Source: Ostreococcus lucimarinus | Lineage: Eukaryota | Length of the DNA stretch: 64,000 nt | NCBI GenBank assembly: GCA_000092065.1 | Contig: CP000584.1 | Direction: 5' to 3' (one strand) | Part shown: positions 1 through 64,000 of the stretch, in pieces | Layout of the letters: the number at the start of each line of letters is the position of its first letter | Position numbering within the stretch: position 1 is the first letter of the stretch | Made by a program: the position numbers and the translations under genes | Notes under the pieces: model-generated | The model's input: the letters and a program-made list of their open reading frames with translations, nothing else | Told to the model about the DNA's origin: nothing | The model's database searches: none

Positions 1-1
1 C

Positions 2-229
2 ATCGCCGCCATCCTCTGCGCCGGTCTCGCCGTGATCGCCCTCGCGCACGCCCGTCGTCACCGCGCTCCACCGGCGCCCTCCCGGCCGTGGCCGCGCGAC
101 GTGGAATCCGTCGCGTTTCGAGACTTTGCCGCCGACGACGACTCCGACGACGACGACTCCGACGCGCCGCCGCGCGATTCCGCCCCCATCCCGCCCCACC
201 GCCGCGGCTTAAAACTCGCAAAGGATTAA
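2..229 (+). CDS. C-terminal fragment of an upstream gene that runs off the window start: hydrophobic helix IAAILCAGLAVIALA followed by an acidic tail, stop at 227-229
   Basis: Frame is open from position 2 to a TAA. The composition is non-repetitive. The listed ORF 32..229 begins at a GTG, so this is a gene end rather than a start. Confidence 0.3.
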   Translation: MAAILCAGLAVIALAHARRHRAPPAPSRPWPRDVESVAFRDFAADDDSDDDDSDAPPRDSAPIPPHRRGLKLAKD

Positions 230-350
230 TCCAACGCACATCGCCCGTTCCAACGCCTCGCCGTCGTCGATTCGCGTCCTCGACGTCCCGCGCGTCTCGC
301 GGAAAACCTCGGGTAATCCACCGTTCGCGACTCGACGTCGCACCCCCCCC

Positions 351-479
351 ATGTCCGTCGGTCGCGACGCCTTGACGTCACACCGCGCCTCGACCGCTCA
401 CGACATGTCCGCGTTCACGATCTCCGCCGCCGCCGCCCGCGTCAACGCCGCCCCGGCGTTCGCCAACAAGGCCTCCAAG
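351..479 (+). CDS. rpl12: Organellar (bacterial-type) ribosomal protein L7/L12, exon 1 of 3 (presequence MSVGRDALTSHRASTAHDMSAFTISAAAARVNAAPAFANKASK); donor GTACGC at 480
   Basis: ATG at 351. The exon ends in phase 0 before GTACGCCTCG. Confidence 0.75.
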
Positions 480-765
480 GTACGCCTCGTTCGCCTCGAC
501 GCGCCGACGCGACGCGCGTCGCGCGCCGACGCGCGCGCGCCGTCGCGAACGTCGACGGCGCAGCCCTAACCCCGAAGGACCGGCGGCGACGCGCGCGGAC
601 CGCGCGACGCGCGCGGACGCGCGCGATGGCCGCCGCGACGCGCGCGCGCGATGGGATAAAATACGCACGACGCATTCGCGGCGCGTCGGGCGACCGACGC
701 GTCGCGCGGAGACGCGACGACGGGAATCCGACGACTGACCCCGCACCACGATGTCGCGCGCGCAG

Positions 766-861
766 CCGACGTCCGTTCGCCCGACCGCGGCGAAGCGCAC
801 GTCCGTCGTCCTCGCGTCGGCGAAGACGGATGCGATCATCGAAGAGATGAAGACGCTCACG
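766..861 (+). CDS. rpl12: L7/L12 exon 2 (…KTDAIIEEMKTLT); acceptor CAG at 763-765, donor GTACGT at 862
   Basis: Matches the L7/L12 N-terminal dimerisation helix. Branch motif ACTGAC at 734-739 lies 26 nt upstream of the acceptor. Confidence 0.7.
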
Positions 862-1079
862 GTACGTGCGGCGCGCGCGATCGCGCGAGGACGCGGCGTG
901 GGAGGCGCGATGATGATGACGCGACGCGCGGACGACCCTACGCGATAAGGGTCTGGGGAAACCCTGAAAACGGAGCTCGCGCGGACGCTCGGGAAGGCGC
1001 GTGGAACGCGGGAAAGATGGCGCGATGCGACGCGGAACGAAGACTGACGATAAAATCGTGATCGTTCTCTCGCGCGTAG

Positions 1080-1418
1080 CTCCTTGAAGCGTCCGAGCTC
1101 GTCGCTCAAATCGAAGAAGTGTTCGGCGTCGACGCCTCCGCTCCGGCGGGCGGCATGATGATGGCCGCCGGCCCGGCTGCCGGTGGCGAAGCCGCCGAAG
1201 AAAAGACCGAGTTCGACCTTGTCATTGACAACGTTGACGCCGATAAGCGCATCGCGATCATTAAGGTTGTGCGTGGCCTCACCGACTTGGGCTTGAAGGA
1301 AGCGAAGGATGCCGTCACCAACGTGCCGTTCACCATCCTCGCGGGCAAGACGAAGGGTGAAGTCGAAGAAGCCAAGAAGGCGCTCGAAGAAGGCGGTGCC
1401 AAGTGCTCCATCAAGTAA
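1080..1418 (+). CDS. rpl12: L7/L12 exon 3 ([18 protein letters not shown]…[40 protein letters not shown]…[14 protein letters not shown])
   Basis: Near-identical motifs to E. coli L7/L12 ([26 protein letters not shown]). Acceptor TAG at 1077-1079 with ACTGAC at 1043-1048. Confidence 0.85.
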
Positions 1419-1564
1419 ATTCGTTGATATCAGCATGCCTCTAATTCTTTCGGTAGGAAGAGGAGCCGCGTAGATTCTGCGATATAGTCGATAGGAGAAG
1501 GAATGGCCCTTTTGCAAAACACATAACACATATTTCTTGATGATTTTACTACGCCGCGCTAAAG

Positions 1565-1978
1565 CTAATTCGCACCGCCGTCGACCTCGTCCTCGAGCTC
1601 GTATCTCAACTCCTCGATTGCGTCGTTGATTTCCCCAAACGCGCGCTCGAGGGTCTGCGTCGCCTCGCCGACGGCGTTCGAGTACTCCTCCTCCGTCGGC
1701 TCGGGACCATCCTTCGCGCACGCGCATCCGATCGCACACGCCGCCGGATCGCAATCCTCCGTGCGCGCCCATGACGGTTTCAAATTCATAGTCGTCTCCG
1801 CCGCCGCGCGTTCGCCGCCTCGTTGCCACGACCACGCCTCTCTTGCCGCGGCTCTTCGCAGCACTTGCAGCGCCGCCGTCATCTCCAATCGCACGCGTTC
1901 GTTCTGTTGAATCACGCGCACGAGCATCGCCGCTGACGTGCGATCGAGTCGTTTCAATCCCTCTTCTATGCCTAAAAT
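1565..1978 (-). CDS. Hypothetical conserved protein, exon 2 of 2 (ILGIEEGLKRLDRTSAAMLVRVIQQNERVRLEMTAALQ…EEYSNAVGEATQTLERAFGEINDAIEELRYELEDEVDGGAN)
   Basis: Non-repetitive ORF. Joined to the upstream exon through a 131-bp intron (donor GTGCGG is the reverse complement of 2104-2109, acceptor CAG the reverse complement of 1979-1981). Confidence 0.45.
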   Translation of the reverse strand: MLGIEEGLKRLDRTSAAMLVRVIQQNERVRLEMTAALQVLRRAAAREAWSWQRGGERAAAETTMNLKPSWARTEDCDPAACAIGCACAKDGPEPTEEEYSNAVGEATQTLERAFGEINDAIEELRYELEDEVDGGAN

Positions 1979-2109
1979 CTGCATCAACGAACGAGCGCTC
2001 GCGCGGTCATCGTCAGTCGCTCGAGTCGAGTCGCGCCGCGGCGACGCCGGCGCCGTCCCGCTCGCGCCGCGGGGCGAGGTGACCTCCCAGTCGCGCGCGT
2101 GCGCCGCAC

Positions 2110-2355
2110 CTTTTCGCTGTAACCCCGCATGTCGTCCGTCGTGCGCTTGGTTTCGAGCACGAACGCGTCCTCGGACGTCGTCCCGGCGAGCATCGACGCG
2201 TACGCGCCGTTCCACCGCTCGTAGCTCGAGCTCCTCGCGCGTTGCTGCTCGAAGAAAGACTCCAGCAGCGCGCGCGCCGAACCCGAGGCGGGCTCAATCG
2301 GGGCGGAGAACACGCGCCCGGTGGCGGTCATCGGCGACGCGGCGTGCGTCGACAT
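2110..2355 (-). CDS. Hypothetical protein exon 1 (MSTHAASPMTATGRVFSAPIEPASGSARALLESFFEQQRARSSSYERWNGAYASMLAGTTSEDAFVLETKRTTDDMRGYSEK); alternative ATG at 2424
   Basis: ATG on the reverse complement of 2353-2355. The frame is lost downstream unless the intron is spliced. Confidence 0.4.
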
Positions 2356-2496
2356 GACGGAGGCGCGCGCGTGTGTGGGGGCTCGGACGGCTTTGCGAGC
2401 GAGGAGCGAGCGAGTCAATAACATTTCAAAACCTTTTAAACTCCTTATCTGTACACCGTCATATCGTGCATATCATGCACGTATCGATCATATTAT

Positions 2497-3126
2497 TTAC
2501 TTCTTCACGCGCTTGCTGCACGTCGTGCCCGCCTCCTTGCATTTGGAACACGCGCTACGACCGCCGGCGGGGACCGCAAAGTGACCGGCCTCGTGCGTCT
2601 CGAGCACCGTGCGCAACTCGATGACGTCCTTGTGCGCACAGTCGTAGTAAATGAACCCACTGCCTTCCTTTTGTAACCACGCCACCTCGAGGGGGCACTT
2701 CGCGTTCGACTGTCGCACTTTCGTCACCTCGCCGTACCACGTCTCGTTCCCTTCGCCGCGAACCTCGACCTCCATCCCGACCGCGAAGTCCGACGTCTTC
2801 AACGGATCGTTCGCGCTTCGCTTCGGTTTCACCGTTTTCTTCGCCTTGACCTTCTTCGCCTTCGCCTTCGCCTTCGCCTTCGCCTTCGTCTTCGTCTTCG
2901 TCGTCGCCGTCGCCTTCGTCGTCGCCTTCGCCGTCTTCTTCTTCGTCCTTTCCACCGGCGTCGCCGGCGCGCTGCCCGTGATCGCCGTCAACTGCGCCGC
3001 GATCTTCGCGATCTCCGCCCTCCTCGCCGCCGTCTCGACCTCGCGCCGCGCCTCCGCCTCCTCGTCGCGTCGCGTCGCGCTCGCGAGCATCCGTCGCAAC
3101 GTCTCCAATTTCGCCTCGTCCGCCAT
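2497..3126 (-). CDS. Lys/Ala-rich nuclear protein with a C-terminal Tudor/Agenet-like barrel and a CxxC…C zinc ribbon (MADEAKLETLRR…KAKAKAKAKKVKAKK…FAVGMEVEVRGEGNETWYGEVTKV…)
   Basis: ATG is the reverse complement of 3124-3126. The (GCCTTC)n repeat at 2861-2900 encodes KAKAKA. The barrel-like motif is only weakly recognised. Confidence 0.55.
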   Translation of the reverse strand: MADEAKLETLRRMLASATRRDEEAEARREVETAARRAEIAKIAAQLTAITGSAPATPVERTKKKTAKATTKATATTKTKTKAKAKAKAKAKKVKAKKTVKPKRSANDPLKTSDFAVGMEVEVRGEGNETWYGEVTKVRQSNAKCPLEVAWLQKEGSGFIYYDCAHKDVIELRTVLETHEAGHFAVPAGGRSACSKCKEAGTTCSKRVKK

Positions 3127-3256
3127 CGTCGCGTCGTTCGCGCGCGCGCGCGCGCGAGATCGACGACGACGCGAGGTCGTCGTCGCGCGCGTCGTCGCCG
3201 CGTCGTCGACCGCGTCGTCGCCCGCGCGCGCGTCGAGTCGCGACGGGCGCCGCGCG

Positions 3257-4885
3257 ATGCCGTCGCGCCGCACGATGCCGCGCGCGGCGCCGTCGTCGTC
3301 GTCGAGCGCGTCGTCGTCGAGCGACGATGGCGACGACGACGGCGTCGACGACACGCTGGCCGCGATGTCCGACGACGCGATCAACGCGCGCGTCGCGCCG
3401 TCGTTTTACGCGCTGACGCGAAGCATCGACCGCGAGGACCGACGCGCGTTTCATCGCGTGCACTCGATCGCGCGCGACGCCGCGTTCGTGGAGGCGCAGG
3501 GCGAGCGGTTTTTGCGCGATTCGACGCGCGCGGCGTTCGCGAACGCGCGCGCGGGAGCGTGGTACGCGGGGGGGGGGAGGTTCGCGTACGAGACGTGCTA
3601 CTTTAAGAGCACCGACGGACACAATAATAACTGGACGATGTCGGCGACGAGGTTGAATCGACGCGTGGCGATGGCGTGCGCGGCGGGGAGGGGAGGGATG
3701 ATCGTGGACGCGACGCGGAGCGCGGTGAAACGGTTTCCGGATGCGCTGTCGAAGACGGTGCCGATTTGGTGCGACGCGTTGAACAGGGCGTGCGCGAGGG
3801 CGAAGCGGGACGCGGGAGCGGCGGACGCGGACGATCGCGCGTGGTTCGAGGGACCGCATTTGCCGGAGTGGGTGGCGGAACACGAGCGGAACAGCATACG
3901 CGCGCTCGTGCCGGAGTTTGAGGCGAGTTTGAAGTCTACGGGATGGGACGTCGGCGAGCTCGCGGCGATTTTGGAAAAGCCGTTTCGATGCGTGTGGGTG
4001 AGTCGGGGCGAAGACGGCGCCGAACTCTCGCTCGAGTCGCTCGCCGAGGCGGACTTTACTCCGCTTATACTCGTCACGGCGAGCGCGCCGCTGCATTGGC
4101 GCGGTGAGCGGCGGGTCGGGGTGAACGGGCACAGTTTCGCGTACGTTCCGGGAGCCGCGGACGACGAGGAGAGTTGGTCGCGTGGACTCACGGCTGACAT
4201 GTTTCACGAACACCGCGATGCTTTGCTCCACGCTTCTGAGCGCGACATTGACAACATCATCGCGCGCATCGTCGACGGTCGAATCGGGAAGCCGCGCGAG
4301 TTGGATCCTCGGTCTCGACTCGCGCCGCGAGGGTGTGCGCCGATGGACAGCCGCGCAGCGGAGGAGGCGAATCGTTCGAACGGTGCGATTTGCGCCGGCG
4401 GCATGCGAGAGCTTTCGCCAGAATGCGGCATCGGTCGATGCTCGATCGCGTCGTTCGCCGTGTACGATCGCGCTGACATGGAAAAACTCGCGGACGCATT
4501 TCTTCACGTCGGGGAAACCGTCGTGGATCCGAGCAAGGCGTGCTCGACTGCGTTTCTGCACGTTCCAGCGAGAAAAGCGAAAGTGAGCCGAACAGATCTC
4601 ATGAAAGCACTGCCTCGATGCATCGACTTCGCTCGTCGGACGTTCGAAACGCCAGGCGCACGTCTGTGCGTCACGTGCGACGACGGCGTCGACCACTCTG
4701 TCGCCGTCGCCGTGGCGCTTTGCATCGCCATGGGACCGTCGCCGTGTTCAAACGCGGACTTAGACAAAGACGACGTGCGCAAACAACTAGCGGCGGTATC
4801 GAAAACCCATCCCGACGCCAGACCGACGCGCGCGTCGCTCAAACAAGTGTACAATTTCTTTCTTCATAGCGAGGTAGCCGATTAG
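3257..4885 (+). CDS. RIT1: tRNA A64-2'-O-ribosylphosphate transferase (Rit1 family)
   Basis: N-domain motifs SFYALTRSI and ANARAGAWY match Rit1 SIYNRLRSI and ANERCGSWY. The C-terminal DUSP-like segment CVTCDDGVDHSVAVAVALCI matches too. First ATG at 3257, with alternatives at 3275 and 3365. Confidence 0.7.
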   Translation: MPSRRTMPRAAPSSSSSASSSSDDGDDDGVDDTLAAMSDDAINARVAPSFYALTRSIDREDRRAFHRVHSIARDAAFVEAQGERFLRDSTRAAFANARAGAWYAGGGRFAYETCYFKSTDGHNNNWTMSATRLNRRVAMACAAGRGGMIVDATRSAVKRFPDALSKTVPIWCDALNRACARAKRDAGAADADDRAWFEGPHLPEWVAEHERNSIRALVPEFEASLKSTGWDVGELAAILEKPFRCVWVSRGEDGAELSLESLAEADFTPLILVTASAPLHWRGERRVGVNGHSFAYVPGAADDEESWSRGLTADMFHEHRDALLHASERDIDNIIARIVDGRIGKPRELDPRSRLAPRGCAPMDSRAAEEANRSNGAICAGGMRELSPECGIGRCSIASFAVYDRADMEKLADAFLHVGETVVDPSKACSTAFLHVPARKAKVSRTDLMKALPRCIDFARRTFETPGARLCVTCDDGVDHSVAVAVALCIAMGPSPCSNADLDKDDVRKQLAAVSKTHPDARPTRASLKQVYNFFLHSEVAD

Positions 4886-4940
4886 CGAGTAGCGAGGATT
4901 AGTTTAGCTAAAATCTATTGCAACGACACGAGCGAGGTCT

Positions 4941-5558
4941 CTAAACGCACAGTCTGTACGTGACGTACCGCCCCGCGGTCTCACTCGGCCTGATGATGCG
5001 CACGACTTGTCCGCGACGCATTCCGTAATACCGCGCGATCGGATCGTGCATCTGAATTCGTGGCAACTGCGTATCCTTCACCTTGTACCGATCCAGCAGC
5101 GTCCTCTTCTGATCGTCGCTCAGCAAAATATGTTCCGGCACCAACACGTGATCGATGATGTTCACCAACAACTCCGTCTCTTGGAACTGTTCGATGTAAA
5201 ACTTTTGCGTCTGACACTCCAGCAACGACTGCTTCGCGAACGGCGTCAGCGACGCCTGCACCACGATGATCGCTCGAAACACATTTTCATCCTTCATGCG
5301 CTTCGCCAGATCCTTAATCGTCTTCACACCAACCTTTTCCTCGTCCGGGAAGAACACGAAGATATTTTCCGAGGGATCGTCGCGTTTCGGCGCCAGGATC
5401 GTCAGGCTCTCTCGCTTTGGCTCTTCGCCGAAATCCTCCGTGAACGAATCGATATCTCTCTCGAGCTCTTTCGCGCTCACGAGGTATCCACGCGCTGCGA
5501 GCATTTTGTGAATCGTCTTGCGCACGCGGAACAACCGCGTTCGCTTATCGTTGCTCAT
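4941..5558 (-). CDS. RPB5: DNA-directed RNA polymerases I/II/III subunit RPABC1 (RPB5), 205 aa, single exon
   Basis: Full-length collinear match to the RPB5 family (…FFPDEEKVGVKTIK…HVLVPEH…DPIARYYG…GQVVRIIRPSETAG). ATG and TAG both verified. Confidence 0.9.
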   Translation of the reverse strand: MSNDKRTRLFRVRKTIHKMLAARGYLVSAKELERDIDSFTEDFGEEPKRESLTILAPKRDDPSENIFVFFPDEEKVGVKTIKDLAKRMKDENVFRAIIVVQASLTPFAKQSLLECQTQKFYIEQFQETELLVNIIDHVLVPEHILLSDDQKRTLLDRYKVKDTQLPRIQMHDPIARYYGMRRGQVVRIIRPSETAGRYVTYRLCV

Positions 5559-5818
5559 CGTCGCGCGCGTTTAGGTCGTTCAAAGTTTGCAAATCGCCGA
5601 TGGAGATCCCTGACGGCGGATCGAAATCGTCGACGTGCGCGCGCGCTCGGGATGGCGAGCGCGTGTGACGGCGACGGGACGCGTCGACGTGCGTTCGTGC
5701 GTGCGCGCGCGAGAGTGCGGGCGACGCGAGGCGCGATGTGGGGACGCGGCGTCGCGTTTTCAGTTCGGCGGCTCGAGCGCGGGTTTAGGCGGCATGGAAG
5801 CTTAGCCGACGCGACGCG

Positions 5819-8710
5819 CTACAATTTTACGTCTAATCGAGGGATTCGGGTGGTGATTGCCGACGAGCGCGCGTCGTCGAGCGCGATTGGGTCGTCCGCG
5901 ATGCGCTCGAGCGCTGTTAAGGCGCGAGCTTTGCAATCAGCGGCGGCGGCGACGGCGAAGGAAGCCGCGGCGCGAACGTCGACGTCGCAGTCGGCGCGAT
6001 GGCGCCGCGCGGCGATGGCGGTGAAATGCTCTAAAGCGGTGGACAGAGGGGAGTTTTCGGCGTATGCGATGGCGACGGGGGTGTCTCGGAGAGAAGTGGC
6101 GACGAGGGCACCGGCGACGAGGGCGGAACGGCGGAGATGGGGTTGGTCGGAGTCTGCCAACGCGGGAGTGACGGCGAATTCAAGCACCGCGCGGCCGATC
6201 AACGGTCCATCGGTCGCGTTCTTGGCGTGCTTGGCGCACTGACCGAGTGTGTAGAGAATATGTCCGTTCACCATGGCGTCCAGGCCATCGGGGTTGTATT
6301 CTGGCGCGGACTGACGCTCGAGCCTTTGCGCCGCCGCGCGCAAGAGCGGCGCGACGAAGCACTCGCCTATGAGATGACTTCGCGTCGGCGCCGATGTCGC
6401 ACCTTTCGCTTGCATCTCCATGGATTTCGGCGCAAACCTTCGCTCGATACCCACGCGAGCAGTCGAACGAGTCGACGCCGAAGCATCGAGCAGGTGCTCG
6501 GCTTTTGACGGCGACGCGAGCTCCGTCATCGCCATGTCCAACGCGCTCAGCGTGTCCATAACTTGGGACGCGTCGCATTTCTCCGACAACGCGTGGTCGA
6601 TAATTGTTGGGCCTGCGAGACCAGGGGTCACCGTGAGCACCGAAGCTAAGCCTTGGCGCCGCGCGCGGTCGAGTGGGTCGGAGTCCGGCGTGGGCGGTTG
6701 CGCGTGCAAAATGGTGACAGCGAGATCCGCGGCGCACGACGCCAATTCGTGCGGCTGGCGCATGACGATATCGGAAACTGCGTGCACCGCACCTTCAGCT
6801 GCGTCCGCAATATCGATATCGGTCTGCCGAGTCGACGCATCGCCCGAACGCGCCTGCCTCAAGGCGCCGATGCACTCTCGTAAAGTTTGCGGCTTCGGCA
6901 GCGACGCGATTCGCGCTTCAGTCAAACTCGCTGGATCACGAGAACGAAGCGTCGCGTCGTCATCACTATCCATATCATACGGTACGAGCTCGTCATCGGA
7001 ATAGTCATCGCTATCGGAGGCATCCGAGTCGCTCTCGTCGCGGCGAAGGCTCCACATATCGACAACTTCGTCCGGGTCTTCGACTTTAATCTGAAACCCA
7101 GACGAACCGGTTAGATTGACGTTGGCGGCGATGGATTCTTTTTCATCGTCGCCGCCGCCGCCGCCGTCGTCATCATTGCAGACGACGAAGACGTCGTCTT
7201 GAACGATCGACTCTATGGTCTGTTCCCATTCCGATTCCTCGTCCGATGACGCGTCGACGTCGTCGCCGTCATCGACGAGTCGCAAAGGCTTGCTCGCGTC
7301 CATCTTCAGCGAAAGTTCCAAGGCGACTTTGCTCGCGTGTCTGCGCGGACGCAATGATGGCGAATCGAGACGCGCGCTCACGCCTTTCAATAACATTTGC
7401 GTCGGCTTTCCTCGCATAGCGTCCCACTCTTCGCTCGGCAACGCCGCAAGAATTGCTCGAACGCTCGACGTGAGCGTCCGTTGTAGCTCGACGGACGCCT
7501 CACGCACGAAACCTTCCCCGGACCAAGTATCCAAGAGTGCGAATATATTCGCATCGCTCGCCGCTTTGACGCGCGTGGCGTCGGCGCCTCGACGAATGGG
7601 TCGCAGAATCGTCAACCGTAAGAGCGCCGGCAGCGCGGCGCGCGGCGCGCTCTTTCGCAATAGCAACGTTTCGCACAGCGCGAATCGCGTGGCTTCGCAC
7701 GCCCAATACCTATCGCGTAGCAACACGCGCAAAACTAAATCTAGAGTTCGCCAGCTGCAGTTCACGCTCGACTCGTGACCGTCGCATTCGGCGAAGAGTT
7801 CTGAAATCCATCGACACGCGGCGTGCGCGTCGCTAACCTCATTCATCATGGTCGTCGCCCAGGCCAACGACGCCGGCACTTCATCGCCCTCGACGATCGC
7901 GCGTATCGCATCCACACCGAGCTCGCGCACGCGCGGCGCGAGCTCGCGCAGCGTGGCTCGGGCCACCGCGCGCGCGGCGCCGCGGCGACACATTCTACTC
8001 GCCGTCGCCGCCGCGCTCGCCGGCGCGTCCTCGCCGGCGTTCAACACCTGCCGAGCCAACTCCGCCTCGTACGCCTCTACACTGCGAAACACTGGTATAT
8101 CAAACCGCCGATCGAGCCGATCGAACGCTCGCAGCGCGACGTCCAGCGTCTCTTTCGCCGCGCGCGCGTCCGCCGTCGTCCCCGCCGCCATCCGCGTCAA
8201 CCTTCCCACGACCCCTCGTCGCACGAGCTCGACGTAATACGTCACCGCGCTCCGCACGATCGCGTCATCATCGCTTCCCGCGCGCGTCGCGCCCCGCGTC
8301 GTCGCCATCGCGTCGACGCACGCGCGCGCCGCGCCCGCGCCCGCGCGTTCGTCCTCATCCGCCTCCTCCCACGAGAACCACGCGTCGACGCACGCGCGCC
8401 GATCGTCCTCGCGCATGCTCTCGTACCACAATCCGCGTCCGCATCGCAGCGCGCACGCGCACGCGTCCTCGTGCGCGCGAACGTCCGCGTCGACGACGTC
8501 CTCGTCGACGACGTTTTCGTCTTCGTTCGCGCGTTCCGACCGCTCGCGCGCGCGCGCGCGCGCGAACGCCCGTCGCAGCGCCCGCGACGCGTCGACGAAC
8601 GCGTCTCGCGCGCGCGCTTCGACGCACGCGTCGAGCGCGCGCTCGAGCGCGCCCGAGCGCGCCATGAAGTGTCGCGAAGTTCGTTCGGCGTCGCGACAAC
8701 GCGACGCCAT
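5819..8710 (-). CDS. TEL2: Telomere length regulation protein TEL2 (TELO2, TTT-complex HEAT-repeat protein)
   Basis: Long alpha-solenoid ORF with an acidic segment DSDDYSDDELVPYDMDSDDD, which is the CK2/PIH1D1-binding DSDD…VPYDM signature of TEL2. The conserved C-terminal domain is present. ATG is the reverse complement of 8708-8710; the listed ORF extends upstream as an artefact. Confidence 0.7.
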   Translation of the reverse strand: MASRCRDAERTSRHFMARSGALERALDACVEARARDAFVDASRALRRAFARARARERSERANEDENVVDEDVVDADVRAHEDACACALRCGRGLWYESMREDDRRACVDAWFSWEEADEDERAGAGAARACVDAMATTRGATRAGSDDDAIVRSAVTYYVELVRRGVVGRLTRMAAGTTADARAAKETLDVALRAFDRLDRRFDIPVFRSVEAYEAELARQVLNAGEDAPASAAATASRMCRRGAARAVARATLRELAPRVRELGVDAIRAIVEGDEVPASLAWATTMMNEVSDAHAACRWISELFAECDGHESSVNCSWRTLDLVLRVLLRDRYWACEATRFALCETLLLRKSAPRAALPALLRLTILRPIRRGADATRVKAASDANIFALLDTWSGEGFVREASVELQRTLTSSVRAILAALPSEEWDAMRGKPTQMLLKGVSARLDSPSLRPRRHASKVALELSLKMDASKPLRLVDDGDDVDASSDEESEWEQTIESIVQDDVFVVCNDDDGGGGGDDEKESIAANVNLTGSSGFQIKVEDPDEVVDMWSLRRDESDSDASDSDDYSDDELVPYDMDSDDDATLRSRDPASLTEARIASLPKPQTLRECIGALRQARSGDASTRQTDIDIADAAEGAVHAVSDIVMRQPHELASCAADLAVTILHAQPPTPDSDPLDRARRQGLASVLTVTPGLAGPTIIDHALSEKCDASQVMDTLSALDMAMTELASPSKAEHLLDASASTRSTARVGIERRFAPKSMEMQAKGATSAPTRSHLIGECFVAPLLRAAAQRLERQSAPEYNPDGLDAMVNGHILYTLGQCAKHAKNATDGPLIGRAVLEFAVTPALADSDQPHLRRSALVAGALVATSLRDTPVAIAYAENSPLSTALEHFTAIAARRHRADCDVDVRAAASFAVAAAADCKARALTALERIADDPIALDDARSSAITTRIPRLDVKL

Positions 8711-9563
8711 GGCGAGCGACGACGCGAAGGCGGCGAAGAAGGCGAAGAAGGCGAAGAAGGAGAAGAAGGAAAAGAAATCCAAGCGCGCGCGCGAGGACGA
8801 GGAGGCGCGCGCGACGGAGCGCGGTGAGGAGAAGAAACGCTCGAAACGCGACGCCGGCGGCGGCGGTGCGAACGAGGAAAAACCGACGACGACGGACGAC
8901 GAGGCGACGGAACAGCGCGACGGGAAGAGCGATGCGGCGAAGAAAGACGCGCCGGCGCCGGGGACGTTTCCGACGTCGTCCACGCACGTGTACATGGGGA
9001 ACCTGGCGTGGACCATCGACGAGGCGGCGCTCGGCGAGGCGTTCGCCGACTGCGGAGAAATCGTGAGCGTGAATTGGTTCGAAGAGAAAGCCACGGGGAA
9101 GTTTTTAGGGGCTGGAGTGGTTGAGTTTAAAACCGCGGAGGCGGCGGCGGCGGCGGTGGCGGCGACGGGGCGGTTGGTGCATAAACGCGAGACGCCGGTG
9201 CGATTTTGGGAAAAGCGCGGCAACACGGCGGAGGAGCGAGCGGCGGCCAAGGCGGCGGGCGGGGGCGGGCGCGCGGAGATCAAGCCCATGGGGGAGAAGC
9301 CTGAGGGATGTTACACGCTGTTCATGGGGAATTTGAACTTTCAGATCGACGACGATACGATTTATAAATTCTTCATGGACGGCGCGGGCGTCGGTCCGCA
9401 CACCATTCGTTGGCTCACGAACAAAGAGACCGGGGAATTCCGCGGCGTGGGATTCGCAGATTTCTCGGGCGCCGAGATCGACGCGGCGGCGAAGTTACAC
9501 GGGGAGAAGTGCATGGGTCGGCCGATTCGTCTCGATTGGCAGGCGCCGAGCAATCGCGGTTGA
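8709..9563 (+). CDS. Nucleolin/Nsr1-like RNA-binding protein: Lys-rich N-terminus plus two RRMs
   Basis: KKAKKAKKEKKEKK tract, then RNP motifs (VYMGNLAWTIDE…KFLGAGVVEF; LFMGNLNFQID…FRGVGFADF). ATG at 8709. Confidence 0.8.
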   Translation: MASDDAKAAKKAKKAKKEKKEKKSKRAREDEEARATERGEEKKRSKRDAGGGGANEEKPTTTDDEATEQRDGKSDAAKKDAPAPGTFPTSSTHVYMGNLAWTIDEAALGEAFADCGEIVSVNWFEEKATGKFLGAGVVEFKTAEAAAAAVAATGRLVHKRETPVRFWEKRGNTAEERAAAKAAGGGGRAEIKPMGEKPEGCYTLFMGNLNFQIDDDTIYKFFMDGAGVGPHTIRWLTNKETGEFRGVGFADFSGAEIDAAAKLHGEKCMGRPIRLDWQAPSNRG

Positions 9564-9604
9564 GTAATAAAATCTACGCGTCTCTTACAAAGACTTCTAT
9601 AAAA

Positions 9605-10696
9605 CTAACTAGCGCGCGACTCGCCGCCCTGCGCGTAGGCGCGGTCGTGCGGACAACTCGGGATGGGCAGGGGCAGGAAAGGGAACGGCGCAACCGAGGT
9701 TTCACTCAGCGCCGGTCCCAAGGCGCGCGATCTGAACTGCTTCAATCTCTCTCGTTCGGGCGACCAATCGTACGCCGCCGCGAACGGCACGCAGTGCCAC
9801 GGGAAATTGGCGCTGGCTTGCCTCAAAGACTCGTACGCGTCCACGGTGTGATCGCGAGGCACTCGGTGCAAACACGCTAGAGCTTGAAACGCGGGCAAGT
9901 ACAGCAGAGAGCCGAAGAACATGCGCCGAGCGGCTGGAAACGACGGCGCCGCGTAAAACGCCGCCGCCGCGGCGACGAGCGGCGCGCCGAGCGCGAGCGT
10001 CTCGTACGCGAACGGCGACGTCGTCACCCCCATCGCGCACGCTAACACGCCGAGTGGGAGCAGTGCCAACGAGTTTCTCACCGCCACGCCCGCGACGCGA
10101 CGTCCCGTTTTGTCAAACATTGGATGCGACAACATGCGATACCCCCCGTTGACGTAGTCGTCCTTCCCCATGTACGCCAACGCCATAAAATGCGGCATCT
10201 GCCACAAATACAGCGCCGACGCCAACACGAACGCCCCTGGATCCAACGTCCCGAGCTCGTTCGCGGCCGCCCAACCCATGAGCGGGGGAATCGCCCCCAC
10301 GACCGCCCCCACCCACGTGTTCAGAAAGTGCACCCGCTTGAGCGCCGTGTACGCCCCCGCGTACAGCGCGATGTTCCCCGCCCCCAGCGCCGTCGTCGTC
10401 TCGTTCGTCGCGATCGCTAAAACACCCACCCCACTCACCGCGCACGCGCCCGCGAACGCCATCGCGACCCCGGCGCCGCACCTTCCGCTCGGCAACGGCC
10501 GACCCGCCGTGCGTCGCATCGTCCCGTCCGGCGCCCGCTCCACCACCTGATTCAGCGCGTTCGCGCTCGCGCTGCACAGCATCGTCCCCGCGCACGTCGC
10601 CGCTAATTTTCCCGCGTCCATGCTCGTCGGCGAGCCGAGCACGAACCCCGCCGCCGCCGTGCTCACGACGAACGCGCTCAGGCGAAACTTGCTCAA
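9605..10696 (-). CDS. COX10: Protoheme IX farnesyltransferase (heme O synthase, COX10), 5' end unresolved
   Basis: KFRLSAFVV…, NIALYAGAYT and the diagnostic WQMPHFMALA motif. The track start at 10696 is a TTG and the frame stays open upstream with no ATG, so the N-terminus (mitochondrial presequence) is not defined. Confidence 0.8.
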   Translation of the reverse strand: MSKFRLSAFVVSTAAAGFVLGSPTSMDAGKLAATCAGTMLCSASANALNQVVERAPDGTMRRTAGRPLPSGRCGAGVAMAFAGACAVSGVGVLAIATNETTTALGAGNIALYAGAYTALKRVHFLNTWVGAVVGAIPPLMGWAAANELGTLDPGAFVLASALYLWQMPHFMALAYMGKDDYVNGGYRMLSHPMFDKTGRRVAGVAVRNSLALLPLGVLACAMGVTTSPFAYETLALGAPLVAAAAAFYAAPSFPAARRMFFGSLLYLPAFQALACLHRVPRDHTVDAYESLRQASANFPWHCVPFAAAYDWSPERERLKQFRSRALGPALSETSVAPFPFLPLPIPSCPHDRAYAQGGESRAS

Positions 10697-10774
10697 ATCG
10701 CGCGCCGTCTCCAGCAGCGCGCGCGCCGTGCGCGGCGTCGTCCACGTCGGCGCGAGCGTCGACGCGCGCGTCGA

Positions 10775-10809
<35 letters not shown>

Positions 10810-10884
10810 CGCTCGACGCGAACGCGCGCGGCGCGTCGAGCGCGCGCCGCGCCGAGCGCGAGCGCGCGCGCGCGCGCGGCGCGC

Positions 10885-12438
10885 ATGACGACGCGACGAC
10901 GAGTGCGACACTCGGCGACGCGCGCGCGACTCGACATGGCGCTCGCGGCGCGCGCGACGACGACGCGCGGCGACGCGGGACGCGCGGTGACGCGACGACG
11001 ACGCGCGTCCATCGCGCGCGCGCGCGAGACGACGCGCGCGAGCGACGCGCGCGACGGCGGCGCGACGGCGGGGACGATGCCGACGGGGACGAAGGTGGCG
11101 CTCGACGACGCGCGCGCGGCGTGCGTCGCGCTCGCGCTCGAGGAGGCGGACGCGGTCGGGAAGATCACGCTCACGGGACCGGGGCGAGGGACGGCGGCGG
11201 AGGCGCATCGAAGGGTGGAGTTTCGATGGGTGACGATTCGGGGGCGGACGGCGCTGCAGCGGACGCGGTACGACGAACGACAGGCGTTCACGAGTAATCA
11301 CGCGATCGAGGGCGAAGGAGGGCTCGTTTCGAAGAGCGCGAGCGGGGATGAGGACGCGATCGGGGCGAGGGAGGCGCTGGAGGAGGCGCTGAGGGCGGGA
11401 TATAAACATTGGCGCGTCGAACACGCGCGCGGCGGTTACAACGTGACGGCGAACGCGAAGAAGGCTCGGGCGACGATTTCTAGGGACAACGCGAGTAAGG
11501 GGACGCTGATAGACGGTAGTGCGAGAACGCAGACGATCGTCGTCGGCCCACAAGGGCACGACCGCGAGAAGTCGAGGTTACTGACGGGGGAGGACCCGTT
11601 TTTGCGATACGTCGGCGTCGTCGCCAAGGATGGAACCATCAAGGCGAGCAAGCGGGACAAGTACAAGCAAGTGGAGGAGTTTCTGAAGATTTTGAACGTT
11701 GCTTACGACACCGCGACGTCGGCGGGACACATGAAGGGCGGCGATGAGACTCGCCCGCTTCGTGTGTGCGATTTAGGATGCGGGAACGCGTATCTCACGT
11801 TTGGGGCGTACTCGCTCTTGAGCTCGAAGAGACGCGTGCCTACAAACGTAGTGGGCGTCGACGTGAAGCGCCAAGCGCGCGAACATAACTCGCGGGTGGC
11901 CAAAGAGCTAGGTTGGGATGCGTCGATGAGATTCATTGAAGGCACGATCGCCGACGCCGACGTGACTTTCGTAGACGGTTCAGAGGAGGACGCGTTCACC
12001 GACGTAGTGCTCGCTTTGCACGCGTGCGACACGGCGACGGATGAGTCCATCGTTCGAACGGTGCGTTGGTGCGCTCCACTGGCGCTCATCGCGCCGTGCT
12101 GTCATCACGATCTCCAAGTGCGTTTGAAAAGCGCACCTCATGTTGCTTTCCCGCCGATGGCGAGGCACGGCATCCTCAGCGAACGTCTCGGTGACGTTCT
12201 CACGGACGCATTCAGAGCTCACATTTTGCGACTGCTGGGATATCGCGTCGACGTCATGGAATTCGTAGGAGGGGAGCACACGCCTCGAAATACTCTCATT
12301 CGAGCGATCCGCACGAACGCGTCGGCGTCGAAGGCGGCGTGGGAAGAGTATGATCACATGTGTTCAACGTGGGGCGTCACGCCTTTTCTCGCGGACGCCC
12401 TCGCCGAGGAGTTGGCGGTGGCGCGTCGCGCGATCTGA
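10885..12438 (+). CDS. SAM-dependent methyltransferase (Methyltransf_32-like; LGCGNAYLTF…ALHACDTATD)
   Basis: Class-I methyltransferase motif I and the ALHAC(G/D)xATD signature. First ATG at 10885 (alternative 10936). Confidence 0.6.
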   Translation: MTTRRRVRHSATRARLDMALAARATTTRGDAGRAVTRRRRASIARARETTRASDARDGGATAGTMPTGTKVALDDARAACVALALEEADAVGKITLTGPGRGTAAEAHRRVEFRWVTIRGRTALQRTRYDERQAFTSNHAIEGEGGLVSKSASGDEDAIGAREALEEALRAGYKHWRVEHARGGYNVTANAKKARATISRDNASKGTLIDGSARTQTIVVGPQGHDREKSRLLTGEDPFLRYVGVVAKDGTIKASKRDKYKQVEEFLKILNVAYDTATSAGHMKGGDETRPLRVCDLGCGNAYLTFGAYSLLSSKRRVPTNVVGVDVKRQAREHNSRVAKELGWDASMRFIEGTIADADVTFVDGSEEDAFTDVVLALHACDTATDESIVRTVRWCAPLALIAPCCHHDLQVRLKSAPHVAFPPMARHGILSERLGDVLTDAFRAHILRLLGYRVDVMEFVGGEHTPRNTLIRAIRTNASASKAAWEEYDHMCSTWGVTPFLADALAEELAVARRAI

Positions 12439-12479
12439 GTGTAAATCTTGTTGTAAATTTACCTTCGCTAGATTAGTAC

Positions 12480-14138
12480 CTACACCCGCTCGCCGAGAAC
12501 CGTGCCGGATACGGTCCTCCGAAATCTTCGTTGATCGCCCGTGATCGACGCTTGCCCGAACGCGCGAGGCGTCGTCTCGCCATCCATGTTCCAAGAACGC
12601 GGCGAGATGTGATCTGTGTCCGACTCGTTCGCGCCTCTAAACGCACCTAATCCCTGCTCGAAGGTAGCCTTGGACTTGGCGATGTCTTGGATGCTCTGCA
12701 TCAAGTTCGCACCGAATTGCATGTTGTCCTTACCGCGTTCGCGCTTGTTGAAGCTCACAATGAACCATATGAAAATCACGCTGATGACGACGTTGATGAC
12801 GACAACGAAACCTAGACCGGCGACGGTGCCGAAGTGACCGATGACGTACACGCACAACGCGGCATCTCCGCCCAGGAGCGCAATTGTAAGAAGCAGACGG
12901 ACGGTGTTGAAGAGGAAAATACGTATGACGAGTTCCTTTACGAAGTCGACTATGCCGCTCCAGTTTGATTCCTGTACCGCCTGTCCCATCTCCGCATCAT
13001 CCGTCTCGTGTCTCGCCGCCTCGACCTCGGATACAATTTTTGCGTGTTCCCATTCCTCGTCCGTCATTCCGGGCTCGCGCTTTAGCTCGTGAGTGTCCGT
13101 AGCCCCTAGAGGGCCGACTCCGAGCACGTGCGCGATGCCTTCGGGAATCATGCTCGCCCAGTTTGACGACCCTGACGCTCGATGTAATCCGCCCGACGTT
13201 TTGACGTCGTGCTCGCCACTATGACTGCGCGAATGATCAGGTGCATGACGCGTCGATTGTTGCGGACTCGCCACGGTTTCTAAAACTTTCGACAAAATTG
13301 CGGCGGACGCCGGCGAGCCGCCGCTGCCGCGAGAGTCTCGCTGACCCCCGCTGCTGGCGCCCGTCAAGTACTCCAAACCAGCCTGAACGATCGGTGCGTC
13401 TAAAAAGCCATGTGCCGAACCTTGCGACAATCGTCGCTCGCTCGCCGATCCCAAGCTCCGTCGACGTTGCGTCTCGCCCCCGCTCGCCCGCCTTCGTCTG
13501 TCCAAATCCGGGCTCTCCAGGCTCGCCCGCGTCATCTTATCGAACATCTTCCGCATCAGCGTCTTGAATTCTTCCAGCGTAAACATTCCGAGATCATCAT
13601 CCGCGTTCGACGCGTCGACCGCGTCTTTGACGCACCGCGTCCACATGTTTGAAGCCCAACCTAAATCCACGCGGTCGCCGCGTTCCTCGAGCAACGCGCC
13701 GACGACGCTCACGCAATCACCCGCGAATTCCATCGCTTGCTCCGACGTGATCCCTCGCACCCCTCGCGCGTCCATCGCTCGAAACACGAGCTCGACCTTC
13801 GTCTCGAAACTCCCCTTACACAGCACTCCCAACAAAATCAACAATCGCGTCGTCTTCGCCGCGCGTCCCTGGTCGTCGCTCCCCTCGTCGTCCACCATCA
13901 CCGACTCCAGCGCCGTCTCCCGCACGCACTCGCTCATCACCAATCCAAACCGTCCCAGCGCGTCTCCGAACGCGCCCACCGGCGTCGTCGCCGCCATTCT
14001 CGCGTCGCGCGCGCGTCCCGCGAAGCCTTGAATTTCCTCCACGAGCTCCTCGATCGGCGTTTTCGCCCACGCCGACGCCGCGTGGATCTCGCCGAGCGCG
14101 CCCAGGACGAGCAGGTGGTCCATCGCGTTCGCCGACAT
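12480..14138 (-). CDS. EF-hand pair protein with two C-terminal TM helices (function unknown)
   Basis: EF-hand-like segments (ETKVELVFRAMDARGVRGITSEQAMEFAGD; FTLEEFKTLMRKMFDKM) and hydrophobic helices near the C-terminus. First real ATG is the reverse complement of 14136-14138; the track start is a GTG. Confidence 0.55.
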   Translation of the reverse strand: MSANAMDHLLVLGALGEIHAASAWAKTPIEELVEEIQGFAGRARDARMAATTPVGAFGDALGRFGLVMSECVRETALESVMVDDEGSDDQGRAAKTTRLLILLGVLCKGSFETKVELVFRAMDARGVRGITSEQAMEFAGDCVSVVGALLEERGDRVDLGWASNMWTRCVKDAVDASNADDDLGMFTLEEFKTLMRKMFDKMTRASLESPDLDRRRRASGGETQRRRSLGSASERRLSQGSAHGFLDAPIVQAGLEYLTGASSGGQRDSRGSGGSPASAAILSKVLETVASPQQSTRHAPDHSRSHSGEHDVKTSGGLHRASGSSNWASMIPEGIAHVLGVGPLGATDTHELKREPGMTDEEWEHAKIVSEVEAARHETDDAEMGQAVQESNWSGIVDFVKELVIRIFLFNTVRLLLTIALLGGDAALCVYVIGHFGTVAGLGFVVVINVVISVIFIWFIVSFNKRERGKDNMQFGANLMQSIQDIAKSKATFEQGLGAFRGANESDTDHISPRSWNMDGETTPRAFGQASITGDQRRFRRTVSGTVLGERV

Positions 14139-14330
14139 CGCCCTCGCGTCGCCTCGCGCGCGCGACTGCCGCGTCGACGCGTCGCTCGCGACGATGTCGA
14201 GGCGTCGGCGGCGGTCGGTAACATCAATCACACACGGACCAACACGCGGCGTTTCAAATTTTCAAACCGCCGCGCCCGCGACGGCGCGCGGCGCGGCACG
14301 GCGCGACGCGGCGCGGCGACGGCGACGGCG

Positions 14331-15395
14331 ATGTCGAGCAAAAATAAACCGTGCTACAAGTGCGGACAGGGCGGACACTGGGCGAAGGACTGCACGGTGC
14401 CGCGCGAGCGATGGATTTCAAAAGAGGCGAGCGACGCGCTGAAAACGCGCGAGGACGGCGCGACGACGACGACGACGGACGACGTCGAGGGCGGCGCGCG
14501 CGGCGAGGGCTCGGGCGATGATCGCGGCGCGCGCGCGGAGAAGCGGAAGTCGAGCGCCGGGACGACGCGGCGACCGAAGTTTAGCGTGCACGATCACTTG
14601 CTCGGGCCGAACGGGCTCGGGGCGATGTACAGAGAGTTCCCGGAGAAGTTTGCCGCGCGGTCGAAGGGCGAGGGACACGAGGAACACGATATGAATTTGT
14701 TGGCGACGATGTACAAGGAGTGGGCGGTGAAGATGTACCCGTACGCGCCGGCGGAGGAGACGCTGGCGAGGGTGGACAAGTTGCAAAGCGACAAGAGCGT
14801 GAAGATGGCGGTGCGGGAGTTTAACGAATTAGATTTCGGCGGCGGTGTCGGCGAGGCCGTGGATGCGATGGAGCGCGGGGAAAACGCGGGTGAAGGCGGC
14901 GAAGACATCGATTTCCCGGACGACGACGACGACGAGGCGCCGGCGACGGCGACGGTCGCCGACGACGTCGATTTCCCAGACGACGACGTCGATTTCCCGG
15001 ACGACGATGGATTTGAGGAGCAAGATTACGTGTTTGACGACGATGAAGACGAGGACGCCGCGCGCGCGATGCAGGAGGCGGAGGCGAGCGGCGACGACGA
15101 TGATGATGAAGAAGAAGACGAAGCCGTGCAAGGTAAGCGCGGCAAAAAGATCAAGGGCGCGACGGATTCGACGAAGAATGCGTTCGAAAAGCTGGCGAAG
15201 AAATTAGGAAAAGACGTTCCGGTCGCGAACGGCGAAGAGCTGAACCCGAACTCGATGCTCTCGCCTCAACGGAAAATATTGCGCGTACGACCGAAGATTT
15301 TGGACGCATCGAGCGACGAAGAAAACGAACCGCCGAGTGAGCCCGCGCGACGACGACGCGCCGTGCACGGTATGGACGATGATGAGGATGAGTAA
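14331..15395 (+). CDS. TIPIN: TIPIN/Csm3/Swi3-like replication fork protection protein with an N-terminal CCHC zinc knuckle
   Basis: CYKCGQGGHWAKDC knuckle. Swi3-domain signature KGEGHEEHDMNLLATMYKEWAVKMYPYAPAEETLARVDKLQSDKSVK. Acidic DFPDDD repeats. ATG at 14331. Confidence 0.55.
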   Translation: MSSKNKPCYKCGQGGHWAKDCTVPRERWISKEASDALKTREDGATTTTTDDVEGGARGEGSGDDRGARAEKRKSSAGTTRRPKFSVHDHLLGPNGLGAMYREFPEKFAARSKGEGHEEHDMNLLATMYKEWAVKMYPYAPAEETLARVDKLQSDKSVKMAVREFNELDFGGGVGEAVDAMERGENAGEGGEDIDFPDDDDDEAPATATVADDVDFPDDDVDFPDDDGFEEQDYVFDDDEDEDAARAMQEAEASGDDDDDEEEDEAVQGKRGKKIKGATDSTKNAFEKLAKKLGKDVPVANGEELNPNSMLSPQRKILRVRPKILDASSDEENEPPSEPARRRRAVHGMDDDEDE

Positions 15396-15439
15396 TTGTA
15401 AAAGCGCGCTTCTTTCAATATTTCAACTTACATACGCGA

Positions 15440-16723
15440 CTACGCCTTGGTCTTCTCGCGAACCGACGACGAGGACAGCACTCGCACCTCGTCGCCGTCA
15501 ATTTCGAGAACCTGCGGTTCGGCACCCAGAACGCCGAAAGACATCCCGACATCGATTCTCCAGATTTGACCGTTGCACTCGCAGTTTGCGCCGCCGAGCT
15601 GCGGCGTGTGTCCGACGACGAGTCGCGAGACGCCGTCAATCATGCCCAAAGTCTTCCCCAGCAGTTCGCACGAGGTCGAACGATCTTCGTCCGTGGCAAA
15701 CTTTTCAGTGCCGTACGCGCGATGCCAGACGATTGAATCTCGCACGCCACCGATCGCCATGCCGAGCGCCTGGCGCGTCTCGTCGTCCTTGATCTCTTTC
15801 CCGCGCATCCAATCCGTCACCGCTCGGTTGAGCTTATCGAGGCCGAATTCGACGTGCCTAGGGACTAAGCCACCGTGCGCGAACACGGTATCGTTCACGA
15901 TCAACACCGTGTGATGCATAGAGAGCTGCTGGGCTAAAGGTCCGCCCGGGGAGAACAACCCGATGCGCGCCTTGCTTTGCCTCGCCCACGCGTCCTCCTC
16001 GTCCACGCCGAACGCGTCTCGGAACTTATCCCCGAACAACTTCACTAAATGCTCGCTGAATCGCGTCGATTCCCCGAACGCACCGCGCGACACGTATCTA
16101 AAGTCTCCCGAAACGTTCAAAACCTCGTGATTGCCGTTCATCACGTACACGCGTCCGCCTTGCTTCTGCGCCTCCTTATCCAACTTTTGAAGCAAGATCA
16201 AAATCCCTATCTCGTCGTCCCCGCGGTCGAGAATGTCCCCGAGCTGCACCAACGTCGTGTCGCCGCCCACCCATCGCGGGTTCCCCGCGTCGTCTTCGTC
16301 GTCCAGGACCCCCGCCATTCGCAGCGCTCGTCTCGCCTGTCCGATGTCCCCGTGCAGGTCCCCTATCGCCACCACGCGTCCCGGCGCCGTCACTCGCAGC
16401 TGCGGGTACGTCTCCTCGCCCTTCGCCTTCGCCCGCGTCGCGCATTCGCGCGTCGCGCCCCGCGTCGCGCGTCCCGGGACCGCCGTCGCTCGCGTCCCTC
16501 GCGCCCCCTCGCTCGTCCCTCGCGCTCCATCCCCTCGCGTTCGCGTCGCGCGCGCCATCGTCGTCGCCGCGCGCGCGTCCAGCGGTCCGCGCGTCATCGC
16601 CCGCGCCGCGCTCGCGCCTCGCGGCGCCGTCGCCGGTCGCGCCCGCGCGTCGCGCGCGTGTCTCGCGCCGCCGACCCGCGCGTGGCGCGCGACCGCGCGA
16701 CCGAGGCTCGACGCGGCGCGCAT
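15440..16723 (-). CDS. SLP: Shewanella-like PPP-family Ser/Thr phosphatase (calcineurin-like metallophosphoesterase), probably plastid-targeted
   Basis: GDLHGD…GDILDRG…GNHE…VAHGG metallophosphatase motifs. First ATG at 16723; alternatives at 16597 and 16558 would shorten the transit peptide. Confidence 0.7.
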   Translation of the reverse strand: MRAASSLGRAVARHARVGGARHARDARARPATAPRGASAARAMTRGPLDARAATTMARATRTRGDGARGTSEGARGTRATAVPGRATRGATRECATRAKAKGEETYPQLRVTAPGRVVAIGDLHGDIGQARRALRMAGVLDDEDDAGNPRWVGGDTTLVQLGDILDRGDDEIGILILLQKLDKEAQKQGGRVYVMNGNHEVLNVSGDFRYVSRGAFGESTRFSEHLVKLFGDKFRDAFGVDEEDAWARQSKARIGLFSPGGPLAQQLSMHHTVLIVNDTVFAHGGLVPRHVEFGLDKLNRAVTDWMRGKEIKDDETRQALGMAIGGVRDSIVWHRAYGTEKFATDEDRSTSCELLGKTLGMIDGVSRLVVGHTPQLGGANCECNGQIWRIDVGMSFGVLGAEPQVLEIDGDEVRVLSSSSVREKTKA

Positions 16724-16937
16724 CGCGCGCGATGACGCGACGTCGAGCGCGATGTCGTGCGCGACGCTCGTCGCTCGCGTCGGAGGGCGTCGGTCGACGC
16801 GCGCGCCGGTGTGCGGCGCGGCGACGCGCGAGGGCGAACGCGCGGCGTGACGTCGATGCAAATAAATGTGGGGTTTGGATGGGAAAGTCGCAAGGCGAGC
16901 CGCGAGGCGCGTCTCGAGGGCGCGAAGAGACGGAAAA

Positions 16938-17744
16938 TCAGCGCGCGGCGACCTCGAGGAAACCGTCGAGCGCGCGAAAGATGACGTCGGTGGCGACGAT
17001 GAGCTCGCGGCGACACGCCTCGCTGGCGCGCAACTCGGAGTCGGGATCGCAGAGCTCGGCGACGAGCGTCTCGTCGGCTTCTAGAAATTCGAGGGCGTAT
17101 GATTTCCCCGAACGCGAGTCGCGCTCGAGCTTGACGCGATATTCGCGCAGGGCGATGATGTAATCGCGCTGTTTTAACCCCTCGATCGCGAACGCGCGCT
17201 CGAGGATGTCTCGAATGCGCGCTCGCGCCTCGGCTTCGTCGACGTCGCCCGCCGCGCACCGTCGCCCGGCGTCCAGCGTCTCGTCCAGGACTCTCGTCTC
17301 CAGCGGCATCGCGCGCATTTTATACTGCGTCGTGAATATTTTTGCCAACTCCAGCAGCGTCGTCAGCTCGTCCTCGGGCGCGCGTCTCGCGTACGCCGCG
17401 TACACGGCGTCGAAGGCGTCCTCGCAGAAAGCCGCCGTCAACCGCTCGCTCGCGCAGAACGCGTCCACGAACGTCGCCGCGTCGCGCTCGCTCAGCGTGA
17501 ACGCGTGATTCACGAGCGCGATGAACGACGCGTCGATCGGCAGCGCGTCGAGCGTCGCGCCGCGACGGGCGTCGTCGTGGTCGTCCCCGGAGGCGGCGCG
17601 CAGCGGCGGCGACGACGTCCGAAAGCGACGCCGCGCGCGCGTTTCGCGCGACGCCGGCGCGACGCGCGCGCGCGACGGCGCGCGACGCGACGACGTCGAC
17701 GGCTCGCCCGCGGCGCGCGCGCTCGAGCGCGCGAGCGACGACAT
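16938..17744 (-). CDS. Hypothetical all-alpha protein with an Arg-rich presequence (possibly mitochondrial); function unknown
   Basis: Non-repetitive ORF (…YIIALREYRVKLERDSRSGKSYALEFLEADETL…). ATG is the reverse complement of 17742-17744, divergent from the next gene. Confidence 0.45.
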   Translation of the reverse strand: MSSLARSSARAAGEPSTSSRRAPSRARVAPASRETRARRRFRTSSPPLRAASGDDHDDARRGATLDALPIDASFIALVNHAFTLSERDAATFVDAFCASERLTAAFCEDAFDAVYAAYARRAPEDELTTLLELAKIFTTQYKMRAMPLETRVLDETLDAGRRCAAGDVDEAEARARIRDILERAFAIEGLKQRDYIIALREYRVKLERDSRSGKSYALEFLEADETLVAELCDPDSELRASEACRRELIVATDVIFRALDGFLEVAAR

Positions 17745-17810
17745 CGCGCGCGACGCGGCGGGCAGTGGCGACCGCGACGCCACATCGAGGCGGTGCGCCG
17801 CGCGCGCGCG

Positions 17811-18836
17811 ATGCGACGCGCGATGCGACTCGCGCTGGCGTGGTGCGCGATGACGCTCGGCGCGTCGGCGCTCGCGCGCGGCGCCAGGATCGGGCCCGAA
17901 CGCGCGGCGCGCGGCGGCGATCGCGGAGAAGAAGGCGGAGGCGAACGCCCATCGACGCGCGTCGACGGCGCGGACGCGCGCGCGCCGCGCGATCGCGCGA
18001 TCGAGTTCGATCGCATCGAACGCGTGTCTTGGCGCCCGCACGCGGAGGTGTATCGAGGATTCTTGACGCGCGAGGAATGCGACCACTTGAAGGCGCTCGC
18101 GACGCCGAGCCTCGGTCGCTCGACCGTGGTGGACGCGAGCAACGGCGGGAGCGTGCCGAGCGATATACGCACGTCGAGCGGGATGTTCCTGCTCAGGGGG
18201 GAAGACGACGTCGTCGCGTCGATCGAGAGGCGCATCGCGTCGTGGACGCACGTGCCGGAGTCGCACGGGGAAGGTTTCCAGGTGCTGCGGTACGAATTCG
18301 GTCAAGAGTATCGGCCGCACTTTGATTATTTTCAAGACGAATTCAATCAGAAGCGCGAAAAGGGCGGGCAGCGCGTGGCGACGGTGCTGATGTATCTCAC
18401 CGACGTCGAAGAGGGGGGAGAGACGATATTTCCGGACGCCGAGGCGGGCGCGAACCCGGGCGGCGGCGACGACGCGTCTTCGTGCGCGGCGGGGAAGTTG
18501 GCGGTGAAACCGCGCAAAGGTGACGCGTTATTCTTCAGAAGTCTGCATCACAACGGGACGTCGGATGCCATGAGCTCACACGCGGGGTGTCCGGTGGTAA
18601 AGGGGGTCAAGTTTAGCGCCACGAAATGGATGCACGTCGCTCCGATTGAAGACTCGGCGACCGCCTCGGTGCGATTTGAGCCCGGCGTTTGTAAAGACGT
18701 CAACGCGGCGTGCGAGGGCTGGGCGTCGTCGGGTGAGTGCACGAAAAATCCATCGTTCATGGTTGGGCGAGGTCGTGCGAACGGCAACTGCATGCGCTCG
18801 TGCGGCGCCTGCCCGCCCGGCACTCGCGACGAGTAG
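17811..18836 (+). CDS. P4H: Prolyl 4-hydroxylase alpha-like 2OG-Fe(II) oxygenase with a signal peptide and a C-terminal ShK toxin-like domain
   Basis: RPHFDYF, VATVLMYLTDVEEGGETIFP and H…KW catalytic motifs. 6-Cys ShKT module CKDVNAACEGWASSGECTKNPSFMVGRGRANGNCMRSCGAC. Confidence 0.8.
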   Translation: MRRAMRLALAWCAMTLGASALARGARIGPERAARGGDRGEEGGGERPSTRVDGADARAPRDRAIEFDRIERVSWRPHAEVYRGFLTREECDHLKALATPSLGRSTVVDASNGGSVPSDIRTSSGMFLLRGEDDVVASIERRIASWTHVPESHGEGFQVLRYEFGQEYRPHFDYFQDEFNQKREKGGQRVATVLMYLTDVEEGGETIFPDAEAGANPGGGDDASSCAAGKLAVKPRKGDALFFRSLHHNGTSDAMSSHAGCPVVKGVKFSATKWMHVAPIEDSATASVRFEPGVCKDVNAACEGWASSGECTKNPSFMVGRGRANGNCMRSCGACPPGTRDE

Positions 18837-18908
18837 AATAGAAGACGCGTAGTCGATTGATTCGCTAGCACTAGATTCGCGTGTGATTAAAACGCATCGT
18901 AGGAAATA

Positions 18909-19559
18909 CTATGTCCTATTTTGGCGCTGCCCAGTGACTTCCGCGGGCAAAGGTCTATTGAAGCCGCCGACGCGATTCATGTATTGCCTGGCTTGCCGCT
19001 TCGTCTTCTTTTGCACCGCCGACGCGTTGGCGAACTCATCCTCCACGTGCTTGCCTTGCGTCGTGCCGAATCCTCCGAATCCCATCATGCGCATCATCGC
19101 GGACTCATCGTCTTCGTCCTCACCCGCCGGCGGCGGCGGCGGCGGCGGCACGTCGACCGCTTTCCCGCCGCCCGCCGCGGGCGGCGGCGGCGGCACGTCT
19201 CTCCGTCGCTTACGGTCGTCGCGCGCCGGCGATCGCGATCGCGACCGCGACCTCGACCTCGACCGCGAATCACGTCGTCGCTTCCTTCGATCGTCATCGC
19301 GCGAATCCTCGCGCGCGCCGCGTCCGCGACCGTACCCCCCGTACCGCCGCGGCGGCGACCTCGACCTCGACCTCGACCTCGACCTCGACCTCGACCTCGA
19401 CCTCGACCTCGCTCGCCGCGCGCCGTACCCTCCGTACCGCCGTCCCGGCGACCTCGACCTTGACCTCGCCCGCGCGCCCCCCCTCCATCGCCCGTCGCGT
19501 CCATCGTCGCGTCCGTACCCTCGCCCGTCTCGTCCGTCGTCTCGTCCGAACCGCCCCAT
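18909..19559 (-). CDS. SNRNP27: U4/U6.U5 tri-snRNP 27 kDa protein (SNRNP27): N-terminal RS domain and conserved C-terminal domain
   Basis: The C-terminus MMRMMGFGGFGTTQGKHV…KKTKRQARQYMNRVGGFNRPL matches the SNRNP27 (DUF1777) signature. The RS repeats are encoded by the (GACCTC)n microsatellite. Confidence 0.8.
   Translation of the reverse strand: MGRFGRDDGRDGRGYGRDDGRDGRWRGGARARSRSRSPGRRYGGYGARRARSRSRSRSRSRSRSRSRSPPRRYGGYGRGRGAREDSRDDDRRKRRRDSRSRSRSRSRSRSPARDDRKRRRDVPPPPPAAGGGKAVDVPPPPPPPAGEDEDDESAMMRMMGFGGFGTTQGKHVEDEFANASAVQKKTKRQARQYMNRVGGFNRPLPAEVTGQRQNRT
19357..19410. repeat. (GACCTC)9 coding microsatellite, encodes (RS)n on the minus strand
   Basis: Perfect hexamer repeats inside the SNRNP27 RS domain. 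A shorter copy lies at 19243-19262. Confidence 0.9.
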
Positions 19560-19819
19560 CGTCTACGCGTCCCGCGTCCCCGCCCCCTTATCCAGCACCG
19601 CGCGCAGTTTCGCCTCCTCCGCGCGCGCGCTCTCGAAGTGCGTCACCCACGACCTCGGACACGCCCGCTCGTACGCCTCGCGCGCGCGTCGACACGTCGC
19701 CGTCGCCGTCGCCGTCGCCGCCGAATCCGAATCCGAATCCGTCGTCGCCGCGGCGTCCGCGCACCGGTGATACGCGTCGCGCGCGTCGCGGCACGCGACC
19801 CGCGCCGCGCGTATGGATC

Positions 19820-19821
<2 letters not shown>

Positions 19822-19857
<36 letters not shown>
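19822..19857. repeat. (GTC)12 trinucleotide microsatellite, intergenic
   Basis: Perfect repeat located between the SNRNP27 start and the AP2 gene. Confidence 0.9.
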
Positions 19858-19859
<2 letters not shown>

Positions 19860-19958
19860 GCGCCGCGCCGCGCCGTCGTCTGTCGAATCGTCGAAAATCG
19901 CGTCGAATCGCGTCGACGCGCGCGTCGACGCCCGACTGTTTGCGCATACGGCGAGGAT

Positions 19959-20081
19959 CGAGAGGGACACATTCCCGAGTCGCCATCGGTCGATGGCGCC
20001 GAGAGGGACACATTCGTGAGTCGCCATCGGTCGATGGCGCCGAGAGGGACGCATTCCCGAGTCGCCATCGGTCGATCGGTC
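19959..20081. promoter_or_regulatory. Three tandem copies of a 41-bp unit (CGAGAGGGACACATTCCCGAGTCGCCATCGGTCGATGGCGC), each with an 8-9 bp-stem palindrome GCGCCATCG-GT-CGATGGCGC; candidate cis-regulatory module about 250-370 bp upstream of the AP2/ERF ATG
   Basis: Copies at 19959-19999, 20000-20040 and 20041 to about 20081. Copy 2 differs at 3 nt and copy 3 degenerates into GTCGATCGG repeats. Confidence 0.5.
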
Positions 20082-20332
20082 GATCGGCGTCCCAGATTCT
20101 CGGGACGCTTTTTCGTCGGCACGTTTCGCTCCGACGCCGCGCGTCGACGGCGCGACTCCGCCGCGTGCGCGAGCGACGCGGCGCGACGCGACGCGAGCGC
20201 ATCGGGACGACCGCGAGGGACGACCGCGCGGCGCGCGCGACGCTCTCGGACGCGACGGCGAGCGCGCGCGCGTCGACGCGAACGCGCGAAAAAGCGCAAA
20301 AGTCCGAAGCGATAGGCGACGCGACGCGCGCG

Positions 20333-20422
20333 ATGGCGACGCATCACGGCGCGCACTCGCGGAAATCGACGCCGGATCCCGACGAGGACGACGCGCTGGA
20401 CGATGATCTCGATGATCTCGAG
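20333..20422 (+). CDS. AP2/ERF transcription factor, exon 1 ([30 protein letters not shown]); donor GTGCGAGCG at 20423
   Basis: ATG at 20333, phase-0 donor. The intron has ACTGAC at 20648-20653 and acceptor CGCAG at 20671-20675. Alternative model: an uninterrupted ORF from ATG 20403. Confidence 0.5.
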
Positions 20423-20675
20423 GTGCGAGCGCGAACGCGGGAGAGACGAGGACGAGAGGGAGGAGACGGGGGGGAATTGTGGGAACGCGGGACGACGCGG
20501 GACGACGCGCGGGACGAGGACGCGAGGCGAACGAGACGCGAGCGAACGGCAGAGGACGACGAGGCGAGGACGCGCGATCGGGACGGTAGTGATCGCGAGG
20601 TCGAGCGCGCGAGAGAGAGAGAGGGCGTCGAACGCGGGCGTGGAGGTGACTGACGAGGCGCGACGACGCACGCAG

Positions 20676-21857
20676 GGCGGCAAGGGCGACAAGCAGTCGA
20701 AAAAGGCGACGACGTCGCAGTATCGCGGGGTGAGACAGCGCCCGTGGGGGAGCTGGGCGGCGGAGATACGCGATCCAAATCGAGGCGCGAGATTGTGGCT
20801 CGGCACGTTCGATACCGCCGAAGAGGCGGCGAGAGCGTACGACGCGGCGGCGAGACACATTCGCGGGCCAAACGCGAAGACGAATTTTCAGCTCGCGCCG
20901 GGGGAGGAACCGCCGCCGTTCGTTTTGCCCGAGCCCCCGTCGGGGGGGCGCGGTGGTGGCGGTGGCGGTGGTGGACGCGGCCGGGGCGGACACGACGCGG
21001 GTTTGCCGTCAATCGGAGGTTTCGGCGCCGGAGCGTCGCGCCAGCCCAACGCGCTCAAGAAGCAAAAACCCGTGGGGAAGGACGCGAAGGGGGGTCCGAG
21101 CACTATTTACGGCTTCGGTCCGAGTTCGAGCGACAAGAACTCCACTCCTAAGCGTGGTTCGATAGGTTTCGGCAGTGGCACCGACTTATCCGCCCTCGTC
21201 AACGCCAATCTCGCCTTGGCCAACCAAAACCTCGCCTCGGCCGGGTCGGCGAGAAAGGATCACGAAAACAGTTTCATGAAACTCTTCGCCAACGGTAGCG
21301 TGGGTGGGACGCCGTCGAGCACGGGTGGATCGCCGCTCATTATGCCCGAGTCAGTGGAACTGCGCGACGGCATGAGCGGCATGAGCGGTGAGATTCCGGT
21401 GATTCACGGCAAACGCGACCGCGGTCCGAGCAGCGCGTTTTTTGGCACGTCGTTCGGCGTCGCGGGTTCGTTCGGTTCGATGTTTCCCCCGGACATGGGG
21501 CTGTCCTCAACCCCGGACGGTGTCGACAATTTCTACGGCGAGTTCTCCATGTCCCCCAACGATCGGTCGGCGCACGGTGCAGATCATTTCCCCGTCGGAA
21601 GCTTGGGGACGATGGTCGACTTGAACGACGCGCTGCCGGCGGTGGGATCGCTCGATCTCGGAAGTCCGGTAGACTTAGACTCGATGATGAATTCGTTGCC
21701 GAGAAATAGTGGCGGGAAGGTTCAAACCGTCGCATCTATTCTCGGCAAACCCAAGAAAAAAGAGCACGATTCACCGCTTGGAAGAGCGTCGACGCGCAAC
21801 ACGCGCGAATCCTCGCGCTCGAAGAGCGCGTTGGACGCCATGTCAGCGCTCAAATGA
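20676..21857 (+). CDS. AP2/ERF transcription factor, exon 2 with the AP2 domain ([49 protein letters not shown])
   Basis: Canonical single AP2/ERF DNA-binding domain. Gly- and Ser-rich tail. Confidence 0.8.
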
Positions 21858-22145
21858 AGTTTTCTTCTTGTATACGGTAGAACAGTAGAAGAAAGAGCGC
21901 AAGCTCACTCGCGAAGCATTTCCGCACATTTACCCTCTTTCATCTGTAATTTTCAAGTCAATTTTGTTCCCTCGGGCTTGCCGCGCGTCGAGTCGAAATC
22001 GCGCGCGTCGCGCGTCGCGCGTCGTATACTTTGTTCGTTCGTGTTCGCATTGACAACAAAATTGATAATAGAGTCCCGGGGTCCCCCGGTGTCATCGCCA
22101 CATCGTGCACACGCGTTCAAAGGCTAAGGCAAAGCTGGCGCGCGT

Positions 22146-22301
22146 TTAAATCTTAAACGAGCCGCCCTCCGAGATGTTCAAGCCGCCCTTCGGCTTGTAC
22201 TGCCCGCTCTTCAGGTCGTCTTCGTACCCGGCGCCGATGACGCCGGAATCGCGCACGGACTTTTCGAGCAACCAATCGAAGAATCCCTTCTTTTGGCCCG
22301 G
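22146..22301 (-). CDS. Small orphan protein, exon 2 of 2 (PGQKKGFFDWLLEKSVRDSGVIGAGYEDDLKSGQYKPKGGLNISEGGSFKI*)
   Basis: Non-GC-biased coding segment ending at a TAA (reverse complement of 22146-22148). Preceded by acceptor ACACAG and branch ACTGAC (reverse complement of 22335-22340). Confidence 0.4.
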   Translation of the reverse strand, partial: PGQKKGFFDWLLEKSVRDSGVIGAGYEDDLKSGQYKPKGGLNISEGGSFKI

Positions 22302-22655
22302 CTGTGTCGCGTGCGTCGCGCGGTCGCGTCATCCGTCAGTCGCGCGTTCGCGTTCGCCTTCGTCTCCCCCTCGGTCTCTTCCCTCGCCCCAATCTCGCGA
22401 TCGACCGTTCGCGACCCAGCATCGACCCCCCCCCGAGGTCGCGCGATCGATCGATCGCCGCGTCGCCGTCCTTTCACCGATCGCCGCGTCGCGCGCGCGT
22501 CCTCGCGGCCGATCGATCGCGCGCGCGCGCCGATCGCGCGCGTCGCGCGCGCGCGTCGATCGCGCGTCGCGCGCGCCGCCCCGCGCCCCTCGCGGCCTCG
22601 ATCGCGGTCGCGGTCGCGACGGCTTCAGGATAAAACCAAGCGGCGCCCTGCGCAC

Positions 22656-22748
22656 CTTGCCCGCGGCGGCCTTCTTCCCCGCGACGCGCTTCGTCCCGGA
22701 CGTGTTCGCGGCGTTCACGACGACGCGCGTGGAGCTAACGGCAAACAT
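22656..22748 (-). CDS. Small orphan protein, exon 1 (MFAVSSTRVVVNAANTSGTKRVAGKKAAAGK); donor GTGCGC; 354-bp in-frame intron containing a TGA
   Basis: ATG is the reverse complement of 22746-22748. The intron is GC/GATC-rich low complexity and is interrupted by an in-frame stop at 22329-22331. Confidence 0.35.
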
Positions 22749-22821
22749 GTGTCTCGGTGGCGGCGGCGCGCGTGTCTGACGCCGCGCGGCGCGCGCGCGA
22801 TCGCGGCGCGCGCGGTCGGTC

Positions 22822-22858
22822 GTAAAGGTCCGTAAAGGTCGTAAAGGTCGTAAAGGTC
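22822..22858. promoter_or_regulatory. (GTAAAGGTC)4 tandem nonamer, about 95-130 bp upstream of the eS17 ATG; candidate promoter element
   Basis: CGTAAAGGTCCGTAAAGGTCGTAAAGGTCGTAAAGGTCCG in the 200-bp divergent spacer between the orphan gene and eS17. Confidence 0.45.
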
Positions 22859-22950
22859 CGTGTGTGTACGATCGACGGACGCGAGACCGAGCCCCCGCGC
22901 GCGACGCGCGGCGCGATCCGTCTCTGCACGACGCGCGCGAACACGCCGAC

Positions 22951-22983
22951 ATGGGTCGCGTTCGCACGAAGACGGTGAAAAAG
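22951..22983 (+). CDS. RPS17: 40S ribosomal protein eS17 (RPS17), exon 1 (MGRVRTKTVKK); donor GTGCGCG
   Basis: Identical to the universal eS17 N-terminus. Confidence 0.85.
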
Positions 22984-23237
22984 GTGCGCGTCGAATCGAA
23001 CGCGTCGCGAGCGGCACCGGCGACGGCGCGCGCGGCGACGGCGACGGCGCGAACGCGCGACGCGATGGACGGGGCGACGATGGAAACCCTAAGGACGATC
23101 GCAGAGAGAACGAACGCGCGCGGGAGGGCGGCGTCGAGCGCGCGATCGGACGCGCGAACGGACGGGGAGGCGCGGGTGATTTTGAACGCGCGCGATGACT
23201 GACGACGACGACGATGCGGTGTTCGCGCGTGCGGTAG

Positions 23238-23369
23238 GCGTCTCGCCAAATCATCGAAAAGTATTACTCGAGGCTCACGCTCGACTTTGCGACGAACAAG
23301 CGCATCGCGGATGATATCGCGATCATTCCGTCCAAGCGTTTGCGTAACAAGATTGCGGGTTTCACGACG
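23238..23369 (+). CDS. RPS17: eS17 exon 2 ([44 protein letters not shown])
   Basis: Acceptor GGTAG at 23233-23237 with ACTGAC at 23197-23202. Donor GTACGT at 23370. Confidence 0.8.
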
Positions 23370-23508
23370 GTACGTTTTAAGGCGAGCGAAGCGCGGGAAC
23401 GCGGTCGGTGCGCGAGAGGGCGCGACGGTGCGACCGAGGCTCGATCGGTGGGGTTTGAGACGCGCGAACGCGCGACTGACGTCGGGTTGATGAATCGTTC
23501 GGAAACAG

Positions 23509-23748
23509 CACTTGATGAAGCGTATCCAACGCGGACCGGTGCGCGGTATCTCGCTCAAGCTTCAAGAGGAGGAGCGTGAGCGCCGCATGGATTTCGTGCC
23601 GGAGAAGTCCGCGCTCGAGACGGACTCCATCGAAGTCGACCGGGACACGATGGATATGTTGAAGTCGATGAACATGGGTAACTTGCAAGGCGTTTCTGTG
23701 TCTAGCCGTGCGCACTACAACAAGGGTCCGCGACGTGATCGCGCGTAA
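23509..23748 (+). CDS. RPS17: eS17 exon 3 ([32 protein letters not shown]…)
   Basis: Acceptor AAACAG at 23503-23508 with ACTGAC at 23475-23480. Collinear with human eS17 and gives a 133-aa total. Confidence 0.85.
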
Positions 23749-23837
23749 TTTCGCACACGTATGCCCGCGAGAACATTAGGTCATCGCGAGTAGAAATGTG
23801 AGACTAATAGACTTGGTTTAAATTGTCGCGCGTCGCC

Positions 23838-26800
23838 CTACCTGCGCATCGATTCCCTGAGAGATCCTCGCGCGCGCATGTTGAGTAGAATCGCTCGAGT
23901 GTCCATATCGCCGACCTCGAGGACGTTCGTCGTTTCTTTCAGCGCGCTCTCGCTCGACTTTTCTGGACTTGCCGCGGGCGTCTCGACGACGACGGAGTCG
24001 TCGCCTTCGTTGGGCGATTTTCCATCAAAGTCGAGCTTTACCACCGTTTCGCGTCTCGCCTTGAACGATCCTTTCCTGCCAGAGGACGAAGAAGACGATC
24101 TCGTCCGTTCAAGCGGAAGCGTGGGTAACCCAGTGTTGTTTGCCGGCATGTTGTCGACGCCTCGTTTCGCTCTCTGCTCGCGCGCGACTTGCGCGTCCAG
24201 TAACGTCTGCACTTCTTGAAATATGTCTTCGAATGAAGGTCTGAGCGAGGGATCGCTCTGCCACGCGCGCTGCATCAACGCGCGATATGATTCGGCGTCG
24301 AGAAAAGCGGCGCCGTGCGTCGCATCTACCTCTGGACGATCGCCGTCCGGAACGATGGAGACGATTTGATAAACGTGCAAATCCTTGAAAGGCGCTTGCA
24401 AGCTTTGAAGCTCCCACATGACGATGGCGAAGGAGTACACATCTGATGCTGTACCATACTGTCCGTCTGTCAGAACTTCAGGGGCCATCCAACGAGGCGA
24501 GTGAAGAGTACCTGAGCGCTCTGCGCCCTCGCCCGAGGCGACGATGTCGTTGTGCACTCGAGATAGGTTGAAATCGCCGACTTTGACACGGTAGTAGCGG
24601 TCTACCATAAGATTGGCACTCTTTAAGTCTCGATGCAAAACGGACGCATCGTGCAAGTAAAGCATCCCAGCCGCGGCACCGAGTGCCATCTGAAGGCGTA
24701 TACGCCACGGCAACTCGGGCGCGCCCGGCTTGATGTGTCGCTGAAGTACCGCGTACAGCGAACCTCGAACGCAAAACTCCTGCACGATGGCTGGACGCGG
24801 TGTCATCACGACCCCGAGCAAAAGCACGATATTTGGATGTCTGAGCTTCGTCATGATGCTCACCTCTTTCTCTAACTCTTCCAAAGAATGAATGAGTCCG
24901 CTCGACGTAACATCGATGTCTTGAGCGCCGATGAATTTCACGGCGACGTCTATGTGATTCCAAGTAGCTTTGAACACGCGACCGAACGATCCTTCTCCGA
25001 TTTTTTGTTCAAGTTTAATATGATCGTACGCAATTCGCGCTGTTTCTGATAACGTAGCCGACTCGGGCGTCCTATTCACCGGAATAAATTTACTGTCATT
25101 CATCACCTTGGACGGCGATCCCAAGCCCAGACGTGAATGCTCCTTTCGCGCCGTCTGTCGAAGCTTTCCGAGCATGGCTTCGAGCTGCGAGAGAGGCCAA
25201 TACATTATGCTTCCGAAACGACCGACGGTGATGACACCGATAGAGCCACCGCCGTCTATCTTGGTTAAATGAACGAGCCCACTACCGTGCGCGACGAGCT
25301 TACTCGAGCGTAACTCGAAGGGTGAAGCGTTTTTCGAAGAAGCGAGCGTTTCGGCGTGGAGAGATGCTTCGTGCAACTCATGCGCTCCGGGGAGGGGCCA
25401 AACTGTCAGCTTTCCATTCGCGTGTCCGATGGCGATGATCGTTTCGACAGCCACGGCGCCGACGATGCTTTTACCAAAGTACTTGGAAAGCGACCACGCA
25501 TCAACCGCCTTGAATCCCATTGTGATGTTCATCACGCGCTCGCCGGTTTCTACCGCGCACTTATCTCCGCCCCATATTTGCACCGCACCCGTGTCGTGCA
25601 CGCTGACGATCAAATCTCGCACCGTGGGGTGCTGCATCAACGCAACCGCGGAGCCGAGATCTTCCAAACTCACCATGCGCACGCACTTTGCCTCAGCCAC
25701 ATCCCAAACCTCCAACACTAAATCATTCTCGCATGCGATGAATACCACCCCTTCTGAGCCGTCGCTCGCGTTGTGTAGCATACACGACACGCTTTTGGAC
25801 TTTTTACGAATCGAGTCGGGATCTGGGAAACTCGGACGATGGGTGGCGGATGCGGCGACGACGTCGCGCGCGACTTTGAACTCTCCAGCAGCATCATTCG
25901 TACTCGCGACGACTCGCAATTCAACTACGGTACCATCCGTACAGCCAATCCACGCGCGCGTGCCGTCGATCGGTGCGATCGCCGTCACGGACTCGTTGCG
26001 CGCCACGACGACGATTTGCGAGTTCATCAATCGCCCCATATCGCAATCCCACGCCATGACCCCTCCGTTTTTCAAACCGGCCCATAACAACGGCGATCCG
26101 TTCGGTGCGTTCACCATCGTGACTATGGATGACTTCAAGAACGCAGAGCTCGTGCCCCCGCTAGGCCGAGCCATGCACGACGTGCCGCCCGTGGCGTCTA
26201 CGCGCGGACTTTCGATTCGGCGCCGACCACGTATGAACATGTCGTACGCATCGAGCCTGGGAAACGCCCCGCCCGTGGACCACCAAAGCTCAGCCCCATC
26301 CGACCCCGCGGCGCACATCGTGAGCACACCCGAGCCAAAGATACTATCGATCGTCTGCGCGACGCCGCCTCGAAGCAGCCGGCGTCGCCCTTCGCTCGAC
26401 ACGCCCGCGACGCCCAATCTTCCCGACGCCCCGGCCATGTTCCACAGTTGTAGCTCCAGAGCCTCTAAATCTCGCGTCACTTCCTCGAATTTCCCATCGG
26501 TTTTCCCCCCTATCGCGTACCGCACCAGTTTTTGCGCCGTCGTGAACGACCCGTAAACCTCCGCCAGCGTCTTCCCGTGGTGCAACCGTCCCAGCACGCT
26601 CACGCATTGCCGCTTCACCTGCACCCGTCCACCATCATCATACATCGCGTACACGTTCTCCACCTCTCGCAGCGCCAACATCGTCGCCTCCGCTTGCCCC
26701 CACAGCGCCGAGCACTTCTCCCGGTGCGACACCGCGCCGTGCGCCGCGCGCTCGAGCGCGCGCGCCGCGCCGCGACACCGCTCAAACAGCCCTTCGTTCG

Positions 26801-26909
26801 CGCCACCGACATCATCGCGCATCCACGACGCGTCTTTCACCGTCGATCTGGACGTCGACGCGTCCTCGCGCGTCGTCACCGCGTCCTCGCGCGTCCCAAC
26901 CGTCGTCAT
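23838..26909 (-). CDS. WD40/beta-propeller-containing TKL-family Ser/Thr protein kinase (1023 aa, single exon)
   Basis: C-terminal kinase domain (GEGSFGRV…VAVK…HRDLKSANLMV…VGDFNLSR…APE…) preceded by about 600 aa of WD-like repeats. ATG is the reverse complement of 26907-26909. Confidence 0.8.
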   Translation of the reverse strand: MTTVGTREDAVTTREDASTSRSTVKDASWMRDDVGGANEGLFERCRGAARALERAAHGAVSHREKCSALWGQAEATMLALREVENVYAMYDDGGRVQVKRQCVSVLGRLHHGKTLAEVYGSFTTAQKLVRYAIGGKTDGKFEEVTRDLEALELQLWNMAGASGRLGVAGVSSEGRRRLLRGGVAQTIDSIFGSGVLTMCAAGSDGAELWWSTGGAFPRLDAYDMFIRGRRRIESPRVDATGGTSCMARPSGGTSSAFLKSSIVTMVNAPNGSPLLWAGLKNGGVMAWDCDMGRLMNSQIVVVARNESVTAIAPIDGTRAWIGCTDGTVVELRVVASTNDAAGEFKVARDVVAASATHRPSFPDPDSIRKKSKSVSCMLHNASDGSEGVVFIACENDLVLEVWDVAEAKCVRMVSLEDLGSAVALMQHPTVRDLIVSVHDTGAVQIWGGDKCAVETGERVMNITMGFKAVDAWSLSKYFGKSIVGAVAVETIIAIGHANGKLTVWPLPGAHELHEASLHAETLASSKNASPFELRSSKLVAHGSGLVHLTKIDGGGSIGVITVGRFGSIMYWPLSQLEAMLGKLRQTARKEHSRLGLGSPSKVMNDSKFIPVNRTPESATLSETARIAYDHIKLEQKIGEGSFGRVFKATWNHIDVAVKFIGAQDIDVTSSGLIHSLEELEKEVSIMTKLRHPNIVLLLGVVMTPRPAIVQEFCVRGSLYAVLQRHIKPGAPELPWRIRLQMALGAAAGMLYLHDASVLHRDLKSANLMVDRYYRVKVGDFNLSRVHNDIVASGEGAERSGTLHSPRWMAPEVLTDGQYGTASDVYSFAIVMWELQSLQAPFKDLHVYQIVSIVPDGDRPEVDATHGAAFLDAESYRALMQRAWQSDPSLRPSFEDIFQEVQTLLDAQVAREQRAKRGVDNMPANNTGLPTLPLERTRSSSSSSGRKGSFKARRETVVKLDFDGKSPNEGDDSVVVETPAASPEKSSESALKETTNVLEVGDMDTRAILLNMRARGSLRESMRR

Positions 26910-27216
26910 GCGCGCGCGTTCCGAAGCGCTTTCCGCGCGCTTCGAGCCGCTTCGAGCCGCGACGCGCGCGACGCGCGGCGCGACGCGCGAGCGCGCGCGT
27001 CTCGACGACGCGCGCGGGTCCGCGGCGCGCGCGCGGGTCCGCGGCCGCGCGCGCGGCGTCGAGACGCGCGCGGGTCTGCATCACGGGCGTTTTCAACGTT
27101 GAATACGAGCCTGATCGACCGGTCGTGAACCGTCGGTGCGAGGACTCGGATGCGCGCGCCAACATCCGACGATCGCCACACGTCGACGCGACGAACGCGG
27201 GACGAGCGCGCGCGCG

Positions 27217-28788
27217 ATGTCTCCGAAGCCGCGCGTGACGAAGCGCGCGCGCGCGAAGGGCGCGAAACTACTCGCGGGATGCGCGCTGGCGTCGCTCGCG
27301 GTGCGCGGTGCGCGCGGGGACGCGACGCAAACGGGAACGACGCGGTTGGGTGTTGACGACGCGCGAGGGTTAGACGAGGCGCCGCGCGAGAGCGGGCGAG
27401 CGCGGCGCGCGCGCGCGGGGATCGCGTCGCTCGGGTACGGTCTGAGTGACGTGCAGCCGAACTTGAACGACGACACGCTGCCGCACGGAAAGCCGGGATG
27501 GCGTTGGAGGTTTGGCTCGAGGGAAGGGCTGAGCTTCGTGTGCCCGGACTCGAACGCCCACCCGAACGCCGACCCGAACGCCAATCTCGGCGAGGGTGAC
27601 GAAGACTCGTACTTAGACGAGACCGATAATGCGTTGCCCGATCCTCCTCCGACGCGATACGTCGTTCGTTATGGGACGTACGGGCGTTTCGCCGATACGG
27701 GCGTGGACAAGTACAACGACGCGTGGTTTGAAAGCGTCGAACACCAAGCGGACATCAAGTGGACGTACGGCGTGTGCAGACCGGGTCAAACCATCAAATG
27801 CGAGTCTTCGACGTTCGGATACGTCAACCCATTTCCTAGCATCGCTGATGGCATGCCCGGGAAGAAGTGTCAGTACTTGAACGTGAGAGACATTCCCAGC
27901 CGCGACGTCAACGCGAGCATCTCCTTCGCTCCTGGCGAACAGCGCATGGACGTGGACTCGCTCGGCGCGGAGGTGGATTTGAATGTCATCAATACCAACA
28001 ATCGCTGGGGTGTGAGATCGTTTTATGTTTTCAGCGCGGGTAAGGTGAAGGCGATGTTGAAAGAGATGTTCCCAGACACGGTGATGCACCAAGACTTTGT
28101 GTGGCACTGGTGCGCGAACGAGGGCTCCGACTACCCGTCCTCGGGCTGCGAGTGCAACACGATGATGCGCTACGGTTGGACGGGTAACCAGACTTTACAA
28201 GCACCGAACCCGGCGGAAGACCCTGACTTTTCTAAGTGGACTATCGTCGACGCGAGATTCGAAGACACCCCCGTCATTCCGTGCAACCATCACAAGCTCG
28301 GCGGCGTGCTTCCGTTTCCGCTCGCGAACGAGCGCATTTGCCAGTGCTTGGACAACACCACGCTGGCGTTGTTCAACGCCGGTTTGCAAGCCACCATAGG
28401 TGGTCCGGACGTCCCGGGGCAAACGTTGTTCAACATGACCAACCACACGCATTACTACAACAAGACGCACGTCGATTACGTCAGAGAGCAGCACCGAGCG
28501 GCGGCGGCGGCGGCGAACGCGTCGGACCATCCAGCGGACGATGACGCCGAAACACCCGTCGAATCCGACCTCGGACGTCGACCCACCCCCGTAGAAAGAC
28601 ATCGGGCGAAGATCGCAGAGCTCAGCGCGTCGCGCACCGATGTCGACTCTATTCTCACCGCGAGCGGGGCGACGCTCGTCGTCGCCTCTGTCGCCGTCTT
28701 CGCCGTCGTGGTCTTCGCTCGGTACAGGCGTTTGCGCGAGTACGAGCGCGTGCCGGAGACGGTGCCGGAGACGGACATAGATTTTTAA
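27217..28788 (+). CDS. Type I membrane glycoprotein: signal peptide, Cys-rich N-glycosylated ectodomain, single TM, short tail (function unknown)
   Basis: MSPKPRV…LLAGCALASLAVRGARG signal. Multiple N-x-[ST] sites. TM helix LVVASVAVFAVVVFA followed by RYRRLREYE. ATG at 27217. Confidence 0.55.
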   Translation: MSPKPRVTKRARAKGAKLLAGCALASLAVRGARGDATQTGTTRLGVDDARGLDEAPRESGRARRARAGIASLGYGLSDVQPNLNDDTLPHGKPGWRWRFGSREGLSFVCPDSNAHPNADPNANLGEGDEDSYLDETDNALPDPPPTRYVVRYGTYGRFADTGVDKYNDAWFESVEHQADIKWTYGVCRPGQTIKCESSTFGYVNPFPSIADGMPGKKCQYLNVRDIPSRDVNASISFAPGEQRMDVDSLGAEVDLNVINTNNRWGVRSFYVFSAGKVKAMLKEMFPDTVMHQDFVWHWCANEGSDYPSSGCECNTMMRYGWTGNQTLQAPNPAEDPDFSKWTIVDARFEDTPVIPCNHHKLGGVLPFPLANERICQCLDNTTLALFNAGLQATIGGPDVPGQTLFNMTNHTHYYNKTHVDYVREQHRAAAAAANASDHPADDDAETPVESDLGRRPTPVERHRAKIAELSASRTDVDSILTASGATLVVASVAVFAVVVFARYRRLREYERVPETVPETDIDF

Positions 28789-28938
28789 CGCTCTCGCGAG
28801 TGGAGGGTAATAATTGCAATCAATCGTAACACTAATCACAATCGTCGACGCGCCGCGCACGCGGCGTCGCTTCAAACGCGCGTCTCGCGCGCGCGTCCTC
28901 AGATTCCAGCGCGCCGCGCTCGGCGACGACCGACGACC

Positions 28939-29478
28939 ATGCCGAGCGTGGTGCAGAAGGGCATCGATAAGGTGCGCCTGATGGCTGGCCTCGAGCCGTC
29001 CGCGCCCGCGCCCGGCGAGCAGACCGCCGAACTCCTCGACGAGTACACGTCGTGCGCATCCTTGACGTACGAGCAGCGCATGTACGGCTTTGCGTTCTGC
29101 GCTCTGTTCGGTGTCATGTGCAGCGCGCTGTCGAGCGTGTTCTGGACGCGACCGACCAAGTTCGCGACGCTGTACAGCATGGGAAACCTGCTCTCGCTCG
29201 CGAGCACGGGGTTCCTGACCGGGTTCGCGAGGCAGCTGAAGAATATGTTTCACGGGACGCGCTTCGCGGCGACGTGCGTGTACCTGGGAGCGCTCATCAT
29301 GACGCTGGTGTGCGCGGTGGAGCTGAAATCGTTCCCACTCACGATGGTGTTCTTAGTCGTGCAGTGGTGCGCGCTGATTTGGTACTGCATGAGCTACATA
29401 CCGGGAGGCCGCGCGGCGCTCAAGGCAATCGCCAAGGCGTGCTGCGGCGCGGGTGGAGAATCGGGTGATTTCTTTTAG
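28939..29478 (+). CDS. SFT2: Vesicle transport protein SFT2 (Got1/Sft2 family, 4 TM)
   Basis: Size, four hydrophobic helices and the family-typical LYSMGNLLSL…FARQLKNMF core. Confidence 0.75.
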   Translation: MPSVVQKGIDKVRLMAGLEPSAPAPGEQTAELLDEYTSCASLTYEQRMYGFAFCALFGVMCSALSSVFWTRPTKFATLYSMGNLLSLASTGFLTGFARQLKNMFHGTRFAATCVYLGALIMTLVCAVELKSFPLTMVFLVVQWCALIWYCMSYIPGGRAALKAIAKACCGAGGESGDFF

Positions 29479-29628
29479 AATTTGTAAGTTTACACAAGAC
29501 AGTGCTAGCTAGCGCGCGGCGCGTCCGTGGAACGAGCGACATCGATCGCGCGCGATTCTTCGTCGATCCTTCGTCGATCATCGACTCCGAATCGCGCGGT
29601 CTTTCTTCTCGCCGACGCTCGGTTCGCG

Positions 29629-30123
29629 CTACGCCAACGATCCCAACGTCCCGCGCTCGCCTAAATCCCCCGCCGCGGTCTGCCCTCCCGCGGCCTCTCC
29701 CGCCATCTTCGCTCGAGCCTCCGCGAACAATTTATTCTGCAGCGCCATCGCGTCCTCCGCGCTCATGTCGATCCGCTTCCTCTTCTTCTTCGCCTCGCGC
29801 TTTTCGTTTTCCTCCTCCTTCGCCTCGTCGCGCGCGATTTCGCACTCAGCCTCGTACGACTCGAACCCCAGCGCTCGCAGCGCTCGCAGCACGTGCTCCG
29901 CCGTTATCGTCGACTTTCCCTCTCGCGTCGACGCCTCGTTCGCCTCCGCGCTCACCGCGTTCACGAATTCATCCCCGCACTCGCACACCATCTCGCGACA
30001 CTCGTTTGAGATTTTCTGATTCGCGTCGATCGCGCGCAGCGCGTCGTTGATCATCTTGTGCAGCGTCGCGCGCGGGAGCTGCAGCTCATCGTCGCTCACG
30101 CCGTCGCGGTCGAAGCCGTCCAT
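29629..30123 (-). CDS. DR1: Negative cofactor 2 beta (Dr1/NC2-beta, histone-fold)
   Basis: LPRATLHKMIND…VSAEANE…KSTITAEHVLRALRALGFESY is collinear with human DR1. ATG is the reverse complement of 30121-30123. The upstream ATG at 30219 would add an Arg-rich, non-conserved extension. Confidence 0.8.
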   Translation of the reverse strand: MDGFDRDGVSDDELQLPRATLHKMINDALRAIDANQKISNECREMVCECGDEFVNAVSAEANEASTREGKSTITAEHVLRALRALGFESYEAECEIARDEAKEEENEKREAKKKRKRIDMSAEDAMALQNKLFAEARAKMAGEAAGGQTAAGDLGERGTLGSLA

Positions 30124-30217
30124 CGCGCGTCCCGTCGCGCGCGCGAATGATGGCTGCGAATGCGCGCATCGACGGGACGCGAACGCGCGCGGCACGTCGC
30201 GACGCGGCGCGGCGCGC

Positions 30218-31162
30218 ATGCCGCGGTGCGCGAGCGACGACCGACGATGGTCGTCCGCGGACGTCCCGGGCGAGGCGTCGACGCGCGCGCGACGCGAGCG
30301 ACGCGAGCGACGCGTCTCGAACGCGACGACGACGGCGACGACGGCGTCGGACGCGGACGAACGCGACGGACGCGGACGACCGCCGCGCGCGACGACGACG
30401 ACGGGGACGCGCGCGAACGAGACGAACGACGCGACGACGACGGCGCGCGACGACGCGGCGCCGAGCGTGCTGCAAAAATTGCAAAAGTGGGGGGATTACG
30501 AGTCGTGCGGGGACGTCGTGCGCGGGACGCGGTTGATTCCGATGAAGACGCCGCTGTCGCCGCGGTACGTGGAGGAGAATTGCGTGAACGCGCTGACGAT
30601 GGAGTCGCTGATGCGAGGACAGCGCGCGCGAGGACGGGAGATCGGGCTGATCATCGATCTCACGAATCACGATTGTTTGTACGAGGACGACATACCGAGC
30701 GACGTGGCGCGAGTGCACGTGCGAAACGTGGCCAAGGCGGTGCCGAGCGCGAGCGACGTGCGAAAGGCGACGGAGGCGGCGAATAAGTTCTTGGCGACGG
30801 CGGGGAATGAGAATAAGTACATCGCCGTGCACTGCGCGTACGGATTCAATCGCACGGGGTTCGTGATTTGTTGTTATCTAGTGCAAATGTTCGGGGCGAC
30901 GCCCGCGGAGGCGATGGAGCTCTTCGCCGAGGCGCGGCCTCCGGGATTGAAACACTTGCACTTCAGGCACGAGCTCGTCGAACGATACGCGCCGAGCGAG
31001 ACGAGAGGCGATTCAGATTCCCCGATCGACGCCTTGTCGCGGTTGCGAATCCGTCGCTCGTTCGACAGCGAGCCGGATTTCCGCAACGCAATCGACGACG
31101 AGGACGAAAACGACACGCTCGACATCGAGATGAATCGCAAGCACTGGCGCGCGGCGCCGTGA
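30218..31162 (+). CDS. Cysteine-phosphatase of the RNA-triphosphatase/DUSP11 (PIR1) type (mRNA-capping-enzyme-like triphosphatase domain without the guanylyltransferase part)
   Basis: GTRLIPMKTPLS…IGLIIDLTNHDCLYE…IAVHCAYGFNRTGFVICCYLV (HCxxGxxRTG P-loop). ATG at 30218. Confidence 0.65.
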   Translation: MPRCASDDRRWSSADVPGEASTRARRERRERRVSNATTTATTASDADERDGRGRPPRATTTTGTRANETNDATTTARDDAAPSVLQKLQKWGDYESCGDVVRGTRLIPMKTPLSPRYVEENCVNALTMESLMRGQRARGREIGLIIDLTNHDCLYEDDIPSDVARVHVRNVAKAVPSASDVRKATEAANKFLATAGNENKYIAVHCAYGFNRTGFVICCYLVQMFGATPAEAMELFAEARPPGLKHLHFRHELVERYAPSETRGDSDSPIDALSRLRIRRSFDSEPDFRNAIDDEDENDTLDIEMNRKHWRAAP

Positions 31163-31323
31163 CCGGCGCGAGTCTCCGACGGCGTTCTTCGATATTTCTC
31201 CGCACTCGCATTTCTCGCACTCGCGTGCTCTGGTGTAATATGTACTTCAGTTTTCTAGCGCAGCCGAGCGCTCGCGCGGCCCGCTCGACGCGATTCGCAC
31301 ATCGCGACTCCCGCACCGACGCA

Positions 31324-31326
31324 ATG
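31324..31326 (+). CDS. NDUFA1: NDUFA1 (MWFE) exon 1: start codon only (ATG|GTGCGT)
   Basis: The conserved ORF has no in-frame ATG; the track 'M' at 31515 is a GTG. An ATG is immediately followed by the local donor consensus GTGCGT. ACTGAC at 31472-31477 and acceptor CGACAG at 31506-31511 join it in frame. Confidence 0.4.
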
Positions 31327-31511
31327 GTGCGTCCACCGCCCGCTCGCCTCGAACGCGTCGAGATCGCGCGCGCATCGCGTCCGCGCGCGTCGCGCGCGCA
31401 TCGCGCGCGCGCGCGCTCGTTCTCGCGCGCCGACGTTCCACGCGCGGGTTTACCCCAACCCGACATCGACGACTGACGCTCGCGCACGTCGCGATCGCGC
31501 GCGCTCGACAG

Positions 31512-31706
31512 CCCGTGGAGTCCGTTCCACCGTTCGCCATCATCGTCGGCGCCATCACCGCCATGGGCGGGCTGCAGTACCTCACCCACGGCGCGGCGTA
31601 CGGGAAGCCGCGCGCGATCGGGCAGGACGCGTTCGATCGTCTCGTCGCGGCGCGAGACGAGCGCGTCAAGACGGCCGCCGCGAGCGGACGCGGGGCGCAA
31701 AAGTAG
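31512..31706 (+). CDS. NDUFA1: NADH:ubiquinone oxidoreductase (complex I) subunit NDUFA1/MWFE, exon 2 (PVESVPPFAIIVGAITAMGGLQYLTHGAAYGKPRAIGQDAFDRLVAARDERV…)
   Basis: Collinear with plant MWFE (…MGNSQYYIHKAYHGRPKHIGHDEWDVAMERRDKKV…). Confidence 0.7.
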   Translation, partial: PVESVPPFAIIVGAITAMGGLQYLTHGAAYGKPRAIGQDAFDRLVAARDERVKTAAASGRGAQK

Positions 31707-31812
31707 CGCGTTTGAACCGCGACCGGGCGCTCGAGCGCCGTTGTAATTGATCCCTAGAGTAGCGCGGACGCGGCGAATCGAGACGCGACCCGGCGCCGGG
31801 CGAAGCGACACA

Positions 31813-32187
31813 ATGTCGCGCGCGTCGTCGGCGGCGCGCTCGATCGCGCGCGCGGGCGCGCGAACGCGCGCGGGCGCTCGCGCGCGCTCGATTCGCCGCG
31901 CGCGACGCGCGCGCGTCGCGGTGTTGACGAACGAAGAAGTCGAGTTTATGGTTGAAAACTTCAAGCCTTGGGTGACGGATGAGGAAAGCGCGCGTAAGTG
32001 CGACGCGTACATGCGCGAAAAGCACGCGTCGCCGAGAGCGTTTAATTTAGAGAAGGCGCGGGCGGTCCTGGATTCGCTGAAAGCGGACCACGCCAAGTTA
32101 CCCGAGGCCGCGGGGCCGTTTTCGCTGCCGAAGACGTGGCCCGGGATGTCCCTGGTGCTGGAGCGGTGCGGCGATTCGTTGGAATAG
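31813..32187 (+). CDS. Hypothetical small protein with an Arg/Ala-rich presequence (organelle-targeted?)
   Basis: ATG at 31813. Non-repetitive C-terminal 90 aa (…EEVEFMVENFKPWVTDEESARKCDAYMREKH…). Confidence 0.45.
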   Translation: MSRASSAARSIARAGARTRAGARARSIRRARRARVAVLTNEEVEFMVENFKPWVTDEESARKCDAYMREKHASPRAFNLEKARAVLDSLKADHAKLPEAAGPFSLPKTWPGMSLVLERCGDSLE

Positions 32188-32239
32188 CGAAGACCGCTAG
32201 TAGTGCTAGTATTAGTATTGCATGTCGCGATATATCGCG

Positions 32240-34307
32240 TCACGCGCTAGGAATGAATTCGCGCGCGGAAAGGTCGAGCTTGGGGACGGCGCCTCGCTTG
32301 GCGTACAGCGCTCGACCGTCGGCGGCCAGCGTCAGCGCGCGTTTGAATTCTTCGTCCGCGCCGTTGTAATCCAGCACGCTGACGATAGAGACGGCTTGGA
32401 TACCCAGCGCTTTTCCTATGCGTCTTTTGGTGAGCGCAAAGATGACTGGAACATCTTTTTCTCGAGCGTCCGCGATTATTTGTCGGACACGGTCGTCGAG
32501 GCCGCCTTCGCTTTCAATCTTCTCGATGTTCGGCGCGATGACGACAACCTTGCTCGTCCGCGCGTCCACGCTTTTCGCGACTTCGCGTAATCCGAAGAGC
32601 AACCGCCGGCGCATCTTCGCCTTAATCTTATCGGTGTGGTACAGACGGTCCTGAAAGCGTTTGAGCGTCGAAAGGAGCGTCTTGGTCGCCTCGTTGAGCT
32701 CGTCGGTGATTATTTGCTCGGCGTATCGTATGTTTAACGCGCCTTCTTCGCCGACGTACGTCTTCGCCGCTTTATTCTGCGACGCCGCTTTCTCCGCCGC
32801 TTCAGGGTCGTCCCGAATCGCGAGCTTTTTCGCATGCAGTTTACCGCCGACGTGCGCGTTCCATGCTTGCTCGCCGAAGCACTTCACGTCGCACACGTCA
32901 CACGTTCGAGTCTCCTGCTTCACCTTGGCCGACTTTGGCTCTGGTTCGCCTTTCAGAACGTCCAGCAAACTTCGCACGCCCCACACCCCGGCCGGTGCAC
33001 GCGCTTCGATGATGTCGAGCTTCTGTTGTACGCTGTGCTCGTCGGCGTTCTCGCCCTCTGCTGCGGCGGATTCGTCCGACACATCTTCATCCGAATCATC
33101 GTCCGAGTCTGCATCCATGCACATGAAATTCACACCAACAGAGTGATTCGTCTCGTCGTACGTCAGAAGCACATACACCCAGTCGACGCGAACCTCGATC
33201 TCGACTTCCACTTCCTCTTCGACGATCTTCTTTGATTCTTCCTCTCGCCGCGTTGTGCGCTCTCGAAGAATTATCTTTTTCAGCGTCGATTGCTTCTTTT
33301 TCTTCCCTTCTCGTCGCGCTTTGCCGCGTTTGGGCACCATGCCCGTCGACGTCGCCATGTTTGTGCTTCTAATCATCTGCTGCTCTTTACCCTCTGCCCT
33401 CGCGTTCTTCGCCGGCTTGTCCGTCTTGAAGTACGTCGCGAGAGAGTTCACCATGCTATTCGAAGTCTTCGTCTTAGAAGACACCAAGTCGCCTAAGTTC
33501 AGCGACACACGATTGACTTGCGTATTGGCCGTCGGTATAATTCCAGCAGCGATCTGCGCCGCCTCTAGAACCTTCGCCTCGGGATTATTCAAACCGTAAT
33601 GCGAAGCGCCGATGTGCTGCTCCAACGCGTCGTACGCCTTGAACGCGCGTCCACACACCTGACACCGAACTTTGCCGAACTTATCCATCACCGACCGCCT
33701 CGACTCGCGATGAAGTAACTCTGCGGTGATGATGGGAAGTTTCGGCGCTAAGGCTTTCGTCGTCGAGACTTGTCGCTTCCCCGTGGGCGCCGCGCGCCGC
33801 GATTCAGACGCCATGATATCCCGTAAACTCGTCCCACCCTCGCGCGTCAATGCCCCGGCGCGCGCTATCGGCGCCGGTTCCGATGTCATCATCTTGACCG
33901 GCTTCACGTTCCACGCCGGCACGCTCGGCGCCGGCGCGGGCGGCAACAACGCAGGCTTCGCCTTCGTCTCGTCCGCCGTCGCGTCGACGCTCTTCGTCTT
34001 CGTCTTCGTCTTCGCCTTCGTCTTCGCCGCGTCTGTCCCGTCTCGCCCATCCCCTTTCCCGCGCTGCTTCATTCTAACGACATCATCGACGTCGCATCGC
34101 ATGCGCCCCTCGTCCATTCTCTCGCGCCGCCACGCCGCGCACTTCGCGACGTCGTCCTCGCTCGCGCCTCGAGCAAACTTGCTGCACCGCGTCCCCTTCC
34201 CCTCGACGACGTGCGCCGTCGCCGCGAACGCCGCGAACACGCGCTGATTCGCCTCGACGTAGTCGTAGATGAGAGCCGCGCTCGCGTCGTCGTACGTCCG
34301 ACCGTCG

Positions 34308-34344
<37 letters not shown>

Positions 34345-34495
34345 GTCGCACGTTGAGCCCGACGAGGACGTTCATCGGCATCGCGCGCGCTTTGCGCGAG
34401 CATACGGCCTCGATCGCCGCCGCGGTGACGTCCACGGACGCGCGCGAGTGTCCATCGACGCACAGCGCGCTCGCGATGTCGCGCGCGCGCGTCAT
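32240..34495 (-). CDS. SBP2: SECIS-binding protein 2 (SBP2)-like selenocysteine-insertion factor with an L7Ae RNA-binding domain and two C2H2/U1-type zinc fingers
   Basis: The C-terminal domain RRRLLFGLREVAKSV…KVVVIAPNIEKIESEGGLDDRVRQIIADAREKDVPVIFALTKRRIGKALG…SIVSVLDYNGADEEF is collinear with the SBP2 L7Ae module. Zinc fingers are CQVCGRAFKAYDALEQHIGASH and CDVCDVKCFGEQAWNAHVGGKLH. ATG is the reverse complement of 34493-34495 (alternatives at 34381/34375). The (GTC)n repeat at 34319-34350 encodes poly-Asp. Confidence 0.7.
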
Positions 34496-34543
34496 CGCGC
34501 GCGCGCGTCGACGTGTGCCGTCACTCGTCGTCGCGTCATCGCG

Positions 34544-35485
34544 ATGATGGACGCGTTCGGCGCGCTCGTCCGCGCGTCCTGGGCGCCGATCGCGCGCGGT
34601 GCGCTCGACGGCGTCGAGCTCAACGACGTCGACGTCCTGGTCGTCGCCGAGTGCGCGGCGTTCGCGGCGTGGTGCCTGCTCGGGTCTTGGGTTTGGAAGA
34701 CGTACAGCTTCGTCGACCAACTTTGGAGCGTGACGCCGGTCGTGTACGTCGCGACGTACGCGTATCACGGCGTCGGCACGGCGGCGCGGGCGCGGTTGAC
34801 GCTCATGCTGGGATTGGCGCTGCTGTGGGGGGCGAGGCTGACGTATAACTTTGCCAGGAAGGGTGGTTACGCCGGAGAGGAGGATTACCGCTGGGGCGAG
34901 TTGCGAAAGAATAAACTGTTGCGTAATCCGATCGTCTGGCAGCTGTTCAACGTGTCGTTCATCGCGGTGTATCAAAACGTGTTGTTGCTATTGATCGCCC
35001 TGCCCGCGGCGGTGGCGTATCGATCGAAAGAGGCGCTGGCGTGGCGCGGCGCCGACGGCGTCGCGCTGTGCGCGTGGACGGCGGCGTTTCTCGTCGAAGT
35101 CGCCGCGGATGAGCAGCAGTGGCGGTTTCAACGCTCCAAGCGCGGGTTGGCGCGCAAGGTGAAGGGGTGGAAAGAGGATTACGAGCGAGGGTTCTTGACG
35201 CACGCGCTGTTCGCGTGGTCGCGACACCCGAATTTTTGGGCCGAGCAGACGATGTGGGTGAGCTTTAGCGGCTTCGCCGCGGCGAGCTTAAAGTCCAAGG
35301 CGTTCTTCACGCCCGCGCTCATCGGACCGATTCTGTTGATACTGCTGTTCCAAGGCTCGACGTCGTTCACCGAAGCCATCACGGGGAAAAAGTACCCGGA
35401 TTACAAGGCGTACCAAGACGCGACGAGTCGGTTGCTCCCGCTGCCTCGTCGCCGCGCTTTGCCGCCGCCGACGAAGAAGGATTAA
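34544..35485 (+). CDS. DUF1295 / steroid 5-alpha-reductase-ICMT-like polytopic membrane protein
   Basis: Multiple TM helices and the family motif FAWSRHPNFWAEQTMW. ATG at 34544, 48 bp from the SBP2 ATG. Confidence 0.7.
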   Translation: MMDAFGALVRASWAPIARGALDGVELNDVDVLVVAECAAFAAWCLLGSWVWKTYSFVDQLWSVTPVVYVATYAYHGVGTAARARLTLMLGLALLWGARLTYNFARKGGYAGEEDYRWGELRKNKLLRNPIVWQLFNVSFIAVYQNVLLLLIALPAAVAYRSKEALAWRGADGVALCAWTAAFLVEVAADEQQWRFQRSKRGLARKVKGWKEDYERGFLTHALFAWSRHPNFWAEQTMWVSFSGFAAASLKSKAFFTPALIGPILLILLFQGSTSFTEAITGKKYPDYKAYQDATSRLLPLPRRRALPPPTKKD

Positions 35486-35557
35486 AGTCCGCGACGCGGT
35501 GCGTTCGCTCGTTTTACCCGCTAAAATCAATATTCTCAACTCCTACCGCCATGTTTC

Positions 35558-36019
35558 CTAGTGCGTTTCCGCGAGCTCTTCCTCCCGCTGTCTCGACAGG
35601 TGCAACAGCGCGTCCACCCTTCGCTCGCGCGCCGCGCGCCTCGCGTCCACCTCCGCGCTCACCTCCTCGTACCGCATCCCTCGCCCCGGCTCCCCTCCCT
35701 CTTCGATGACATCGTATTGATCGTAATTCGCGTACCCTCTCGCGATCGCCTCCCCTCGCGCGTCTCCCTCGCCCCGCGTTCGCGCCTTCGCGACGTCCTC
35801 CGTCTCCCCCATCACCGCCCGTCGCTTCGCCTCGCGCAACCGTCGCCGCCCCGGATCGTTCCCACGCCTCCCGCGCACCACGCGCGCCATCTGTCGCCCG
35901 AGCGCGCACGCGACGCCCACCCCCAGCGCGAGATACGTCAGCGCGAACATCGCCCGCATCAAATTCGCGTCCCGTTCGACGCGCATCGCCGGCGGCGGCG
36001 GCGGCGGCATCGACGCCAT
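35558..36019 (-). CDS. Small single-TM protein (153 aa), function unknown
   Basis: MASMPPPPPPAMR…MFALTYLALGVGVACALG TM helix. Acidic YANYDQYDVIEEGGE C-terminal half. ATG is the reverse complement of 36017-36019. Confidence 0.4.
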   Translation of the reverse strand: MASMPPPPPPAMRVERDANLMRAMFALTYLALGVGVACALGRQMARVVRGRRGNDPGRRRLREAKRRAVMGETEDVAKARTRGEGDARGEAIARGYANYDQYDVIEEGGEPGRGMRYEEVSAEVDARRAARERRVDALLHLSRQREEELAETH

Positions 36020-36377
36020 GTCGGCGTCGAGGACCGGCGCGACGACGTCGAGGATCGTCGCGCGGCGCGCCTCGGTCGCCGCGCGTCGACGAGTCGCGAC
36101 CGTCGGCGCGCGCCGTCGACGCGTTCGGCCGCGGCGTTGGTCCGTGTTAAAGTGTCCCCGTCGTGAGACTATGGTCCGTGTTAAAGTGTCCCCGTCGTGA
36201 GACGACCTCGCGACGGTCGCGGTCGCGGACGCGATTCGTCGTCGCCGCGACGCGACGCGCGCCGACGCGACGCCGCGCGACGCGAGCGACGCGCGCGATC
36301 GCGCGGTCGACGCGTCGGACGCGGACGCGCGAACGACGCGCGACGCGGAAGCGGGACGAACGACGGCGGAGGATTCG

Positions 36378-38183
36378 ATGGCGCCAGGTGGCGACGAAGC
36401 GCCGACGTCGCGCGCGCGCGACGCGCGGCGCGCGCGAGGAGCGACGCGAGGGCGAGGAGGAGGCGCGCGGCGCGCGTTCGTCGCGATGGCGGTCGCGGTG
36501 GCGGTCGCGGCGGCGCGCGTGGGGGCGTCGTACGACGACGACGACGACGACGACGACAGACGAGGCGCGACGACGCTCGCCGTCGGGGGGGACGCCGAGT
36601 ACGGCGAGGTCCTGCTGCGACGCGATAAGTGGTATCGGTTCGACGTGAGCGGGACGTCGTCGGACGTCGTCGTGGAGTTGGAACGGGAGAGCGGGATACC
36701 GCTCGTGTACTTGAAGAAGGACTCGTCGTCGACGGGGGGGTGGCAAAGAATCGTGGGAGCGTACGCGGCGATCGGGAAGTCGAACGAGTGGTGGGATTTT
36801 CCGTTGAAAAGATACACGGTGGGGAATTACGGCGCGTATGGATACGTGGATGACTACAGAACGATTAAACTCGTCGGCGCGTCGGCGGGGAGGTATTATT
36901 TGCGAGTGAAAAACTTGCAGGAGACGTCGATGACGACGGGACGGGTGACGTATTCCGACGTCGCGAGGTACAAGCTCAGGGTGCGTTCGACGAGCGATGG
37001 CGTGACTCAGGCGCCGTTGTGCGCGTGGGACTGCTCGAGCCACGGGACGTGCGTGAATAGCGGCTCGGCGACCGGCGATAACACCAAATGTGAGTGCGAC
37101 GCGTCGCCGACGATAACGGGCGACGGCTTCACGTTCGCGAGCGGAAGCGCGTGCAGAGATCGTTACGGGACGTACGAGAACTTGAGATCCAAGTCCTCGT
37201 TGACGGTGTCTCCGGGACAGTTTTTGTACTTGTCGTACGACGCGTGGAATTTAGTCAGTCGATCGCAAGATTACGGCTTAGAAATAGACGTGTACTGGGA
37301 GCGCGGCGGCGATCCGTTGCTCCTGGTCAAGGCTGGTTCGCCACCGACGCTCATCGATTACGACGCGCAGTACGGTTCGTTGCGCCTGGGTTACAATTCT
37401 GTCTACCTACCGCGGCTCGCATCGAGTCAAATGTACTACTTTGCCGTCTTCAATCGCAAGTTTGACGCCAACAGTGACTGCGTTTTCAGAATATCGCTGA
37501 CGTCGGCTTCGCGGAACAGGGCGACGAACTCGCCGAACATGGTGTCCATGGCGCTCGTGTTATTCGTGAGCATGAGCTTTTGCTTCGTCGTCGCCCTCAT
37601 CAAGCGATACTTTCAGCGACGCTACTTGACCCAGTTTCGCGAGCAACGAGTGCAGCAGCTGTCGATGGAAGAATTGCGAACGCAACGCCGCAACGACCGC
37701 GACACCAACCCCGGGACACCCGAAGACATCATCTCGCAAATCGCACTGGTGGATTATCATCCCAACTTGAAGGACGGCATCCTCGCCGACGGACAAGAGC
37801 CGACGTGCACGATTTGCTTGGATGATTACGTCGAGGGAGACAAGCTGCGACGCTTCCCGCAGTGCAAACACATGTTCCATCAAGAGTGCGCGGACTTGTG
37901 GTTACACACGAGCCACACGTGCCCGAACTGCCGGGCGTCGCTCCTACCGGAAGAGAACGCGCCCGCGGCGGAGAGCGCGCCCGCGGCGGAGAGCGCGCCG
38001 ATGCCTCCCGGCGTTCCGGGTGGTGTATACGAGCTTGCACCTCTGCCTTACGCGCTTCGCGGGCAAGCGGCGCCAGTCGTAGTCGTTCACATGCCTCCGC
38101 CGCCGACGCCCGTCCGCGGCGCGGGTGGCATAGCGCCCGCAAATTCGCGTCCGTTCGACTCGAGTGAACTCCCGACCATTTAA
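36378..38183 (+). CDS. Transmembrane RING-H2 E3 ubiquitin ligase with a large lumenal/extracellular domain
   Basis: RING-H2 CTICLDDYVEGDKLRRFPQCKHMFHQECADLWLHTSHTCPNCR after a TM helix (MALVLFVSMSFCFVVALI). Signal-like MAVAVAVAAARVGA. The start is either ATG 36378 or ATG 36486. Confidence 0.7.
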   Translation: MAPGGDEAPTSRARDARRARGATRGRGGGARRAFVAMAVAVAVAAARVGASYDDDDDDDDRRGATTLAVGGDAEYGEVLLRRDKWYRFDVSGTSSDVVVELERESGIPLVYLKKDSSSTGGWQRIVGAYAAIGKSNEWWDFPLKRYTVGNYGAYGYVDDYRTIKLVGASAGRYYLRVKNLQETSMTTGRVTYSDVARYKLRVRSTSDGVTQAPLCAWDCSSHGTCVNSGSATGDNTKCECDASPTITGDGFTFASGSACRDRYGTYENLRSKSSLTVSPGQFLYLSYDAWNLVSRSQDYGLEIDVYWERGGDPLLLVKAGSPPTLIDYDAQYGSLRLGYNSVYLPRLASSQMYYFAVFNRKFDANSDCVFRISLTSASRNRATNSPNMVSMALVLFVSMSFCFVVALIKRYFQRRYLTQFREQRVQQLSMEELRTQRRNDRDTNPGTPEDIISQIALVDYHPNLKDGILADGQEPTCTICLDDYVEGDKLRRFPQCKHMFHQECADLWLHTSHTCPNCRASLLPEENAPAAESAPAAESAPMPPGVPGGVYELAPLPYALRGQAAPVVVVHMPPPPTPVRGAGGIAPANSRPFDSSELPTI

Positions 38184-38256
38184 GCCCGAGTCGAGCGAAC
38201 TTTTTACTGTGTCATCATTATTGCATATTGTTATCATTACACGTAGCGCATCTTCA

Positions 38257-39264
38257 CTATATTGTCGTATCTTCACTTTTGCGTCGCTGGCCAGTGAGCA
38301 TCGCACGCGCGCGCCGACCAAGCTCAACCAAGCTCAATCTGCGACTGACGGCGCCGGTGCCGCGAGCCGGCGAGCCGGCGAGAACCCATGGGTGTCTCGA
38401 CACCTCGCGTAACGTGATTCGCTTCTTCGGGTCGGGGTGTAGCATACGAAGAATCAGATCTTTGACCTCGTTCGATATCGATCGAGACATCGGCGCGATG
38501 TTTCCCTTCACGATGTTTTCGAGCGTCAACTTCACGGAGTTTGGGCGGTCTGGATTTTGAAATGGATATGTGCCAGTCAACATGATGTAACAAAAGACCC
38601 CGCACGACCAAACATCGCAAGCCTTCGCGTCGTACTTTGTTCGTCTCACGTTCCCGTCGCCGTCGTGCTTGTCCAGCATCTCGGGCGCCATGTAATCCGG
38701 CGTGCCGACCGCGCGCGTCGCGACGCTATCCAGGCCCTTGGCCAATCCGAAATCGATGAGTTTCAAATCTCCGTGCGGCTCGCACACGATCGCGTTCTCG
38801 GGTTTGACGTCTCGATGACACAATCCGTGATCGTGTATCATCCGGATCGCCTCCACGAGCTGCGAGAACAACCGTCTCGCCGTGACTTCGTCCAATCGTC
38901 CGCCCCGCGCGTTTATGAAATCCAAAACGTCGACCCCCCGCGCGAGTTCAAACACCAACACCAACAAATCTTCCCCATCGTTCACAACATTCATCAATCG
39001 CACGACTCGACTCGTCGACGCCATCAATTTCGTCGCGTACTTGATCTCCCTCTTCACCGCCGCCAGCGGCACCTTCACCCTCGCCCCGTCGCCGACGTCC
39101 AAGCACTTCAGCGCGACTTTTTCCCCCGTCTCCCGATCCACGCCCTCGTACACCAACGCCGTGCCACCGCGATTGATCAGCTTCGTCACCTCGTACCGCG
39201 CGTTTTTCCCCACCGTCGTCCCGCGCGCGAGTTCGTTCGCCGCCGCGCGCGTCGACCGCATCAT
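38257..39264 (-). CDS. Ser/Thr protein kinase (CAMK/AMPK-like), 335 aa
   Basis: Complete kinase subdomains (ALKCL…HRDVKPEN…DFGLA…GTPDYMAPE…DVWSCGV). Confidence 0.85.
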   Translation of the reverse strand: MMRSTRAAANELARGTTVGKNARYEVTKLINRGGTALVYEGVDRETGEKVALKCLDVGDGARVKVPLAAVKREIKYATKLMASTSRVVRLMNVVNDGEDLLVLVFELARGVDVLDFINARGGRLDEVTARRLFSQLVEAIRMIHDHGLCHRDVKPENAIVCEPHGDLKLIDFGLAKGLDSVATRAVGTPDYMAPEMLDKHDGDGNVRRTKYDAKACDVWSCGVFCYIMLTGTYPFQNPDRPNSVKLTLENIVKGNIAPMSRSISNEVKDLILRMLHPDPKKRITLREVSRHPWVLAGSPARGTGAVSRRLSLVELGRRARAMLTGQRRKSEDTTI

Positions 39265-39290
39265 CGCGACGTCGATTGGTCTTCTCGGCG

Positions 39291-40391
39291 ATGGCGCCGG
39301 GTCGCGATCCGCGTTCGTTCGACGACGGCGCGTTCGCGACGACGCGATGCGGTTCGCGACGGACGACGACGCGACGCTCGTTTCGGACGCGCGTCGCGAC
39401 GAAGGCGCTCGATCGACGCGTCGACGAAAGCGACGCGTCGACGAATCGAATCGTTCGCTCGAACGCGTCGACGTGTGGCGATCGAACCGACGCGCGTCGA
39501 CCGGCGATCGCGACGCGCGGCGACGCGATGCGGGACGCGGTGTACTACCCGGACGACGACGACGACGCGCGCGAGGACGCGCGCGAGGACGGCGCGACGA
39601 CGACGACGCGCGCGGGCGCGACGACGACGACGACGACGACGACGATCGCGACGGGCGATGCGAGCGAAGGCGATGGGAAAGCGCGCGCGACGATCGCGAC
39701 GGGCGCGCGCGAGGGAGGGGGGAGTTACACCACGCCGGGAGTGGTTCCGCCGGTGATGCCGACGCGGTTGGTGAGCGCGAGGACGTACGAGAGCGAACCG
39801 GCGAGAGGGACGCCGGTGAGCGCGATTGAGACGCGACCGCGACCGCAGACGATCGCGCGCGCGCAGGGCGGCGTGTTCGCGTTCGTGTCGCCGATGTTCG
39901 CGGACATGGATGATCCTCAAGTGCGCGCGGTGATGGAACGGGAGTTCGCGCGCGAGTTGGGGTTGCCCGAGGGCGAACTGCCGGTGGATTTGGAGCACTT
40001 CATGCTGGCGCGACAGTTGAGTCGCGTGGTGCGTTTGTTCGCGTTGATCGATATGGTGTTGTGCGTGTTGTACGCGCTGAGCGGGGTGAGCGTGATCGCG
40101 GTGTTACTCATAGGCCCGCTCGCTGGGTTCGTGGGGGCGCGCATGTACAGTCCAGGGCTCACCGCTTGTTACGTGGCGTTTTGCGTGGCGTCCATCGTTT
40201 GGCGAATTTTGAATTTCGTCTTTATGAAAAATGTCACCGCGCGCGTGCTGTCGGTGATCACCATCATCTTAGCGACGTACATCACGCGATTGGTGATTCG
40301 GTTTTATCACGTCGTGCGCGTGATACCGCTCGAGGGACAAATTTTGCTTCGGCAACTCGACTTCGCGAACTCGGCGGCGCCCGTGGTCTAA
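39291..40391 (+). CDS. Polytopic membrane protein with a poly-Thr/Asp N-terminus, function unknown
   Basis: C-terminal 150 aa is strongly hydrophobic (3-4 helices). ATG at 39291 lies only 26 bp from the kinase ATG at 39264. The track start is a TTG. Confidence 0.45.
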   Translation: MAPGRDPRSFDDGAFATTRCGSRRTTTRRSFRTRVATKALDRRVDESDASTNRIVRSNASTCGDRTDARRPAIATRGDAMRDAVYYPDDDDDAREDAREDGATTTTRAGATTTTTTTTIATGDASEGDGKARATIATGAREGGGSYTTPGVVPPVMPTRLVSARTYESEPARGTPVSAIETRPRPQTIARAQGGVFAFVSPMFADMDDPQVRAVMEREFARELGLPEGELPVDLEHFMLARQLSRVVRLFALIDMVLCVLYALSGVSVIAVLLIGPLAGFVGARMYSPGLTACYVAFCVASIVWRILNFVFMKNVTARVLSVITIILATYITRLVIRFYHVVRVIPLEGQILLRQLDFANSAAPVV

Positions 40392-40453
40392 ATGTAATTT
40401 TCAACGTACAATAGTCGATAGTTACAGCTGCTGCTACCTAAACGCCGACCGAC

Positions 40454-41446
40454 CTAACCGCGCGGTTTTTGGTGTCGTCGCCGTCCGAGCGATTTCCAGA
40501 ACGCCTTGACCTCTTTCCGCGCGTTCGGACGTCCTCGGCCTCCGCAAAACGACTCGGCGTCTTTGCCTGGCGGAACAAAGCACGCGCACGAGCCGTGTTT
40601 TTTCACCTTCTTCACGCGCTTCAACACGAACCAGCGACGGACGCGTCGTTTCGACGACGAGCCTTCGCTCGTTATGAGCTTTCGATATCCCTCTCTGTCC
40701 TCGACCCAACCGTGCGCGCAAAACGTATCCATCCACCACCGCCTCGTTTGATACGTTTCGTCTTCGTCTCCCACCGGGCTCCCACCGTCGAGCGTCTTCG
40801 CCAGCGCGAACACCATCATCGCCCCTTTCTTCGCCACGCGCGTGGCTTCGTTTATCACCGGATCGACGTTTTCTTTCGTCGCCTTCATCTCCATCTTCCC
40901 GAACGTCTCGAACGCGACGACGTAATCGAAAAACGCTCGTCGATACGGCAAGCGCCGCAACGACGCCGCCGTCGCCACGCCTTTCGCCGCCAAATCTCCC
41001 CCCCGATCGCGCGTGCGCGCGATTCTCGGATCGACGCCCACTATCTTAAACCCTCGTTCTCGCATCTCTCGCAAAAACGTGCCCGTGCCGCACGCCAGCT
41101 CCAATCCGCGCGCGTCTCGCCGCCGTCCCGCCGCCGCGCGCACGAACGCCCCCATCCCTTCGCACGCCCCGCACGTCGCCCGCATCTCCGCCTCGCCGAT
41201 CGTCACCGCGCGCGTCTCGTCATCATCATCCTCCGCTCGCCCTCGCGCGAACCACGACGCGAGCGCGGACGGCGGCGCCGGCGGCGCGCGCACGCGCGCG
41301 CCGTCCGGTCGAACGAACGTCGTCGCGTTCGCATCTTTCGACGCCGCGCGGTGCGCCCACGTCAGCGTCGCGCACGCGACGGCGACGAGGACGAAGAGCG
41401 TCGGTCGGCATCGCCTCGGGCGCGCGACGACGCGCGAGAGCGCCAT
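40454..41446 (-). CDS. Signal-anchored (type II) SAM-dependent methyltransferase
   Basis: N-terminal TM helix TLFVLVAVACATLTW. Motif-I LELACGTGTFL. ATG is the reverse complement of 41444-41446; the ORF part further upstream is Arg-rich artefact. Confidence 0.6.
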   Translation of the reverse strand: MALSRVVARPRRCRPTLFVLVAVACATLTWAHRAASKDANATTFVRPDGARVRAPPAPPSALASWFARGRAEDDDDETRAVTIGEAEMRATCGACEGMGAFVRAAAGRRRDARGLELACGTGTFLREMRERGFKIVGVDPRIARTRDRGGDLAAKGVATAASLRRLPYRRAFFDYVVAFETFGKMEMKATKENVDPVINEATRVAKKGAMMVFALAKTLDGGSPVGDEDETYQTRRWWMDTFCAHGWVEDREGYRKLITSEGSSSKRRVRRWFVLKRVKKVKKHGSCACFVPPGKDAESFCGGRGRPNARKEVKAFWKSLGRRRHQKPRG

Positions 41447-41521
41447 CGCGGCGCGGCGCGGCGCGGCGCGAAGTGCCGTTCGGGCGCGGCGCCATTCGTC
41501 CGCGCGCGACGACGCGCCGTC

Positions 41522-42304
41522 ATGGCGGTCGCGGCGCGACCGTCGCGATGGGACTTTCGCGCGCGAGTCTTCTTCGCGCTGTGCGCCGTGACGTGCGCGA
41601 GCGGGTGCGCGTGCGCGTGCGCGGCGCTCGCGCCGGGCGTCGTCAGACGACGCGCGGACGCGCTCTTCAGACTGTCGATTTACGCGTCGACGAGCGCGTT
41701 CGCGTACAGGATCGCGTACGGCGCGGCGACGAGCGTGAAGGCGAGAGATTTTAAGGCGCTCGGCGCGCATCTGTCGCGAAGCGCGCGCTCGAACGGGGGG
41801 CAATACATGATTTACGGGTCGATGGCGTTGGCGAGCGCGCGACGCGGCGGCGCCAACGCGCCGCAGTTGGCGCCTTTGATCGTGCTGAGCGCGTATCAGG
41901 TGCTGGCGATCGGGCATAAAGTGTGGGAGGACGCGGATAGTAAAACGATGTGGTGCAAGCTCGGGTTCGGACGCGTGTTCGACGCGGCGCAGCGAAATAT
42001 GGAGCTGGCGCTCGCGATTTGCGCGACGATGGAGGTGTCGCTGATGACGACGATTCTTCTGGATTTAGCGAGTCCTCAGCGACGTAGTTTTAGCCGAGTG
42101 ATCGCGTACGCGTTTTGGCTTCGATCGAGGTATCACTGTCACGATAACACGGTGTTTCGCATCAAGTTTACCGCGCACGATACGGCGCACTACCACAGAG
42201 AGGTTTGGAAAATGTTGGACGAGAAGGTGGCGTCCAAGGTGCCGGCGCTTCGAAAAGCCCTGTCGCCGTTCGCGACGTGGTTCGCCACGCCGTCGGCGTC
42301 GTAA
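41522..42304 (+). CDS. TMEM33/UPF0121-like ER membrane protein
   Basis: Three or four TM helices and a YAFWLRSRYH motif resembling the TMEM33 YYRFLTLRY signature. Low-identity call. Confidence 0.45.
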   Translation: MAVAARPSRWDFRARVFFALCAVTCASGCACACAALAPGVVRRRADALFRLSIYASTSAFAYRIAYGAATSVKARDFKALGAHLSRSARSNGGQYMIYGSMALASARRGGANAPQLAPLIVLSAYQVLAIGHKVWEDADSKTMWCKLGFGRVFDAAQRNMELALAICATMEVSLMTTILLDLASPQRRSFSRVIAYAFWLRSRYHCHDNTVFRIKFTAHDTAHYHREVWKMLDEKVASKVPALRKALSPFATWFATPSAS

Positions 42305-42358
42305 TGTTGTAACGAGCGTGTTGAATATTAATCATCATCTAAAAGTTCGTCCGATCTA

Positions 42359-43703
42359 TCAATATTTTGGTGGCACTTTGCACGCGTCGATTTCTCTCGC
42401 CGCGGCGTCAAAGCCCGGGAACATCATAAAGTTTGGCGAAATCCCTGTCTGATCGATGTCGACGAGACCTGGGGTGACGTACTTACCCACGGTGAGTACC
42501 ATCCCACTCAAATCACTGAGTTCGTACACGCTCTGAATCAAACCCTTGCCGTACGTCTTACTCCCGACCACAGTCGCTCGACAGTTGTCCTTCAAAGCGC
42601 CGGTTAAAATTTCGCTCGCAGAAGCGCTTCTGCCGTTGACAAGAACAACCAGCGGAACGTCAGCGGCGACGACAGGGTCATTTTTCGACGTCGTGATCGC
42701 CTTCAGCTTAGTCGGTAGTTGAGAATCAGATCCGTTTCTCGCGGTTTTTGTCGCCGAGACGTCGGTATCGCGTTTGACGCCTCCGGCGACGACTCGACCT
42801 TCGGTGTACGCGATGGTCGAATCCGCAGGTAAAAATAATCGAGCAATCTCCACACCAGCTTGCACTAATCCCCCAGGATTGTCGCGTAAGTCTAGAATAT
42901 ACGCGTCTGCTCCTTGCGTCCTTAAATCCGTGATCGCTCTCGCGATATCGCGCTCGGCGAGCGAGTTGAACTCGCGAAGCCGAATGTAACCGACGTGTCC
43001 GCCCTCCAGACGCATGCTCACTGGACTTTTCGGCGCTTCGAATTGACTGTCTCGCGTCAGAGAAACGACGCGCGGGACGTCTTCGCCTGTGCGCGAGATT
43101 GTTAGATCCACGCTCTTCCCGTCAGCCTCTTGAATGAGCGAAGACACCTGAAACGCGCTCAAGCCGCGCACGAGTTCGCCGTTGACGGCGACGATTTCAT
43201 CATCCTGCGCCACTCCAGCCTTCATCGCGCTCGAGTCGAGCACCATTCCCAGCACGCGCACGCGTTCAGGGTCGTCCGCATCTTCCGCGATGTTCAAACC
43301 GACGCCGGTGATGTCGTATTTCAACATCGAAGTGAACCGATCCGGCTCGATGAAGCGCGTAAACTTATCCCCGAGCGTCCCCAGCATCGACTTAATCATC
43401 TCGTACGCCTCCTCGCGACTTTGAGGCGGATTCGCCTCGTGTTCGGCCTTGATCGCCTCCCACGCCGCGCGATCGAATCCGTCCGACTCAGATTTTCTCG
43501 CCGGTAAAAAGTTGTCGAAAACCAACCCCCACGCTTCGTCCAAGATGGTCGCGTCCGTCGCGCCCTCCGATTCCGCCTCCGCCTCCGCCGCTTCGGCCGC
43601 GATCTCGCTCACCAGTTCCACCGCCGACGACACAGATTTCGTCCGCGCGTCCCCTCGACCGCGCGCGACGTCATCCGCGAACGCCGCGGGCGTCCCGAAC
43701 GTC

Positions 43704-43753
<50 letters not shown>

Positions 43754-44107
43754 GCGCGCGCGCGCCGTCGGCCCCATCACCGCTCGCGCGATCGCCTCCG
43801 CCCACGATGACGTCGTCGTCATCGACGCCGACGCGTCGCCGCGCGCGCGCGCGCCGTCGCCGCTCCTCGCGCGCGCGGCGCCGCTCGTTCGCCGTGACCC
43901 ATCGCCCGCGCGTCCCGACGACGACGTCGCGCACCGCGCGCGCGCGTGCGCACCGCGCGTCGTCGCGCGCGACGCGCCCGCGTTCGCGCCACCGCGCGGC
44001 CACGCCTCGGGGCGCGCGCTCGACGCGCGCGCGACGTGGAACCGCATCGCGCGCGTCGCGCGGTGACGCGATTTCGCGACGCGACGCCGCGCTCGTCGTC
44101 GCGCCAT
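42359..44107 (-). CDS. ctpA: C-terminal processing peptidase (S41, CtpA; photosystem II D1 carboxy-terminal protease)
   Basis: PDZ plus S41 catalytic region (…NPGGLVQAGVEIARLF…GRSASASEILTGALKDNCRATVVGSKTYGKG…). The track start at 44218 is a GTG; the first ATG is the reverse complement of 44105-44107. The (GCC)n repeat at 43704-43760 encodes poly-Ala. Confidence 0.8.
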
Positions 44108-44657
44108 GCTCGCCGCGCGCGATGCGCTCTCGCCGCGCGCGTGCGCGCGCGCGTTCGCCCTGCTCGTCCTGCTCGGCGCCCCGCTGTTTGCGACGCGCGG
44201 GGACGCGACGGCGTTCACCGTCGTCGACGGCGTCGCGAGTTGGCTGAGCGCGCAGAACGGCGGAAGAAAACTCGCGGGATGGCGCGCGGTGGTCGTCGAG
44301 GCGTGCTATTACCCCGACAGCGCGATCGCGCGCCTTAGCGGTCGATCGGTCGAGGCGACGGCGACGCGGATCACGCGAAAGGCGGCGCAGATGCGCGAGG
44401 CGCTCGGCGAGGCGGGGGCGCGCGAGTGCGCGCTGGGGTGCGCGCTCGCGCTGCTGGGGAGCGTCAAGTATTGCGTGAACGGCGATATCGGACCGTACGG
44501 CGTGCTGGCGGCGCTCGAACTCGGGTATTCCGTGTTCGCGAAGGGACTTCCCGCGATGCGGGCGAACGTGGTGGGGACGACGTGCGTCGTCGTCTTCGGC
44601 GCGTTGTCGTCGCCGAGCGCGCGCCGACGCGCGCGGGCGAGGGCGAAGCGAGATTAA
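44106..44657 (+). CDS. Candidate small secreted/membrane orphan protein (183 aa)
   Basis: ATG at 44106 shares the GCCATGC palindrome with the CtpA ATG. Signal-like N-terminus, non-repetitive interior and a hydrophobic C-terminus. No homology recognised. Confidence 0.3.
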   Translation: MLAARDALSPRACARAFALLVLLGAPLFATRGDATAFTVVDGVASWLSAQNGGRKLAGWRAVVVEACYYPDSAIARLSGRSVEATATRITRKAAQMREALGEAGARECALGCALALLGSVKYCVNGDIGPYGVLAALELGYSVFAKGLPAMRANVVGTTCVVVFGALSSPSARRRARARAKRD

Positions 44658-44827
44658 CGACGCGCTGCGATCGATTTCGCGCGTTCGGGCGTTCGGTTTT
44701 TGATCTTTCTTGTGAATTCGTGACGTGAAAGCGTCGACCTGTCGGTATAATAATGTACAATTCGTTCTCGCTGAATCGCGTCCGTCATTCGTTCTCATCG
44801 CGCGGCGTCGCGTCGGCGCGCGACGCT

Positions 44828-46438
44828 CTACTTCGGCGCGCGATGCTCTCGCCAGAGGAAGAAACCGCAGTCACAATCGGGATTGGTGCGCGCGCCGGCC
44901 GGGCGCGGGCAGCAAAAGAACACGCGTCCACAGTGTGGGCTCTCCTTCTTCTTCACCGTGCGTACTTTGCACGTTTCGCCGTGCTTGCACTTGGGAGGCG
45001 CCATTTTGGCGAACGTGTTCATCCACGCGCCTCGCGCTTCTTCGGAGCTCACTTTCGTCTCGCGCGATTCGAATGCGTTCGCCGTGGGTGCTATAGGTTG
45101 TTCTACTGTGTCTAGTTGGCGTTCGTTTCGGTCATCCGGCTCTTTCTTTTTGGACTTGACGACGAAGAAATCTTTCAACGTCGCTTCGGGCTTGCGCTTG
45201 GGCGCGTCTGAGACGCCCGCGCGGGATTGGGCGCGGGCGCTTGGGCGCGTCGGCTTCGCTCGCGACTGAGACGCCGCGTTAAGAAATTCCGGCGTCGCGT
45301 TGCTCGTCGACGATGCGCGTGCGAATATTGAATCTACCGTGGTTTGTCGACCTGGGTAAAGCATCGAAATCGCCAAAGACGGAGGCGTTTGTTGCGAATC
45401 TCTCCGCCTCCACATCGATTCCTCGAGCTCAAGATAGACTGGCGCGTGATCGCTCCCTTCAAATTTTTGTGCCACACCGACGCCTCGGACGCGCTTCAAC
45501 GTCACCGCTCGATCGCACAAGAAATAATCGATTCGTGATCCATAATTGGACAACTGCGCTCCACTCGCAACGTTCCAACACGTGAACGCATCGCCGAGCG
45601 TCGGAAAAAATTCGCGAAACACGTCCACCATCGCGTCCCCGGCAAGTTGTGCCGCGAGCCAATCGCGCGATGGATTTCGAGGTTCCACCGCGTTCGGGTC
45701 TTCATCCGCGCGATCGAGTTTCCACGACGGTGCGATGTTCCAATCACCGCATAAAATCACATTTCGACCGCGTTCGCGCAGACTCTTGTATCTCGCCTCG
45801 AGCGCGCTCAAAAAATCGCGCTTGAACGCCGCGCGCTCGGCTGTTTTCTCATCGACCGCTGGATCGCCGAAAACGGCCGGCACGTACACCGTGCACAGAA
45901 CGAACTCACCGAAATCGACCCACAACGCCCTGCCCTCGCCGTCGATCTCTTTCGCGCGCGTCGCGTCGTCCGCGAACGGCGCGATTTCTCCCGCCCACAT
46001 GGTCGACTCGCCCGCGTCGCCTTTCGCGCACACTCCCCGCTCGATCGACGTCGGGCAAATCTCGTTCGAGCGCCAGTACACCGCCACGCCGCTGTATCCC
46101 ACGCGGTGATTGGAGGATTCGCACACCGCGTGGGCGCCGTCCCAACCTTCGACGCGTTCCAGCCGCTCGACGTCGCCGCTCGAGCTCAGCTTTGTTTCCT
46201 GCAAACAAATCACCTTCAAATCGCTTCCGAGCGCGTCGAACAGCGCCTTCATGGACCCGTAGCCGTGTATCCGACGCACGCCGTGCGCGTCCGCGCGTCC
46301 GTTCGTTTTTTGCGCCGCGCGCGCGTCCGTGAGCGCGCGCAACCCGCGCAGACCGACGTTCCACGAGACAATCGTCGAGCGTCGCGACGCCGCGTTCGAG
46401 CGTCGAGGGTACGCGCGCGCGTCGTCGGGCGTCGACAT
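44828..46438 (-). CDS. APE2: AP endonuclease 2 (ExoIII-family APE2/Apn2) with a C-terminal GRF zinc finger
   Basis: EEP nuclease motifs (ICLQETK…, NIAPSW, GSDHAPV) and the GRF finger C…CKVRTVKKKESPHCGRVFFCC…CGFFLW. Confidence 0.8.
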   Translation of the reverse strand: MSTPDDARAYPRRSNAASRRSTIVSWNVGLRGLRALTDARAAQKTNGRADAHGVRRIHGYGSMKALFDALGSDLKVICLQETKLSSSGDVERLERVEGWDGAHAVCESSNHRVGYSGVAVYWRSNEICPTSIERGVCAKGDAGESTMWAGEIAPFADDATRAKEIDGEGRALWVDFGEFVLCTVYVPAVFGDPAVDEKTAERAAFKRDFLSALEARYKSLRERGRNVILCGDWNIAPSWKLDRADEDPNAVEPRNPSRDWLAAQLAGDAMVDVFREFFPTLGDAFTCWNVASGAQLSNYGSRIDYFLCDRAVTLKRVRGVGVAQKFEGSDHAPVYLELEESMWRRRDSQQTPPSLAISMLYPGRQTTVDSIFARASSTSNATPEFLNAASQSRAKPTRPSARAQSRAGVSDAPKRKPEATLKDFFVVKSKKKEPDDRNERQLDTVEQPIAPTANAFESRETKVSSEEARGAWMNTFAKMAPPKCKHGETCKVRTVKKKESPHCGRVFFCCPRPAGARTNPDCDCGFFLWREHRAPK

Positions 46439-46568
46439 CGCGCGCTTAAACGCGTCGCGCGCGCCGCGGTGACGCGAGGTGTCGCATGCCGACGAGCGTT
46501 CGAATGCCGATGACGAGTGCCTCGTTTCCTCTACTCACAACGCGCGTTCGAGTCGCGGGACTACGGCG

Positions 46569-49142
46569 CTAGAGGACGAGCTTGACCCACGGCATGTCGC
46601 ACGCGTCGTTCTCGCAGTTCTCCACCAGCGCGAACGTGATGTCAGCCATGGGCACGGAGAGGGAAATTTGTTGTAAATTTCTGGCCGTCGAGGCGTCCGT
46701 CATGATGAGGTGCGTGGAACGTAAGCGAGAGGCGATGCGAACGCCGCTCCCAATCGGGGGCTCGGCGACGTTTACGCGCGGATCTTTGCACATCACCTTG
46801 AGCATTTGCATCACCGTGCCCATGTCCACGGTGGTCGTGCCGGTGCGTTGAAGCGCCTTAACCAACGCTATCAAGAACATGCGCTCGTAAAAGCTCGCAG
46901 CGTGAATGAGTTTCATGTGCGGACCGTCGAACATTTCGCTTTGCGCTTGGCGGACGTCGTCCATGGTTACTTTTTCGATGCGAGCCTTGGCGCGCGCTGC
47001 GGCGCCCTCTTCTGGTTGCGCGTTTTGCAAAGTGAGAGTAGTCACCTTTTCGACGTTAATTCTGGCTTCGGCGACTTCCGCCGCTCGCCGCGCGAGTTCG
47101 AGCGCTCGCCGCGCGTCGCCGTTCACCGAAGCAACTTTTCTGCAAATCAAGTCGAGGGTCGACGGCGCGTAGGCGTCGCTGCATCCCTCGACACTTTCCA
47201 GACGCGAGGTGACGATCTTCTTGAGCTGTTCCCAGGAATACGGAGCGAAAGCCGCGCGATTGCTTCCGAGTCGAGACGCGATGCGCGGGAGCATGCGTTC
47301 GGGTACGTCGAGCGTGTTGGCGATGCCGATGACGACGAGTCGACTCTTCTTGTGAGTCGGCCAATCGAAAATATTGTACAGCACGTCTTGCCTGTGCGTA
47401 ACGAGCAAATCAAGCTCGTCGACGATGAGAACTGTGACTCGTCCATCGCTTCCTTTGCCTTCCTTGAATCTCTTCTCCAAGACCATGCTCGCTTTGTCCG
47501 GGCTAAACTTTTGCCCCATCAACTCTTCGGCGATGGTGCTGTACGCGTGCTTGGGCGTTTGCAAACGGAGCGCGTTGAGCTCAACGTGGTTGAACTTTGG
47601 AATCACGCCGTTGCGCGCTTGCGAACGAAGGACCCGTATGATTTCGCGAACTGTCGCCGTCTTGCCCGTACCGGGGACGCCGGAAATGTACAGACATTTT
47701 CCCGTGCTGTGCGAACCCGCCATGATGGCTTCGTGCACGAAGTCGTAGACTTGCTTGCGTTCGTTTTCGCGACACGGCAGCGTCGCCGGCGTCGATGCCA
47801 GAGATAACACAGCGCGCACGCCGCCTAAAACAGTCGACGGGTGCTTCCTACCACGACTGAGAGCGCTGCCACCGAAACCAGCAATCTCCAAACGCGCCGC
47901 CGCGTCTTCCACACGCCGTCGAGCGGCGAGACGACCCGCGAGACGACTGTTGGCGCCCGACTTTTTGTCCTTCTTTTTCTTCGAGTCCCAGTCGTCGTCC
48001 TCTGCGTCGCGCCAGTCTAATTCATTCTCAAAGCGATCGTCGTCGCTGAATTCGTCCTCTTCGCCCCATTCGCCGCGACGCTTGAAGCGCTGAAACGCGG
48101 TGTCGTACGTGTATTCGCACACGTACGTGTCGTGCGATCCTTCCTCTTGATCTCGGAATTCTTGAGGCGTGCACACCTTGGCGACGCGAAATAAGCAATC
48201 GACGGGATTAACGTCGACGTTATGCGTCAAAAACACCTCGCGCCGATGCTGAATGGGTTGGCGTCCCATGTGCGTCTCCTCGGGCAGCGCGTACCATCGC
48301 GCCGCGAATTGGTACTCTCCGTTCTCTTCCCAAATGTGCTCTATACGCGCTAAATGGAACCTACCCGCCATGAACTCCGTGCACGCGGTGCGCGTCAACG
48401 TTTCGATTCGCGGCACCGCGCTCGCGGCCTCCCCGCCCCGCGCACACAACGGACAGTGCCAATCGCTCTCCGGCACGCGCGTCAGCGGCGGCTTGAGACA
48501 GCACATGTGCCACCCGCTCAGACACGTATCGCACTCGAGCATGATTCGATCCGCGTTCGGCGCTTCACCGCACACCATGCAAGGACAATCTTCGTCGTCA
48601 TCGAAATCGACCGTTTTCTCGTTCACCACGTACACGCTATCGCCCACGGCAAACTTTTCGCCTTCCAAATTCACGCACTTCCAATACTTGCGCTTCGGCG
48701 CCGCCGCCGCCGCGTTCAATTTTTTTCCCCTCCCCACCTTTTTCCCGTCCGACCCCCCCCCGACGTCGCTCGCGACGTCCCGCGCGTCGCGCGTCCTCGT
48801 CCTCTCCCCCTCGCTCGCTTTCGCCTTCGTCTTTTTCCCTCCTCTCCCCGACGCGTCCCTCGCCGCGTCGTCGTCTCGCGTCCGCGCCGCCTCCGTCTCC
48901 ATCTCCTTCCTCCCTCGCGCCATCTGCGCCAAAAACGCCGCGTTCGCCCGCTTCTTCTTCTTCTTCTTCTTCGCCTTCCCATCGTTCGCGTCCTCGTCGT
49001 CCCGTCCCGTCGTCGTCGTCGTCGTCGTCGTCTTTCGCTTCGTCGGTCGCGTCCCATCCTCGGTGGCGTACACCCGCGTCGCCATCGCGCGCGCGCGCGA
49101 CGTCGACGCGAGTCGCGATCGCAGTCGCGTCTGCCGCTCCAT
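46569..49142 (-). CDS. ORC1: Origin recognition complex subunit 1 (plant-type: BAH + PHD + AAA+)
   Basis: PHD finger CPCMVCGE…CDTC…WHMCC…HCPLC. BAH segment. Walker A GVPGTGKTAT and Walker B VLIVDELD. Winged-helix C-terminus. Confidence 0.85.
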   Translation of the reverse strand: MERQTRLRSRLASTSRARAMATRVYATEDGTRPTKRKTTTTTTTTGRDDEDANDGKAKKKKKKKRANAAFLAQMARGRKEMETEAARTRDDDAARDASGRGGKKTKAKASEGERTRTRDARDVASDVGGGSDGKKVGRGKKLNAAAAAPKRKYWKCVNLEGEKFAVGDSVYVVNEKTVDFDDDEDCPCMVCGEAPNADRIMLECDTCLSGWHMCCLKPPLTRVPESDWHCPLCARGGEAASAVPRIETLTRTACTEFMAGRFHLARIEHIWEENGEYQFAARWYALPEETHMGRQPIQHRREVFLTHNVDVNPVDCLFRVAKVCTPQEFRDQEEGSHDTYVCEYTYDTAFQRFKRRGEWGEEDEFSDDDRFENELDWRDAEDDDWDSKKKKDKKSGANSRLAGRLAARRRVEDAAARLEIAGFGGSALSRGRKHPSTVLGGVRAVLSLASTPATLPCRENERKQVYDFVHEAIMAGSHSTGKCLYISGVPGTGKTATVREIIRVLRSQARNGVIPKFNHVELNALRLQTPKHAYSTIAEELMGQKFSPDKASMVLEKRFKEGKGSDGRVTVLIVDELDLLVTHRQDVLYNIFDWPTHKKSRLVVIGIANTLDVPERMLPRIASRLGSNRAAFAPYSWEQLKKIVTSRLESVEGCSDAYAPSTLDLICRKVASVNGDARRALELARRAAEVAEARINVEKVTTLTLQNAQPEEGAAARAKARIEKVTMDDVRQAQSEMFDGPHMKLIHAASFYERMFLIALVKALQRTGTTTVDMGTVMQMLKVMCKDPRVNVAEPPIGSGVRIASRLRSTHLIMTDASTARNLQQISLSVPMADITFALVENCENDACDMPWVKLVL

Positions 49143-49288
49143 CTCGTCCGTCGTCCCTCGTCGCCGGCGTCGCGGTGTGAGCGCGCGTCGCGGTGTGCGC
49201 GCACCGCGATTCGAATCGATCGCGCGACAGCTCGAGTTTGAATTCGCGTTCGCGTCGTCGCGAGTGCGACGCGCGCGAGGGACGACGG

Positions 49289-50974
49289 ATGCGCGTCTCG
49301 ACGTCGACGCGCGTCTCGATCGCGGTCGCGTCGACGCCGCGTCGCGCGCGTCGGCGACGACGCGCGAACGCGACGCGACGACGCGCGTTCGACGACGACG
49401 ACGACGACGACGACGGACTCGATGGACTCGTGCGACGGGCGTGCGCGCGAATCGGACGCGGCGACGAGGAAGCGAAAGAGATGACGGCGCGATTGCGGGC
49501 GAATTGGTTCGAGACGGCGGAGGACGTGCGAGGGATGGGGCCGGAGGACGCGCGCGCGGCGGGAATGCCGGCGAGGCTGTACGCGAGCGTGCGGGCGACG
49601 CTGGACGAGGACGAAGAAGACGACGTAGAGGCGAGAAATGGGGAAACGAAGCGCGAGGAGAGCGAAAGTGGGTGGATCGGGGGGGCGCTGCCGGGCGCGG
49701 GAACGCGCGCGCCGACGGTGACGCGAGAGGGAGGGACGGCGCTCGCCGACGTGCGCGTGACGCAACGGCGACGATTGAAACCGTTTTCTCTGCGCGGCGA
49801 AGAGGTGAGCGCGGAGTTGGAGGAAGAGTTGAATACGCTGGTGAGAGATTTGACGTCGAGACGCGTCGGTGGTGGGCGCGCGCCCGTGCGAGAGCGCACG
49901 GCGATGAATCACGTCGCCGTGGCGAAGCAATTCATGGGATGGTTGTGCCGAGAGTCAGAGCACGCGAGCGAGTTTGCGACTCTGAGCGTCGATGGACGCG
50001 TGGTGTTGCGTCCGGGCGTGTCGTTGCGCGACGCGTTTCCGAAGCGCGAATCCGTAGGCGCGAAGTACGCGATAGAATACGTTCAGTGGCTCAGCGACGA
50101 GCGTCGCATCAAATCGACGACGGAGGATTTTCAGCTGCGAAGTCTCGTCGCCTTGGCGAAGTGGGTGCACGCGTTCGTCGAAGACGACGGTATAGCGCCG
50201 CCGTGCGTGCAAGAGCTCGTTCGAGTGCAGCGATCGGCGCGCGATCGCGCGAAAAACGCCCCACACGCCGCGGACGACGACCGAAAATGGCTCGAATGGG
50301 ATCAGTACTTGGCGCTCGTCGAGCATCTCAAACTCGAGTGCGCGCCGCTGGATTGCAACGGCAAAGAGCGCTCTGAGCGCGAAATCGCGATGAGCGTGCA
50401 GCGCTATTTATTGTTCGCCATCTTGGCGTGCATTCCCGATCGCCAGCGAACGTTGCGCGAGCTGCAGTTGAACAAGACGCTCTTTCGCGACGCCTCCACC
50501 GGCGCGTGGATGGTGCGTCACGGCAGCGACGATTACAAAACGGGCGGCGCCTACGGCGAGCGACCCGCGCTCGTGATCGATTCTCGCGTCTATCCAGCGC
50601 TCGAGAGTTGGCTCTCCACCCACCGAGCCGCGTTATCGCCGTCCCACGACTTTGTTTTCACCCGCCCCAACGGCACGCCCTGGACGGTGAGCGAATTGTC
50701 GCGAACGTTTTCCCGCGCCGCCCTTCGCGTCACCGGCCAAAAGACCAATCCCCACTTGATTCGCGACATGATCGTCACCCACGTCCGCTCTCGCGGCATC
50801 GCCAGCGACGCCGAGCTCGAGGCCTTGGCTCGTTTCATGGGTCACTCCAGCGCCATGCAAAAGTCCACCTACGACCGCCGCACGACGCAAGAAAAAGTCA
50901 ACCCGGCGTTGTCGTTGATGGCCAACGTCAACGCCGCCGCGCCGCCGTCGCGACCGGCGTCCGCGCCGTCCTAG
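49289..50974 (+). CDS. Tyrosine-recombinase (phage-integrase fold; Crypton-like) domain protein
   Basis: The C-terminal 300 aa carries the R…K…HxxR…H…Y catalytic tetrad pattern in the right order (…PDRQRTLRELQL…HGSDDYKTGG…NPHLIRDMIVTHVRS…LARFMGHSSAMQKSTYDRRT…). An N-terminal SAM-like core-binding region follows a poly-Asp (GAC)n tract. First ATG at 49289 (alternative 49481); the track start is a GTG. Confidence 0.55.
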   Translation: MRVSTSTRVSIAVASTPRRARRRRRANATRRRAFDDDDDDDDGLDGLVRRACARIGRGDEEAKEMTARLRANWFETAEDVRGMGPEDARAAGMPARLYASVRATLDEDEEDDVEARNGETKREESESGWIGGALPGAGTRAPTVTREGGTALADVRVTQRRRLKPFSLRGEEVSAELEEELNTLVRDLTSRRVGGGRAPVRERTAMNHVAVAKQFMGWLCRESEHASEFATLSVDGRVVLRPGVSLRDAFPKRESVGAKYAIEYVQWLSDERRIKSTTEDFQLRSLVALAKWVHAFVEDDGIAPPCVQELVRVQRSARDRAKNAPHAADDDRKWLEWDQYLALVEHLKLECAPLDCNGKERSEREIAMSVQRYLLFAILACIPDRQRTLRELQLNKTLFRDASTGAWMVRHGSDDYKTGGAYGERPALVIDSRVYPALESWLSTHRAALSPSHDFVFTRPNGTPWTVSELSRTFSRAALRVTGQKTNPHLIRDMIVTHVRSRGIASDAELEALARFMGHSSAMQKSTYDRRTTQEKVNPALSLMANVNAAAPPSRPASAPS

Positions 50975-51372
50975 CGATCGCGGAGTCGATCGATTTTCGG
51001 TCTCGACCGCGGCGTCCGGATCGGATCCCGTCGGCGCGCGCCCGCGATGAAACCAAACCAAACCAAACGCCACCGAACCAAACACAGACACGACGCGACC
51101 ACGCGCCGCCGCGCGGTGACCTCGCCGCAGTCGGGGACGCGAGTCGCGACTCGCCGATTCATCACCGCGCGTCGCCGCGGCGCGACGACGCGCGAGAGCG
51201 GAGAAAGGGCGCTCGAATCGTCGATCGCGAATCGCGTCGAACGCGCGACGCGACCGACGCGCGCGACGCGCGCGACGCCGCGCGACGCGACGGCGCGGGA
51301 CGCGCGATCGACGCCCGGACGCGAATCGACGGGAGGCGCGAGCGACGCGAGGAAACGTCGGCGACGCGCGCG

Positions 51373-52503
51373 ATGGCGCCGAACGACGGCGAACGAACGG
51401 CGTTCGCGCTGAAGATCGCGCGAGGGCGCGTCGTGGAGGTGACGAAGACGAACGGGGAGACGATCGAGGGGGTGTTCGCGGAGACGACGAAGAACGGCGG
51501 CGAGGCGACGATCAAGTACGGATGGACGAAACGCGAGGCGGGGGCGAAAGAGCGGGCGCAGAGGAGCAAACCGATGGAAACGATGGCGATCGCGATGGAT
51601 GAGATCGCGAGCATCACGGCGAGAGACGTGGGGATGAGCGATTTGGCGGTGGGGCCGAGTCGAATGAACGACGACTTCACCGACGGCGGCATCTCGAGAG
51701 GGGCGACGGGACAGGATCGCGAACTCGTCGCGTGGGCGCCGGAAGAGGGCGATGGAGCGAGTGGGATGACGCTCGAGGAAGAGGCTGGGATCGGGGCGAA
51801 GAAGGCGGCGGCGGCGGCGTGGGGGAAGAAATCCGGCGGACAGTGGGACCAATTCTCCGCCAATAAGCAACTCTTCGGCGTCGACACCAAGTTTGACGAA
51901 TCCTTGTACACGACGACGATCGATAAGGCCAAGGGAGGGATCTCCGAAGCCGAGGCCGCGCGCATCGCGTACGAGATTCAGAATCAAATCTCGGACAACC
52001 CGCACGTCGCGGAGGAACGTGGCCAAAAGGCGCTCGCGGATTACGACGAAGAGGAACGATACTCCTCGGTGTTGCCCACGCCGAAAGGCGCGGCGCCGCC
52101 GACGCCGGCGTGGGGCTCGGGCAAGGTGCCGAGCACCGTCGCGCAGCACGCGGAAAAGAAGCCCGCGGGTGAGAAGGCGAAGGACGTCGCCCAGCCCGCG
52201 GACGCGTCCAAGTCCAAGCTCAACGCCGACGCCAAGTCTTTCTCTCTCAGCGCCAAGGCGGCCGAGTTCGTGCCGACGTTCAAAAAGCCAGCCGCGCCGC
52301 AAGTGCCGCCCACGGGACCGCAAATGATGATGTACCCGGGTATCCCGCAAATGCAAGGCCAAATGATGTACATGCCGCAAATGGGCATGGGCGTTCCGCC
52401 GCAAATGCGAGGCATGATGCCGGGTATGCCGTACATGCCGCAACAAGGCATGGGCGTCCCGCACGGTGCGCCTCCCACACGACCACCCGAGGGTGAGAAC
52501 TGA
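51373..52503 (+). CDS. ATXN2: Ataxin-2/PBP1-like protein: Lsm, LsmAD and PAM2 motif
   Basis: The LsmAD block SGGQWDQFSANKQLFGVDTKFDESLYTTTIDK is highly conserved. PAM2 motif SKLNADAKSFSLSAKAAEFVP. Met/Gln/Pro-rich tail. Confidence 0.75.
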   Translation: MAPNDGERTAFALKIARGRVVEVTKTNGETIEGVFAETTKNGGEATIKYGWTKREAGAKERAQRSKPMETMAIAMDEIASITARDVGMSDLAVGPSRMNDDFTDGGISRGATGQDRELVAWAPEEGDGASGMTLEEEAGIGAKKAAAAAWGKKSGGQWDQFSANKQLFGVDTKFDESLYTTTIDKAKGGISEAEAARIAYEIQNQISDNPHVAEERGQKALADYDEEERYSSVLPTPKGAAPPTPAWGSGKVPSTVAQHAEKKPAGEKAKDVAQPADASKSKLNADAKSFSLSAKAAEFVPTFKKPAAPQVPPTGPQMMMYPGIPQMQGQMMYMPQMGMGVPPQMRGMMPGMPYMPQQGMGVPHGAPPTRPPEGEN

Positions 52504-52775
52504 GCTCGCGTTCGCGTACACAACGAGCGAGTGCGTTCCATAGGCGTCGCGCGCGCGCCATCCGAAACCGTCAAACCGTCGACGCGCTCGCTCGACGTTT
52601 GATTTTGTCCGTCTCCGACGACGCAATAACACATTACCGACAAAACATATTATCCAGGCGACTCCGACGGCGCGTCGCGTCTTCGCCTTTCGCGACCGTC
52701 GACGCGAGCGCGAAACGACGTCCCGACGGGACGACTGGCGACCCCGCGCGGCGGTTACCGCACATCGCGCCGACG

Positions 52776-53897
52776 ATGCGCGTCGCGCGCGCCTTCGTCG
52801 TCGCTTTCGCGCGCGCGCGCCCGCGAGTGACGCGCGCCGCGCGTCCGAGCGCGCCCGCGACGAAACCGCGCGTCTGCGCCCCCCTCTGCGCGTCCGCCGA
52901 CGACCGCGCGCTGCACAGCCTCGACGGCTGCGACGACGCCAGCGACGCGCCGTACGTCGTCGTCAAGCGCGTCGACGCCCACGACGTCGGCGCGCTCGGT
53001 GATGTGTTACTTTCTCTCGGTGCCTCGTCCGTGTCGACGATCGACGCCGACGCGGGGACGGAGGACGAGCACGAAATCTTCAGCGCCAACACGTTCGAGG
53101 AGCAGGCGAGCGACAAGACGAAGGCGCGCGTTTGGGCGAAGTGCCACGTGACGGCGTACTTTGAAGATCACGCGCGAGCGCGCGCGGGAATCGAGGCGGC
53201 GGAAGAAATTTTGGGGATTTCGTTGGAAGCGTCGTACGCGGAGTCGAAATCAAACGATTGGGTGCAGGCGGTGAAGGATAGCTTTACGCCGACGAAAATC
53301 GCGGACGGGCTGTACATCGTGCCGGATTGGTGTAAAGACGTCGATGCGAACGCTGTGAACATCGCGCTGGAGCCGGGCATCGCGTTCGGTACCGGTGAAC
53401 ATCCGACGACGCGGTTGTGCCTGCGCTGGCTGAAACAGACTTTGGCGAGGCGAGGGAAGACCGAGCTCGTGGTCGATTTCGGATGCGGCTCGGGCGTACT
53501 CGCGATCGGAGCGCTCGTCATGGGGGCCGACCGCGCGGTGGGCGTGGATTTGGCGAAACAAGCCGTGCAGAGTTCTATCGACAACGCCAAGTTGAATGGT
53601 GTGGAGGATCGCTTGACGACGTATCTTGGCGACGGACGCGATCCCGGAACTCCGGGCGCGAACGGGCAGGCGGACGTCGTCGTCGCGAATATTTTAATCG
53701 GCCCCGTGCTCGAGTTGGAGCCACTCTTCGCGGGGTACTGTAAAGTCGGTGGCGAAATCGCGTTGAGTGGGATTTTATACGGTGAGCAGAGCGCATCTGT
53801 CGTGGCAAAGTACGCGCGTCATTTCGACAATATTTGCGTCGTCGAGGAAGGTGGGTGGGCGTGCGTGCACGGCGTACGAAACGGAACGCCAGTCTGA
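52776..53897 (+). CDS. prmA: Ribosomal protein L11 methyltransferase (PrmA), organelle-targeted
   Basis: GLYIVPDW…IALEPGIAFGTGEHPTTRLCL…DFGCGSGVLAI…VGVDLA…NAKLNGV is collinear with bacterial PrmA. First ATG at 52776; the track start is a TTG. Confidence 0.8.
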   Translation: MRVARAFVVAFARARPRVTRAARPSAPATKPRVCAPLCASADDRALHSLDGCDDASDAPYVVVKRVDAHDVGALGDVLLSLGASSVSTIDADAGTEDEHEIFSANTFEEQASDKTKARVWAKCHVTAYFEDHARARAGIEAAEEILGISLEASYAESKSNDWVQAVKDSFTPTKIADGLYIVPDWCKDVDANAVNIALEPGIAFGTGEHPTTRLCLRWLKQTLARRGKTELVVDFGCGSGVLAIGALVMGADRAVGVDLAKQAVQSSIDNAKLNGVEDRLTTYLGDGRDPGTPGANGQADVVVANILIGPVLELEPLFAGYCKVGGEIALSGILYGEQSASVVAKYARHFDNICVVEEGGWACVHGVRNGTPV

Positions 53898-54016
53898 TTG
53901 ATGGTTCTTCGTCGTCATTGTTATTGTGTCGTAGTTTTCTAATACAAAAATTCGCGTGCGCGCGCATATTAACAAAAATTACGAATCCAGTCGTCGTCTA
54001 CATTGCTCGCTTAACA

Positions 54017-55942
54017 TCATTCGCTCGAAACCGGCTCTTTTCCGCCGCCGCCGCACACCTCTTCGCCGTCTTCTTCGCTTTCGTCACCGAGCATAAAGGC
54101 ATCCGACTGCATCGCATTCTTCTGCATAGAGATAGTCGTACCTTTACTCACGCTCGGCGTACCACCGACGCGATTGAAAGTTGTTCCCGGTTGATCCATG
54201 CGCGATTCCGTGCCGGTGGCGTGCGACGGGCTGTCTGGTCGGCGCAAGTGCGTACCGTCAAGCATCGCTCGTGTATCCATGGCAGCGTTATCGTCGACGT
54301 TTTGGAAAGAGCTGAACCCACCTCCGAAAACTCCAGCACTCATGGCGCCATCGGTTTCCCCCTCAACTTCACCGTGCATACCCAAGCCACCGCTGGCGAC
54401 GTAGCCGGCGTTGGGGTAAGAGAACAGTTGCCCGCCCTGCGCGCTCGATCCCGCCATGCCGCTCATGGGCATCGTCCCCCAGGACACTCCTCCCGGTGCG
54501 CCGATGAACGACGATGCGATACCACCCCGTCGTGGTGCGTGGAGAGCGACATCACGTCGGTGAGTGGCTTCGCGCAAATCCGCGACGAGCCCCGGATCAT
54601 CGGGCGTCATTTCCAACGCCTTGGTCAAGTCGCCGATGGCGGTGCCGAAATCTCCCTCGGTCACCGCGGCGAGCGCTCGCGCCTTGAGTGCGAGTGCATT
54701 GTTCGGTTCGCGCGCGAGCGCGCGAGCTGCGAGTTCACCCGCTCGCACGGGATCGGCTCTCCGAAGCGCGCACGCGCTCGCTTCGAGCAAGCACGCCGTC
54801 TTCAACTGTGAATTTCGCTCCGACGATCCACCCGTCTCTTCGGTTTCAAACATTTCAATTTGATCGATAAATCGCAGGGCGTGTCCGTACGCGCGCTCGG
54901 CGGTGCCGAAATTCTCGATCGCCTTGAGCGCATCCGCGCGAGCCTTGAGCTCGAGCGACGCCGGAACGAGCGATTCTCGCGGTACGTCCCACGGTTCTTG
55001 ATTATCCCACCGCGTCGGCGCGGGCAGAATGATTTGCTTCGATTCGACCTCGGTACCGACACCTGCCGCTCCTCCCTCACCGGCGAGCAAGCTTCCAGCC
55101 GCCTTGATGTCGCCACATTCCACCTCTTCGCTATTGCCCAGGCCCGAATCCGCGCGCCCGCCTTCGCCGCGCGAATTCGTAAGCCTCTGCGCCTCGGTCG
55201 AATCCACCGGACGCGCGCGGTCGCTCGACACCGCCGCCGTGTTCGAATCTCCCGCACTATTCGCCGGCCGCTGTGCGTGTCCGTGCACCGTGCTCGAACT
55301 CCCCGTCGCGCCTCCGCGCCCGCCGACGCGACTTCGCGTCAACCCGGGCGCCGCGCCGCGCCGCGCCGCGCCGTCCGCATTCGTCGCGTCGACCGTCGCC
55401 GCCGCCTCCTCACCCATCGCCCGCGCGCGCGCCCTCACATTCCCGGCTTCGTCTCCGTTCACGACGTCGTCGTTCGACCGCACGGCTTGCGAGTTTTGAA
55501 TCGAGTGCGTCGCCGCGCGTCGCGCCCCTTCGTCCCCGATCACCGTGGCGTGTCCCGGATTTTCGATCGACCGCGTCACCGCCGCCGCGTCCACCGCGGG
55601 CATTCGTGTCTCGTATCCGCCGTCGTCGTCCAAGTCTCTCGCGGACCGTTCGACGTCCGCGTCGTCGTCCGCGTCTTCGTCCCCTCGTCGCGTCCCGCGT
55701 CCCCGTCGCCGCGCTTCGCCCGCGCCGCCCGCGCCGCCCATCCCGAACGCCGATCCCGACGATTGCGCCGCGCGCGTCGCCGCGGCGCGCTCGGGCGACG
55801 CCCGCAGCGCGTCGTCGTCGAGGCGTTCGGCGCCGTCCGTTCGCATCAGCATCGGACTCAGATGGGTGTCACCCTCGGACGTCGTCGCGTCGAGCGTCGC
55901 CAGCGACGCCGCGCCCGTGGATCCGCCCGCGCTGCGCGCCAT
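54017..55942 (-). CDS. TPR-repeat protein with a long low-complexity N-terminal half
   Basis: TPR-like helices (…AERAYGHALRFIDQ…ALKARALAAVTEGDFGTAIGDLTKALEMTPDDPG…). ATG is the reverse complement of 55940-55942. The upstream part of the ORF is Arg/Asp-rich and starts at a GTG. Confidence 0.45.
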   Translation of the reverse strand: MARSAGGSTGAASLATLDATTSEGDTHLSPMLMRTDGAERLDDDALRASPERAAATRAAQSSGSAFGMGGAGGAGEARRRGRGTRRGDEDADDDADVERSARDLDDDGGYETRMPAVDAAAVTRSIENPGHATVIGDEGARRAATHSIQNSQAVRSNDDVVNGDEAGNVRARARAMGEEAAATVDATNADGAARRGAAPGLTRSRVGGRGGATGSSSTVHGHAQRPANSAGDSNTAAVSSDRARPVDSTEAQRLTNSRGEGGRADSGLGNSEEVECGDIKAAGSLLAGEGGAAGVGTEVESKQIILPAPTRWDNQEPWDVPRESLVPASLELKARADALKAIENFGTAERAYGHALRFIDQIEMFETEETGGSSERNSQLKTACLLEASACALRRADPVRAGELAARALAREPNNALALKARALAAVTEGDFGTAIGDLTKALEMTPDDPGLVADLREATHRRDVALHAPRRGGIASSFIGAPGGVSWGTMPMSGMAGSSAQGGQLFSYPNAGYVASGGLGMHGEVEGETDGAMSAGVFGGGFSSFQNVDDNAAMDTRAMLDGTHLRRPDSPSHATGTESRMDQPGTTFNRVGGTPSVSKGTTISMQKNAMQSDAFMLGDESEEDGEEVCGGGGKEPVSSE

Positions 55943-57120
55943 GTCGGCGCGCGCGACGCGCGAAGACGCGTCGCGGTGTGCGACTCGGCGGCGTCCGCGC
56001 GGCGGGCGACGCGAACGCGAACGCGAGACGCGCGCGAACGTCGAGGTCGATATCCCGAATCGTCGATGTGAATGAATTACACGAATCACACAAAAAGTTA
56101 GTTCGTTTCCCAGCGCTCGCTCGTCGCGATGACGCGTCGAAATCGCCCGTCGTCGCGTCACCGCGCGTTGGGATCGAGCGGAAACGACGCGCGCGCCGCG
56201 TCGCTCGGAAACGGAAACGGAAACGCGACGCCGACGCCGACGCCCGCGATCGCGCGCATCGCGTCGATCGTCATCGTCGACGACGACGACGACGACGCGC
56301 GGTGCGCGTGACGCGCACCGCGACGCCCGCCGCCGCCGCGTCCCGTCGACGCCGGCTCGCCTCCGTCTCGCGCCGGCGACGACGCGTCTAGAACTTCGTC
56401 GTCCGTCGCCTCCTCCGTCGTCATCTCCGCGTCCCACGAAGCGAGTCGTCCCGTCATCGTCGACGTCGACGTCGTCGGCGTCTCCGAGTCGTTCGCTTCC
56501 TCGCGCTCGCGCTCGCGCTCGTCCCGCCTCGCGTCTCGCTTGGCCAGTCGTCCGTCGCGCACGCCGACGGCTTCGACGTACGCGTCTCGTCTTCGCTTGC
56601 GCCCGCGCGCCGCGCGCGCGGCGTCACCGTCGTCGTCCATGGAATCCACGTCGCACGCGGCGCGCGCGCGCGCGTTTTCGAACGAACGCGCGAACCACCG
56701 GTCGGTGATTGATTGTATTGATTTTTGAACGCGATGCGCTCGAGCTCGACGCCGCGACGACGCGACGACGCGACGACGCGACGCGCGACTACCGACGACG
56801 CGACGACGACGATCGCGACCGATCGGATCGATCGCGCGTCTCGCGGTGTCGCGCGCGCGGCGTCGAACGCGCGTCTTCCATCGATCGATTCGACGCCCGC
56901 GTCTTCTCGGCGACCGACCGAACGCGACCGACGACGCGATCGCGACGAACGGCGCGTTCGACCGACGTCGAGATCGAAATCGAACGATCGCACCGCGATC
57001 GATCGGTGCGATCGAACCTCGACGCGTCGATCGAACGATCGTCGAATCGCGCGATCGACCCATCTGGATCGCCGTCGGCGCCGACGTCACGCCCGGCGGC
57101 ACAGCGCGACGGACGACGCC

Positions 57121-57331
57121 ATGAGCGACTGGGCCGACGACAGCGGCGATTTACCACCCCTGAGCGCGGGACTGCCGCCGCCACCGACGACGACGACGAC
57201 GACGACGATACCGAAACCGTCGACGTCGGTGCCGGCGCCGCAGGTCGCGTCGCCGCAGAAATCGGGATACGTCCCGCCGCATCTGCGGAATCGGCACGCG
57301 GCGGCGGGCGACGGCGGGTCGCGAGGATTCG
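57121..57331 (+). CDS. DDX3: DEAD-box helicase DDX3/Ded1, exon 1 (MSDWADDSGDLPP…GYVPPHLRNR…GFG); donor GTGCGTCG at 57332
   Basis: Contains the conserved eIF4E-binding Y(I/V)PPHLR motif of DDX3/Ded1. Confidence 0.7.
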
Positions 57332-57579
57332 GTGCGTCGACGACGACGGCGCGACGCGCGCGAACGACGGCGACGGCGACGACGAGAGGGAATTTTTAAT
57401 CGATCGATCGCGCGCGCGCGATGACGCGCGAACGCGTCGCGCGAGAGAGGGGACGCACGCGATCGCGATCTCGACCGCCCCGCACGATGGCGACGGGCGA
57501 TAACATTGAGGCGTAACCCTGGACGAGCGCCGAGGCGGGCGACTGACGACGAACGACGCGCGCGGTTCCGATCGAGCAG

Positions 57580-59193
57580 GCGGTGACGATAGACGAGGCG
57601 ATGGATGGGATACCGGACGCGACCGCGGCGGCGGTGGATGGGGCGGCGGCGGCGGCGGTGGATGGGGCGGCGGCGGCGGCGGCGGACGGTTTTCGCGCGG
57701 GGAAGACTACGGCGGGACGTCGTTCGGGCGGCGAGACGATCGCGGGGGAGGAGGCGGAGGATGGGACACCGGACGGTCGCGATTCCGCAGAGAAGATAAC
57801 CCGTTCGCGCAAATGGAAGAGGAAGAAGCGGCGGCGGCGAGAAACGATCCTGACTCCGAGGCGACGAAGATGTTTACCGGCGAAAACACCGGTTTGGACT
57901 TTGACCTGTACGACGACATTCCCGTGGAGACGAGCGGACGCGACGTGCCGGAGCCCATCACTTCGTTCGTCGACCTCGACCTCGGGGCGGCCGTGAACAC
58001 GAACATCAAGAGATGCAAGTTTAAGAATCCGACGCCGGTGCAAAAGTACGCCATTCCAGCTTCGCTGGCGGGAAGAGATTTAATGGCGTGCGCGCAGACG
58101 GGTTCCGGTAAAACGGCGGCGTTTTGCTTTCCCATCATCGCCGGTATCTTGAAGCGCGGTCTTCAAGGCGGTCATATGAACCGCAAGACGTATCCTCTCG
58201 CGCTCGTGCTTTCGCCGACGCGCGAATTGGCGAGCCAGATTCACGAAGAATCGCGGAAGTTCGCGTACCAAACCGGCGTCGCCTCGTGCGTCATCTACGG
58301 TGGCGCTCCGGCGGTGGAACAATTCCGCGCCATGGAACGCGGGTGCGACATTCTCGTCGCCACGCCGGGTCGTTTGATCGATCTCATCGATCGCGCTAAG
58401 ATCTCGTTGAGCAGAGTTCAATATCTCGCGCTCGACGAGGCGGATCGCATGTTGGATATGGGTTTCGAGCCGCAAATTCGACAAATCGTCGACGAGCGCG
58501 ACATGCCGCGATGTGGCGAGCGTCAAACGATGTTGTTCTCCGCAACGTTCCCGAGGGAAATCCAGCGAATGGCTTCGGACTTCTTGGACGATTACGTCTT
58601 TCTCACGGTCGGTCGCGTCGGCTCTTCGCACGCGTTGATCACGCAATCCGTCGAGCGCGTGACTTCGTACCACGAAAAGAGCAATATGCTTCTCGATTTG
58701 GTCGAAGCCGTGCCGGGTTTGACTTTGGTTTTCGTCGAAACGAAGCGAGGTGCGGACCAGCTCGAGGATTTCTTGTACCAAAACGGTAAGCCCGCGACGA
58801 GCATCCACGGCGATCGCACGCAGCAGGAGCGCGAGGCGGCGTTGAAATCCTTCCGAGCGGGTAAGACGCCCATCCTCGTCGCCACGGACGTCGCGGCGAG
58901 AGGTTTGGATATTCCTCACGTCACCCACGTCATCAACTTTGACTTGCCATCGGATATCGACGACTACACGCACCGCATCGGTCGTACCGGGCGCGCGGGG
59001 AAGAAGGGTCGGGCGACGGCGCTGTTTTTAGAATCCAAAGACGGCCAAATGGCTCGCCCGTTGACGGAGCTCATGAGCGAGGCGAACCAGGAAGTGCCGA
59101 CGTGGTTGACGCAAATCTCTGGCCATTCCTTCGGCGGTGGTGGACGTCGTCGCGGTGGTGGTGGCGGGAATAGATTCGGCGGTCGCGACTACC

Positions 59194-59240
<47 letters not shown>

Positions 59241-59255
59241 TGGGGCCGCGAGTAA
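57580..59255 (+). CDS. DDX3: DDX3/Ded1 exon 2: RGG/Gly-Trp-rich linker, full DEAD-box core (Q-motif, [23 protein letters not shown]) and a Gly-rich tail
   Basis: Acceptor GAGCAG at 57574-57579, chosen because the branch motif ACTGAC at 57542-57547 lies 32 nt upstream. An alternative AG at 57510 would put the branch point downstream of it. Further small introns are not excluded. Confidence 0.65.
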
Positions 59256-59617
59256 ATCGACCCGCCTCGCGCGTTCGCGTTCCGAGTATGAAATCCTAGA
59301 TGTGTGCATCTGTTAGATGTTAGACATTCGTGTTGTGACTATTTTCTACACTATCCCACTACGCCATCACACGTCCCCTCGCGTCTCGGCCGCCGACAAA
59401 GACGACGAAGCCTCGACTCGACGAAAACGGTCCCGCGCCCGCCCCCCTCGCAAAAGATTCCTCTTCGGCACGCGTAGGAATAAAAAACCAAAATCACCCC
59501 GAAACCCCGTATACAACGTGAAACGAGTCGATGTACCGCGCACCCCATTTGTGCGACGGCGTCCCCCGCCTCGTCGTCGCGGCGTCGTCGTCGCGGCATC
59601 GCGCGACGCGTCGGACG

Positions 59618-59680
59618 ATGAAGTTCGGTCAGCTCTTCGCCGCGACGACGGCGTCGATGGCGCCGAACGTGCGAGAGCAG
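59618..59680 (+). CDS. SPX: SPX-domain protein, exon 1 (MKFGQLFAATTASMAPNVREQ); donor GTGCGCGAC
   Basis: MKFG… is the invariant SPX N-terminus. Confidence 0.75.
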
Positions 59681-60020
59681 GTGCGCGACGCGAACGCGCG
59701 AGCGCCCGGAACGACGCGACGACGACCGCGCGAACGACGACCGCAAAACGGGGCGACGGGCGATGGCGCGGTAGAATATTCCCAGCGCGCGACCGTCGCG
59801 GAGGGGGGGGGAGGGCGCGCGTCGCGCGCGTCGCGCGCTCTAAAGAGAGACAAGAATGCGCGCGAAGGATGCGCGCGAGGACGCCGCGAATGGGGACGGT
59901 TCGCGCGCGATGGTGGGCGTCGAGCGCGCGAAGACGGCGAACGGAGGGCGGCGAGACGCGCGAACGACTCGAGGGCGTTGACTGACGGATTCACGCGATG
60001 CACGCGCGCGGGAAGCGTAG

Positions 60021-60752
60021 TTTTTGGATTATAAACTCTTGAAACAGGTGTTAAAGACACTTCCGGAGAATAAGGGCGATGTGAAGCCCGCGACGGCGGG
60101 GGAGGTTCACGCGGGGGAGCGGGCATTCGTGCAGGCGCTGTCCAACGAGTTGAAGAAGTTTAACGAGTTCTTCATGAACAGAGAGGAGGAAATCGTCATG
60201 AAGGAGGGTCATTTGCAGCAGTTATTCGATCAGAACGAAGAGCGCATCGCGAGCGCGTTGAGCGCGGGGGTGTACGACGACGCGTGTTTGGCGGGAGACA
60301 CGGGCATTTGCCAGAAATTTGCCAACTTTCACGGAGAGCTCGTGTTGTTGGAGCACTGGACCAATTTAAACTACGCGGCTTTGGTGAAAATTTTGAAGAA
60401 GCACGATAAGCGATCGAGCTTGGCGCTGCGTTCTCCTTTCCTAGTCAACGTCCTGCAGCAGCCTTTCTACAGCACGGAGGTGCTCACGGCGATGATCGGT
60501 CGCGCCGAGGAGCGATTCCGCGCCATCGAGCACAGGATTCGAGAATTCTTGGGCGAGCACGTCCCGCGCGCTGAGCTCGGGACATCGCCGCAGGTGCAAC
60601 TGAGGGTATCATCGGACGGAAGCGAGATTAGCGACGACGACGACGACGCCTATTCCATCGAGCACACCAAAGCCGCTCTGAACTGCTGGCAAGGTTTGGA
60701 CAAGAGCGAGGCTTTGCAAAACCCGCTCGGCACGCCTCACGACGTTCAGTGA
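60021..60752 (+). CDS. SPX: SPX-domain protein, exon 2 (FLDYKLLKQVLKTL…LVKILKKHDKRSSLALRSPFL…)
   Basis: Acceptor GCGTAG at 60015-60020 with ACTGAC at 59981-59986. Restores the SPX helix α1/α2 junction (…REQ|FLDYKLLK…). The 242-aa product resembles plant stand-alone SPX proteins. Confidence 0.75.
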   Translation, partial: FLDYKLLKQVLKTLPENKGDVKPATAGEVHAGERAFVQALSNELKKFNEFFMNREEEIVMKEGHLQQLFDQNEERIASALSAGVYDDACLAGDTGICQKFANFHGELVLLEHWTNLNYAALVKILKKHDKRSSLALRSPFLVNVLQQPFYSTEVLTAMIGRAEERFRAIEHRIREFLGEHVPRAELGTSPQVQLRVSSDGSEISDDDDDAYSIEHTKAALNCWQGLDKSEALQNPLGTPHDVQ

Positions 60753-61051
60753 AAACTTACGCACTAGTTTCTCGCACTCCCACCGCGCGTCGTGACATCT
60801 CGCGCGTGAATGACGCATATTACCCTAGCTCAGCCACACGTCTGGCTGACCACCATTCTTTCCTTGTTGTAAGCTTTTTTTGTTAACTTGGCCTCGAACC
60901 GTCTTGTCTCGCGCGCGCGCATCACGAGCCATTCATCCGCGCGTCGTCGGACCGATCGATCGGCGCCGAAGCGAAGGGACGCCACGCACTCACCTCCAGA
61001 GTCGAGACCGCGCGCGCGCGACATCGACGCGCGCTCGATACGACGGCGCAA

Positions 61052-63682
61052 ATGCGACTCCTCGACGGGTCGCCCTCGGCCCAATACGTCGTTTCACGCG
61101 AGCTCGTCGTTATGCTCGACGCGCCGCGCGCGGGCGTGCCTCGGCGCGTGCGCGAGCGATTCGAAAGTGCGAGCGAGACACATCCATCATCCAACGACGA
61201 ACGACGAGCGGTGTCGAACGAGCGCGACGTTGAGGTAGGCTGCGAGTCAAGATACGAACAGCCTTTTCTGACGACGCGACTCCATGAAACTGACGTGACT
61301 AACGACGTGACTGACGACGTGACTGACGACGCCTCGTCGCGTGAGCTGCAGATCGCTCGAGCATTTCTCGACGCACGGTTGAACGGTGAGCACGAATACG
61401 AAGGCTTTGAAGCGCTACTGTGCGACGAATCCGTGATCTCTCTGACGACGCGACTTCTCGCGCGCGTCGAAGAGCGCGGCGAAGCCAAATTTCCAGCGAA
61501 AATGGTTCTGAGCGCGTACATGATTTGCTACCACGCCGATGTGGTCCTCGGTGGTTCGAACGCGAAGGAGGTACCGTGCGAAGAAACGTCGCTCATTGAT
61601 TCATCCAAGGCGTTGGTTAACGCGTTCGACGCGCTCGCACTCACGATGTCGCGCTCGGGCACGTTCACAGCCACCATCACGAACGCGTTCGAGCGCGCTT
61701 GGCACACGTGGACTGCAGATTTCAAAATTTGGAAATCGAAAGACGCGTTTAGTTTGACCCAAGAGCTCATACGAATCGGTGTTGCGATGGAGTCTTCGAT
61801 GATTCGTGTGTGCGGCGCTCGCGGCGCGCTCGATTCCACAGTCGATCTCGGTGAAGAACGCAACGCGATACGCTCCGCACAATCGCACGATCGCGCGCTT
61901 CTAAGAGAGAAAGTCTTCACGCTTTCGGGTAAAAGCGCAGTCGACGAGTTCGATGCGATGATTACAAGAGTTCGAGCCGCGGGCTTAAGCGACGAAGAGT
62001 CAGCGAGGGCAAAGGATACTCGCACGGATCGGCTCGACGAACGTCGGCGTAAACGGGAAGCCACGAGCGCTCAAATCGCCGCTGCGATCGAAAAGGACAA
62101 AGAACGCGCTCGTCAGCAGATGGCTGGTGAAGAAAACGTTGTTTCGAACTTTGTCGAAATGCAAAAGGATCAGATTTTACACGAATTAATGCTGGACCCC
62201 GAGTGGAAGCTCAGAGCGCCACCAAAGTCACCCGTTGAGGACGATCCCGTACGCGAGCAGGTCGTACAAATCATGAAGAAGGCGTTCTGGGACATGGTGT
62301 ACGAATCACTTGTTCATGATACGATCGACACATCTATCGTTCGCGCTCGAATTTTCGAATGGAAAGACGCCATCATCGACGACACTTTGATTTTGGATCG
62401 CCAGACGACGGAGAGCTTGGAACTGATCCAAAATTCACTCAGCCTCATCGACGTCAACTATCTTGAAGCGAGCATCTTGCGCATGGAAAGCACACCTACA
62501 GACACATCAGAAGCTTTGCGAACCTCGCTCGATCATGGTTACACGGCTCTCAATGCGCTCGCGAATGGTTCCGTGAAGGACGATCTTAGCGCTGCGTTTG
62601 ACAATCTGACGCGAGAACTCGAGACGGCGACGAACGCGGACAAATTCACTTTATCTCGAGCGATTGCTGATGCTTTGGCGTTCTTGTTTGATTTTCGCGA
62701 GCGTATACACCAATCGATGAGCCTTGAAGCAGCCAACGAGGCGATTGATGCACTCCGCGAGACGCTCGCGGTGATGCCAGATGGCATCGAGTACGCGACA
62801 ACGCGCTTCTTGCATCGATTTGATGTGAAAGTCGGGGAGACCGAACTCGCACTTGCGTTTCCTCGCACGTGTGCTTGGCTTGAAAGCGTCGTCGAAGAGC
62901 TTCCGACGCTCGATGCGACATTTGCACCTCTTCTCGATTCTCTCAATGTCGACCGCTGGCGAGGCGTGCGTCTGAGGAGCGGTTTCGAGACTCGAGCCGA
63001 GGGCGCGCAAAAGACTTCTTCGGAAGTAATCAGTTCAACTTTACATCCGACCCGGGTCATGTCTGTGAATGGTGTTTGTCGTGTCGCCTTTGCACGATTG
63101 GTTACCAATCCCAACGCCATGATTCAAGACTTTATCCCGGAAACGCTTGAAAACGACGTGCAACGCATCGATTACTTTTGCCGTGAGTTTCAGAACATTC
63201 AAACGCTTGCCGCTTGTTTGATGCTCTCCACGCAACTCTGTCGCTTAGAGGTTTTCGTGGATGTGGACGCGCTCATCGATCGAGTCGCGGTTCTGCTCTC
63301 TTCGGAACGAGACCTACCGGCGATGTCTCGCGTCGCCGAGGTCCTCTCCGCGACGCTCCCGACGTCCGACGGCGCCCAAACCATCACCAACATGCTTCGC
63401 AAGCTCACGGGTTCCGACGATTGCGCCAATCCGATGTCTGTCGCCATCATCAAGGCCATACGATCCGCGCTCACGATTCGTCTCCTTCACGGCTTCGAAG
63501 GCGAAGCCGTTGATAGGGCGTGCGACGCCCGGCTCGCCGCAGTCTTCGCGTCGCGTCTCCGTCCTCGCGTCGACGCCATCGCTCGCGACGCCGCGCGAGT
63601 GATCAATCTACACGCCACAGTGCGCGCGCCCGTGGTTTCGGCCTTAGTGAACGACTTGCTCGCCAGAGATGATGAAATTTAA
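61052..63682 (+). CDS. T-complex protein 11 (TCP11)-like protein, 876 aa
   Basis: Large conserved alpha-helical ORF. Assigned by overall resemblance to the TCP11 family only, so the family call is tentative. Confidence 0.45.
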   Translation: MRLLDGSPSAQYVVSRELVVMLDAPRAGVPRRVRERFESASETHPSSNDERRAVSNERDVEVGCESRYEQPFLTTRLHETDVTNDVTDDVTDDASSRELQIARAFLDARLNGEHEYEGFEALLCDESVISLTTRLLARVEERGEAKFPAKMVLSAYMICYHADVVLGGSNAKEVPCEETSLIDSSKALVNAFDALALTMSRSGTFTATITNAFERAWHTWTADFKIWKSKDAFSLTQELIRIGVAMESSMIRVCGARGALDSTVDLGEERNAIRSAQSHDRALLREKVFTLSGKSAVDEFDAMITRVRAAGLSDEESARAKDTRTDRLDERRRKREATSAQIAAAIEKDKERARQQMAGEENVVSNFVEMQKDQILHELMLDPEWKLRAPPKSPVEDDPVREQVVQIMKKAFWDMVYESLVHDTIDTSIVRARIFEWKDAIIDDTLILDRQTTESLELIQNSLSLIDVNYLEASILRMESTPTDTSEALRTSLDHGYTALNALANGSVKDDLSAAFDNLTRELETATNADKFTLSRAIADALAFLFDFRERIHQSMSLEAANEAIDALRETLAVMPDGIEYATTRFLHRFDVKVGETELALAFPRTCAWLESVVEELPTLDATFAPLLDSLNVDRWRGVRLRSGFETRAEGAQKTSSEVISSTLHPTRVMSVNGVCRVAFARLVTNPNAMIQDFIPETLENDVQRIDYFCREFQNIQTLAACLMLSTQLCRLEVFVDVDALIDRVAVLLSSERDLPAMSRVAEVLSATLPTSDGAQTITNMLRKLTGSDDCANPMSVAIIKAIRSALTIRLLHGFEGEAVDRACDARLAAVFASRLRPRVDAIARDAARVINLHATVRAPVVSALVNDLLARDDEI

Positions 63683-63729
63683 CGCTCTTCTTCGCGAATC
63701 AGAGGCACCCGGCGCTTGAAGAATCTTCA

Positions 63730-64000
63730 ATGAAGATGAACCGCTTTTCCGTTGCCCACGCGTCAGAATTCTGCATTCAGCGACTCGCGCGGCGAGCACG
63801 CCGCGCTCGAAACGCCGCCAAGTTGTCGCAGGAGAACAACGATGTGTGCGCGCGCGACGAATCCACCGTCGCGCGCGACGAAGCGCGCCAAGGCCTGCTG
63901 TCGCTCGCGCGCGTCGCGAGTCGACGCGTCGATCGCTCGTTACGACGCATGCGCGCGTCAATCAGTCGTAGACGCTCCAACAAAGGAACGGATGGCGAAG
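63730..64000 (+). CDS. 5' part of a gene that runs off the window end (MKMNRFSVAHASEFCIQRLARRARRARNAAK…; possible IQ-like basic motif)
   Basis: ATG at 63730. Frame open through the window end. Confidence 0.25.
   Translation, partial: MKMNRFSVAHASEFCIQRLARRARRARNAAKLSQENNDVCARDESTVARDEARQGLLSLARVASRRVDRSLRRMRASISRRRSNKGTDGE

Follow-up and report, generated by a model that had tools for sequence, protein, structure and literature searches.

The introns of the window, i.e., the whole 64,000-nucleotide stretch of DNA analysed here, share strict core signals: a GTACG or GTGCG start, an ACTGAC motif and a CAG or TAG acceptor a short distance downstream. This observation, made in an earlier note on the sequence, is confirmed, and its interpretation is supported. 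Spliced products identical to CCE9901 RefSeq proteins identify the window (63.5% G+C) as nuclear DNA of Ostreococcus lucimarinus CCE9901, and its introns are almost certainly spliceosomal introns of the ordinary U2 type, located in the main, intron-poor compartment of this genome. Strict core signals are a recurrent pattern in lineages that have lost most of their introns. All of the signal elements are already known from O. lucimarinus, whose constrained introns outside chromosome 2 have been described (Irimia and Roy, 2008, PLoS Genet 4:e1000148, PMC2483917). Among EST-confirmed introns of this class, 87% contain ACTGAC and 66.5% contain GACTGACG; the 5' consensus is GTGCGTG, which was called atypical, the 3' preference is CGCAG-like with R at -4, ~20-35 bp separate the branch from the AG, and the parallel with yeast was already drawn (PMC2483917). 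The yeast-like constraint and the practical intron-finding rule put forward in the earlier note thus agree with a published description. The rule has limits: genome-wide, ~13% of EST-confirmed non-chromosome-2 introns lack the motif and chromosome-2 introns fall outside the ACTGAC/5' rule altogether (PMC2483917).

Shared Intron Signals

The set (n = 11) comprises the 10 introns named in the earlier note, whose text counted 11, and one added here from a Tcp11-family gene. All 10 named introns begin with GTACG or GTGCG, contain exactly one ACTGAC and end in CAG or TAG, so that the architecture claimed for all introns stands for those named. With the Tcp11 intron included, YAG ends and ACTGAC are found in 11/11 (ACTGAC in single copy in 10/11) and a GTRCG start in 10/11; the exception is the Tcp11 intron, which lies beyond the span ending at 60020 that had been described and starts with GTAGGC, showing that the 5' GT[A/G]CG rule is not absolute. 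The gap between motif and AG is 19-32 nt, so that the acceptor G lies 22-35 nt beyond the putative branch A, and the acceptor is the first CAG or TAG to follow the motif at this spacing. Two motif coordinates reported previously, 20648 and 23197, were each off by one (correctly 20649 and 23198). The base 5' of ACTGAC is G in all 11 introns and the base 3' of it is G in 10, giving GACTGACG in 10/11, and position -4 from the acceptor is always a purine. The last exon base is usually G, and the intron then opens with GTGCG or GTACG (in one case GTAGG). Intron interiors are G+C-rich (56-77%), introns are 117-354 nt long, and no polypyrimidine tract can be read in the window's introns. In an ORF and Pfam map of ~40 genes in the window, every intron that is certain contains ACTGAC. 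A clear in-frame start is missing from COX10 and a COX6B-like gene, which could conceal introns lacking these signals.

Introns Confirmed by Spliced RNA

Seven of the 11 introns are removed from mRNA, as RNA-derived contigs contain the exact 30-mers across their junctions (both rpl12 introns, REX1B, the orphan gene, both eS17 introns and SPX). For five spliced products, an identical protein is listed at NCBI, and Pfam domains run uninterrupted across the junctions in rpl12, REX1B and eS17. Features below lie on the + strand unless stated, and a slash marks a splice junction.

The rpl12 gene, encoding chloroplast ribosomal protein L7/L12, carries intron 1 at 480..765 (286 nt; aag/GTACGCCT, gacgACTGACccc at 734-739, end GCGCGCAG) and intron 2 at 862..1079 (218 nt; acg/GTACGTGC, gaagACTGACgat at 1043-1048, end GCGCGTAG), with both junctions in the same two contigs (L002 and L005). 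The 169-aa spliced product equals a single ORF on a Logan contig, and Ribosomal_L12_N (residues 45-94) spans the junction of intron 2 (residue 57/58) without a break. On the - strand, the gene formerly listed as hypothetical encodes a REX1B-family DNA-repair protein, and its intron at 1979..2109 (131 nt; aag/GTGCGGCG, agcgACTGACgat at 2012-2017 on the + axis, end TGATGCAG) passes over a GAG 15 nt past the putative branch A. Its 211-aa product is identical to XP_001417615.1, the REX1B domain (residues 22-115) is unbroken over the junction at residue 74/75, and the junction is present in three contigs (L005, L006 and L007).

The orphan gene, also on the - strand, encodes an 82-aa protein without a family match, identical to XP_001417623.1 after removal of the intron at 22302..22655 (354 nt; aag/GTGCGCAG, cgcgACTGACgga at 22335-22340 on the + axis, end CGACACAG), whose junction is found in three contigs (L008, L009 and L010). 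The gene for cytosolic ribosomal protein eS17 has intron 1 after codon 11 at 22984..23237 (254 nt; aag/GTGCGCGT, gatgACTGACgac at 23198-23203, end TGCGGTAG) and intron 2 at 23370..23508 (139 nt; acg/GTACGTTT, cgcgACTGACgtc at 23475-23480, end GGAAACAG). Removal of both yields XP_001417372.1, Ribosomal_S17e positions 1-120 are unbroken over both junctions, and two contigs (L003 and L004) contain the two junction 30-mers. The SPX-domain protein gene is interrupted after codon 21 at 59681..60020 (340 nt; cag/GTGCGCGA, gttgACTGACgga at 59981-59986, end AAGCGTAG), an AAG 5 nt upstream of the acceptor being passed over; the product is XP_001417386.1, and five contigs (L011-L015) contain the junction.

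Introns Supported by Annotation, Reading Frame or Comparison

Direct RNA evidence was found for none of the NDUFA1, DDX3, AP2 and Tcp11 introns. The NDUFA1/MWFE intron at 31327..31511 (185 nt; atg/GTGCGTCC, gacgACTGACgct at 31472-31477, end CTCGACAG) lies immediately 3' of the ATG at 31324-31326, and the ATG-only exon called previously holds up: splicing yields exactly the annotated 65-aa XP_001417376.1, residues 2-54 align with MWFE profile positions 1-54, and in the exon-2 frame no ATG precedes the transmembrane helix.

In the gene for a DDX3/Ded1-type DEAD-box helicase (E = 1e-158 against DDX3X), a phase 1 intron is predicted at 57332..57579 (248 nt; tcg/GTGCGTCG, ggcgACTGACgac at 57542-57547, end TCGAGCAG) from the reading frame and a family motif, as exon 1 (57121-57331) lies in a frame different from that of the helicase ORF and holds YVPPHLR. 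A GAG three nt upstream (57576) would be equally in frame. Since GAG and AAG are skipped for the next YAG in the confirmed REX1B and SPX introns, the CAG acceptor chosen in the earlier note is plausible, and neither annotation nor RNA confirms the junction.

The AP2/ERF transcription factor intron, after codon 30 at 20423..20675 (253 nt; gag/GTGCGAGC, ggtgACTGACgag at 20649-20654, end GCACGCAG), is not demanded by ORF logic, because the downstream frame is open through it. Comparison nevertheless supports this previously proposed first intron as probably genuine. In two related Ostreococcus lineages (L016 and L017), GAG/GTGCG, ACTGACGG, CAG/ and the exon-1 peptide are kept and the interior differs in both sequence and length; in addition, strain P0271 has a frameshifting indel within the intron, and the short acidic N-terminus has a counterpart in a Micromonas transcript (P0286). 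No spliced AP2 RNA was found among the RNA-derived contigs, and L008 and L009 keep the intron; this retention says little, since L008 also keeps eS17 intron 1, which is certainly spliced.

The Tcp11 intron, absent from the earlier list, is proposed on comparative grounds at 61235..61351 (117 nt; gag/GTAGGCTG, an off-consensus 5' site, end AGCTGCAG). It contains ACTGAC at 61289, 61310 and 61322, partly in a 12-nt tandem repeat, as well as a CTAAC and a CTGAC, and is in frame without stop codons in CCE9901. In a relative with ~92% amino acid identity (L021), the segment differs by four indels (+1, +2, +2 and -22 nt), translation from exon 1 runs into a stop within it and the downstream ORF is in another frame, yet GAG/GTAGGCT, two copies of ACTGAC and CTGCAG/ATCGCT are all retained. 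Conservation with distant homologues starts exactly at the proposed exon 2.

A similar picture is given by the other orthologous introns. ACTGAC and the acceptor are kept in the AP2, orphan and eS17 introns of other Ostreococcus lineages, and so is the 5' splice site in every comparison that extends that far; interiors and lengths have changed. In L016 and L017 the orphan intron has conserved signals and a divergent interior, and in L017 eS17 intron 2 keeps GTACGT, ACTGAC and CAG. For eS17 intron 1 of L017, the stretch examined begins past the 5' splice site, and the intron's 3' part (ACTGAC ... CAG/) is conserved. As judged from these alignments, retention of the AP2, orphan, eS17 and Tcp11 signals indicates purifying selection.

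ACTGAC as Putative Branch Site

By analogy and position, and as part of the overall explanation given above, ACTGAC is very probably the branch site. In steps drawn from established spliceosome biology, ACUGAC would be bound first by SF1/BBP and would then pair with the GUAGUA box of U2 snRNA (A-U, C-G, U-A, G.U, C-G), leaving the second A bulged as the nucleophile; yeast UACUAAC pairs likewise, except that it has an A-U pair where ACUGAC has the G.U wobble. Once the first step is complete, the catalytic centre would choose the first YAG within the allowed range of distances, skipping GAG and AAG. Alternatively, ACTGAC could be a protein-bound intronic element, i.e., a splicing enhancer or the site of another factor, with the true branch point elsewhere in the last 35 nt. 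The branch nucleotide is indeed assigned by analogy and position, GACUGACG pairs imperfectly with the canonical U2 box (its first and last positions form no Watson-Crick pair), and no snRNA-based explanation was found for the 3' preferences (Irimia and Roy, 2008; PMC2483917). However, ACTGAC matches the universal branch consensus CTRAY/yUnAy, lies at a typical branch-point distance in single copy in 10/11 introns and is the sole block conserved between 5' site and acceptor across lineages, which makes a protein-bound element very unlikely.

Specificity of the Signals

Calling introns by their motifs is circular, and uniformity among introns defined through GT...ACTGAC...AG in G+C-rich DNA could be an artefact of ascertainment or chance. 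GTGCG and CAG are common in such DNA (512 GTRCG on the two strands combined), the 20 ACTGAC on both strands are no overall excess over dinucleotide shuffles (18.4 +/- 4.2), shuffles still give 3.3 +/- 1.9 full GTRCG...ACTGAC...YAG triplets, and the earlier note acknowledged relying on the motif for the acceptor in DDX3, the first intron of AP2 and the ATG-only exon of NDUFA1. Against this, seven RNA-confirmed junctions and five RefSeq-confirmed products are independent of the motif, removing the worry for most introns and already refuting the artefact for 7-9 of them; the map of ~40 genes and the conservation of the motif in orthologous introns of other lineages also count against it. Moreover, 13 of the 20 ACTGAC are sense-oriented within 2,525 nt of intron, where 0.14 would be expected from the rate elsewhere (Poisson P ~1e-21), and GTRCG makes up 6.7% of GT sites in the window versus 10/11 intron starts (P ~2e-11). 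The window itself has 11 full triplets, all of them located in real introns. An artefact is therefore scarcely credible.

Equally implausible is descent from a mobile intron family that passed on the motifs of a common source sequence: introner elements are described in the sister genus Micromonas (PMC4540971) and all-against-all BLASTN of the 11 introns yields many short matches, but these are at most ~70 nt long with 75-85% identity, fall in many registers per intron pair and reflect CGCG-rich low-complexity sequence, not collinear homology, while lengths vary from 117 to 354 nt and orthologous introns elsewhere share the three signals only.

Comparison With Other Intron Systems

O. lucimarinus resembles Saccharomyces and other hemiascomycetes, in which the branch sequence TACTAAC is invariant. 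In both, introns are few and concentrate in ribosomal-protein genes and towards gene 5' ends, the branch hexamer hardly varies, 5' sites are strong, and U1 is of the standard type although +4 is a pyrimidine. In contrast to hemiascomycetes, the algal motif has G before the putative branch A and is flanked by G on both sides, the introns are G+C-rich, and the 5' site is GTGCG instead of GTATGT. Because Ostreococcus is a green alga, the likeness is one of convergence, not homology.

Other Mamiellales (Micromonas, Bathycoccus) likewise prefer GTGCGY-type donors with C at +4 over most of the genome, and in five Mamiellales genomes the pairing region of the U1 snRNA candidates is still the standard ACUUAC, so that U1 does not compensate for the atypical donor (2022 preprint, bioRxiv 10.1101/2022.06.08.495308); that study concerns the 5' site and U1, not the branch motif or its spacing. 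Within Ostreococcus itself, and presumably with the same spliceosome, the low-GC half of chromosome 2 has numerous short introns (40-65 bp) with weak 5' sites (GTRNGT) and without ACTGAC, the top hexamer, CTGACG, occurring in <5%. With 63.5% G+C and introns of 117-354 nt, the window does not belong to this compartment.

Compared with the introns of Irimia and Roy (2008; PMC2483917), which come from the same genome and have the same signals, there is no difference of substance. The window contributes individual examples: a first coding exon that consists of the ATG alone, the skipping of GAG and AAG acceptors, and an intron that is in frame and free of stops, begins with GTAGGC and contains the putative branch motif three times.

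Splice signals shared by the introns

All ACTGAC occurrences on both strands were located, each with the nearest upstream GT[AG]CG and the nearest downstream AG. An earlier note on this DNA had counted 11 introns and named 10: two in rpl12 (480-765 and 862-1079), one each in a gene then called hypothetical (1979-2109, minus strand), in AP2 (20423-20675) and in an orphan gene of 82 aa (22302-22655, minus strand), two in eS17 (22984-23237 and 23370-23508), and one each in NDUFA1 (31327-31511), DDX3 (57332-57579) and SPX (59681-60020). All 10 lie where they were placed and have the features ascribed to them, i.e., a GTACG or GTGCG start, one ACTGAC and a CAG or TAG end, with the putative branch A 22-35 nt ahead of the acceptor G (19-32 nt between motif and AG); two of the motif coordinates had to be shifted by one, to 20649 and 23198. 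When an additional intron in the Tcp11 gene (see below) is included, the GT[A/G]CG rule for the 5' site holds in 10 of 11 introns and fails in Tcp11, which has GTAGGC.

The combination of R at +3, C at +4 and G at +5 after GT thus occurs in 10 of the 11 introns vs 6.7% of the window's GT sites overall (P about 2e-11). ACTGAC is present in all 11, preceded directly by G in every case and followed directly by G in 10, and its extended form GACTGACG is found in 10. Eight acceptors are CAG and three are TAG; position -4 is a purine (G or A) throughout, and position -5 is C in only five. No polypyrimidine tract was detected in the introns, the pyrimidine fraction between motif and AG being 0.33-0.57. 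None of the 11 lies farther into its gene than about codon 75, and four interrupt ribosomal-protein genes; both 5'-biased introns and introns in ribosomal-protein genes are typical of intron-poor genomes.

Across the whole window ACTGAC is not over-represented (20 sites vs 18.4 +/- 4.2 in dinucleotide-preserving shuffles), and 13 of the 20 sites are sense-oriented copies within introns, whose combined 2,525 nt would contain 0.14 at the frequency seen outside them (Poisson P about 1e-21). Complete GTRCG...ACTGAC...YAG triplets number 11, all of them in real introns, vs 3.3 +/- 1.9 in shuffles; in the Tcp11 triplet, the upstream GTRCG is not the true donor. The sites outside introns (6238, 6310, 11580 and 38344 on the plus strand; 21350, 27869 and 37254 on the minus strand) are in coding sense or antisense to genes. 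The observation is real, statistically solid and was correctly interpreted, and as a practical rule for intron finding it recovers every verifiable intron in the window. An apparent avoidance of ACTGAC in exons was discarded: with one copy in 53 kb of sense coding sequence, its rank among 180 anagrams is 27 (their median, 6 copies), a deficit that lacks significance and arises from the embedded TGA. A relaxed scan for CTRAY with GTRCG and YAG returned dozens of matches within coding sequence and has no discriminating power.

Independent evidence of splicing

Since some of the introns had originally been called with the help of the motif, evidence that does not depend on it was sought. Exact 30-nt spliced junctions were found in RNA-derived contigs from public assemblies of sequencing runs for seven of the 11 introns, namely both rpl12 introns (contigs L002 and L005), the intron of the formerly hypothetical gene (L005-L007), that of the orphan gene (L008-L010), both eS17 introns (L003 and L004) and the SPX intron (L011-L015), and the spliced proteins form single ORFs on these contigs. 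The formerly hypothetical gene encodes a REX1B-family protein, whose Pfam domain is unbroken across the junction. The spliced products of REX1B, the orphan gene, eS17, NDUFA1 and SPX equal RefSeq proteins. The proposed ATG-only first exon of NDUFA1 yields exactly the annotated 65-aa protein, and the MWFE profile starts at residue 2, just past the junction.

The introns of AP2, DDX3 and Tcp11 are proposed from comparative or reading-frame evidence. In DDX3 an intron is required because exon 1 is in a different frame from the helicase, which matches DDX3X at E = 1e-158; exon 1 contains YVPPHLR, the eIF4E-binding motif of DDX3/Ded1. An alternative acceptor, GAG, lies three nt upstream of the CAG chosen earlier and is also in frame. 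Elsewhere in the window, a GAG in REX1B and an AAG in SPX are passed over for the next YAG, which favors CAG in DDX3; neither annotation nor RNA confirms the exact junction. A scan of JGI metagenome and metatranscriptome contigs gave no match to the spliced DDX3 and AP2 junctions and was uninformative, since even DDX3 itself had no match there.

In this compact genome, single RNA-derived contigs span opposite-strand neighbors: L005 (1-2854) covers REX1B and rpl12, L003 (22938-26036) covers eS17 and a kinase gene, and L008 (20152-23369) covers eS17, the orphan gene and AP2; therefore, transcripts of adjacent genes overlap or abut. Two contigs, L008 and L009, begin exactly at eS17 exon-intron boundaries. 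Additionally, the five independent SPX contigs all start 1-2 nt 5' of the ATG (59616-59618), which suggests either that the 5' UTR is extremely short or that the assemblies break consistently at this point.

In-frame introns in AP2 and Tcp11

ORF logic gives no need for the proposed AP2 intron, throughout which the downstream frame is open, and prokaryote-style gene callers read through it to give a 484-aa product. The intron is also unspliced in the two contigs L008 and L009, which may derive from antisense RNA or pre-mRNA; this retention was dropped as evidence against the intron, as eS17 intron 1, whose splicing elsewhere is certain, is likewise unspliced in L008. Comparison with related Ostreococcus lineages argues for the intron. 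At the AP2 loci of two of them (L016 and L017; 82-85% protein identity), the exon-1 peptide, the GAG|GTGCG donor, ACTGACGG and the CAG| acceptor are all kept, and the intron interior has neither sequence nor length in common. A frameshifting indel lies within the intron in another strain, and in a Micromonas transcript the AP2 domain is immediately preceded by an N-terminus that is likewise short and acidic. On this comparative evidence, the AP2 first intron called in the earlier note is accepted as real. The orphan-gene and eS17 introns of the same relatives likewise keep their signals and have diverged interiors (for eS17 intron 1 the comparison covers the branch motif and acceptor only), and orthologous introns from three other lineages keep the branch motif. 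In called ORFs of two related lineages (proteins P0274 and P0275), the AP2 intron is read through in frame. Neither the spliced nor the unspliced AP2 product matched a named O. lucimarinus RefSeq entry, and a homology search with a 75-aa AP2 N-terminus returned only short AP2-domain proteins, missing the species' own protein.

Another example is Tcp11, whose long ORF contains three ACTGAC copies clustered at 61289-61327. Comparative evidence places an intron of 117 nt at 61235-61351, with a GAG|GTAGGC donor and a CTGCAG| acceptor; being in frame and free of stop codons, this segment cannot be seen by ORF analysis. In a related lineage (locus L021; ~92% protein identity), the segment carries indels of +1, +2, +2 and -22 nt, so that the upstream frame hits a stop inside it and the downstream ORF is in another frame, and L021 keeps the donor and the acceptor, with two ACTGAC copies between them. 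Conservation with distant Tcp11 homologues starts exactly at the proposed exon 2. Taken together, the indels, the kept signals and the start of conservation indicate that the Tcp11 intron, absent from the earlier list, is real; as proposed, it keeps the branch motif and breaks the GT[A/G]CG rule. Neither form of the Tcp11 product, spliced or unspliced, has a matching record in the protein collection, where exact look-ups likewise showed alternative models of DDX3, AP2, Tcp11, COX10 and COX6B to be mostly absent.

The Tcp11 motif copies, beside which CTAAC is also found, sit within a 12-nt tandem repeat (61286-61333) that reads GTGACTAACGAC, then GTGACTGACGAC twice. L021 lacks 22 nt of this repeat, which looks like a slippage-type expansion of the putative branch site.

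Relation to known intron classes

The comparison with yeast made in the earlier note agrees with the published description of this genome's introns outside chromosome 2 (PMC2483917). Among EST-confirmed introns outside chromosome 2, Irimia and Roy (2008) reported ACTGAC in 87.2% and GACTGACG in 66.5%, an atypical 5' consensus GTGCGTG, a CGCAG-like 3' end with R at -4 and a branch-to-AG distance peaking around 20-35 bp, and drew the parallel with intron-poor yeasts (PMC2483917). In chromosome 2, these signals are missing from the introns of the low-GC half (PMC2483917; Lanier et al., PMC2367439). The introns of the window, best read as U2-type spliceosomal ones, share with the class outside chromosome 2 the removal from GT to AG, the type of 5' site, GACTGACG, the spacing and the YAG acceptor with R at -4. 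The G+C content of 63.5% throughout, with tightly packed genes, the intron density (11 in roughly 40 genes, ~0.27 per gene) and the 930,724-bp length of the source record fit the main compartment of the genome, i.e., a location outside the low-GC, intron-dense half of chromosome 2.

Other classes fit poorly. U12-type introns have an [AG]TATCCTT 5' site and a branch sequence TCCTTAAC 10-15 nt from the 3' end, and neither motif occurs in any of the 11. Nor are these introns members of the Micromonas introner elements: BLASTN among the 11 gave only short, multi-register matches of CG-rich low complexity, and the lack of collinear similarity means that they form no repeat family. Unlike in yeast TACTAAC introns, ACTAAC is found only three times in the window and is the sole branch motif of no intron; by analogy, the window introns would work like those of yeast but belong to another group.

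Every element of the architecture is thus already in the literature, and its recognition here is a rediscovery. The discovery value is small, the architecture, the numbers and the yeast comparison having been published in 2008 and the question of U1 compensation treated in 2022. Local details are added: the unlisted Tcp11 intron, the comparative support for AP2 and the skipping of GAG and AAG acceptors.

Proposed recognition of the signals

Intron removal is demonstrated, and the branch nucleotide is one that we infer: by position and sequence ACTGAC would be the branch site, and it fits the universal branch consensus. From what is established about spliceosomes, ACUGAC would initially be recognized by SF1/BBP and would subsequently base-pair with the U2 snRNA GUAGUA box, in such a way that its second A is bulged out as the putative nucleophile and a G.U wobble takes the place of an A-U pair beside the branch A. 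In yeast UACUAAC, U2 pairing bulges the branch A in the same way. The acceptor would be the first YAG at a permitted distance.

For five Mamiellales genomes, the standard pairing sequence is reported in the U1 snRNA candidates, which leaves the C at +4 uncompensated (2022 preprint, 10.1101/2022.06.08.495308). Because these candidates are unchanged and GACUGACG pairs imperfectly with the canonical U2 box, it might be proposed that GACTGACG and GTGCG are read mainly by proteins of shifted specificity (SF1/BBP, U1C, U2AF-like) rather than by snRNA pairing. Separately, the weak GTAGGC donor and triplicated branch motif of Tcp11, together with the AP2 read-through in P0274 and P0275, raise the idea that in-frame, stop-free introns are facultatively retained to give alternative proteins. 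This pair of proposals is speculative, and we think it improbable.

Gene map and annotation

About 40 genes were mapped in the window from ORFs and Pfam, a simple codon-score segmentation having been abandoned as too noisy in G+C-rich DNA. Several products, spliced or unspliced, are identical to O. lucimarinus CCE9901 RefSeq proteins, with exact matches for eS17 (XP_001417372.1), NDUFA1 (XP_001417376.1), SPX (XP_001417386.1), Rpb5 (XP_001417617.1) and a kinase (XP_001417626.1). An Rfam search of the window detected no RNA family, snRNAs included.

Within this map there is no certain case of an intron lacking ACTGAC, and two genes could hide an atypical one. In COX10 (heme O synthase, UbiA family; 9605-10696, minus strand), the first conserved transmembrane helix is preceded by 156 open codons that include none of ATG, GTG and TTG, and the gene's strand has no splice-like signals (GTRCG, CTRAY) over 9605-11164; a plausible ATG-initiated presequence lies in another frame of that interval. 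The gene could have an unusual start or an atypical intron, or the assembly could be frameshifted here. The COX6B-like CHCH gene (19566-19810, minus strand) has no obvious in-frame start codon and could contain an atypical intron or an assembly frameshift. Its protein is conserved from 'IRAARxxCRxARDAYH' on, with a poly-Thr (ACG) repeat ahead of that region (19566-20330, minus strand), and the start is no clearer in the relatives L016 and L017. Between this gene and the divergent AP2 lies a 41-nt tandem repeat (19959-20076; 2.9 copies, 93% matches), each unit of which carries the inverted repeat GCCATCG-GT-CGATGGC; it may act in transcription, as a promoter or factor-binding site.

Other loci illustrate further features of the map. 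The long plus-strand ORF of Rit1 (744 aa; 2497-4885) overlaps a strongly coding-like minus-strand ORF (2497-3384); the Rit1 domains begin only at residue 259, RefSeq numbering has space for one minus-strand gene here, and the first part of the plus-strand ORF is probably spurious, a case of ORF inflation by G+C-rich DNA. In a 593-aa ORF (49193-50974, plus strand), residues 464-564 weakly match the phage-integrase (tyrosine recombinase) catalytic domain (26.3 bits vs a cut-off of 27.1), and the ORF could encode a Crypton-like or domesticated recombinase.

For annotation, the rule supports the AP2 intron, and the branch motif led to the stop-free Tcp11 intron that ORF finders read through. Translations of these loci by the prokaryote-type gene callers applied to marine metagenomes are systematically wrong. 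The resulting products, which occur in public, metagenome-derived protein clusters, include the 484-aa AP2, a 63-aa NDUFA1 starting at GTG and an rpl12 of 86-121 aa from exon 3 alone. Prokaryote-style calls in L016 and L017 also cut the gene for the U4/U6.U5 tri-snRNP 27K protein (Pfam SNRNP27; 18909-19559, minus strand) into two ORFs.

Follow-up and report, generated by a model that had tools for sequence, protein, structure and literature searches.

The genes for TEL2 (TELO2) and for a nucleolin-like protein with two RRM domains probably form a conserved head-to-head pair in the Ostreococcus lucimarinus nuclear genome, which is compact and GC-rich, with start codons at 8665 and 8709 and 43 non-coding bp between them, and the CCATGG that both genes appear to use as a start would be a by-product of this arrangement (Table 1; all positions are those of the 64,000-nucleotide stretch of contig CP000584.1 that was analysed, referred to here as the window). 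Comparison with orthologous loci places the most likely TEL2 start at 8665 (MARSGALE...), 45 bases further in than the ATG at 8710 from which an earlier note on this DNA had read the protein.

The gene identities proposed in that note are supported by Pfam domains on both strands. The minus-strand product carries both domains of TEL2/TELO2, the TTT complex subunit and telomere length regulation protein, namely TELO2_ARM (PF25320; 75.4 bits, Pfam cut-off 27) and Telomere_reg-2 (PF10193; 31.3 bits, cut-off 23.6), and the plus-strand product is an RRM-domain protein with RRM_1 (PF00076) at 69.8 bits in two stretches. "Nucleolin" is the JGI name for the latter gene. As in nucleolin proper, a charged N-terminal region (MASDDAKAAKKAKKAKKEKKEKKSKRAREDEE...), Lys-rich in all orthologues, precedes the RRMs, whereas the Gly/Arg-rich (GAR/RGG) C-terminal domain that should follow them is absent, the protein ending ...GRPIRLDWQAPSNRG straight after RRM2. 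The very tight head-to-head packing also stands: the genes are divergent, their start codons lie within 1 kb of each other, and only 43 bp separate the supported ATGs. This tight pair is kept in loci L001-L011, and seven related lineages have equivalent spacers of 43-108 bp.

Table 1. Features at the TEL2/RRM locus, in window coordinates.
Feature	Position	Strand	Remarks
TEL2/TELO2 coding sequence, best supported	5819..8665	-	948 aa, begins MARSGALERALD...; stop 5819-5821
Second CATG palindrome	8663..8666	none	Supported TEL2 start 8665-8663; plus-strand ATG 8664-8666 in RRM ORF frame (MKCREV...)
Spacer	8666..8708	none	43 bp; ATG-free on both strands
In-frame codons (MASRCRDAERTSRHF) upstream of supported TEL2 start	8666..8710	-	15 codons, scored by codon usage; peptide not conserved
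12-mer AGTTCGTTCGGC	8678..8689	none	Sole interior spacer block common with the 92% relative; DNA, not protein, conserved
Perfect 9-bp inverted repeat GGCGTCGCG-ACAA-CGCGACGCC	8687..8708	none	Ends just 5' of the RRM ATG; lineage-specific
CCATGG palindrome	8707..8712	none	Local sequence ...gcgacgCCATGGcgagc...; contains RRM start codon and antisense ATG
RRM gene	8709..9563	+	284 aa; Lys/Glu-rich N-terminus, two RRM_1 domains; stop 9561-9563

The shared CCATGG itself is confirmed by the sequence and the translations, in that the plus-strand ATG at 8709-8711 opens the RRM gene product (MASDDAKAAKKAKK...) and the antisense ATG (8710-8708, complement) lies in the frame of the TEL2 ORF, with the translation MASRCRDAERTSRHFMARSGALE... 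This ORF is open on the minus strand from 5819 up to 9289-9310, continuing for about 640 nt past the supported start and antisense through the RRM gene, and it has no stop upstream of 8710. Therefore, any in-frame ATG within it appears usable, and the ORF boundary does not mark 8710 as a start. Because CATG is a palindrome, a C before a start codon gives an ATG on the opposite strand, and C is found at -1 in 14 of the 42 roughly predicted starts in the window; such an antisense ATG has a one-in-three chance of lying in the frame of the partner gene. In eight related lineages, the antisense ATG has, counted from the TEL2 start, the frames 0, 1, 1, 2, 0, 2, none and 0. Within the window the in-frame CATG coincidence occurs twice at the TEL2/RRM pair, 45 nt apart (at 8665 and at the CCATGG), and in-frame shared CATGs are also present at 30217-30220 and 44105-44108, in two further closely spaced divergent pairs. 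The window is enriched for CCATGG (13 sites, with 4.6 expected), and the majority of these sites are intragenic. Overall, the coincidence of start codons is no greater than chance expectation.

The Met at the MARSGALE column (8665) is common to the orthologue N-termini P0001-P0005, P0007 and P0008, whose starts are automatic gene calls on metagenome contigs, and the residues before it are not conserved; P0002, for example, carries the different peptide MSRHEFGPNELHF in place of the extension. A codon model was trained on 16 hand-picked ORF segments, for which the sole check was an open frame with a terminal stop, and the model was scored against the other five frames. Under it, the log-odds of the 15 extra codons sum to -4.67, which ranks among the bottom 1.2% of 15-codon windows in the TEL2 body (mean +3.6, sd 3.4), and the next 15 codons reach +5.8. 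A model seeded by ORF length and GC3 was dropped, as wrong-frame ORFs among its seeds gave nonsensical log-odds. TEL2 is called at 948, 954 or 963 aa by different gene callers. A self-trained codon-score caller picks 8665 for TEL2 and 8709 for the RRM gene, and both starts are also used in the gene calls of L008, which is identical to the window over 8300-9100 and whose TEL2 product, P0001, is 98% identical. The 15-codon stretch is probably untranslated, or at most an unconstrained extension. Two observations count against 8665. The 8710 ATG has G at both -3 and +4, a stronger context than at 8665, where T is at -3 and G at +4, so scanning ribosomes should use 8710 if any TEL2 mRNA begins upstream of it. 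The 92% relative also has an in-frame upstream ATG, at -39 (MSRHEFGPNELHF), so that TEL2 may tolerate, and be made with, N-terminal extensions that are short and variable.

The spacer comparison rests on two haplotype groups, and a metagenome scan for further spacer haplotypes yielded 68 loci, of which 7 were homologous, all in the same two groups. Samples rich in this organism include JGI 3300021959 and 3300048103 and ENA ERZ10646685. Relative to the L003/L061 haplotype (92% protein identity), the spacer shows 5-nt and 12-nt indels between flanks that are about 95% identical on both sides, and neither the overlap nor the extended N-terminus is conserved, the peptide being different. In L003, 52 nt lie between the TEL2 start and the CCATGG that holds the RRM start codon, so that this CCATGG is out of the TEL2 frame, and the shared 12-mer lies in different TEL2 frames in the two haplotypes, reading AERT in the window and PNEL in L003/L061. 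Within the window, this 12-mer does not recur above chance (17 matches with at most two mismatches, 16.8 expected), and TCGCGA, which occurs twice in the spacer, is not enriched (113 sites, 142 expected). The 9-bp inverted repeat was considered as a conserved hairpin and rejected. Its RNA fold of -20.4 kcal/mol has a marginal z of -2.0, 8 of 200 shuffles being equally stable, and four spacer folds from three relatives (two from L003, one per strand, and one each from L001 and L006) are not unusually stable, their z values spanning -0.64 to +0.83.

A start of the RRM gene at 8709, as first described, is well supported by a Met column that is almost invariant across 17 orthologues. Different callers give this gene 284 or 299 aa, and the longer product (P0013) is a metagenome call from 8664 (MKCREVRSASRQRDAMASDD...). 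A start at 8664 would share the CATG of 8663-8666 with the TEL2 start codon, overlapping it, and it must be considered extremely improbable: the ATG is in frame and open and was chosen by that one automatic call, but the RRM orthologues begin at the MASDD/MG column with unconserved residues upstream of it, and the equivalent ATG in L003 is out of frame and followed by a stop after 10 codons. Two short JGI contigs, L012 and L013, were considered as transcripts and set aside, being plain fragments of the window (8568-10576 and 8993-10349) that end in UbiA, with poly(A) absent.

The arrangement proposed by the earlier note has TEL2 translation beginning at the 8710 ATG, with overlap of the two start codons in CCATGG and with the 5' end of each mRNA inside the coding sequence of its partner. 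This is unlikely. The 8710 ATG is in frame, open and in the strong context GCC ATG G, and a comparable antisense ATG, open and in frame, is present at -66 in L011, but the extension is unconserved in sequence, length and frame even in a relative with 92% protein identity, it has atypical codon usage, and chance accounts for a coincidence that is also seen at 30218 and 44106. The supported starts are only 43 bp apart, so that back-to-back initiation complexes would have to occupy shared DNA, which makes crossing 5' ends plausible; however, in three relatives (L003, L001 and L009) the corresponding ATG, antisense to the RRM start, is not in the TEL2 frame. An mRNA that included it would carry a uORF of 65-70 codons across the TEL2 start, which would block translation of TEL2, and from this we infer that TEL2 transcription begins inside the spacer. 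Orthologue N-termini, spacer indels, the out-of-frame CCATGG in a relative and codon usage all favour 8665 over a TEL2 start inside CCATGG. Initiation at the downstream Met (...MARSGALE...), the very outcome that the note had set against its own proposal, is thus what the comparative evidence from orthologous loci points to. It is equally doubtful that TEL2 is transcribed from within the RRM coding region, with the 8710 AUG used and the two mRNAs complementary at their 5' ends. If this were true, antisense or promoter interference would couple the RRM protein, which is of a ribosome-biogenesis type, to TEL2, a PIKK/TOR co-chaperone, and the pairs at 30218 and 44106 would hint that the habit extends across the genome.

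Less probable still, and very unlikely on the present comparison, is mixed use, in which TEL2 transcription starts would be dispersed, with some mRNAs including the 8710 ATG and encoding an isoform longer by 15 aa, most beginning in the spacer and encoding 948 aa, and the extension being neutral. The window and L003 both retain an upstream ATG that is in frame with TEL2 and has no stop before the TEL2 start (at -45 and -39, respectively), with unrelated peptides, which fits such use, but the evidence against translation from 8710 also speaks against a selected function for it.

In the favoured head-to-head arrangement with starts at 8665 and 8709, the RRM start, lying in a palindromic C-ATG-G context, would read as ATG on the opposite strand, this ATG would land in the TEL2 frame by the one-in-three chance, and the scarcity of stops in GC-rich DNA would leave the TEL2 ORF open far upstream of its real start. 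The 43-bp spacer would act as a shared compact bidirectional promoter, with both transcription start sites within it or at its edges and with leaders of at most a few tens of nt, possibly overlapping each other slightly. The 5' leaders need no longer lie inside the partner's coding sequence, as had been deduced from overlapping start codons; what stands of that deduction is that the leaders are very short or that the 5' ends overlap. This is a genome-wide property and is not special to the TEL2/RRM pair. Of the 15 divergent pairs roughly called in the window, 7 are separated by no more than 100 bp (26-94 bp), and two of these seven (the pairs 30123/30218 and 44047/44106) have the same in-frame shared CATG; in relatives, the called divergent gaps at neighbouring pairs are 26-66 bp.

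Bidirectional pairs in Mamiellophyceae (Ostreococcus and Micromonas) provide the closest setting, the window being likewise intron-poor, GC-rich and gene-dense, with very short intergenic DNA and an RPB5 that is 80-82% identical to Micromonas proteins. In Micromonas, the mean intergenic distance is 167-211 nt and transcripts are on average about 145 nt longer than coding sequences (PMC4815162), and RNA-seq assemblies of O. tauri join adjacent genes because of overlapping UTRs (PMC4378021). The 43 bp between TEL2 and the RRM gene is well below this Micromonas mean, yet typical for tight divergent pairs here and in relatives (26-94 bp). In the genome papers on Micromonas and Ostreococcus, neither published 5' UTR lengths nor start-site maps were found.

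For compacted eukaryotic genomes (microsporidia and nucleomorphs), overlapping transcription was reportedly described by Williams et al. in 2005. The spacing in the window is likewise too short for separate promoters and UTRs, and transcripts would be expected to start or end in neighbouring genes; the difference is that the upstream ATG pattern of the relatives would place the start sites in the spacer and not deep in the neighbour. Translation from short leaders is known for the mammalian TISU element and for the very short 5' UTRs of Giardia and microsporidia, and TEL2 and the RRM gene would need leaders of a few tens of nt or fewer if both transcription starts lie within the 43 bp. The TISU consensus SAASATGGCGGC is unmatched upstream of both ATGs (CGCC-ATGGCGAG and CTTC-ATGGCGCG). 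The RRM gene starts with CGCCATGGCGAG and TEL2 with CTTCATGGCGCG, and the sole match to TISU, the ATGGCG core, corresponds to Met-Ala with the preferred GCG codon. Start-codon misassignment in GC-rich genomes, with the same rare stops, open ORFs and disagreement between callers, shows no difference from the situation at this locus, and this is the explanation adopted here.

The real feature at this locus is a class of divergent genes 26-94 bp apart from ATG to ATG, a known outcome of the compaction of Mamiellophyceae genomes. The sharing of about 40 bp by two initiation complexes is a fair question genome-wide, and is not specific to the TEL2/RRM locus. The main value of the finding concerns annotation: in compact GC-rich algal genomes, open ORFs together with antisense ATGs arising from C-ATG contexts make divergent starts seem to overlap and lead gene callers to disagree.

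The region in which both genes begin reads ...cgcgacgCCATGGcgagcgac..., with CCATGG at 8707-8712. Besides the plus-strand ATG at 8709-8711, this palindrome holds a minus-strand ATG (complement of 8708-8710) that lies in the frame of a long ORF on that strand. Pfam assigns this ORF the domains TELO2_ARM (75.4 bits) and Telomere_reg-2 (31.3 bits), and the plus-strand protein two RRM_1 domains (69.8 bits); the latter is nucleolin-like in part only, as it combines a charged N-terminus with two RRMs and has no C-terminal GAR domain. The coordinates, gene identities, and frames of the earlier note, which had TEL2 and the RRM gene sharing one CCATGG as overlapping divergent start codons, all agree with the sequence, the translations, and Pfam. 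The genes are indeed tightly packed head to head but probably do not share a start codon, judging from orthologue N-termini, spacer indels, codon usage, and gene calls.

The TEL2 ORF itself provides no start boundary, because it has no stop upstream of 8710 and is open from 5819 to 9289-9310, antisense across the RRM gene. Evidence of four independent kinds favours the following Met in that frame, MARSGALE (8665-8663), and a TEL2 start at 8665 is considered likely. When TEL2 is aligned with its orthologues, the proteins P0001-P0005, P0007, and P0008 all have a Met in the MARS column, and residues upstream of it are absent or unrelated (MASRCRDAERTSRHF in the window vs. MSRHEFGPNELHF in the 92%-identical P0002). 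A codon model built from 7,762 codons in 16 hand-picked ORF segments of the window, scored relative to the other five frames, gives the 15 codons at 8710-8666 a sum of -4.67. This places them in the bottom 1.2% of windows of that length along the TEL2 body (mean +3.6, sd 3.4), and the 15 codons that follow MARS reach +5.8. A simple caller using the same model picked 8665 and 8709, and the same two starts appear in the gene calls for L008, a locus with no difference from the window over 8300-9100. Initiation context is stronger at the 8710 ATG (G at -3, G at +4) than at the 8665 ATG (T at -3), and the 92% relative (loci L003/L061) also keeps, in L003, an in-frame, stop-free upstream ATG, the peptide of which is unrelated. 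Against the orthologue and codon evidence, a TEL2 start at 8710 with overlapping start codons, as originally proposed, is improbable, and mixed use of 8665 and 8710 is more improbable still; if some TEL2 mRNAs begin above 8710, the product would be an isoform longer by 15 aa.

Comparison of the window type (the window, L008, L037, L038, L068, L077, and L051) with the L003/L061 type bears on the same point. The two share ~95% identity as far as ...GCGCCATGAAGTG and once more from the beginning of GCCATGGCG... onward. Identity collapses in between, where the sole block common to both is AGTTCGTTCGGC, shifted by flanking indels of 5 nt and 12 nt. In the TEL2 frame this block translates as AERT in the window and PNEL in L003, so that it is conserved as DNA and not as protein. 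In L003, 52 nt separate the RRM-start CCATGG from the TEL2 start, which puts this CCATGG out of frame with TEL2. The RRM start at 8709, judged by conservation, is solid, its Met column being nearly invariant in 17 orthologues, all of which continue into a Lys-rich tract. An upstream ATG at 8664, used in a 299-aa call (P0013), was rejected, since it is unconserved and its L003 counterpart falls in another frame, with a stop 10 codons on. The Lys-rich N-terminus of the RRM protein (8725-8775) arises from an imperfect 9-nt repeat, GCGAAGAAG/GAGAAGAAG, whose unit number varies between the two types and among orthologues, and which resembles a coding microsatellite prone to slippage.

Each of the supported starts forms a CATG palindrome (8663-8666; 8708-8711), and the 43-bp spacer is 1 mod 3, so each start codon has an antisense ATG in its partner's frame; hence the differing choices of gene callers (TEL2 948, 954, or 963 aa; RRM gene 284 or 299 aa). 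Chance suffices for this observation. A C at -1 occurs in 14 of the 42 roughly predicted starts in the window, and across eight lineages the frames in which the antisense ATG falls with respect to the TEL2 start (0, 1, 1, 2, 0, 2, none, 0) look random. Two further divergent pairs, with starts from the rough caller only, repeat the coincidence: the CATG start of the plus gene holds an antisense ATG in the open frame of the minus gene (Table). The TEL2 8710 case resembles the familiar upstream ORF extension of GC-rich DNA. Both the RRM and the TEL2 ORF overrun their supported starts by hundreds of bases, antisense into the neighbour (8238-9563, plus; 5819-9310, minus), because stop codons are rare in GC-rich DNA, and gene calls on identical metagenome DNA consequently disagree (RRM 284 vs. 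299 aa; TEL2 948 vs. 954 aa).

Coordinates of start sites, shared-CATG divergent pairs, and intervening ORFs
Feature	Location	Strand	Genes or product	Remark
RRM gene start	ATG 8709-8711	+	opens 284-aa protein MASDDAKAAKKAKKAKKEKK...	
Tight divergent pair, in-frame shared CATG	30123/30218 (30123-30220)	-/+	NF-YB-like histone-fold gene (-), dual-specificity phosphatase (+)	spacer 94 bp; identities by Pfam
Tight divergent pair, in-frame shared CATG	44047/44106 (44047-44108)	-/+	S41 peptidase (-), unknown 183-aa ORF (+)	spacer 58 bp; identities by Pfam
ORF between TEL2 and RRM gene	L014 2703-4001		PhyH-domain gene	
ORF between TEL2 and RRM gene	L015 3225-4001		unannotated 142-aa ORF	

The 43-bp spacer, which has no ATG on either strand, would probably act as a compact TATA-less bidirectional promoter shared by the two genes, which would both have their transcription start sites within it or at its edges. 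In L003 and two other related loci (L001, L009), an out-of-frame uORF of 65-70 codons covering the TEL2 start would begin at the antisense ATG of the RRM start, the context of which is good in L003 (GCCATGG). L001 would also have a uORF of 40 codons over the RRM start, opened by the reciprocal ATG. Because mRNAs bearing such uORFs would translate the main ORF poorly, start sites probably lie downstream of those ATGs, which would leave leaders shorter than about 45-55 nt. None of the spacer elements examined is tied to function: TCGCGA is not enriched and the 12-mer AGTTCGTTCGGC does not recur in the window, and a perfect 9-bp inverted repeat with a 4-nt loop (8687-8708), ending one base before the RRM ATG, is marginal as an RNA hairpin (-20 kcal/mol, z = -2.0), with no comparably stable fold in the spacers of three relatives. 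If in the RRM leader, this hairpin would sit directly at the AUG. The start codons do not match the TISU short-leader consensus.

The order Methyltransf_32 - UbiA - RRM <-> TEL2 - RPB5 - Rit1 - REX1B is kept in the related loci L001-L011, where supported TEL2 and RRM starts lie 43-108 bp apart, and the locus, on this comparison, is a conserved head-to-head pair. In more distant relatives the two genes are still close, with an ORF between them (Table); direct contact is therefore confined to the clade of the window, where either a gene was lost or, in the other relatives, one was inserted. Divergent pairs are normally this tight here, with spacers of 26-94 bp in 7 of 15 roughly called pairs in the window and called gaps of 26-66 bp in neighbouring divergent pairs of relatives. 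Several larger values are probably over-estimated, since the caller trims low-complexity N-termini. The UbiA/methyltransferase pair (10621-10936) has a spacer of 314 bp in the rough model vs. 61-66 bp in the L008 and L001 gene calls, probably a start-calling artefact of Ala/Arg-rich low-complexity N-termini, which may be targeting peptides. Convergent neighbours lie 41-55 bp apart, stop to stop (9563-9605, 12438-12480, 15395-15440, and 4885-4941; 41 bp from RRM stop 9563 to UbiA stop 9605), which leaves room only for tiny or overlapping 3' UTRs like those reported for Micromonas and Ostreococcus.

The window has 53-73% GC per kb and 42 ORF-based gene models in 64 kb by a rough call that does not allow for introns. 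For RPB5 (4941-5558), the best match among those listed is 94% identical, an MMETSP transcript is 86%, and the best named ones are Micromonas at 80-82% (M. commoda 80%, M. pusilla 82%). The best TEL2 and RRM matches (98-100%) come from metagenome assemblies; one RRM homologue is from Mamiellaceae sp. RCC2288, and the searched collection returned no close NCBI- or UniRef-sourced match for either gene. The window seems to derive from a compact Mamiellaceae picoalga whose lineage lacks annotated reference proteins in that collection and is abundant in several marine and estuarine metagenomes. Overlapping transcription is described for microsporidia and nucleomorphs, and the TEL2/RRM packing is broadly like it. 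In Micromonas, transcripts are on average only about 145 nt longer than coding sequences and the mean intergenic distance is 167-211 nt (PMC4815162), and in O. tauri overlapping UTRs fuse neighbouring genes in RNA-seq assemblies (PMC4378021); the short leaders proposed for the pair agree with these data. Overall, the arrangement fits the genome compaction already known in Mamiellophyceae.

What the first reader, a model, noticed from the sequence alone, without database searches (positions are those of the whole stretch)
17744..44107. Pervasive head-to-head gene pairs with 0-100 bp between start codons, and 40-90 bp tail-to-tail spacers
Divergent ATG pairs by coordinate: 17744/17811 (66 bp), 30123/30218 (94 bp; an alternative in-frame ATG at 30219 would overlap 30218 in GCATGC), 34495/34544 (48 bp), 39264/39291 (26 bp), 41446/41522 (75 bp), 44107/44106 (overlapping in GCCATGC) and 10884-10887 (CATG, a candidate COX10 presequence start against the methyltransferase start). 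Convergent stop-to-stop gaps: 9563/9605, 12438/12480, 15395/15440, 32187/32240, 42304/42359 and 38183/38257. Strands alternate for most of the window. This level of compaction implies bidirectional promoters shorter than a nucleosome, and transcripts that overlap at both ends.
Basis: seen in the sequence. Interest (0 to 1): 0.55.

Follow-up and report, generated by a model that had tools for sequence, protein, structure and literature searches.

The report
Ordinary tight gene packing in Ostreococcus
The window is nuclear DNA of the tiny marine green alga Ostreococcus lucimarinus, and the very short gaps between neighbouring genes on opposite strands are real but are the well-documented compaction of this genome, not a new feature.

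Summary
The window is Ostreococcus lucimarinus CCE9901 nuclear DNA: at least eleven ORFs match its GenBank proteins exactly. I count about 43 genes in 61 kb.

All six tail-to-tail gaps (41-73 bp) are confirmed.

Of the seven head-to-head pairs, four stand, at 66, 94, 48 and 75 bp. Three depend on non-conserved upstream ATGs:
- 39291 should be 39528, so the gap is 263 bp, not 26.
- 44107 should be 44047, so the gap is 58 bp and there is no overlap.
- 10885 should be 10936, giving a 49 bp gap.

One unlisted pair, 8665/8709, has a 43 bp gap. No coding sequences overlap. The smallest gap in either class is about 40 bp.

The two spacer classes differ completely in composition. Head-to-head spacers are CpG-rich (GC 0.65-0.85). 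Tail-to-tail spacers are AT-rich (GC 0.29-0.58) and carry the known UGUAA poly(A) signal 1-27 nt after stop codons. Both are shorter than same-strand spacers (median 215 bp), which suggests shared or interleaved control regions.

Gene order and orientation are conserved in O. tauri. The literature already reports intergenic regions under 200 bp, overlapping UTRs, and 1,482 close or overlapping opposite-strand pairs in this species. Already known; low interest.

The parts
8666..8708 (.). Head-to-head spacer, 43 bp, between TELO2-like (start 8665, minus) and RRM protein (start 8709, plus).
   Evidence: RRM 8709-9563 equals ABO95660.1. Eight conspecific contigs call TELO2 at 948 aa. Both ATGs are conserved in L020 with a diverged spacer.
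9564..9604 (.). Tail-to-tail spacer, 41 bp, GC 0.29, between RRM and COX10. TGTAA lies 15 nt after the COX10 stop.
10887..10935 (.). Head-to-head spacer, 49 bp, between COX10 (ATG 10886, minus) and Methyltransf_32 (conserved ATG 10936, plus).
   Evidence: Conspecific contigs show the same 49 bp gap. An 11-bp indel in L020 puts 10885 out of frame. tblastn places the L020 start at 10936.
12439..12479 (.). Tail-to-tail spacer, 41 bp, GC 0.32. TGTAA lies 1 nt and 13 nt after the methyltransferase stop.
   Evidence: ORF 12480-14138 equals ABO95913.1.
15396..15439 (.). Tail-to-tail spacer, 44 bp, GC 0.36, between TIPIN and Metallophos. TGTAA lies 1 nt after one stop and 7 nt after the other.
   Evidence: TIPIN equals ABO95662.1.
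17745..17810 (.). Head-to-head spacer, 66 bp, GC 0.85, between the 268-aa protein (16938-17744, minus) and prolyl 4-hydroxylase (17811-18836, plus).
   Evidence: Both ATGs are conserved in L020, and the spacer has indels. GenBank starts P4H at 17850.
30124..30217 (.). Head-to-head spacer, 94 bp, GC 0.79, between NF-YB-like (29629-30123, minus) and dual-specificity phosphatase (30218-31162, plus).
32188..32239 (.). Tail-to-tail spacer, 52 bp, between the conserved 124-aa protein and the L7Ae/zinc-finger protein.
34496..34543 (.). Head-to-head spacer, 48 bp, between the L7Ae/zf protein (32240-34495, minus) and DUF1295 (34544-35485, plus). The called spacers in three other Ostreococcus species are 58, 28 and 53 bp, and both ATGs are also conserved in a fourth relative (L017).
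   Evidence: DUF1295 equals ABO95671.1.
35486..35557 (.). Tail-to-tail spacer, 72 bp, between DUF1295 and the 153-aa gene.
38184..38256 (.). Tail-to-tail spacer, 73 bp, GC 0.41, between the RING protein and the kinase. TGTAA lies 15 nt after the kinase stop.
39265..39527 (.). Revised head-to-head spacer, 263 bp, between the kinase (38257-39264, minus) and the 287-aa protein (39528-40391, plus).
   Evidence: Frameshifting indels in conspecific contigs. The O. tauri model is 292 aa with a 227 bp spacer. 39291 is not conserved in L017 and 39528 is.
40392..40453 (.). Tail-to-tail spacer, 62 bp. TGTAA lies 1 nt and 27 nt after the two stops.
41447..41521 (.). Head-to-head spacer, 75 bp, GC 0.84, between Methyltransf_11 (40454-41446, minus) and TMEM33 (41522-42304, plus).
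   Evidence: Both equal GenBank models ABO95920.1 and ABO95674.1. The spacer is 65 bp in L007. N-termini align.
42305..42358 (.). Tail-to-tail spacer, 54 bp, GC 0.35. TGTAA lies 3 nt after the TMEM33 stop.
44048..44105 (.). Revised head-to-head spacer, 58 bp, between the S41 peptidase (42359-44047, minus) and the 183-aa membrane protein (44106-44657, plus).
   Evidence: The L017 start aligns with 44047, and the CATG at 44107 is out of frame there.
44106..44657 (+).
   Evidence: The O. tauri orthologue P0318 (190 aa, 43% identity, 'unnamed product') sits in the same syntenic position. The start and a signal-like N-terminus are conserved. GC3 is 0.88.
4886..4940 (.). Tail-to-tail spacer, 55 bp, between Rit1 and Rpb5.
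   Evidence: Rpb5 equals ABO95910.1.

Best explanation
This is the normal, already described architecture of the streamlined Ostreococcus lucimarinus nuclear genome. About 1.4 kb is used per gene and most genes have no introns.

Shown here:
- Divergent neighbours are separated by a short, very GC- and CpG-rich spacer. Seven pairs have 43-94 bp between conserved ATGs, usually with CGCG directly before the ATG.
- Convergent neighbours are separated by a short AT-rich spacer of 41-73 bp. It carries the species' UGUAA poly(A) signal within 1-27 nt of the stop codon.
- The spacer classes have distinct lengths and compositions.
- The gene arrangement is conserved in other Ostreococcus species.

Inferred:
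- The CpG-rich spacer, plus the first part of each coding region, acts as one shared promoter zone that is free of nucleosomes and of cytosine methylation. Transcription starts close to both ATGs.
- The two convergent 3' UTRs, each a few tens of nucleotides long, interleave inside the AT-rich spacer and so overlap by some tens of nucleotides.

The positions of transcript ends at these loci are inferred from sequence and from genome-wide literature, not measured.
For: Identity: exact protein matches to O. lucimarinus CCE9901 GenBank entries.

Density: 43 genes between 2651 and 63682.

Spacers by class:
- Head-to-head: n = 12, median 84.5 bp, GC 0.75.
- Tail-to-tail: n = 12, median 58.5 bp, GC 0.43.
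- Same-strand: n = 7, median 215 bp.
- GC of the two opposite-strand classes separates completely (U = 144, p = 1.8e-5).
- Tail-to-tail is shorter than same-strand (p = 0.0007), and head-to-head is shorter than same-strand (p = 0.034).

Poly(A) signal: TGTAA lies within 60 nt of the stop in 9 of 39 genes, against 2% expected by chance, at a median of 4 nt after the stop. UGUAA is the published O. lucimarinus poly(A) signal (PMC6413133).

Start context: CGCG-ATG, with CGCGCG enriched 4.3-fold in the 100 nt upstream of ATGs.

Conservation: gene order and orientation are the same in O. tauri chromosome 4 and in four other Ostreococcus lineages. Start codons are conserved while the spacers diverge by indels.

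Literature:
- A gene every 1.7 kb, intergenic regions under 200 bp, overlapping 3' ends in 8.9% of EST clusters (PMC2367439).
- Overlapping UTRs (PMC4378021).
- 1,482 cis-NAT pairs among 7,805 transcripts of this species (PMC3245084).
- 2,288 bidirectional pairs in O. tauri (PMC4035068).
- In O. tauri, the 5mCG minimum and the 6mA peak fall at the ATG, and 5mCG recovers over the first 200-300 bp of coding sequence (bioRxiv 10.64898/2026.07.10.737489).
Against: - No transcript ends were mapped for any gene in the window.
- Several starts rest on conservation and on gene calls made by prokaryote-style callers. Such callers probably avoid 5' overlaps (my recollection of how they work), which may bias them toward short, non-overlapping spacers.
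- GenBank models start later than I propose for P4H (17850) and Methyltransf_32 (11077). O. tauri's curated models give larger head-to-head spacers of 198-369 bp for two pairs, although conserved sequence extends upstream of those starts.
- Sample sizes per class are small (7-12). Some same-strand spacers could hide unannotated exons.
- Five of twelve head-to-head spacers are 146-358 bp, so 'pervasive' sub-100 bp spacing overstates the case.
Confidence: 0.85

Rival explanations
1. Annotation artefact. In 64% GC DNA, long open frames and upstream in-frame ATGs are common. Choosing the first ATG shrinks head-to-head gaps artificially, so the true starts lie further apart.
For:
- Antisense ORFs of 100-400 aa are everywhere in the window.
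- GenBank and O. tauri models choose later starts for some genes.
Against: - After correction, seven pairs still have 43-94 bp between ATGs. Those ATGs are conserved in relatives 57-87% identical at protein level, coding-level conservation starts right at them, and the spacers between them diverge by indels.
- For two pairs both partners equal GenBank models exactly.
- Stop codons are unambiguous, and the tail-to-tail gaps are just as short.
Confidence: 0.07
2. Compact but non-overlapping. Each gene has its own minimal promoter and very short UTRs that fit entirely inside the spacers, so there are no shared promoters and no overlapping transcripts at these loci.
For: - No spacer is shorter than about 40 bp in either class, as if a minimum private element were needed.
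- TGTAA sits 1-7 nt after many stops, so 3' UTRs of 20-30 nt would fit in 41-54 bp with little overlap.
- The methylation minimum at the ATG in O. tauri suggests very short 5' UTRs.
Against: - Head-to-head and tail-to-tail spacers sum to about half of what private modules of same-strand size predict.
- ESTs and RNA-seq in O. lucimarinus, O. tauri and Micromonas show overlapping 3' ends and UTRs genome-wide.
- Two core promoters plus two 5' UTRs within 43-49 bp is hard to accommodate.
Confidence: 0.25
3. True overlapping protein-coding genes. Start codons share nucleotides (GCCATGC at 44105-44107, CATG at 10884-10887), so the coding sequences overlap head to head.
For: - The palindromic CATG places an ATG on each strand at both sites, and in the window both are in frame with long ORFs.
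- PMC2367439 cites 'overlapping genes on opposite strands' in this genome.
Against: - In L017 the CATG lies 86 nt from the conserved S41 start, so it is out of frame, and no Met lies upstream of MRF.
- In L020 an 11-bp indel puts 10885 out of frame with 10936.
- Gene calls on all fourteen conspecific contigs give the shorter products.
Confidence: 0.03

Closest known systems
Genome compaction of Ostreococcus (O. tauri, Derelle 2006; O. lucimarinus, Palenik 2007), as summarised in PMC2367439, PMC4378021 and PMC6141220
   Same: It is the same organism and the same phenomenon: a gene every 1.4-1.7 kb, mean intergenic distance around 200 bp, about 80% coding, and overlapping UTRs.
   Different: Nothing essential differs. 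The window is somewhat richer than the genome average in opposite-strand neighbours within 100 bp: 17 of 31 measured spacers here, against 1,482 cis-NAT pairs among 7,805 transcripts genome-wide.
Bidirectional (head-to-head) gene pairs sharing a promoter, as catalogued in plants and O. tauri (PMC4035068)
   Same: Divergent neighbours lie far less than 1 kb apart. The arrangement is conserved among related species. The spacer is GC/CpG-rich, as in mammalian bidirectional promoters.
   Different: The spacers are 43-94 bp between ATGs, far shorter than typical plant or animal cases. Promoter sharing and co-expression were not tested here.
Convergent overlapping pairs in Micromonas (PMC4815162) and cis-natural antisense transcript pairs (PlantNATsDB, PMC3245084)
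   Same: Convergent genes with tiny or negative distance between their 3' ends. The AT-rich spacer carries the poly(A) signals of both genes.
   Different: In Micromonas the documented pairs cluster in the low-GC region and have long upstream spacers. Here they sit in ordinary high-GC chromosome sequence and alternate with tight head-to-head spacers. Actual overlap is not measured here.
Overlapping transcription in compacted eukaryotic genomes such as microsporidia and nucleomorphs (Williams et al. 2005, cited in PMC2367439)
   Same: Loss of intergenic DNA forces transcripts to run into their neighbours.
   Different: Ostreococcus is free-living. It keeps recognisable poly(A) signals right after stop codons and distinct promoter-like spacers. 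No multi-gene transcripts are indicated here.

Membership tests
Ostreococcus lucimarinus nuclear genome (compact Mamiellophyceae architecture) | Proteins identical to the O. lucimarinus CCE9901 annotation | tested here: met
   Exact matches to ABO95660.1, 95662.1, 95666.1, 95671.1, 95674.1, 95910.1, 95913.1, 95919.1 and 95920.1 on a 930,724-bp record.
Ostreococcus lucimarinus nuclear genome (compact Mamiellophyceae architecture) | About one gene per 1.3-1.7 kb and intergenic distances around 200 bp or less | tested here: met
   43 genes in 61 kb. Median spacers are 58.5, 84.5 and 215 bp by orientation class.
Ostreococcus lucimarinus nuclear genome (compact Mamiellophyceae architecture) | UGUAA poly(A) signal near 3' ends | tested here: met
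   9 of 39 genes have TGTAA within 60 nt after the stop, against 2% expected. The published usage is 30.4%.
Bidirectional promoter gene pair | Divergent genes with start sites less than 1 kb apart | tested here: met
   Twelve head-to-head spacers of 43-358 bp between start codons. Transcription start sites themselves were not mapped.
Bidirectional promoter gene pair | One shared regulatory region drives both genes (co-expression, shared nucleosome-free region) | not testable with these tools
   No expression or chromatin data can be queried. O. tauri methylation profiles centred on the ATG are only suggestive.
Bidirectional promoter gene pair | Arrangement conserved in related species | tested here: met
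   Same order and orientation in O. tauri (L016), L017, L007, L013, L019 and L020.
cis-natural antisense / convergent overlapping pair | Opposite-strand neighbours that overlap or lie within 100 nt (PlantNATsDB criterion) | tested here: met
   By coding-sequence ends, 10 of 12 tail-to-tail and 7 of 12 head-to-head spacers are 100 bp or less.
cis-natural antisense / convergent overlapping pair | Mature transcripts share complementary sequence | not testable with these tools
   Inferred only from TGTAA positions and from genome-wide EST and RNA-seq reports.
Overlapping protein-coding genes | Two coding sequences share nucleotides | tested here: not met
   The 44107 and 10885 starts are not conserved and are out of frame in relatives. 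The conserved starts leave gaps of 58 and 49 bp.

The most novel reading that the evidence does not exclude
The spacers may follow a strict minimal code that has not been stated explicitly. There would be a floor of about 40 bp for both classes. The promoter and 5'-UTR module would be a (CG)n tract ending in CGCG-ATG. The terminator module would be an AT-rich stretch with UGUAA directly after the stop. Because only opposite-strand neighbours can share such modules, selection for small genome size would have enriched and frozen alternating gene orientation. In the window 67% of adjacencies switch strand, and a run of 11 switches is conserved between O. lucimarinus and O. tauri.
Probability: 0.2. 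Interest if true: 0.4.

Novelty: already known. Interest (0 to 1): 0.15.

Why it matters
It matters little as a discovery, because extreme gene packing and overlapping UTRs in Ostreococcus have been textbook features since 2006-2007.

The practical value is for annotation:
- In this GC-rich genome the 'first ATG' rule produces false start-codon overlaps and false 26-bp promoters.
- Comparing sister lineages and population contigs resolves the starts.
- Spacer composition (CpG-rich versus AT-rich) gives a quick independent check of gene orientation.

The corrected numbers give a concrete size limit for anyone designing minimal promoters or terminators for Ostreococcus. Start codons lie 43-94 bp apart and stop codons 41-73 bp apart, with a floor near 40 bp.

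Tried and rejected
- Bacterial origin of the window was ruled out at once by eukaryotic Pfam content (Rpb5, ORC1, TIPIN, NF-YB, SNRNP27) and exact O. lucimarinus matches.
- Conspecific contigs (L001-L006, L021-L028; the first set measured at over 99% identity) were too similar to test most starts by substitution pattern. They helped only where indels occur, at 39265-39527 and 10849/10850.
- blastn at 1e-20 found nothing in the more distant Ostreococcus loci, so I used protein-level N-terminal alignments instead.
- The start context CGCG-ATG could not discriminate among the three candidate ATGs of P4H, because all three have it.
- I looked for remnants of the extra genes that sit inside head-to-head spacers in other species (FSH1 hydrolase in L007, FAA hydrolase in L019). 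None was found in the window.
- No Rfam family or tRNA explains the longer spacers.
- Derelle 2006, Palenik 2007 and Huff & Zilberman 2014 are not held in the library, so their content is cited only through papers that quote them.
- The MMETSP-derived 328-aa P4H ORF could mean a transcript start downstream of 17811. I could not resolve this without the transcript sequence.

Full report
WHAT THE WINDOW IS

The window is 64% GC and full of long ORFs on both strands. ORFs whose third codon position is the most GC-rich form a dense, non-overlapping series. Their products carry eukaryotic domains: Rpb5, ORC1/Cdc6, TIPIN/Swi3, NF-YB, SNRNP27, TELO2, ataxin-2, a DEAD helicase and COX10/UbiA.

Exact-sequence look-ups identify the source as Ostreococcus lucimarinus CCE9901. 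At least eleven ORFs are identical from first to last residue to its GenBank proteins, including ABO95660.1, 95662.1, 95666.1, 95671.1, 95674.1, 95910.1, 95913.1, 95919.1 and 95920.1, on a 930,724-bp record. I count 43 genes between 2651 and 63682, or about 1.4 kb per gene. There are no tRNAs and no Rfam families.

CHECK OF THE OBSERVATION

The six convergent gaps are correct: 41, 41, 44, 52, 54 and 73 bp. All twelve reading frames are backed by domains, by exact GenBank matches or by orthologues.

For the divergent pairs I tested each start three ways:
- against conspecific metagenome contigs over 99% identical (L001-L006, L021-L028);
- against syntenic loci of other Ostreococcus lineages at 57-87% protein identity (L007-L015, L017, L019, L020);
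- against the curated O. tauri chromosome 4 (L016).

Four pairs hold:
- 17744/17811: both ATGs are conserved in L020, and the later P4H ATGs at 17823 and 17850 are not.
- 30123/30218: the 30219 alternative is excluded by an in-frame stop in L013, and 30218 is the only ATG upstream of the conserved block.
- 34495/34544: the starts are equivalent in five species. Called spacers are 48 bp here and 58, 28 and 53 bp in three of the others.
- 41446/41522: both match the GenBank models, and the spacer is 65 bp in L007.

Three pairs do not hold as written:
- 39291. Between 39291 and 39528, four of six conspecific contigs (L001, L002, L004, L006) carry 1-bp indels that break or locally shift the frame and are called from the ATG equal to 39528, and a fifth (L005) also has a 1-bp deletion and is called at 346 aa. 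The ATG is absent in L017. O. tauri has a 292-aa protein 227 bp from the kinase. The real spacer is 263 bp.
- 44107. This ATG adds 20 residues that have no counterpart in L017. There the same CATG lies 86 nt from the conserved start, so it is out of frame. The conserved start is 44047, 'MRFHVARASS'. The spacer is 58 bp.
- 10884-10887. The minus-strand ATG (10886) is the COX10 start in all eight conspecific contigs, giving 464-466 aa. The window lacks a 113-119 bp segment at 10849/10850, which breaks the frame. The methyltransferase's conserved start is 10936, because an 11-bp indel in L020 puts 10885 out of frame. The spacer is 49 bp.

It has a syntenic O. tauri orthologue at 43% identity and a conserved start.

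In summary, nothing overlaps, and the smallest gap in either class is about 40 bp.

ANATOMY OF THE SPACERS

I used the best-supported coordinates for all measurements.

| Class | n | Range (bp) | Median (bp) | Mean GC |
|---|---|---|---|---|
| Head-to-head | 12 | 43-358 | 84.5 | 0.75 |
| Tail-to-tail | 12 | 41-170 | 58.5 | 0.43 |
| Same-strand | 7 | 130-398 | 215 | 0.67 |

- The GC contents of the two opposite-strand classes do not overlap at all (p = 1.8e-5).
- Tail-to-tail spacers are shorter than same-strand spacers (p = 0.0007). So are head-to-head spacers (p = 0.034).
- If each gene needed a private promoter and terminator of the size seen between same-strand genes, head-to-head plus tail-to-tail should equal twice the same-strand length. 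The observed ratio is 0.47, 95% CI 0.31-0.69.
- TGTAA occurs within 60 nt after the stop in 9 of 39 genes, against 2% expected by chance, at a median of 4 nt after the stop. UGUAA is the published poly(A) signal of this species, used at 30.4% of sites (PMC6413133).
- Upstream of start codons the consensus is CGCG-ATG. CGCGCG, GTCGCG and TCGCGA are enriched 4- to 5-fold over coding sequence, and CpG density is 0.27 per nucleotide.
- Across species, start codons and coding sequence are conserved right up to the ATG, while the spacers diverge by indels.

HOW IT MOST LIKELY WORKS

Shown: the two spacer classes, their lengths and compositions, the poly(A) signal next to the stops, and conservation of the arrangement.

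Inferred for the 5' side:
- The CpG-rich divergent spacer, with the first part of both coding regions, forms one shared hypomethylated, nucleosome-poor promoter zone.
- Transcription starts near both ATGs.
- This fits O. tauri long-read methylation data. There 5mCG is lowest and 6mA highest at the ATG, and 5mCG recovers over the first 200-300 bp of coding sequence with a roughly 180-bp periodicity.

Inferred for the 3' side:
- Cleavage 10-30 nt after a UGUAA that itself lies 1-27 nt after the stop gives 3' UTRs of a few tens of nucleotides.
- In a 41-54 bp spacer, two such UTRs from opposite strands must cross.

Genome-wide transcript data agree:
- Overlapping 3' ends in 8.9% of O. lucimarinus EST clusters.
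- RNA-seq assemblies concatenated 'due to overlapping UTRs' in O. tauri.
- EST-validated convergent overlapping pairs in Micromonas.

The main rival is that UTRs are so short that nothing overlaps. It is not excluded at the 5' side.

STRAND ALTERNATION

- 28 of 42 adjacencies switch strand, which is 0.67 (p = 0.022 against 0.5).
- The longest run of consecutive switches is 11, from the 124-aa gene at 31813 to the APE gene at 44828 (p = 0.008 against 0.5).
- Against a rough genome-wide switch rate of about 0.59, these become p = 0.20 and p = 0.041. I derived that rate from the 2,288 bidirectional pairs reported for O. tauri. It is a crude figure, because that paper counts transcripts rather than strict adjacencies.
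- The same order and orientation is present in O. tauri for the part of that run covered by the fetched locus, from DUF1295 to the TPR protein. The window therefore looks typical of the genome rather than special.

COMPARISON WITH WHAT IS KNOWN

- PMC2367439 calls O. lucimarinus 'the most compact eukaryotic genome', with a gene every 1.7 kb, intergenic regions under 200 bp and known overlapping genes on opposite strands.
- PMC6141220 lists a mean intergenic length of 256 bp in the column that appears to be O. tauri, and states 82% coding for O. tauri.
- PlantNATsDB lists 1,482 cis-antisense pairs (overlapping or within 100 nt) among 7,805 O. lucimarinus transcripts.

The finding is therefore a correct recognition of a documented property. 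I did not find the orientation-specific composition and length rules stated in the papers I could read. They follow naturally from known promoter hypomethylation and the UGUAA signal.

VERDICT

- Novelty: already known. Interest: 0.15.

Noticed in passing
window 10849/10850 (COX10 N-terminal region, minus strand): The window lacks a 113-119 bp GC-rich, repeat-like segment that all eight conspecific metagenome contigs have. Without it, the COX10 ATG (10886) is out of frame with the UbiA domain ORF (9605-10621, open to 11164). Conspecific contigs encode an intact 464-466 aa COX10. This is either an assembly collapse in the reference or a strain-specific deletion in an essential respiratory gene.
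   Followed up: partly
window 44106-44657 (+): A conserved 183-aa predicted membrane protein with a signal-like N-terminus (ARAFALxVLxGAPLF). It has a syntenic O. tauri orthologue ('unnamed product', 43% identity). No O. lucimarinus GenBank accession appeared among the cluster members listed, so it may be unannotated in the reference.
   Followed up: partly
window 35558-36019 (-) and spacer 36020-36377: The 153-aa gene corresponds only to the C-terminal 140 residues or so of a 704-930 aa protein present at this position in O. tauri, L007, L010 and L013 (42% identity, E = 1e-16). In O. lucimarinus and L017 the N-terminal ~570 residues are gone and only a 358-bp spacer remains. This looks like compaction by gene truncation.
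   Followed up: partly
upstream of most start codons, e.g. 17800-17810, 34496-34507, 44048-44060: There is a strong CGCG-ATG start context: -4 C in 24 of 37 genes, -3 G in 23, -2 C in 23, -1 G in 22. (CG)n tracts abut the ATG. CpG density is 0.27 per nucleotide in the 100 nt upstream, against 0.17 in coding sequence.
   Followed up: partly
window 39265-39527: This spacer is a hotspot of indel polymorphism within the species (1-bp, 3-bp and 18-bp indels in six contigs). It still contains a block, about 39460-39495, that is conserved in the relative L017. That block is a possible promoter or 5'-UTR element of the 287-aa gene.
   Followed up: no
L007:10038-10877 and L019:1595-2572: In other Ostreococcus lineages an extra gene sits inside what is a simple head-to-head spacer in the window: an FSH1-type hydrolase between the kinase and the 287-aa gene, and an FAA-hydrolase between P4H and the 268-aa gene. 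Each again lies 60-69 bp from its divergent neighbour. No remnant of either was detectable in the window.
   Followed up: partly
window 17811-17850 and 10936-11077; L016:7658 and L016:9631: Several database gene models appear N-terminally short compared with conserved sequence. O. lucimarinus P4H ABO95663.1 starts at 17850, which cuts into a signal-peptide-like MRRAMRLALAWCAMTLGASALA. Methyltransf_32 ABO95661.1 starts at 11077. The O. tauri TMEM33 and S41 models start downstream of conserved residues.
   Followed up: partly
window 49289-50974 (+): A 561-aa protein with a weak Phage_integrase (tyrosine recombinase) match (E = 6.6e-6, just under Pfam's cut-off). It is conserved and syntenic in O. 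tauri (572 aa) and L017 (571 aa). This could be a domesticated recombinase.
   Followed up: no
window ~18900-23800 and ~31200-31800: Small or intron-containing genes were missed by simple ORF listing and appear only in calls on related contigs. They are SNRNP27 (probably two exons), COX6B, a 201-aa ORF, ribosomal protein S17e (77-aa fragment) and NDUFA1/MWFE. Their spacers were left out of the statistics.
   Followed up: no
window 1-2650: The ORFs at the left end (378-1835, 1565-2424, all minus strand) were not resolved into a gene model.
   Followed up: no

Follow-up and report, generated by a model that had tools for sequence, protein, structure and literature searches.

Does a tandem array of short palindromic units lying upstream of a transcription factor gene constitute a regulatory module, a part of a neighbouring transcript, or a repeat whose palindromes have been multiplied along with it? 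The question is raised by a locus in a 64-kb stretch of DNA (hereafter the window), in which a first, sequence-only reading had described three 41-bp palindromic units and a (GTC)12 tract in the promoter region of an AP2/ERF gene, and had seen in them a binding module for dimeric transcription factors. With a GC content of ~64%, the window is one in which CpG is very strongly over-represented (observed/expected 1.73). Its genes are those of a eukaryotic nucleus, with products such as TELO2, an ORC1-type BAH-PHD-AAA protein, TCP11 and a DEAD-box helicase. Identities to Micromonas commoda and M. pusilla, the closest of the named relatives, amount to 48–49% for ORC1 and 43% for AP2, and to 72–85% in the case of several sister species: the source is a marine prasinophyte-type green alga. 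The results presented below lead us to consider the array as probably a young, single-locus and hypervariable minisatellite (variable-number tandem repeat, VNTR), lodged in a spacer of ~390 bp between a COA6-like gene on the minus strand and the AP2/ERF gene on the plus strand.

The three tandem copies were borne out by Tandem Repeats Finder (TRF), which returns a repeat of period 41 at 19959–20076 (2.9 copies, 93% match) with a score of 215, the highest of all tandem repeats in the window; a score threshold of 100 was applied for this ranking and the runner-up has a score of 132. A repeat search places the units at 19959–19999, 20000–20040 and 20041–20081, with identities of 100, 95 and 90% and the consensus CGAGAGGGACACATTCCCGAGTCGCCATCGGTCGATGGCGC. 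The units are arranged head to tail and their length falls within the 10–100 bp of minisatellites, and none of 100 dinucleotide shuffles reaches the observed counts for either half of the unit. TRF reports 388 rows over the 64 kb, with CG-rich low-complexity repeats throughout; as a result of this prevalence short CG-rich palindromes are commonplace, perfect 9-bp arms being found at 16 loci. Elsewhere in the window, a perfect 34-bp tandem duplication is noted at 36138–36203 (1.9 copies, 100% identity, TRF score 132), whose unit is unusual in containing AT (TGGTCCGTGTTAAAGTGTCCCCGTCGTGAGACTA).

A palindrome with 9-bp arms had been attributed to every unit. The palindrome was confirmed, but its perfect arms span 8 bp, the ninth position being a mismatch (T vs C), and it is present in units 1 and 2 only: unit 3 reads TCGCCATCG-GT-CGATCGGTC and degenerates into a (ATCGGTCG)2.6 micro-repeat. 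The array thus ends in a degenerate unit, a feature shared by the terminal unit of all alleles. In unit 1 the palindrome carries one ATG per strand, and the corresponding DNA hairpin is predicted at −7.3 kcal/mol (z = −2.1), whereas the hairpins of the common palindrome variants are no better than those of shuffled sequences.

The genes on the two sides of the array define its setting. The downstream gene had been correctly recognised as AP2/ERF, as it contains a Pfam AP2 domain and its exon 1 and ATG are conserved in sister species, and the distance from the array to this ATG (252–374 bp) agrees with the ~250–370 bp put forward before. AP2 variants of 560–599 residues were considered as spliced transcripts that would expose the 5′ end of the gene, and this was rejected, as they are genomic read-through alleles. 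The divergent intergenic region of ~770 bp, on the other hand, has to be reduced to a spacer of ~390 bp (~19947/19958 to 20332), as the minus strand is occupied, from 19563 to the (GTC)12 tract inclusive, by a COX6B/COA6-family open reading frame. This frame scores 46.8 bits against Pfam PF02297 (cut-off 26), its best solved relatives in the PDB are COA6 (E = 4e-5) followed by COX6B1 (0.02), and it has an identity of 47–71% to its sister-species orthologs. The dismissal of all open reading frames across the block as repeat-driven artefacts consequently fails for this one, and the locus illustrates how large an intergenic region may seem when a small gene is overlooked. The spacer that remains may be described as a putative bidirectional promoter or leader region.

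This revision also changes the nature of the trinucleotide tract, which lies at 19822–19857 (by TRF, (CGT)12.7 at 19821–19858), 101 bp 5′ of the array, in agreement with the distance of about 100 bp given before. The tract had been proposed as a variable element of the promoter. Its length is indeed polymorphic, as within the species (ACG)n varies from 10 to 13, but always by whole codons and not within promoter DNA. An in-frame Thr run is found at the equivalent position in the orthologs of three other species, with Thr columns that are invariant among the four, and the trinucleotide tracts of sister species comprise 9 to ~19 repeats. Clearly, (GTC)12 is a coding microsatellite, read in frame as poly-Thr within the COA6-like gene, and is separate from the array.

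Table 1. Positions of the array, of its internal and flanking elements and of the neighbouring genes in the window.
Feature	Position	Strand	Basis
SNRNP27 open reading frame; ATG (19559) lies 3 nt past the COA6-like stop	18909–19559	−	Pfam PF08648, 90.6 bits
COA6/COX6B-family open reading frame, conserved part, CX9C ... CX10C-P-x-S-W-V; stop TAG at 19565–19563	19563–19820	−	Pfam PF02297
(ACG)12 poly-Thr (Thr12) coding tract, equal to (GTC)12	19821–19856	−	Translation
Invariant ATG immediately below the array, in the poly-Asp frame and shifted by +1 from the COA6-like frame	19945–19947	−	Alleles compared
41-bp minisatellite (VNTR), 3 units in the window allele	19959–20081		TRF and in-register units
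Palindrome of unit 1, CGCCATCG-GT-CGATGGCG, 8-bp perfect arms	19981–19998		Motif search
Palindrome of unit 2, CGCCATCG-GT-CGATGGCG	20022–20039		Motif search
(ATCGGTCG)2.6 micro-repeat, in place of the right palindrome arm of the terminal unit	20067–20087		TRF
Flanking inverted repeat GCGTCCC-N8-GGGACGC, followed by TTTTT	20087–20113	+	Sequence reading
AP2/ERF exon 1 (ends ...LE); 5′ splice site GTGCGAG at 20423	20333–20422	+	Peptide and splice site conserved in L023 and L024
Main AP2/ERF open reading frame, AP2 domain	20403–21857	+	Pfam PF00847, 59.3 bits

The tandem structure and the internal inverted repeats, together with a flanking hairpin followed by a run of T, could in principle denote a member of a dispersed repeat family (a MITE, a satellite or an introner-like element) or a known structured RNA gene. 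A search for further copies of the 41-mer, which had been suggested as the way to separate a dispersed repeat from a local element, decides for the latter. Within the 64-kb window no other copy of the unit was found with up to 3 mismatches, and the shorter palindrome cores are not enriched elsewhere in it. In 241 million metagenome records the 19-nt palindrome retrieved 23 stretches. Five of these correspond to the present locus, as they show the palindrome within its unit and beside an identical left flank, and they carry the tetranucleotide signature of the window (r ≥ 0.93) and a CpG excess of 1.72–1.81; the remaining 17 are isolated 19-mer matches in contigs of other organisms, with r ≤ 0.81 and a CpG observed/expected ratio not above 1.33. 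A second array locus was found in none of five independent metagenomes that sample the alga, which implies that any extra canonical copies must be well below one per genome. Furthermore, viral contigs scanned for the palindrome gave no match, and neither a terminal inverted repeat nor a target-site duplication is seen at the array flanks, GCGCATACGGCGAGGATC and GCGTCCCAGATTC.... In respect to an RNA gene, no Rfam match in the whole window reached the gathering score, the best E-value of a permissive scan (19500–20500) was ~0.9, and a tRNA search found none. The left arm of the flanking hairpin (GCGTCCC, equivalent to window 20087–20093) is moreover deleted in the alleles L021, L022, L027, L037 and L049, and since one haplogroup lacks it the hairpin is not essential. 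A dispersed or RNA-gene origin is therefore effectively refuted.

A comparison with related species narrows the distribution further. The sister species represented by L023 and L024, with 82% AP2 identity, retain the divergent pair of COA6-like and AP2 genes, and synteny is conserved at L020, L023, L024 and L025; a fuzzy search for the unit halves and for both flanks in these four loci found neither. The sister-species spacers hold instead unrelated simple repeats, namely (CGGA)10, (GTCGGTCC)6, (TGAA)11 and (CGAT)5. In the window, in the sampled metagenomes and in the sister species compared, the array is thus confined to one species and one locus. At positions 3786–3832 of L023, upstream of the AP2/ERF ortholog, the (GTCGGTCC)5.9 repeat has in the reverse complement of each unit the hexamer ACCGAC. 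DREB-type AP2 proteins bind this DRE/CRT core, although the match could be due to chance in a CGAC-rich genome. The DRE/CCGAC, GCC-box and E2F motifs were also compared with the unit and gave no convincing match.

We have then analysed the array within the species, making use of 30-odd loci of the alga from public metagenomes (Tara Oceans and coastal); the AP2 frame is matched exactly on 204 public contigs and by near-identical variants on many more. Copy number was counted in 27 complete arrays without N gaps from independent metagenomes, and the polymorphism that had been suggested for verification is evident: 1, 2, 3, 4 and 5 units occur in 1, 2, 18, 1 and 5 alleles, respectively, with a mode of 3, and 14 distinct haplotypes are distinguished. 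Most of these counts derive from short-read metagenome assemblies, in which repeats may be collapsed, but the variation appears to be real in view of the long contigs (up to 925 kb) and of the distinct unit orders, as both the order of the units and the unit variants differ between alleles. In the 5-unit alleles (e.g. L008) the unit types alternate, which points to multi-unit duplications. The flanks are near-identical throughout, and the nucleotide diversity of the first unit (π = 0.041) compares with 0.001 over 100 nt of left flank and 0.005 over 243 nt of right flank, so that the unit is 10–40 times more diverse than its surroundings.

Assemblies are affected by this variability. Contigs end inside the array in 5 cases and inside the (GTC)n tract in 3, and N gaps fall within the array in 4 further scaffolds; the array accounts for the recurrent contig breaks at this locus. 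At the end of the L007 contig (positions 1–110), a long low-complexity run of poly-C/G replaces the true sequence upstream of the array and is an assembly artefact. A haplogroup comprising L022, L027, L037 and L049 is also apparent, in which absence of the left hairpin arm goes along with CGATCG-type units that have no palindrome ATGs.

The same data bear on the proposal that the palindromes bind a dimeric transcription factor and that the array tunes AP2, the COA6-like gene or both through its copy number. The position of the array in a divergent promoter or leader region within a few hundred base pairs of the AP2 ATG, the 8-bp arms of the palindrome, the fact that its canonical form is the commonest among 61 internal units (35 units) and that three units make up the modal allele are all consistent with such a module, and promoter tandem repeats do modulate expression in other eukaryotes (PMC3899988, PMC4857002). 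Binding sites under purifying selection would however be expected to be kept intact or to change in a compensatory manner, and this is not what is observed. The remaining internal units have GGCTCC (13), CGCGATCGG (9), changes in both arms (3) or in the right arm only (1), so that the palindrome is damaged in 26 of the 61 (~43%); arms altered on the left only, on the right only and on both sides are all found, which together with the intact form covers the four combinations and denotes no covariation. Also against a binding module are the hypervariability of the unit relative to its flanks, its absence from the orthologous promoters of sister species with the same gene pair, and the 1-unit allele L012, which has no intact palindrome. 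Nor does the element recur: apart from the single locus in the metagenomes sampling the alga, the 14-mer core searched with up to 2 mismatches yields 2 weak matches outside the array in the window where ~1 is expected. Taken together, the comparison of promoters and alleles leaves the dimeric binding module that had been proposed unsupported, and we regard it as rather unlikely.

The VNTR interpretation, on the contrary, would accommodate these features within a simple process. Units would be gained, lost and homogenised via replication slippage and unequal exchange or gene conversion, a turnover probably assisted by the hairpin-prone palindrome with its 8-bp arms and by the embedded ATCGGTCG micro-repeat. 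The palindrome copies would have multiplied with the duplication of the unit and not via selection for several binding sites, and as copies of this kind they do not count as independent evidence of binding sites. Any effect on expression would then be generic: a change in unit number would shift promoter spacing in steps of 41 bp (~3.9 helical turns) and the array, if transcribed, would contribute upstream ATGs in either orientation. The tandem repeats of other promoters (PMC3899988, PMC4857002) offer an analogy that makes such an influence on the shared promoter plausible. It should be mentioned that weak selection could explain the 3-unit mode (18 of 27 alleles) and the 48 of 61 internal units in which no more than one of the 8 arm pairs is lost equally well as a recent origin.

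A further aspect concerns the translation start of the COA6-like frame, which is open across the array. In the window allele there is no in-frame ATG between the array and the conserved domain, while in-frame ATGs are present within units 2 and 3, the closest being the minus-strand ATG of the unit 2 palindrome (CCGATGGCG). This is a general trend: an array ATG is the nearest in-frame one in 12 of the 15 alleles scored, that of unit 2 (CGACCGATGGCGA) in 11 and that of unit 3 in one (L048). The array could accordingly be viewed as the 5′ end of the COA6-like mRNA, with or without SNRNP27, in which the unit 2 ATG is the start codon and the others are upstream ATGs; the former has a weak context, with C at −3, that would be compatible with leaky scanning towards SNRNP27 (PMC11291117). 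Several observations run counter to this reading. No in-frame array ATG exists in L012, with its single unit, or in L037, with CGATCG-type units, and in L022 an ATT-to-ATG SNP creates an in-frame start below the array, just before the Thr run. In L020 a stop codon and no in-frame ATG are found upstream of the COA6-like frame, and among the orthologs compared the N-terminal extension has no in-frame conservation. In addition, up to 7 ATGs, spread over three frames, would precede the COA6-like frame in a transcript initiated above an array of 3 units. We thus consider a leader or coding role of the array distinctly unlikely, and the array-borne ATG as the start of the COA6-like protein is probably fortuitous, even if the finding that in most alleles the in-frame ATG is provided only by unit 2 hints that the array is perhaps not purely neutral.

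Other routes to a start codon were considered and set aside. Only in L024 does the last upstream ATG lie in frame; in L020, in L023 and in the window species, where it is the invariant ATG at 19947, it is displaced by +1. A short intron that would link the ATG at 19947 to the poly-Thr frame was inspected by eye: the sole AG acceptor ahead of the tract gives 57, 50 or 38 nt and the frame is never restored. L021, in which this ATG is in frame, was discounted, as on its contig the AP2 gene falls into three ORFs, suggestive of an error-prone assembly of long reads. The possibility that copy number toggles the frame of the start, given that a period of 41 equals 2 modulo 3, was likewise rejected, because the in-frame ATG sits in unit 2 as counted from the proximal flank and the gain or loss of distal units keeps the frame. 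A start at a non-AUG codon, such as one of the ACG run or a GTG, would be a further candidate.

The COA6-like stop codon is followed by the SNRNP27 ATG after 3 nt in the window, 12 nt in L020, 21 nt in L023 and 18 nt in L024, so that colinear frames with a short spacer between them are found in four species, as is characteristic of bicistronic loci in green algae. In all four there is no ATG in any frame for 340–550 nt upstream of the SNRNP27 ATG; in the window the ATG at 19947 heads an ATG-free stretch of 388 nt. This latter evidence was downgraded because comparable runs are common in the GC-rich window, where 40 of 1338 gaps (about the top 3%) are of at least 385 nt. The COA6-like gene is probably co-transcribed with SNRNP27, and the two have the appearance of a conserved bicistronic locus, of the type that green algae translate by leaky scanning, which we offer as a lead. 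The pair is not found by name in the datasets of PMC7896298 and PMC11291117; if RNA data confirm it, it would be of more interest than the array to the field of algal polycistronic expression. Within the Arg/Ser/Asp-rich N-terminal part of the SNRNP27 frame, perfect hexamer repeats are observed, (CGACCT)9.3 at 19356–19411 and (GCGACC)6.7 at 19229–19268, and as the ORF called there ranges from 56 to 64 residues across alleles, this coding repeat is also length-polymorphic.

Combining these elements, one may envisage the array as a fast-evolving tuner of the shared promoter or leader, in which unit number would set the spacing between the genes while the palindrome ATGs would give the sole AUG to the COA6-like cistron of a COA6-SNRNP27 mRNA. 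Under this scheme the 1-unit, CGATCG-type and SNP-ATG alleles would differ in the share of ribosomes given to a mitochondrial assembly factor and to a spliceosomal protein; we find it very unlikely. As a VNTR, the array has a more immediate use: with 14 haplotypes in 27 alleles, it lends itself, as a highly polymorphic marker, to population genetics at the strain level in an abundant marine picoalga.

The locus can be compared with four known systems. Green-algal bicistronic loci are reported to be translated by leaky scanning and their hallmarks have been described (PMC7896298, PMC11291117). As in these, a short ORF1 (COA6-like) and an ORF2 (SNRNP27) lie here on one strand, separated by 3–21 nt, and no ATG precedes that of ORF2 over the said 340–550 nt in the four species. 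Here, however, ATG-free runs of such a length rank only within about the top 3% in the GC-rich window, and most alleles of the window species have an ORF1 with no in-frame AUG outside the array. The (ACG)n tract resembles other coding trinucleotide repeats, being in frame with a Pfam-supported domain, varying by whole codons and having its Thr run kept in four species, but it differs in occupying the outermost N-terminal part of a small twin-Cys mitochondrial protein that lacks an obvious AUG. Tandem palindromic sites of dimeric transcription factors likewise consist of an inverted repeat with a short spacer that recurs at a fixed period upstream of a gene; unlike these, the array is not conserved in orthologous promoters, its arms are often broken, it does not recur at other promoters, and its period is simply the length of the duplicated unit.

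The closest correspondence is with the promoter-associated VNTRs described in yeast and human promoters (PMC3899988, PMC4857002). As in those, head-to-tail units of tens of bp are found in a promoter or leader setting, and the array is polymorphic in copy number, far more variable than its flanks, lineage-specific and prone to break assemblies. It is distinguished by a unit that has an internal palindrome and ATGs on both strands, and by its setting in a very compact, CpG-rich prasinophyte genome, where ~390 bp are shared by divergent genes. The array thus belongs to a known class, that of promoter-region VNTRs, of which it is an ordinary though unusually clean example.
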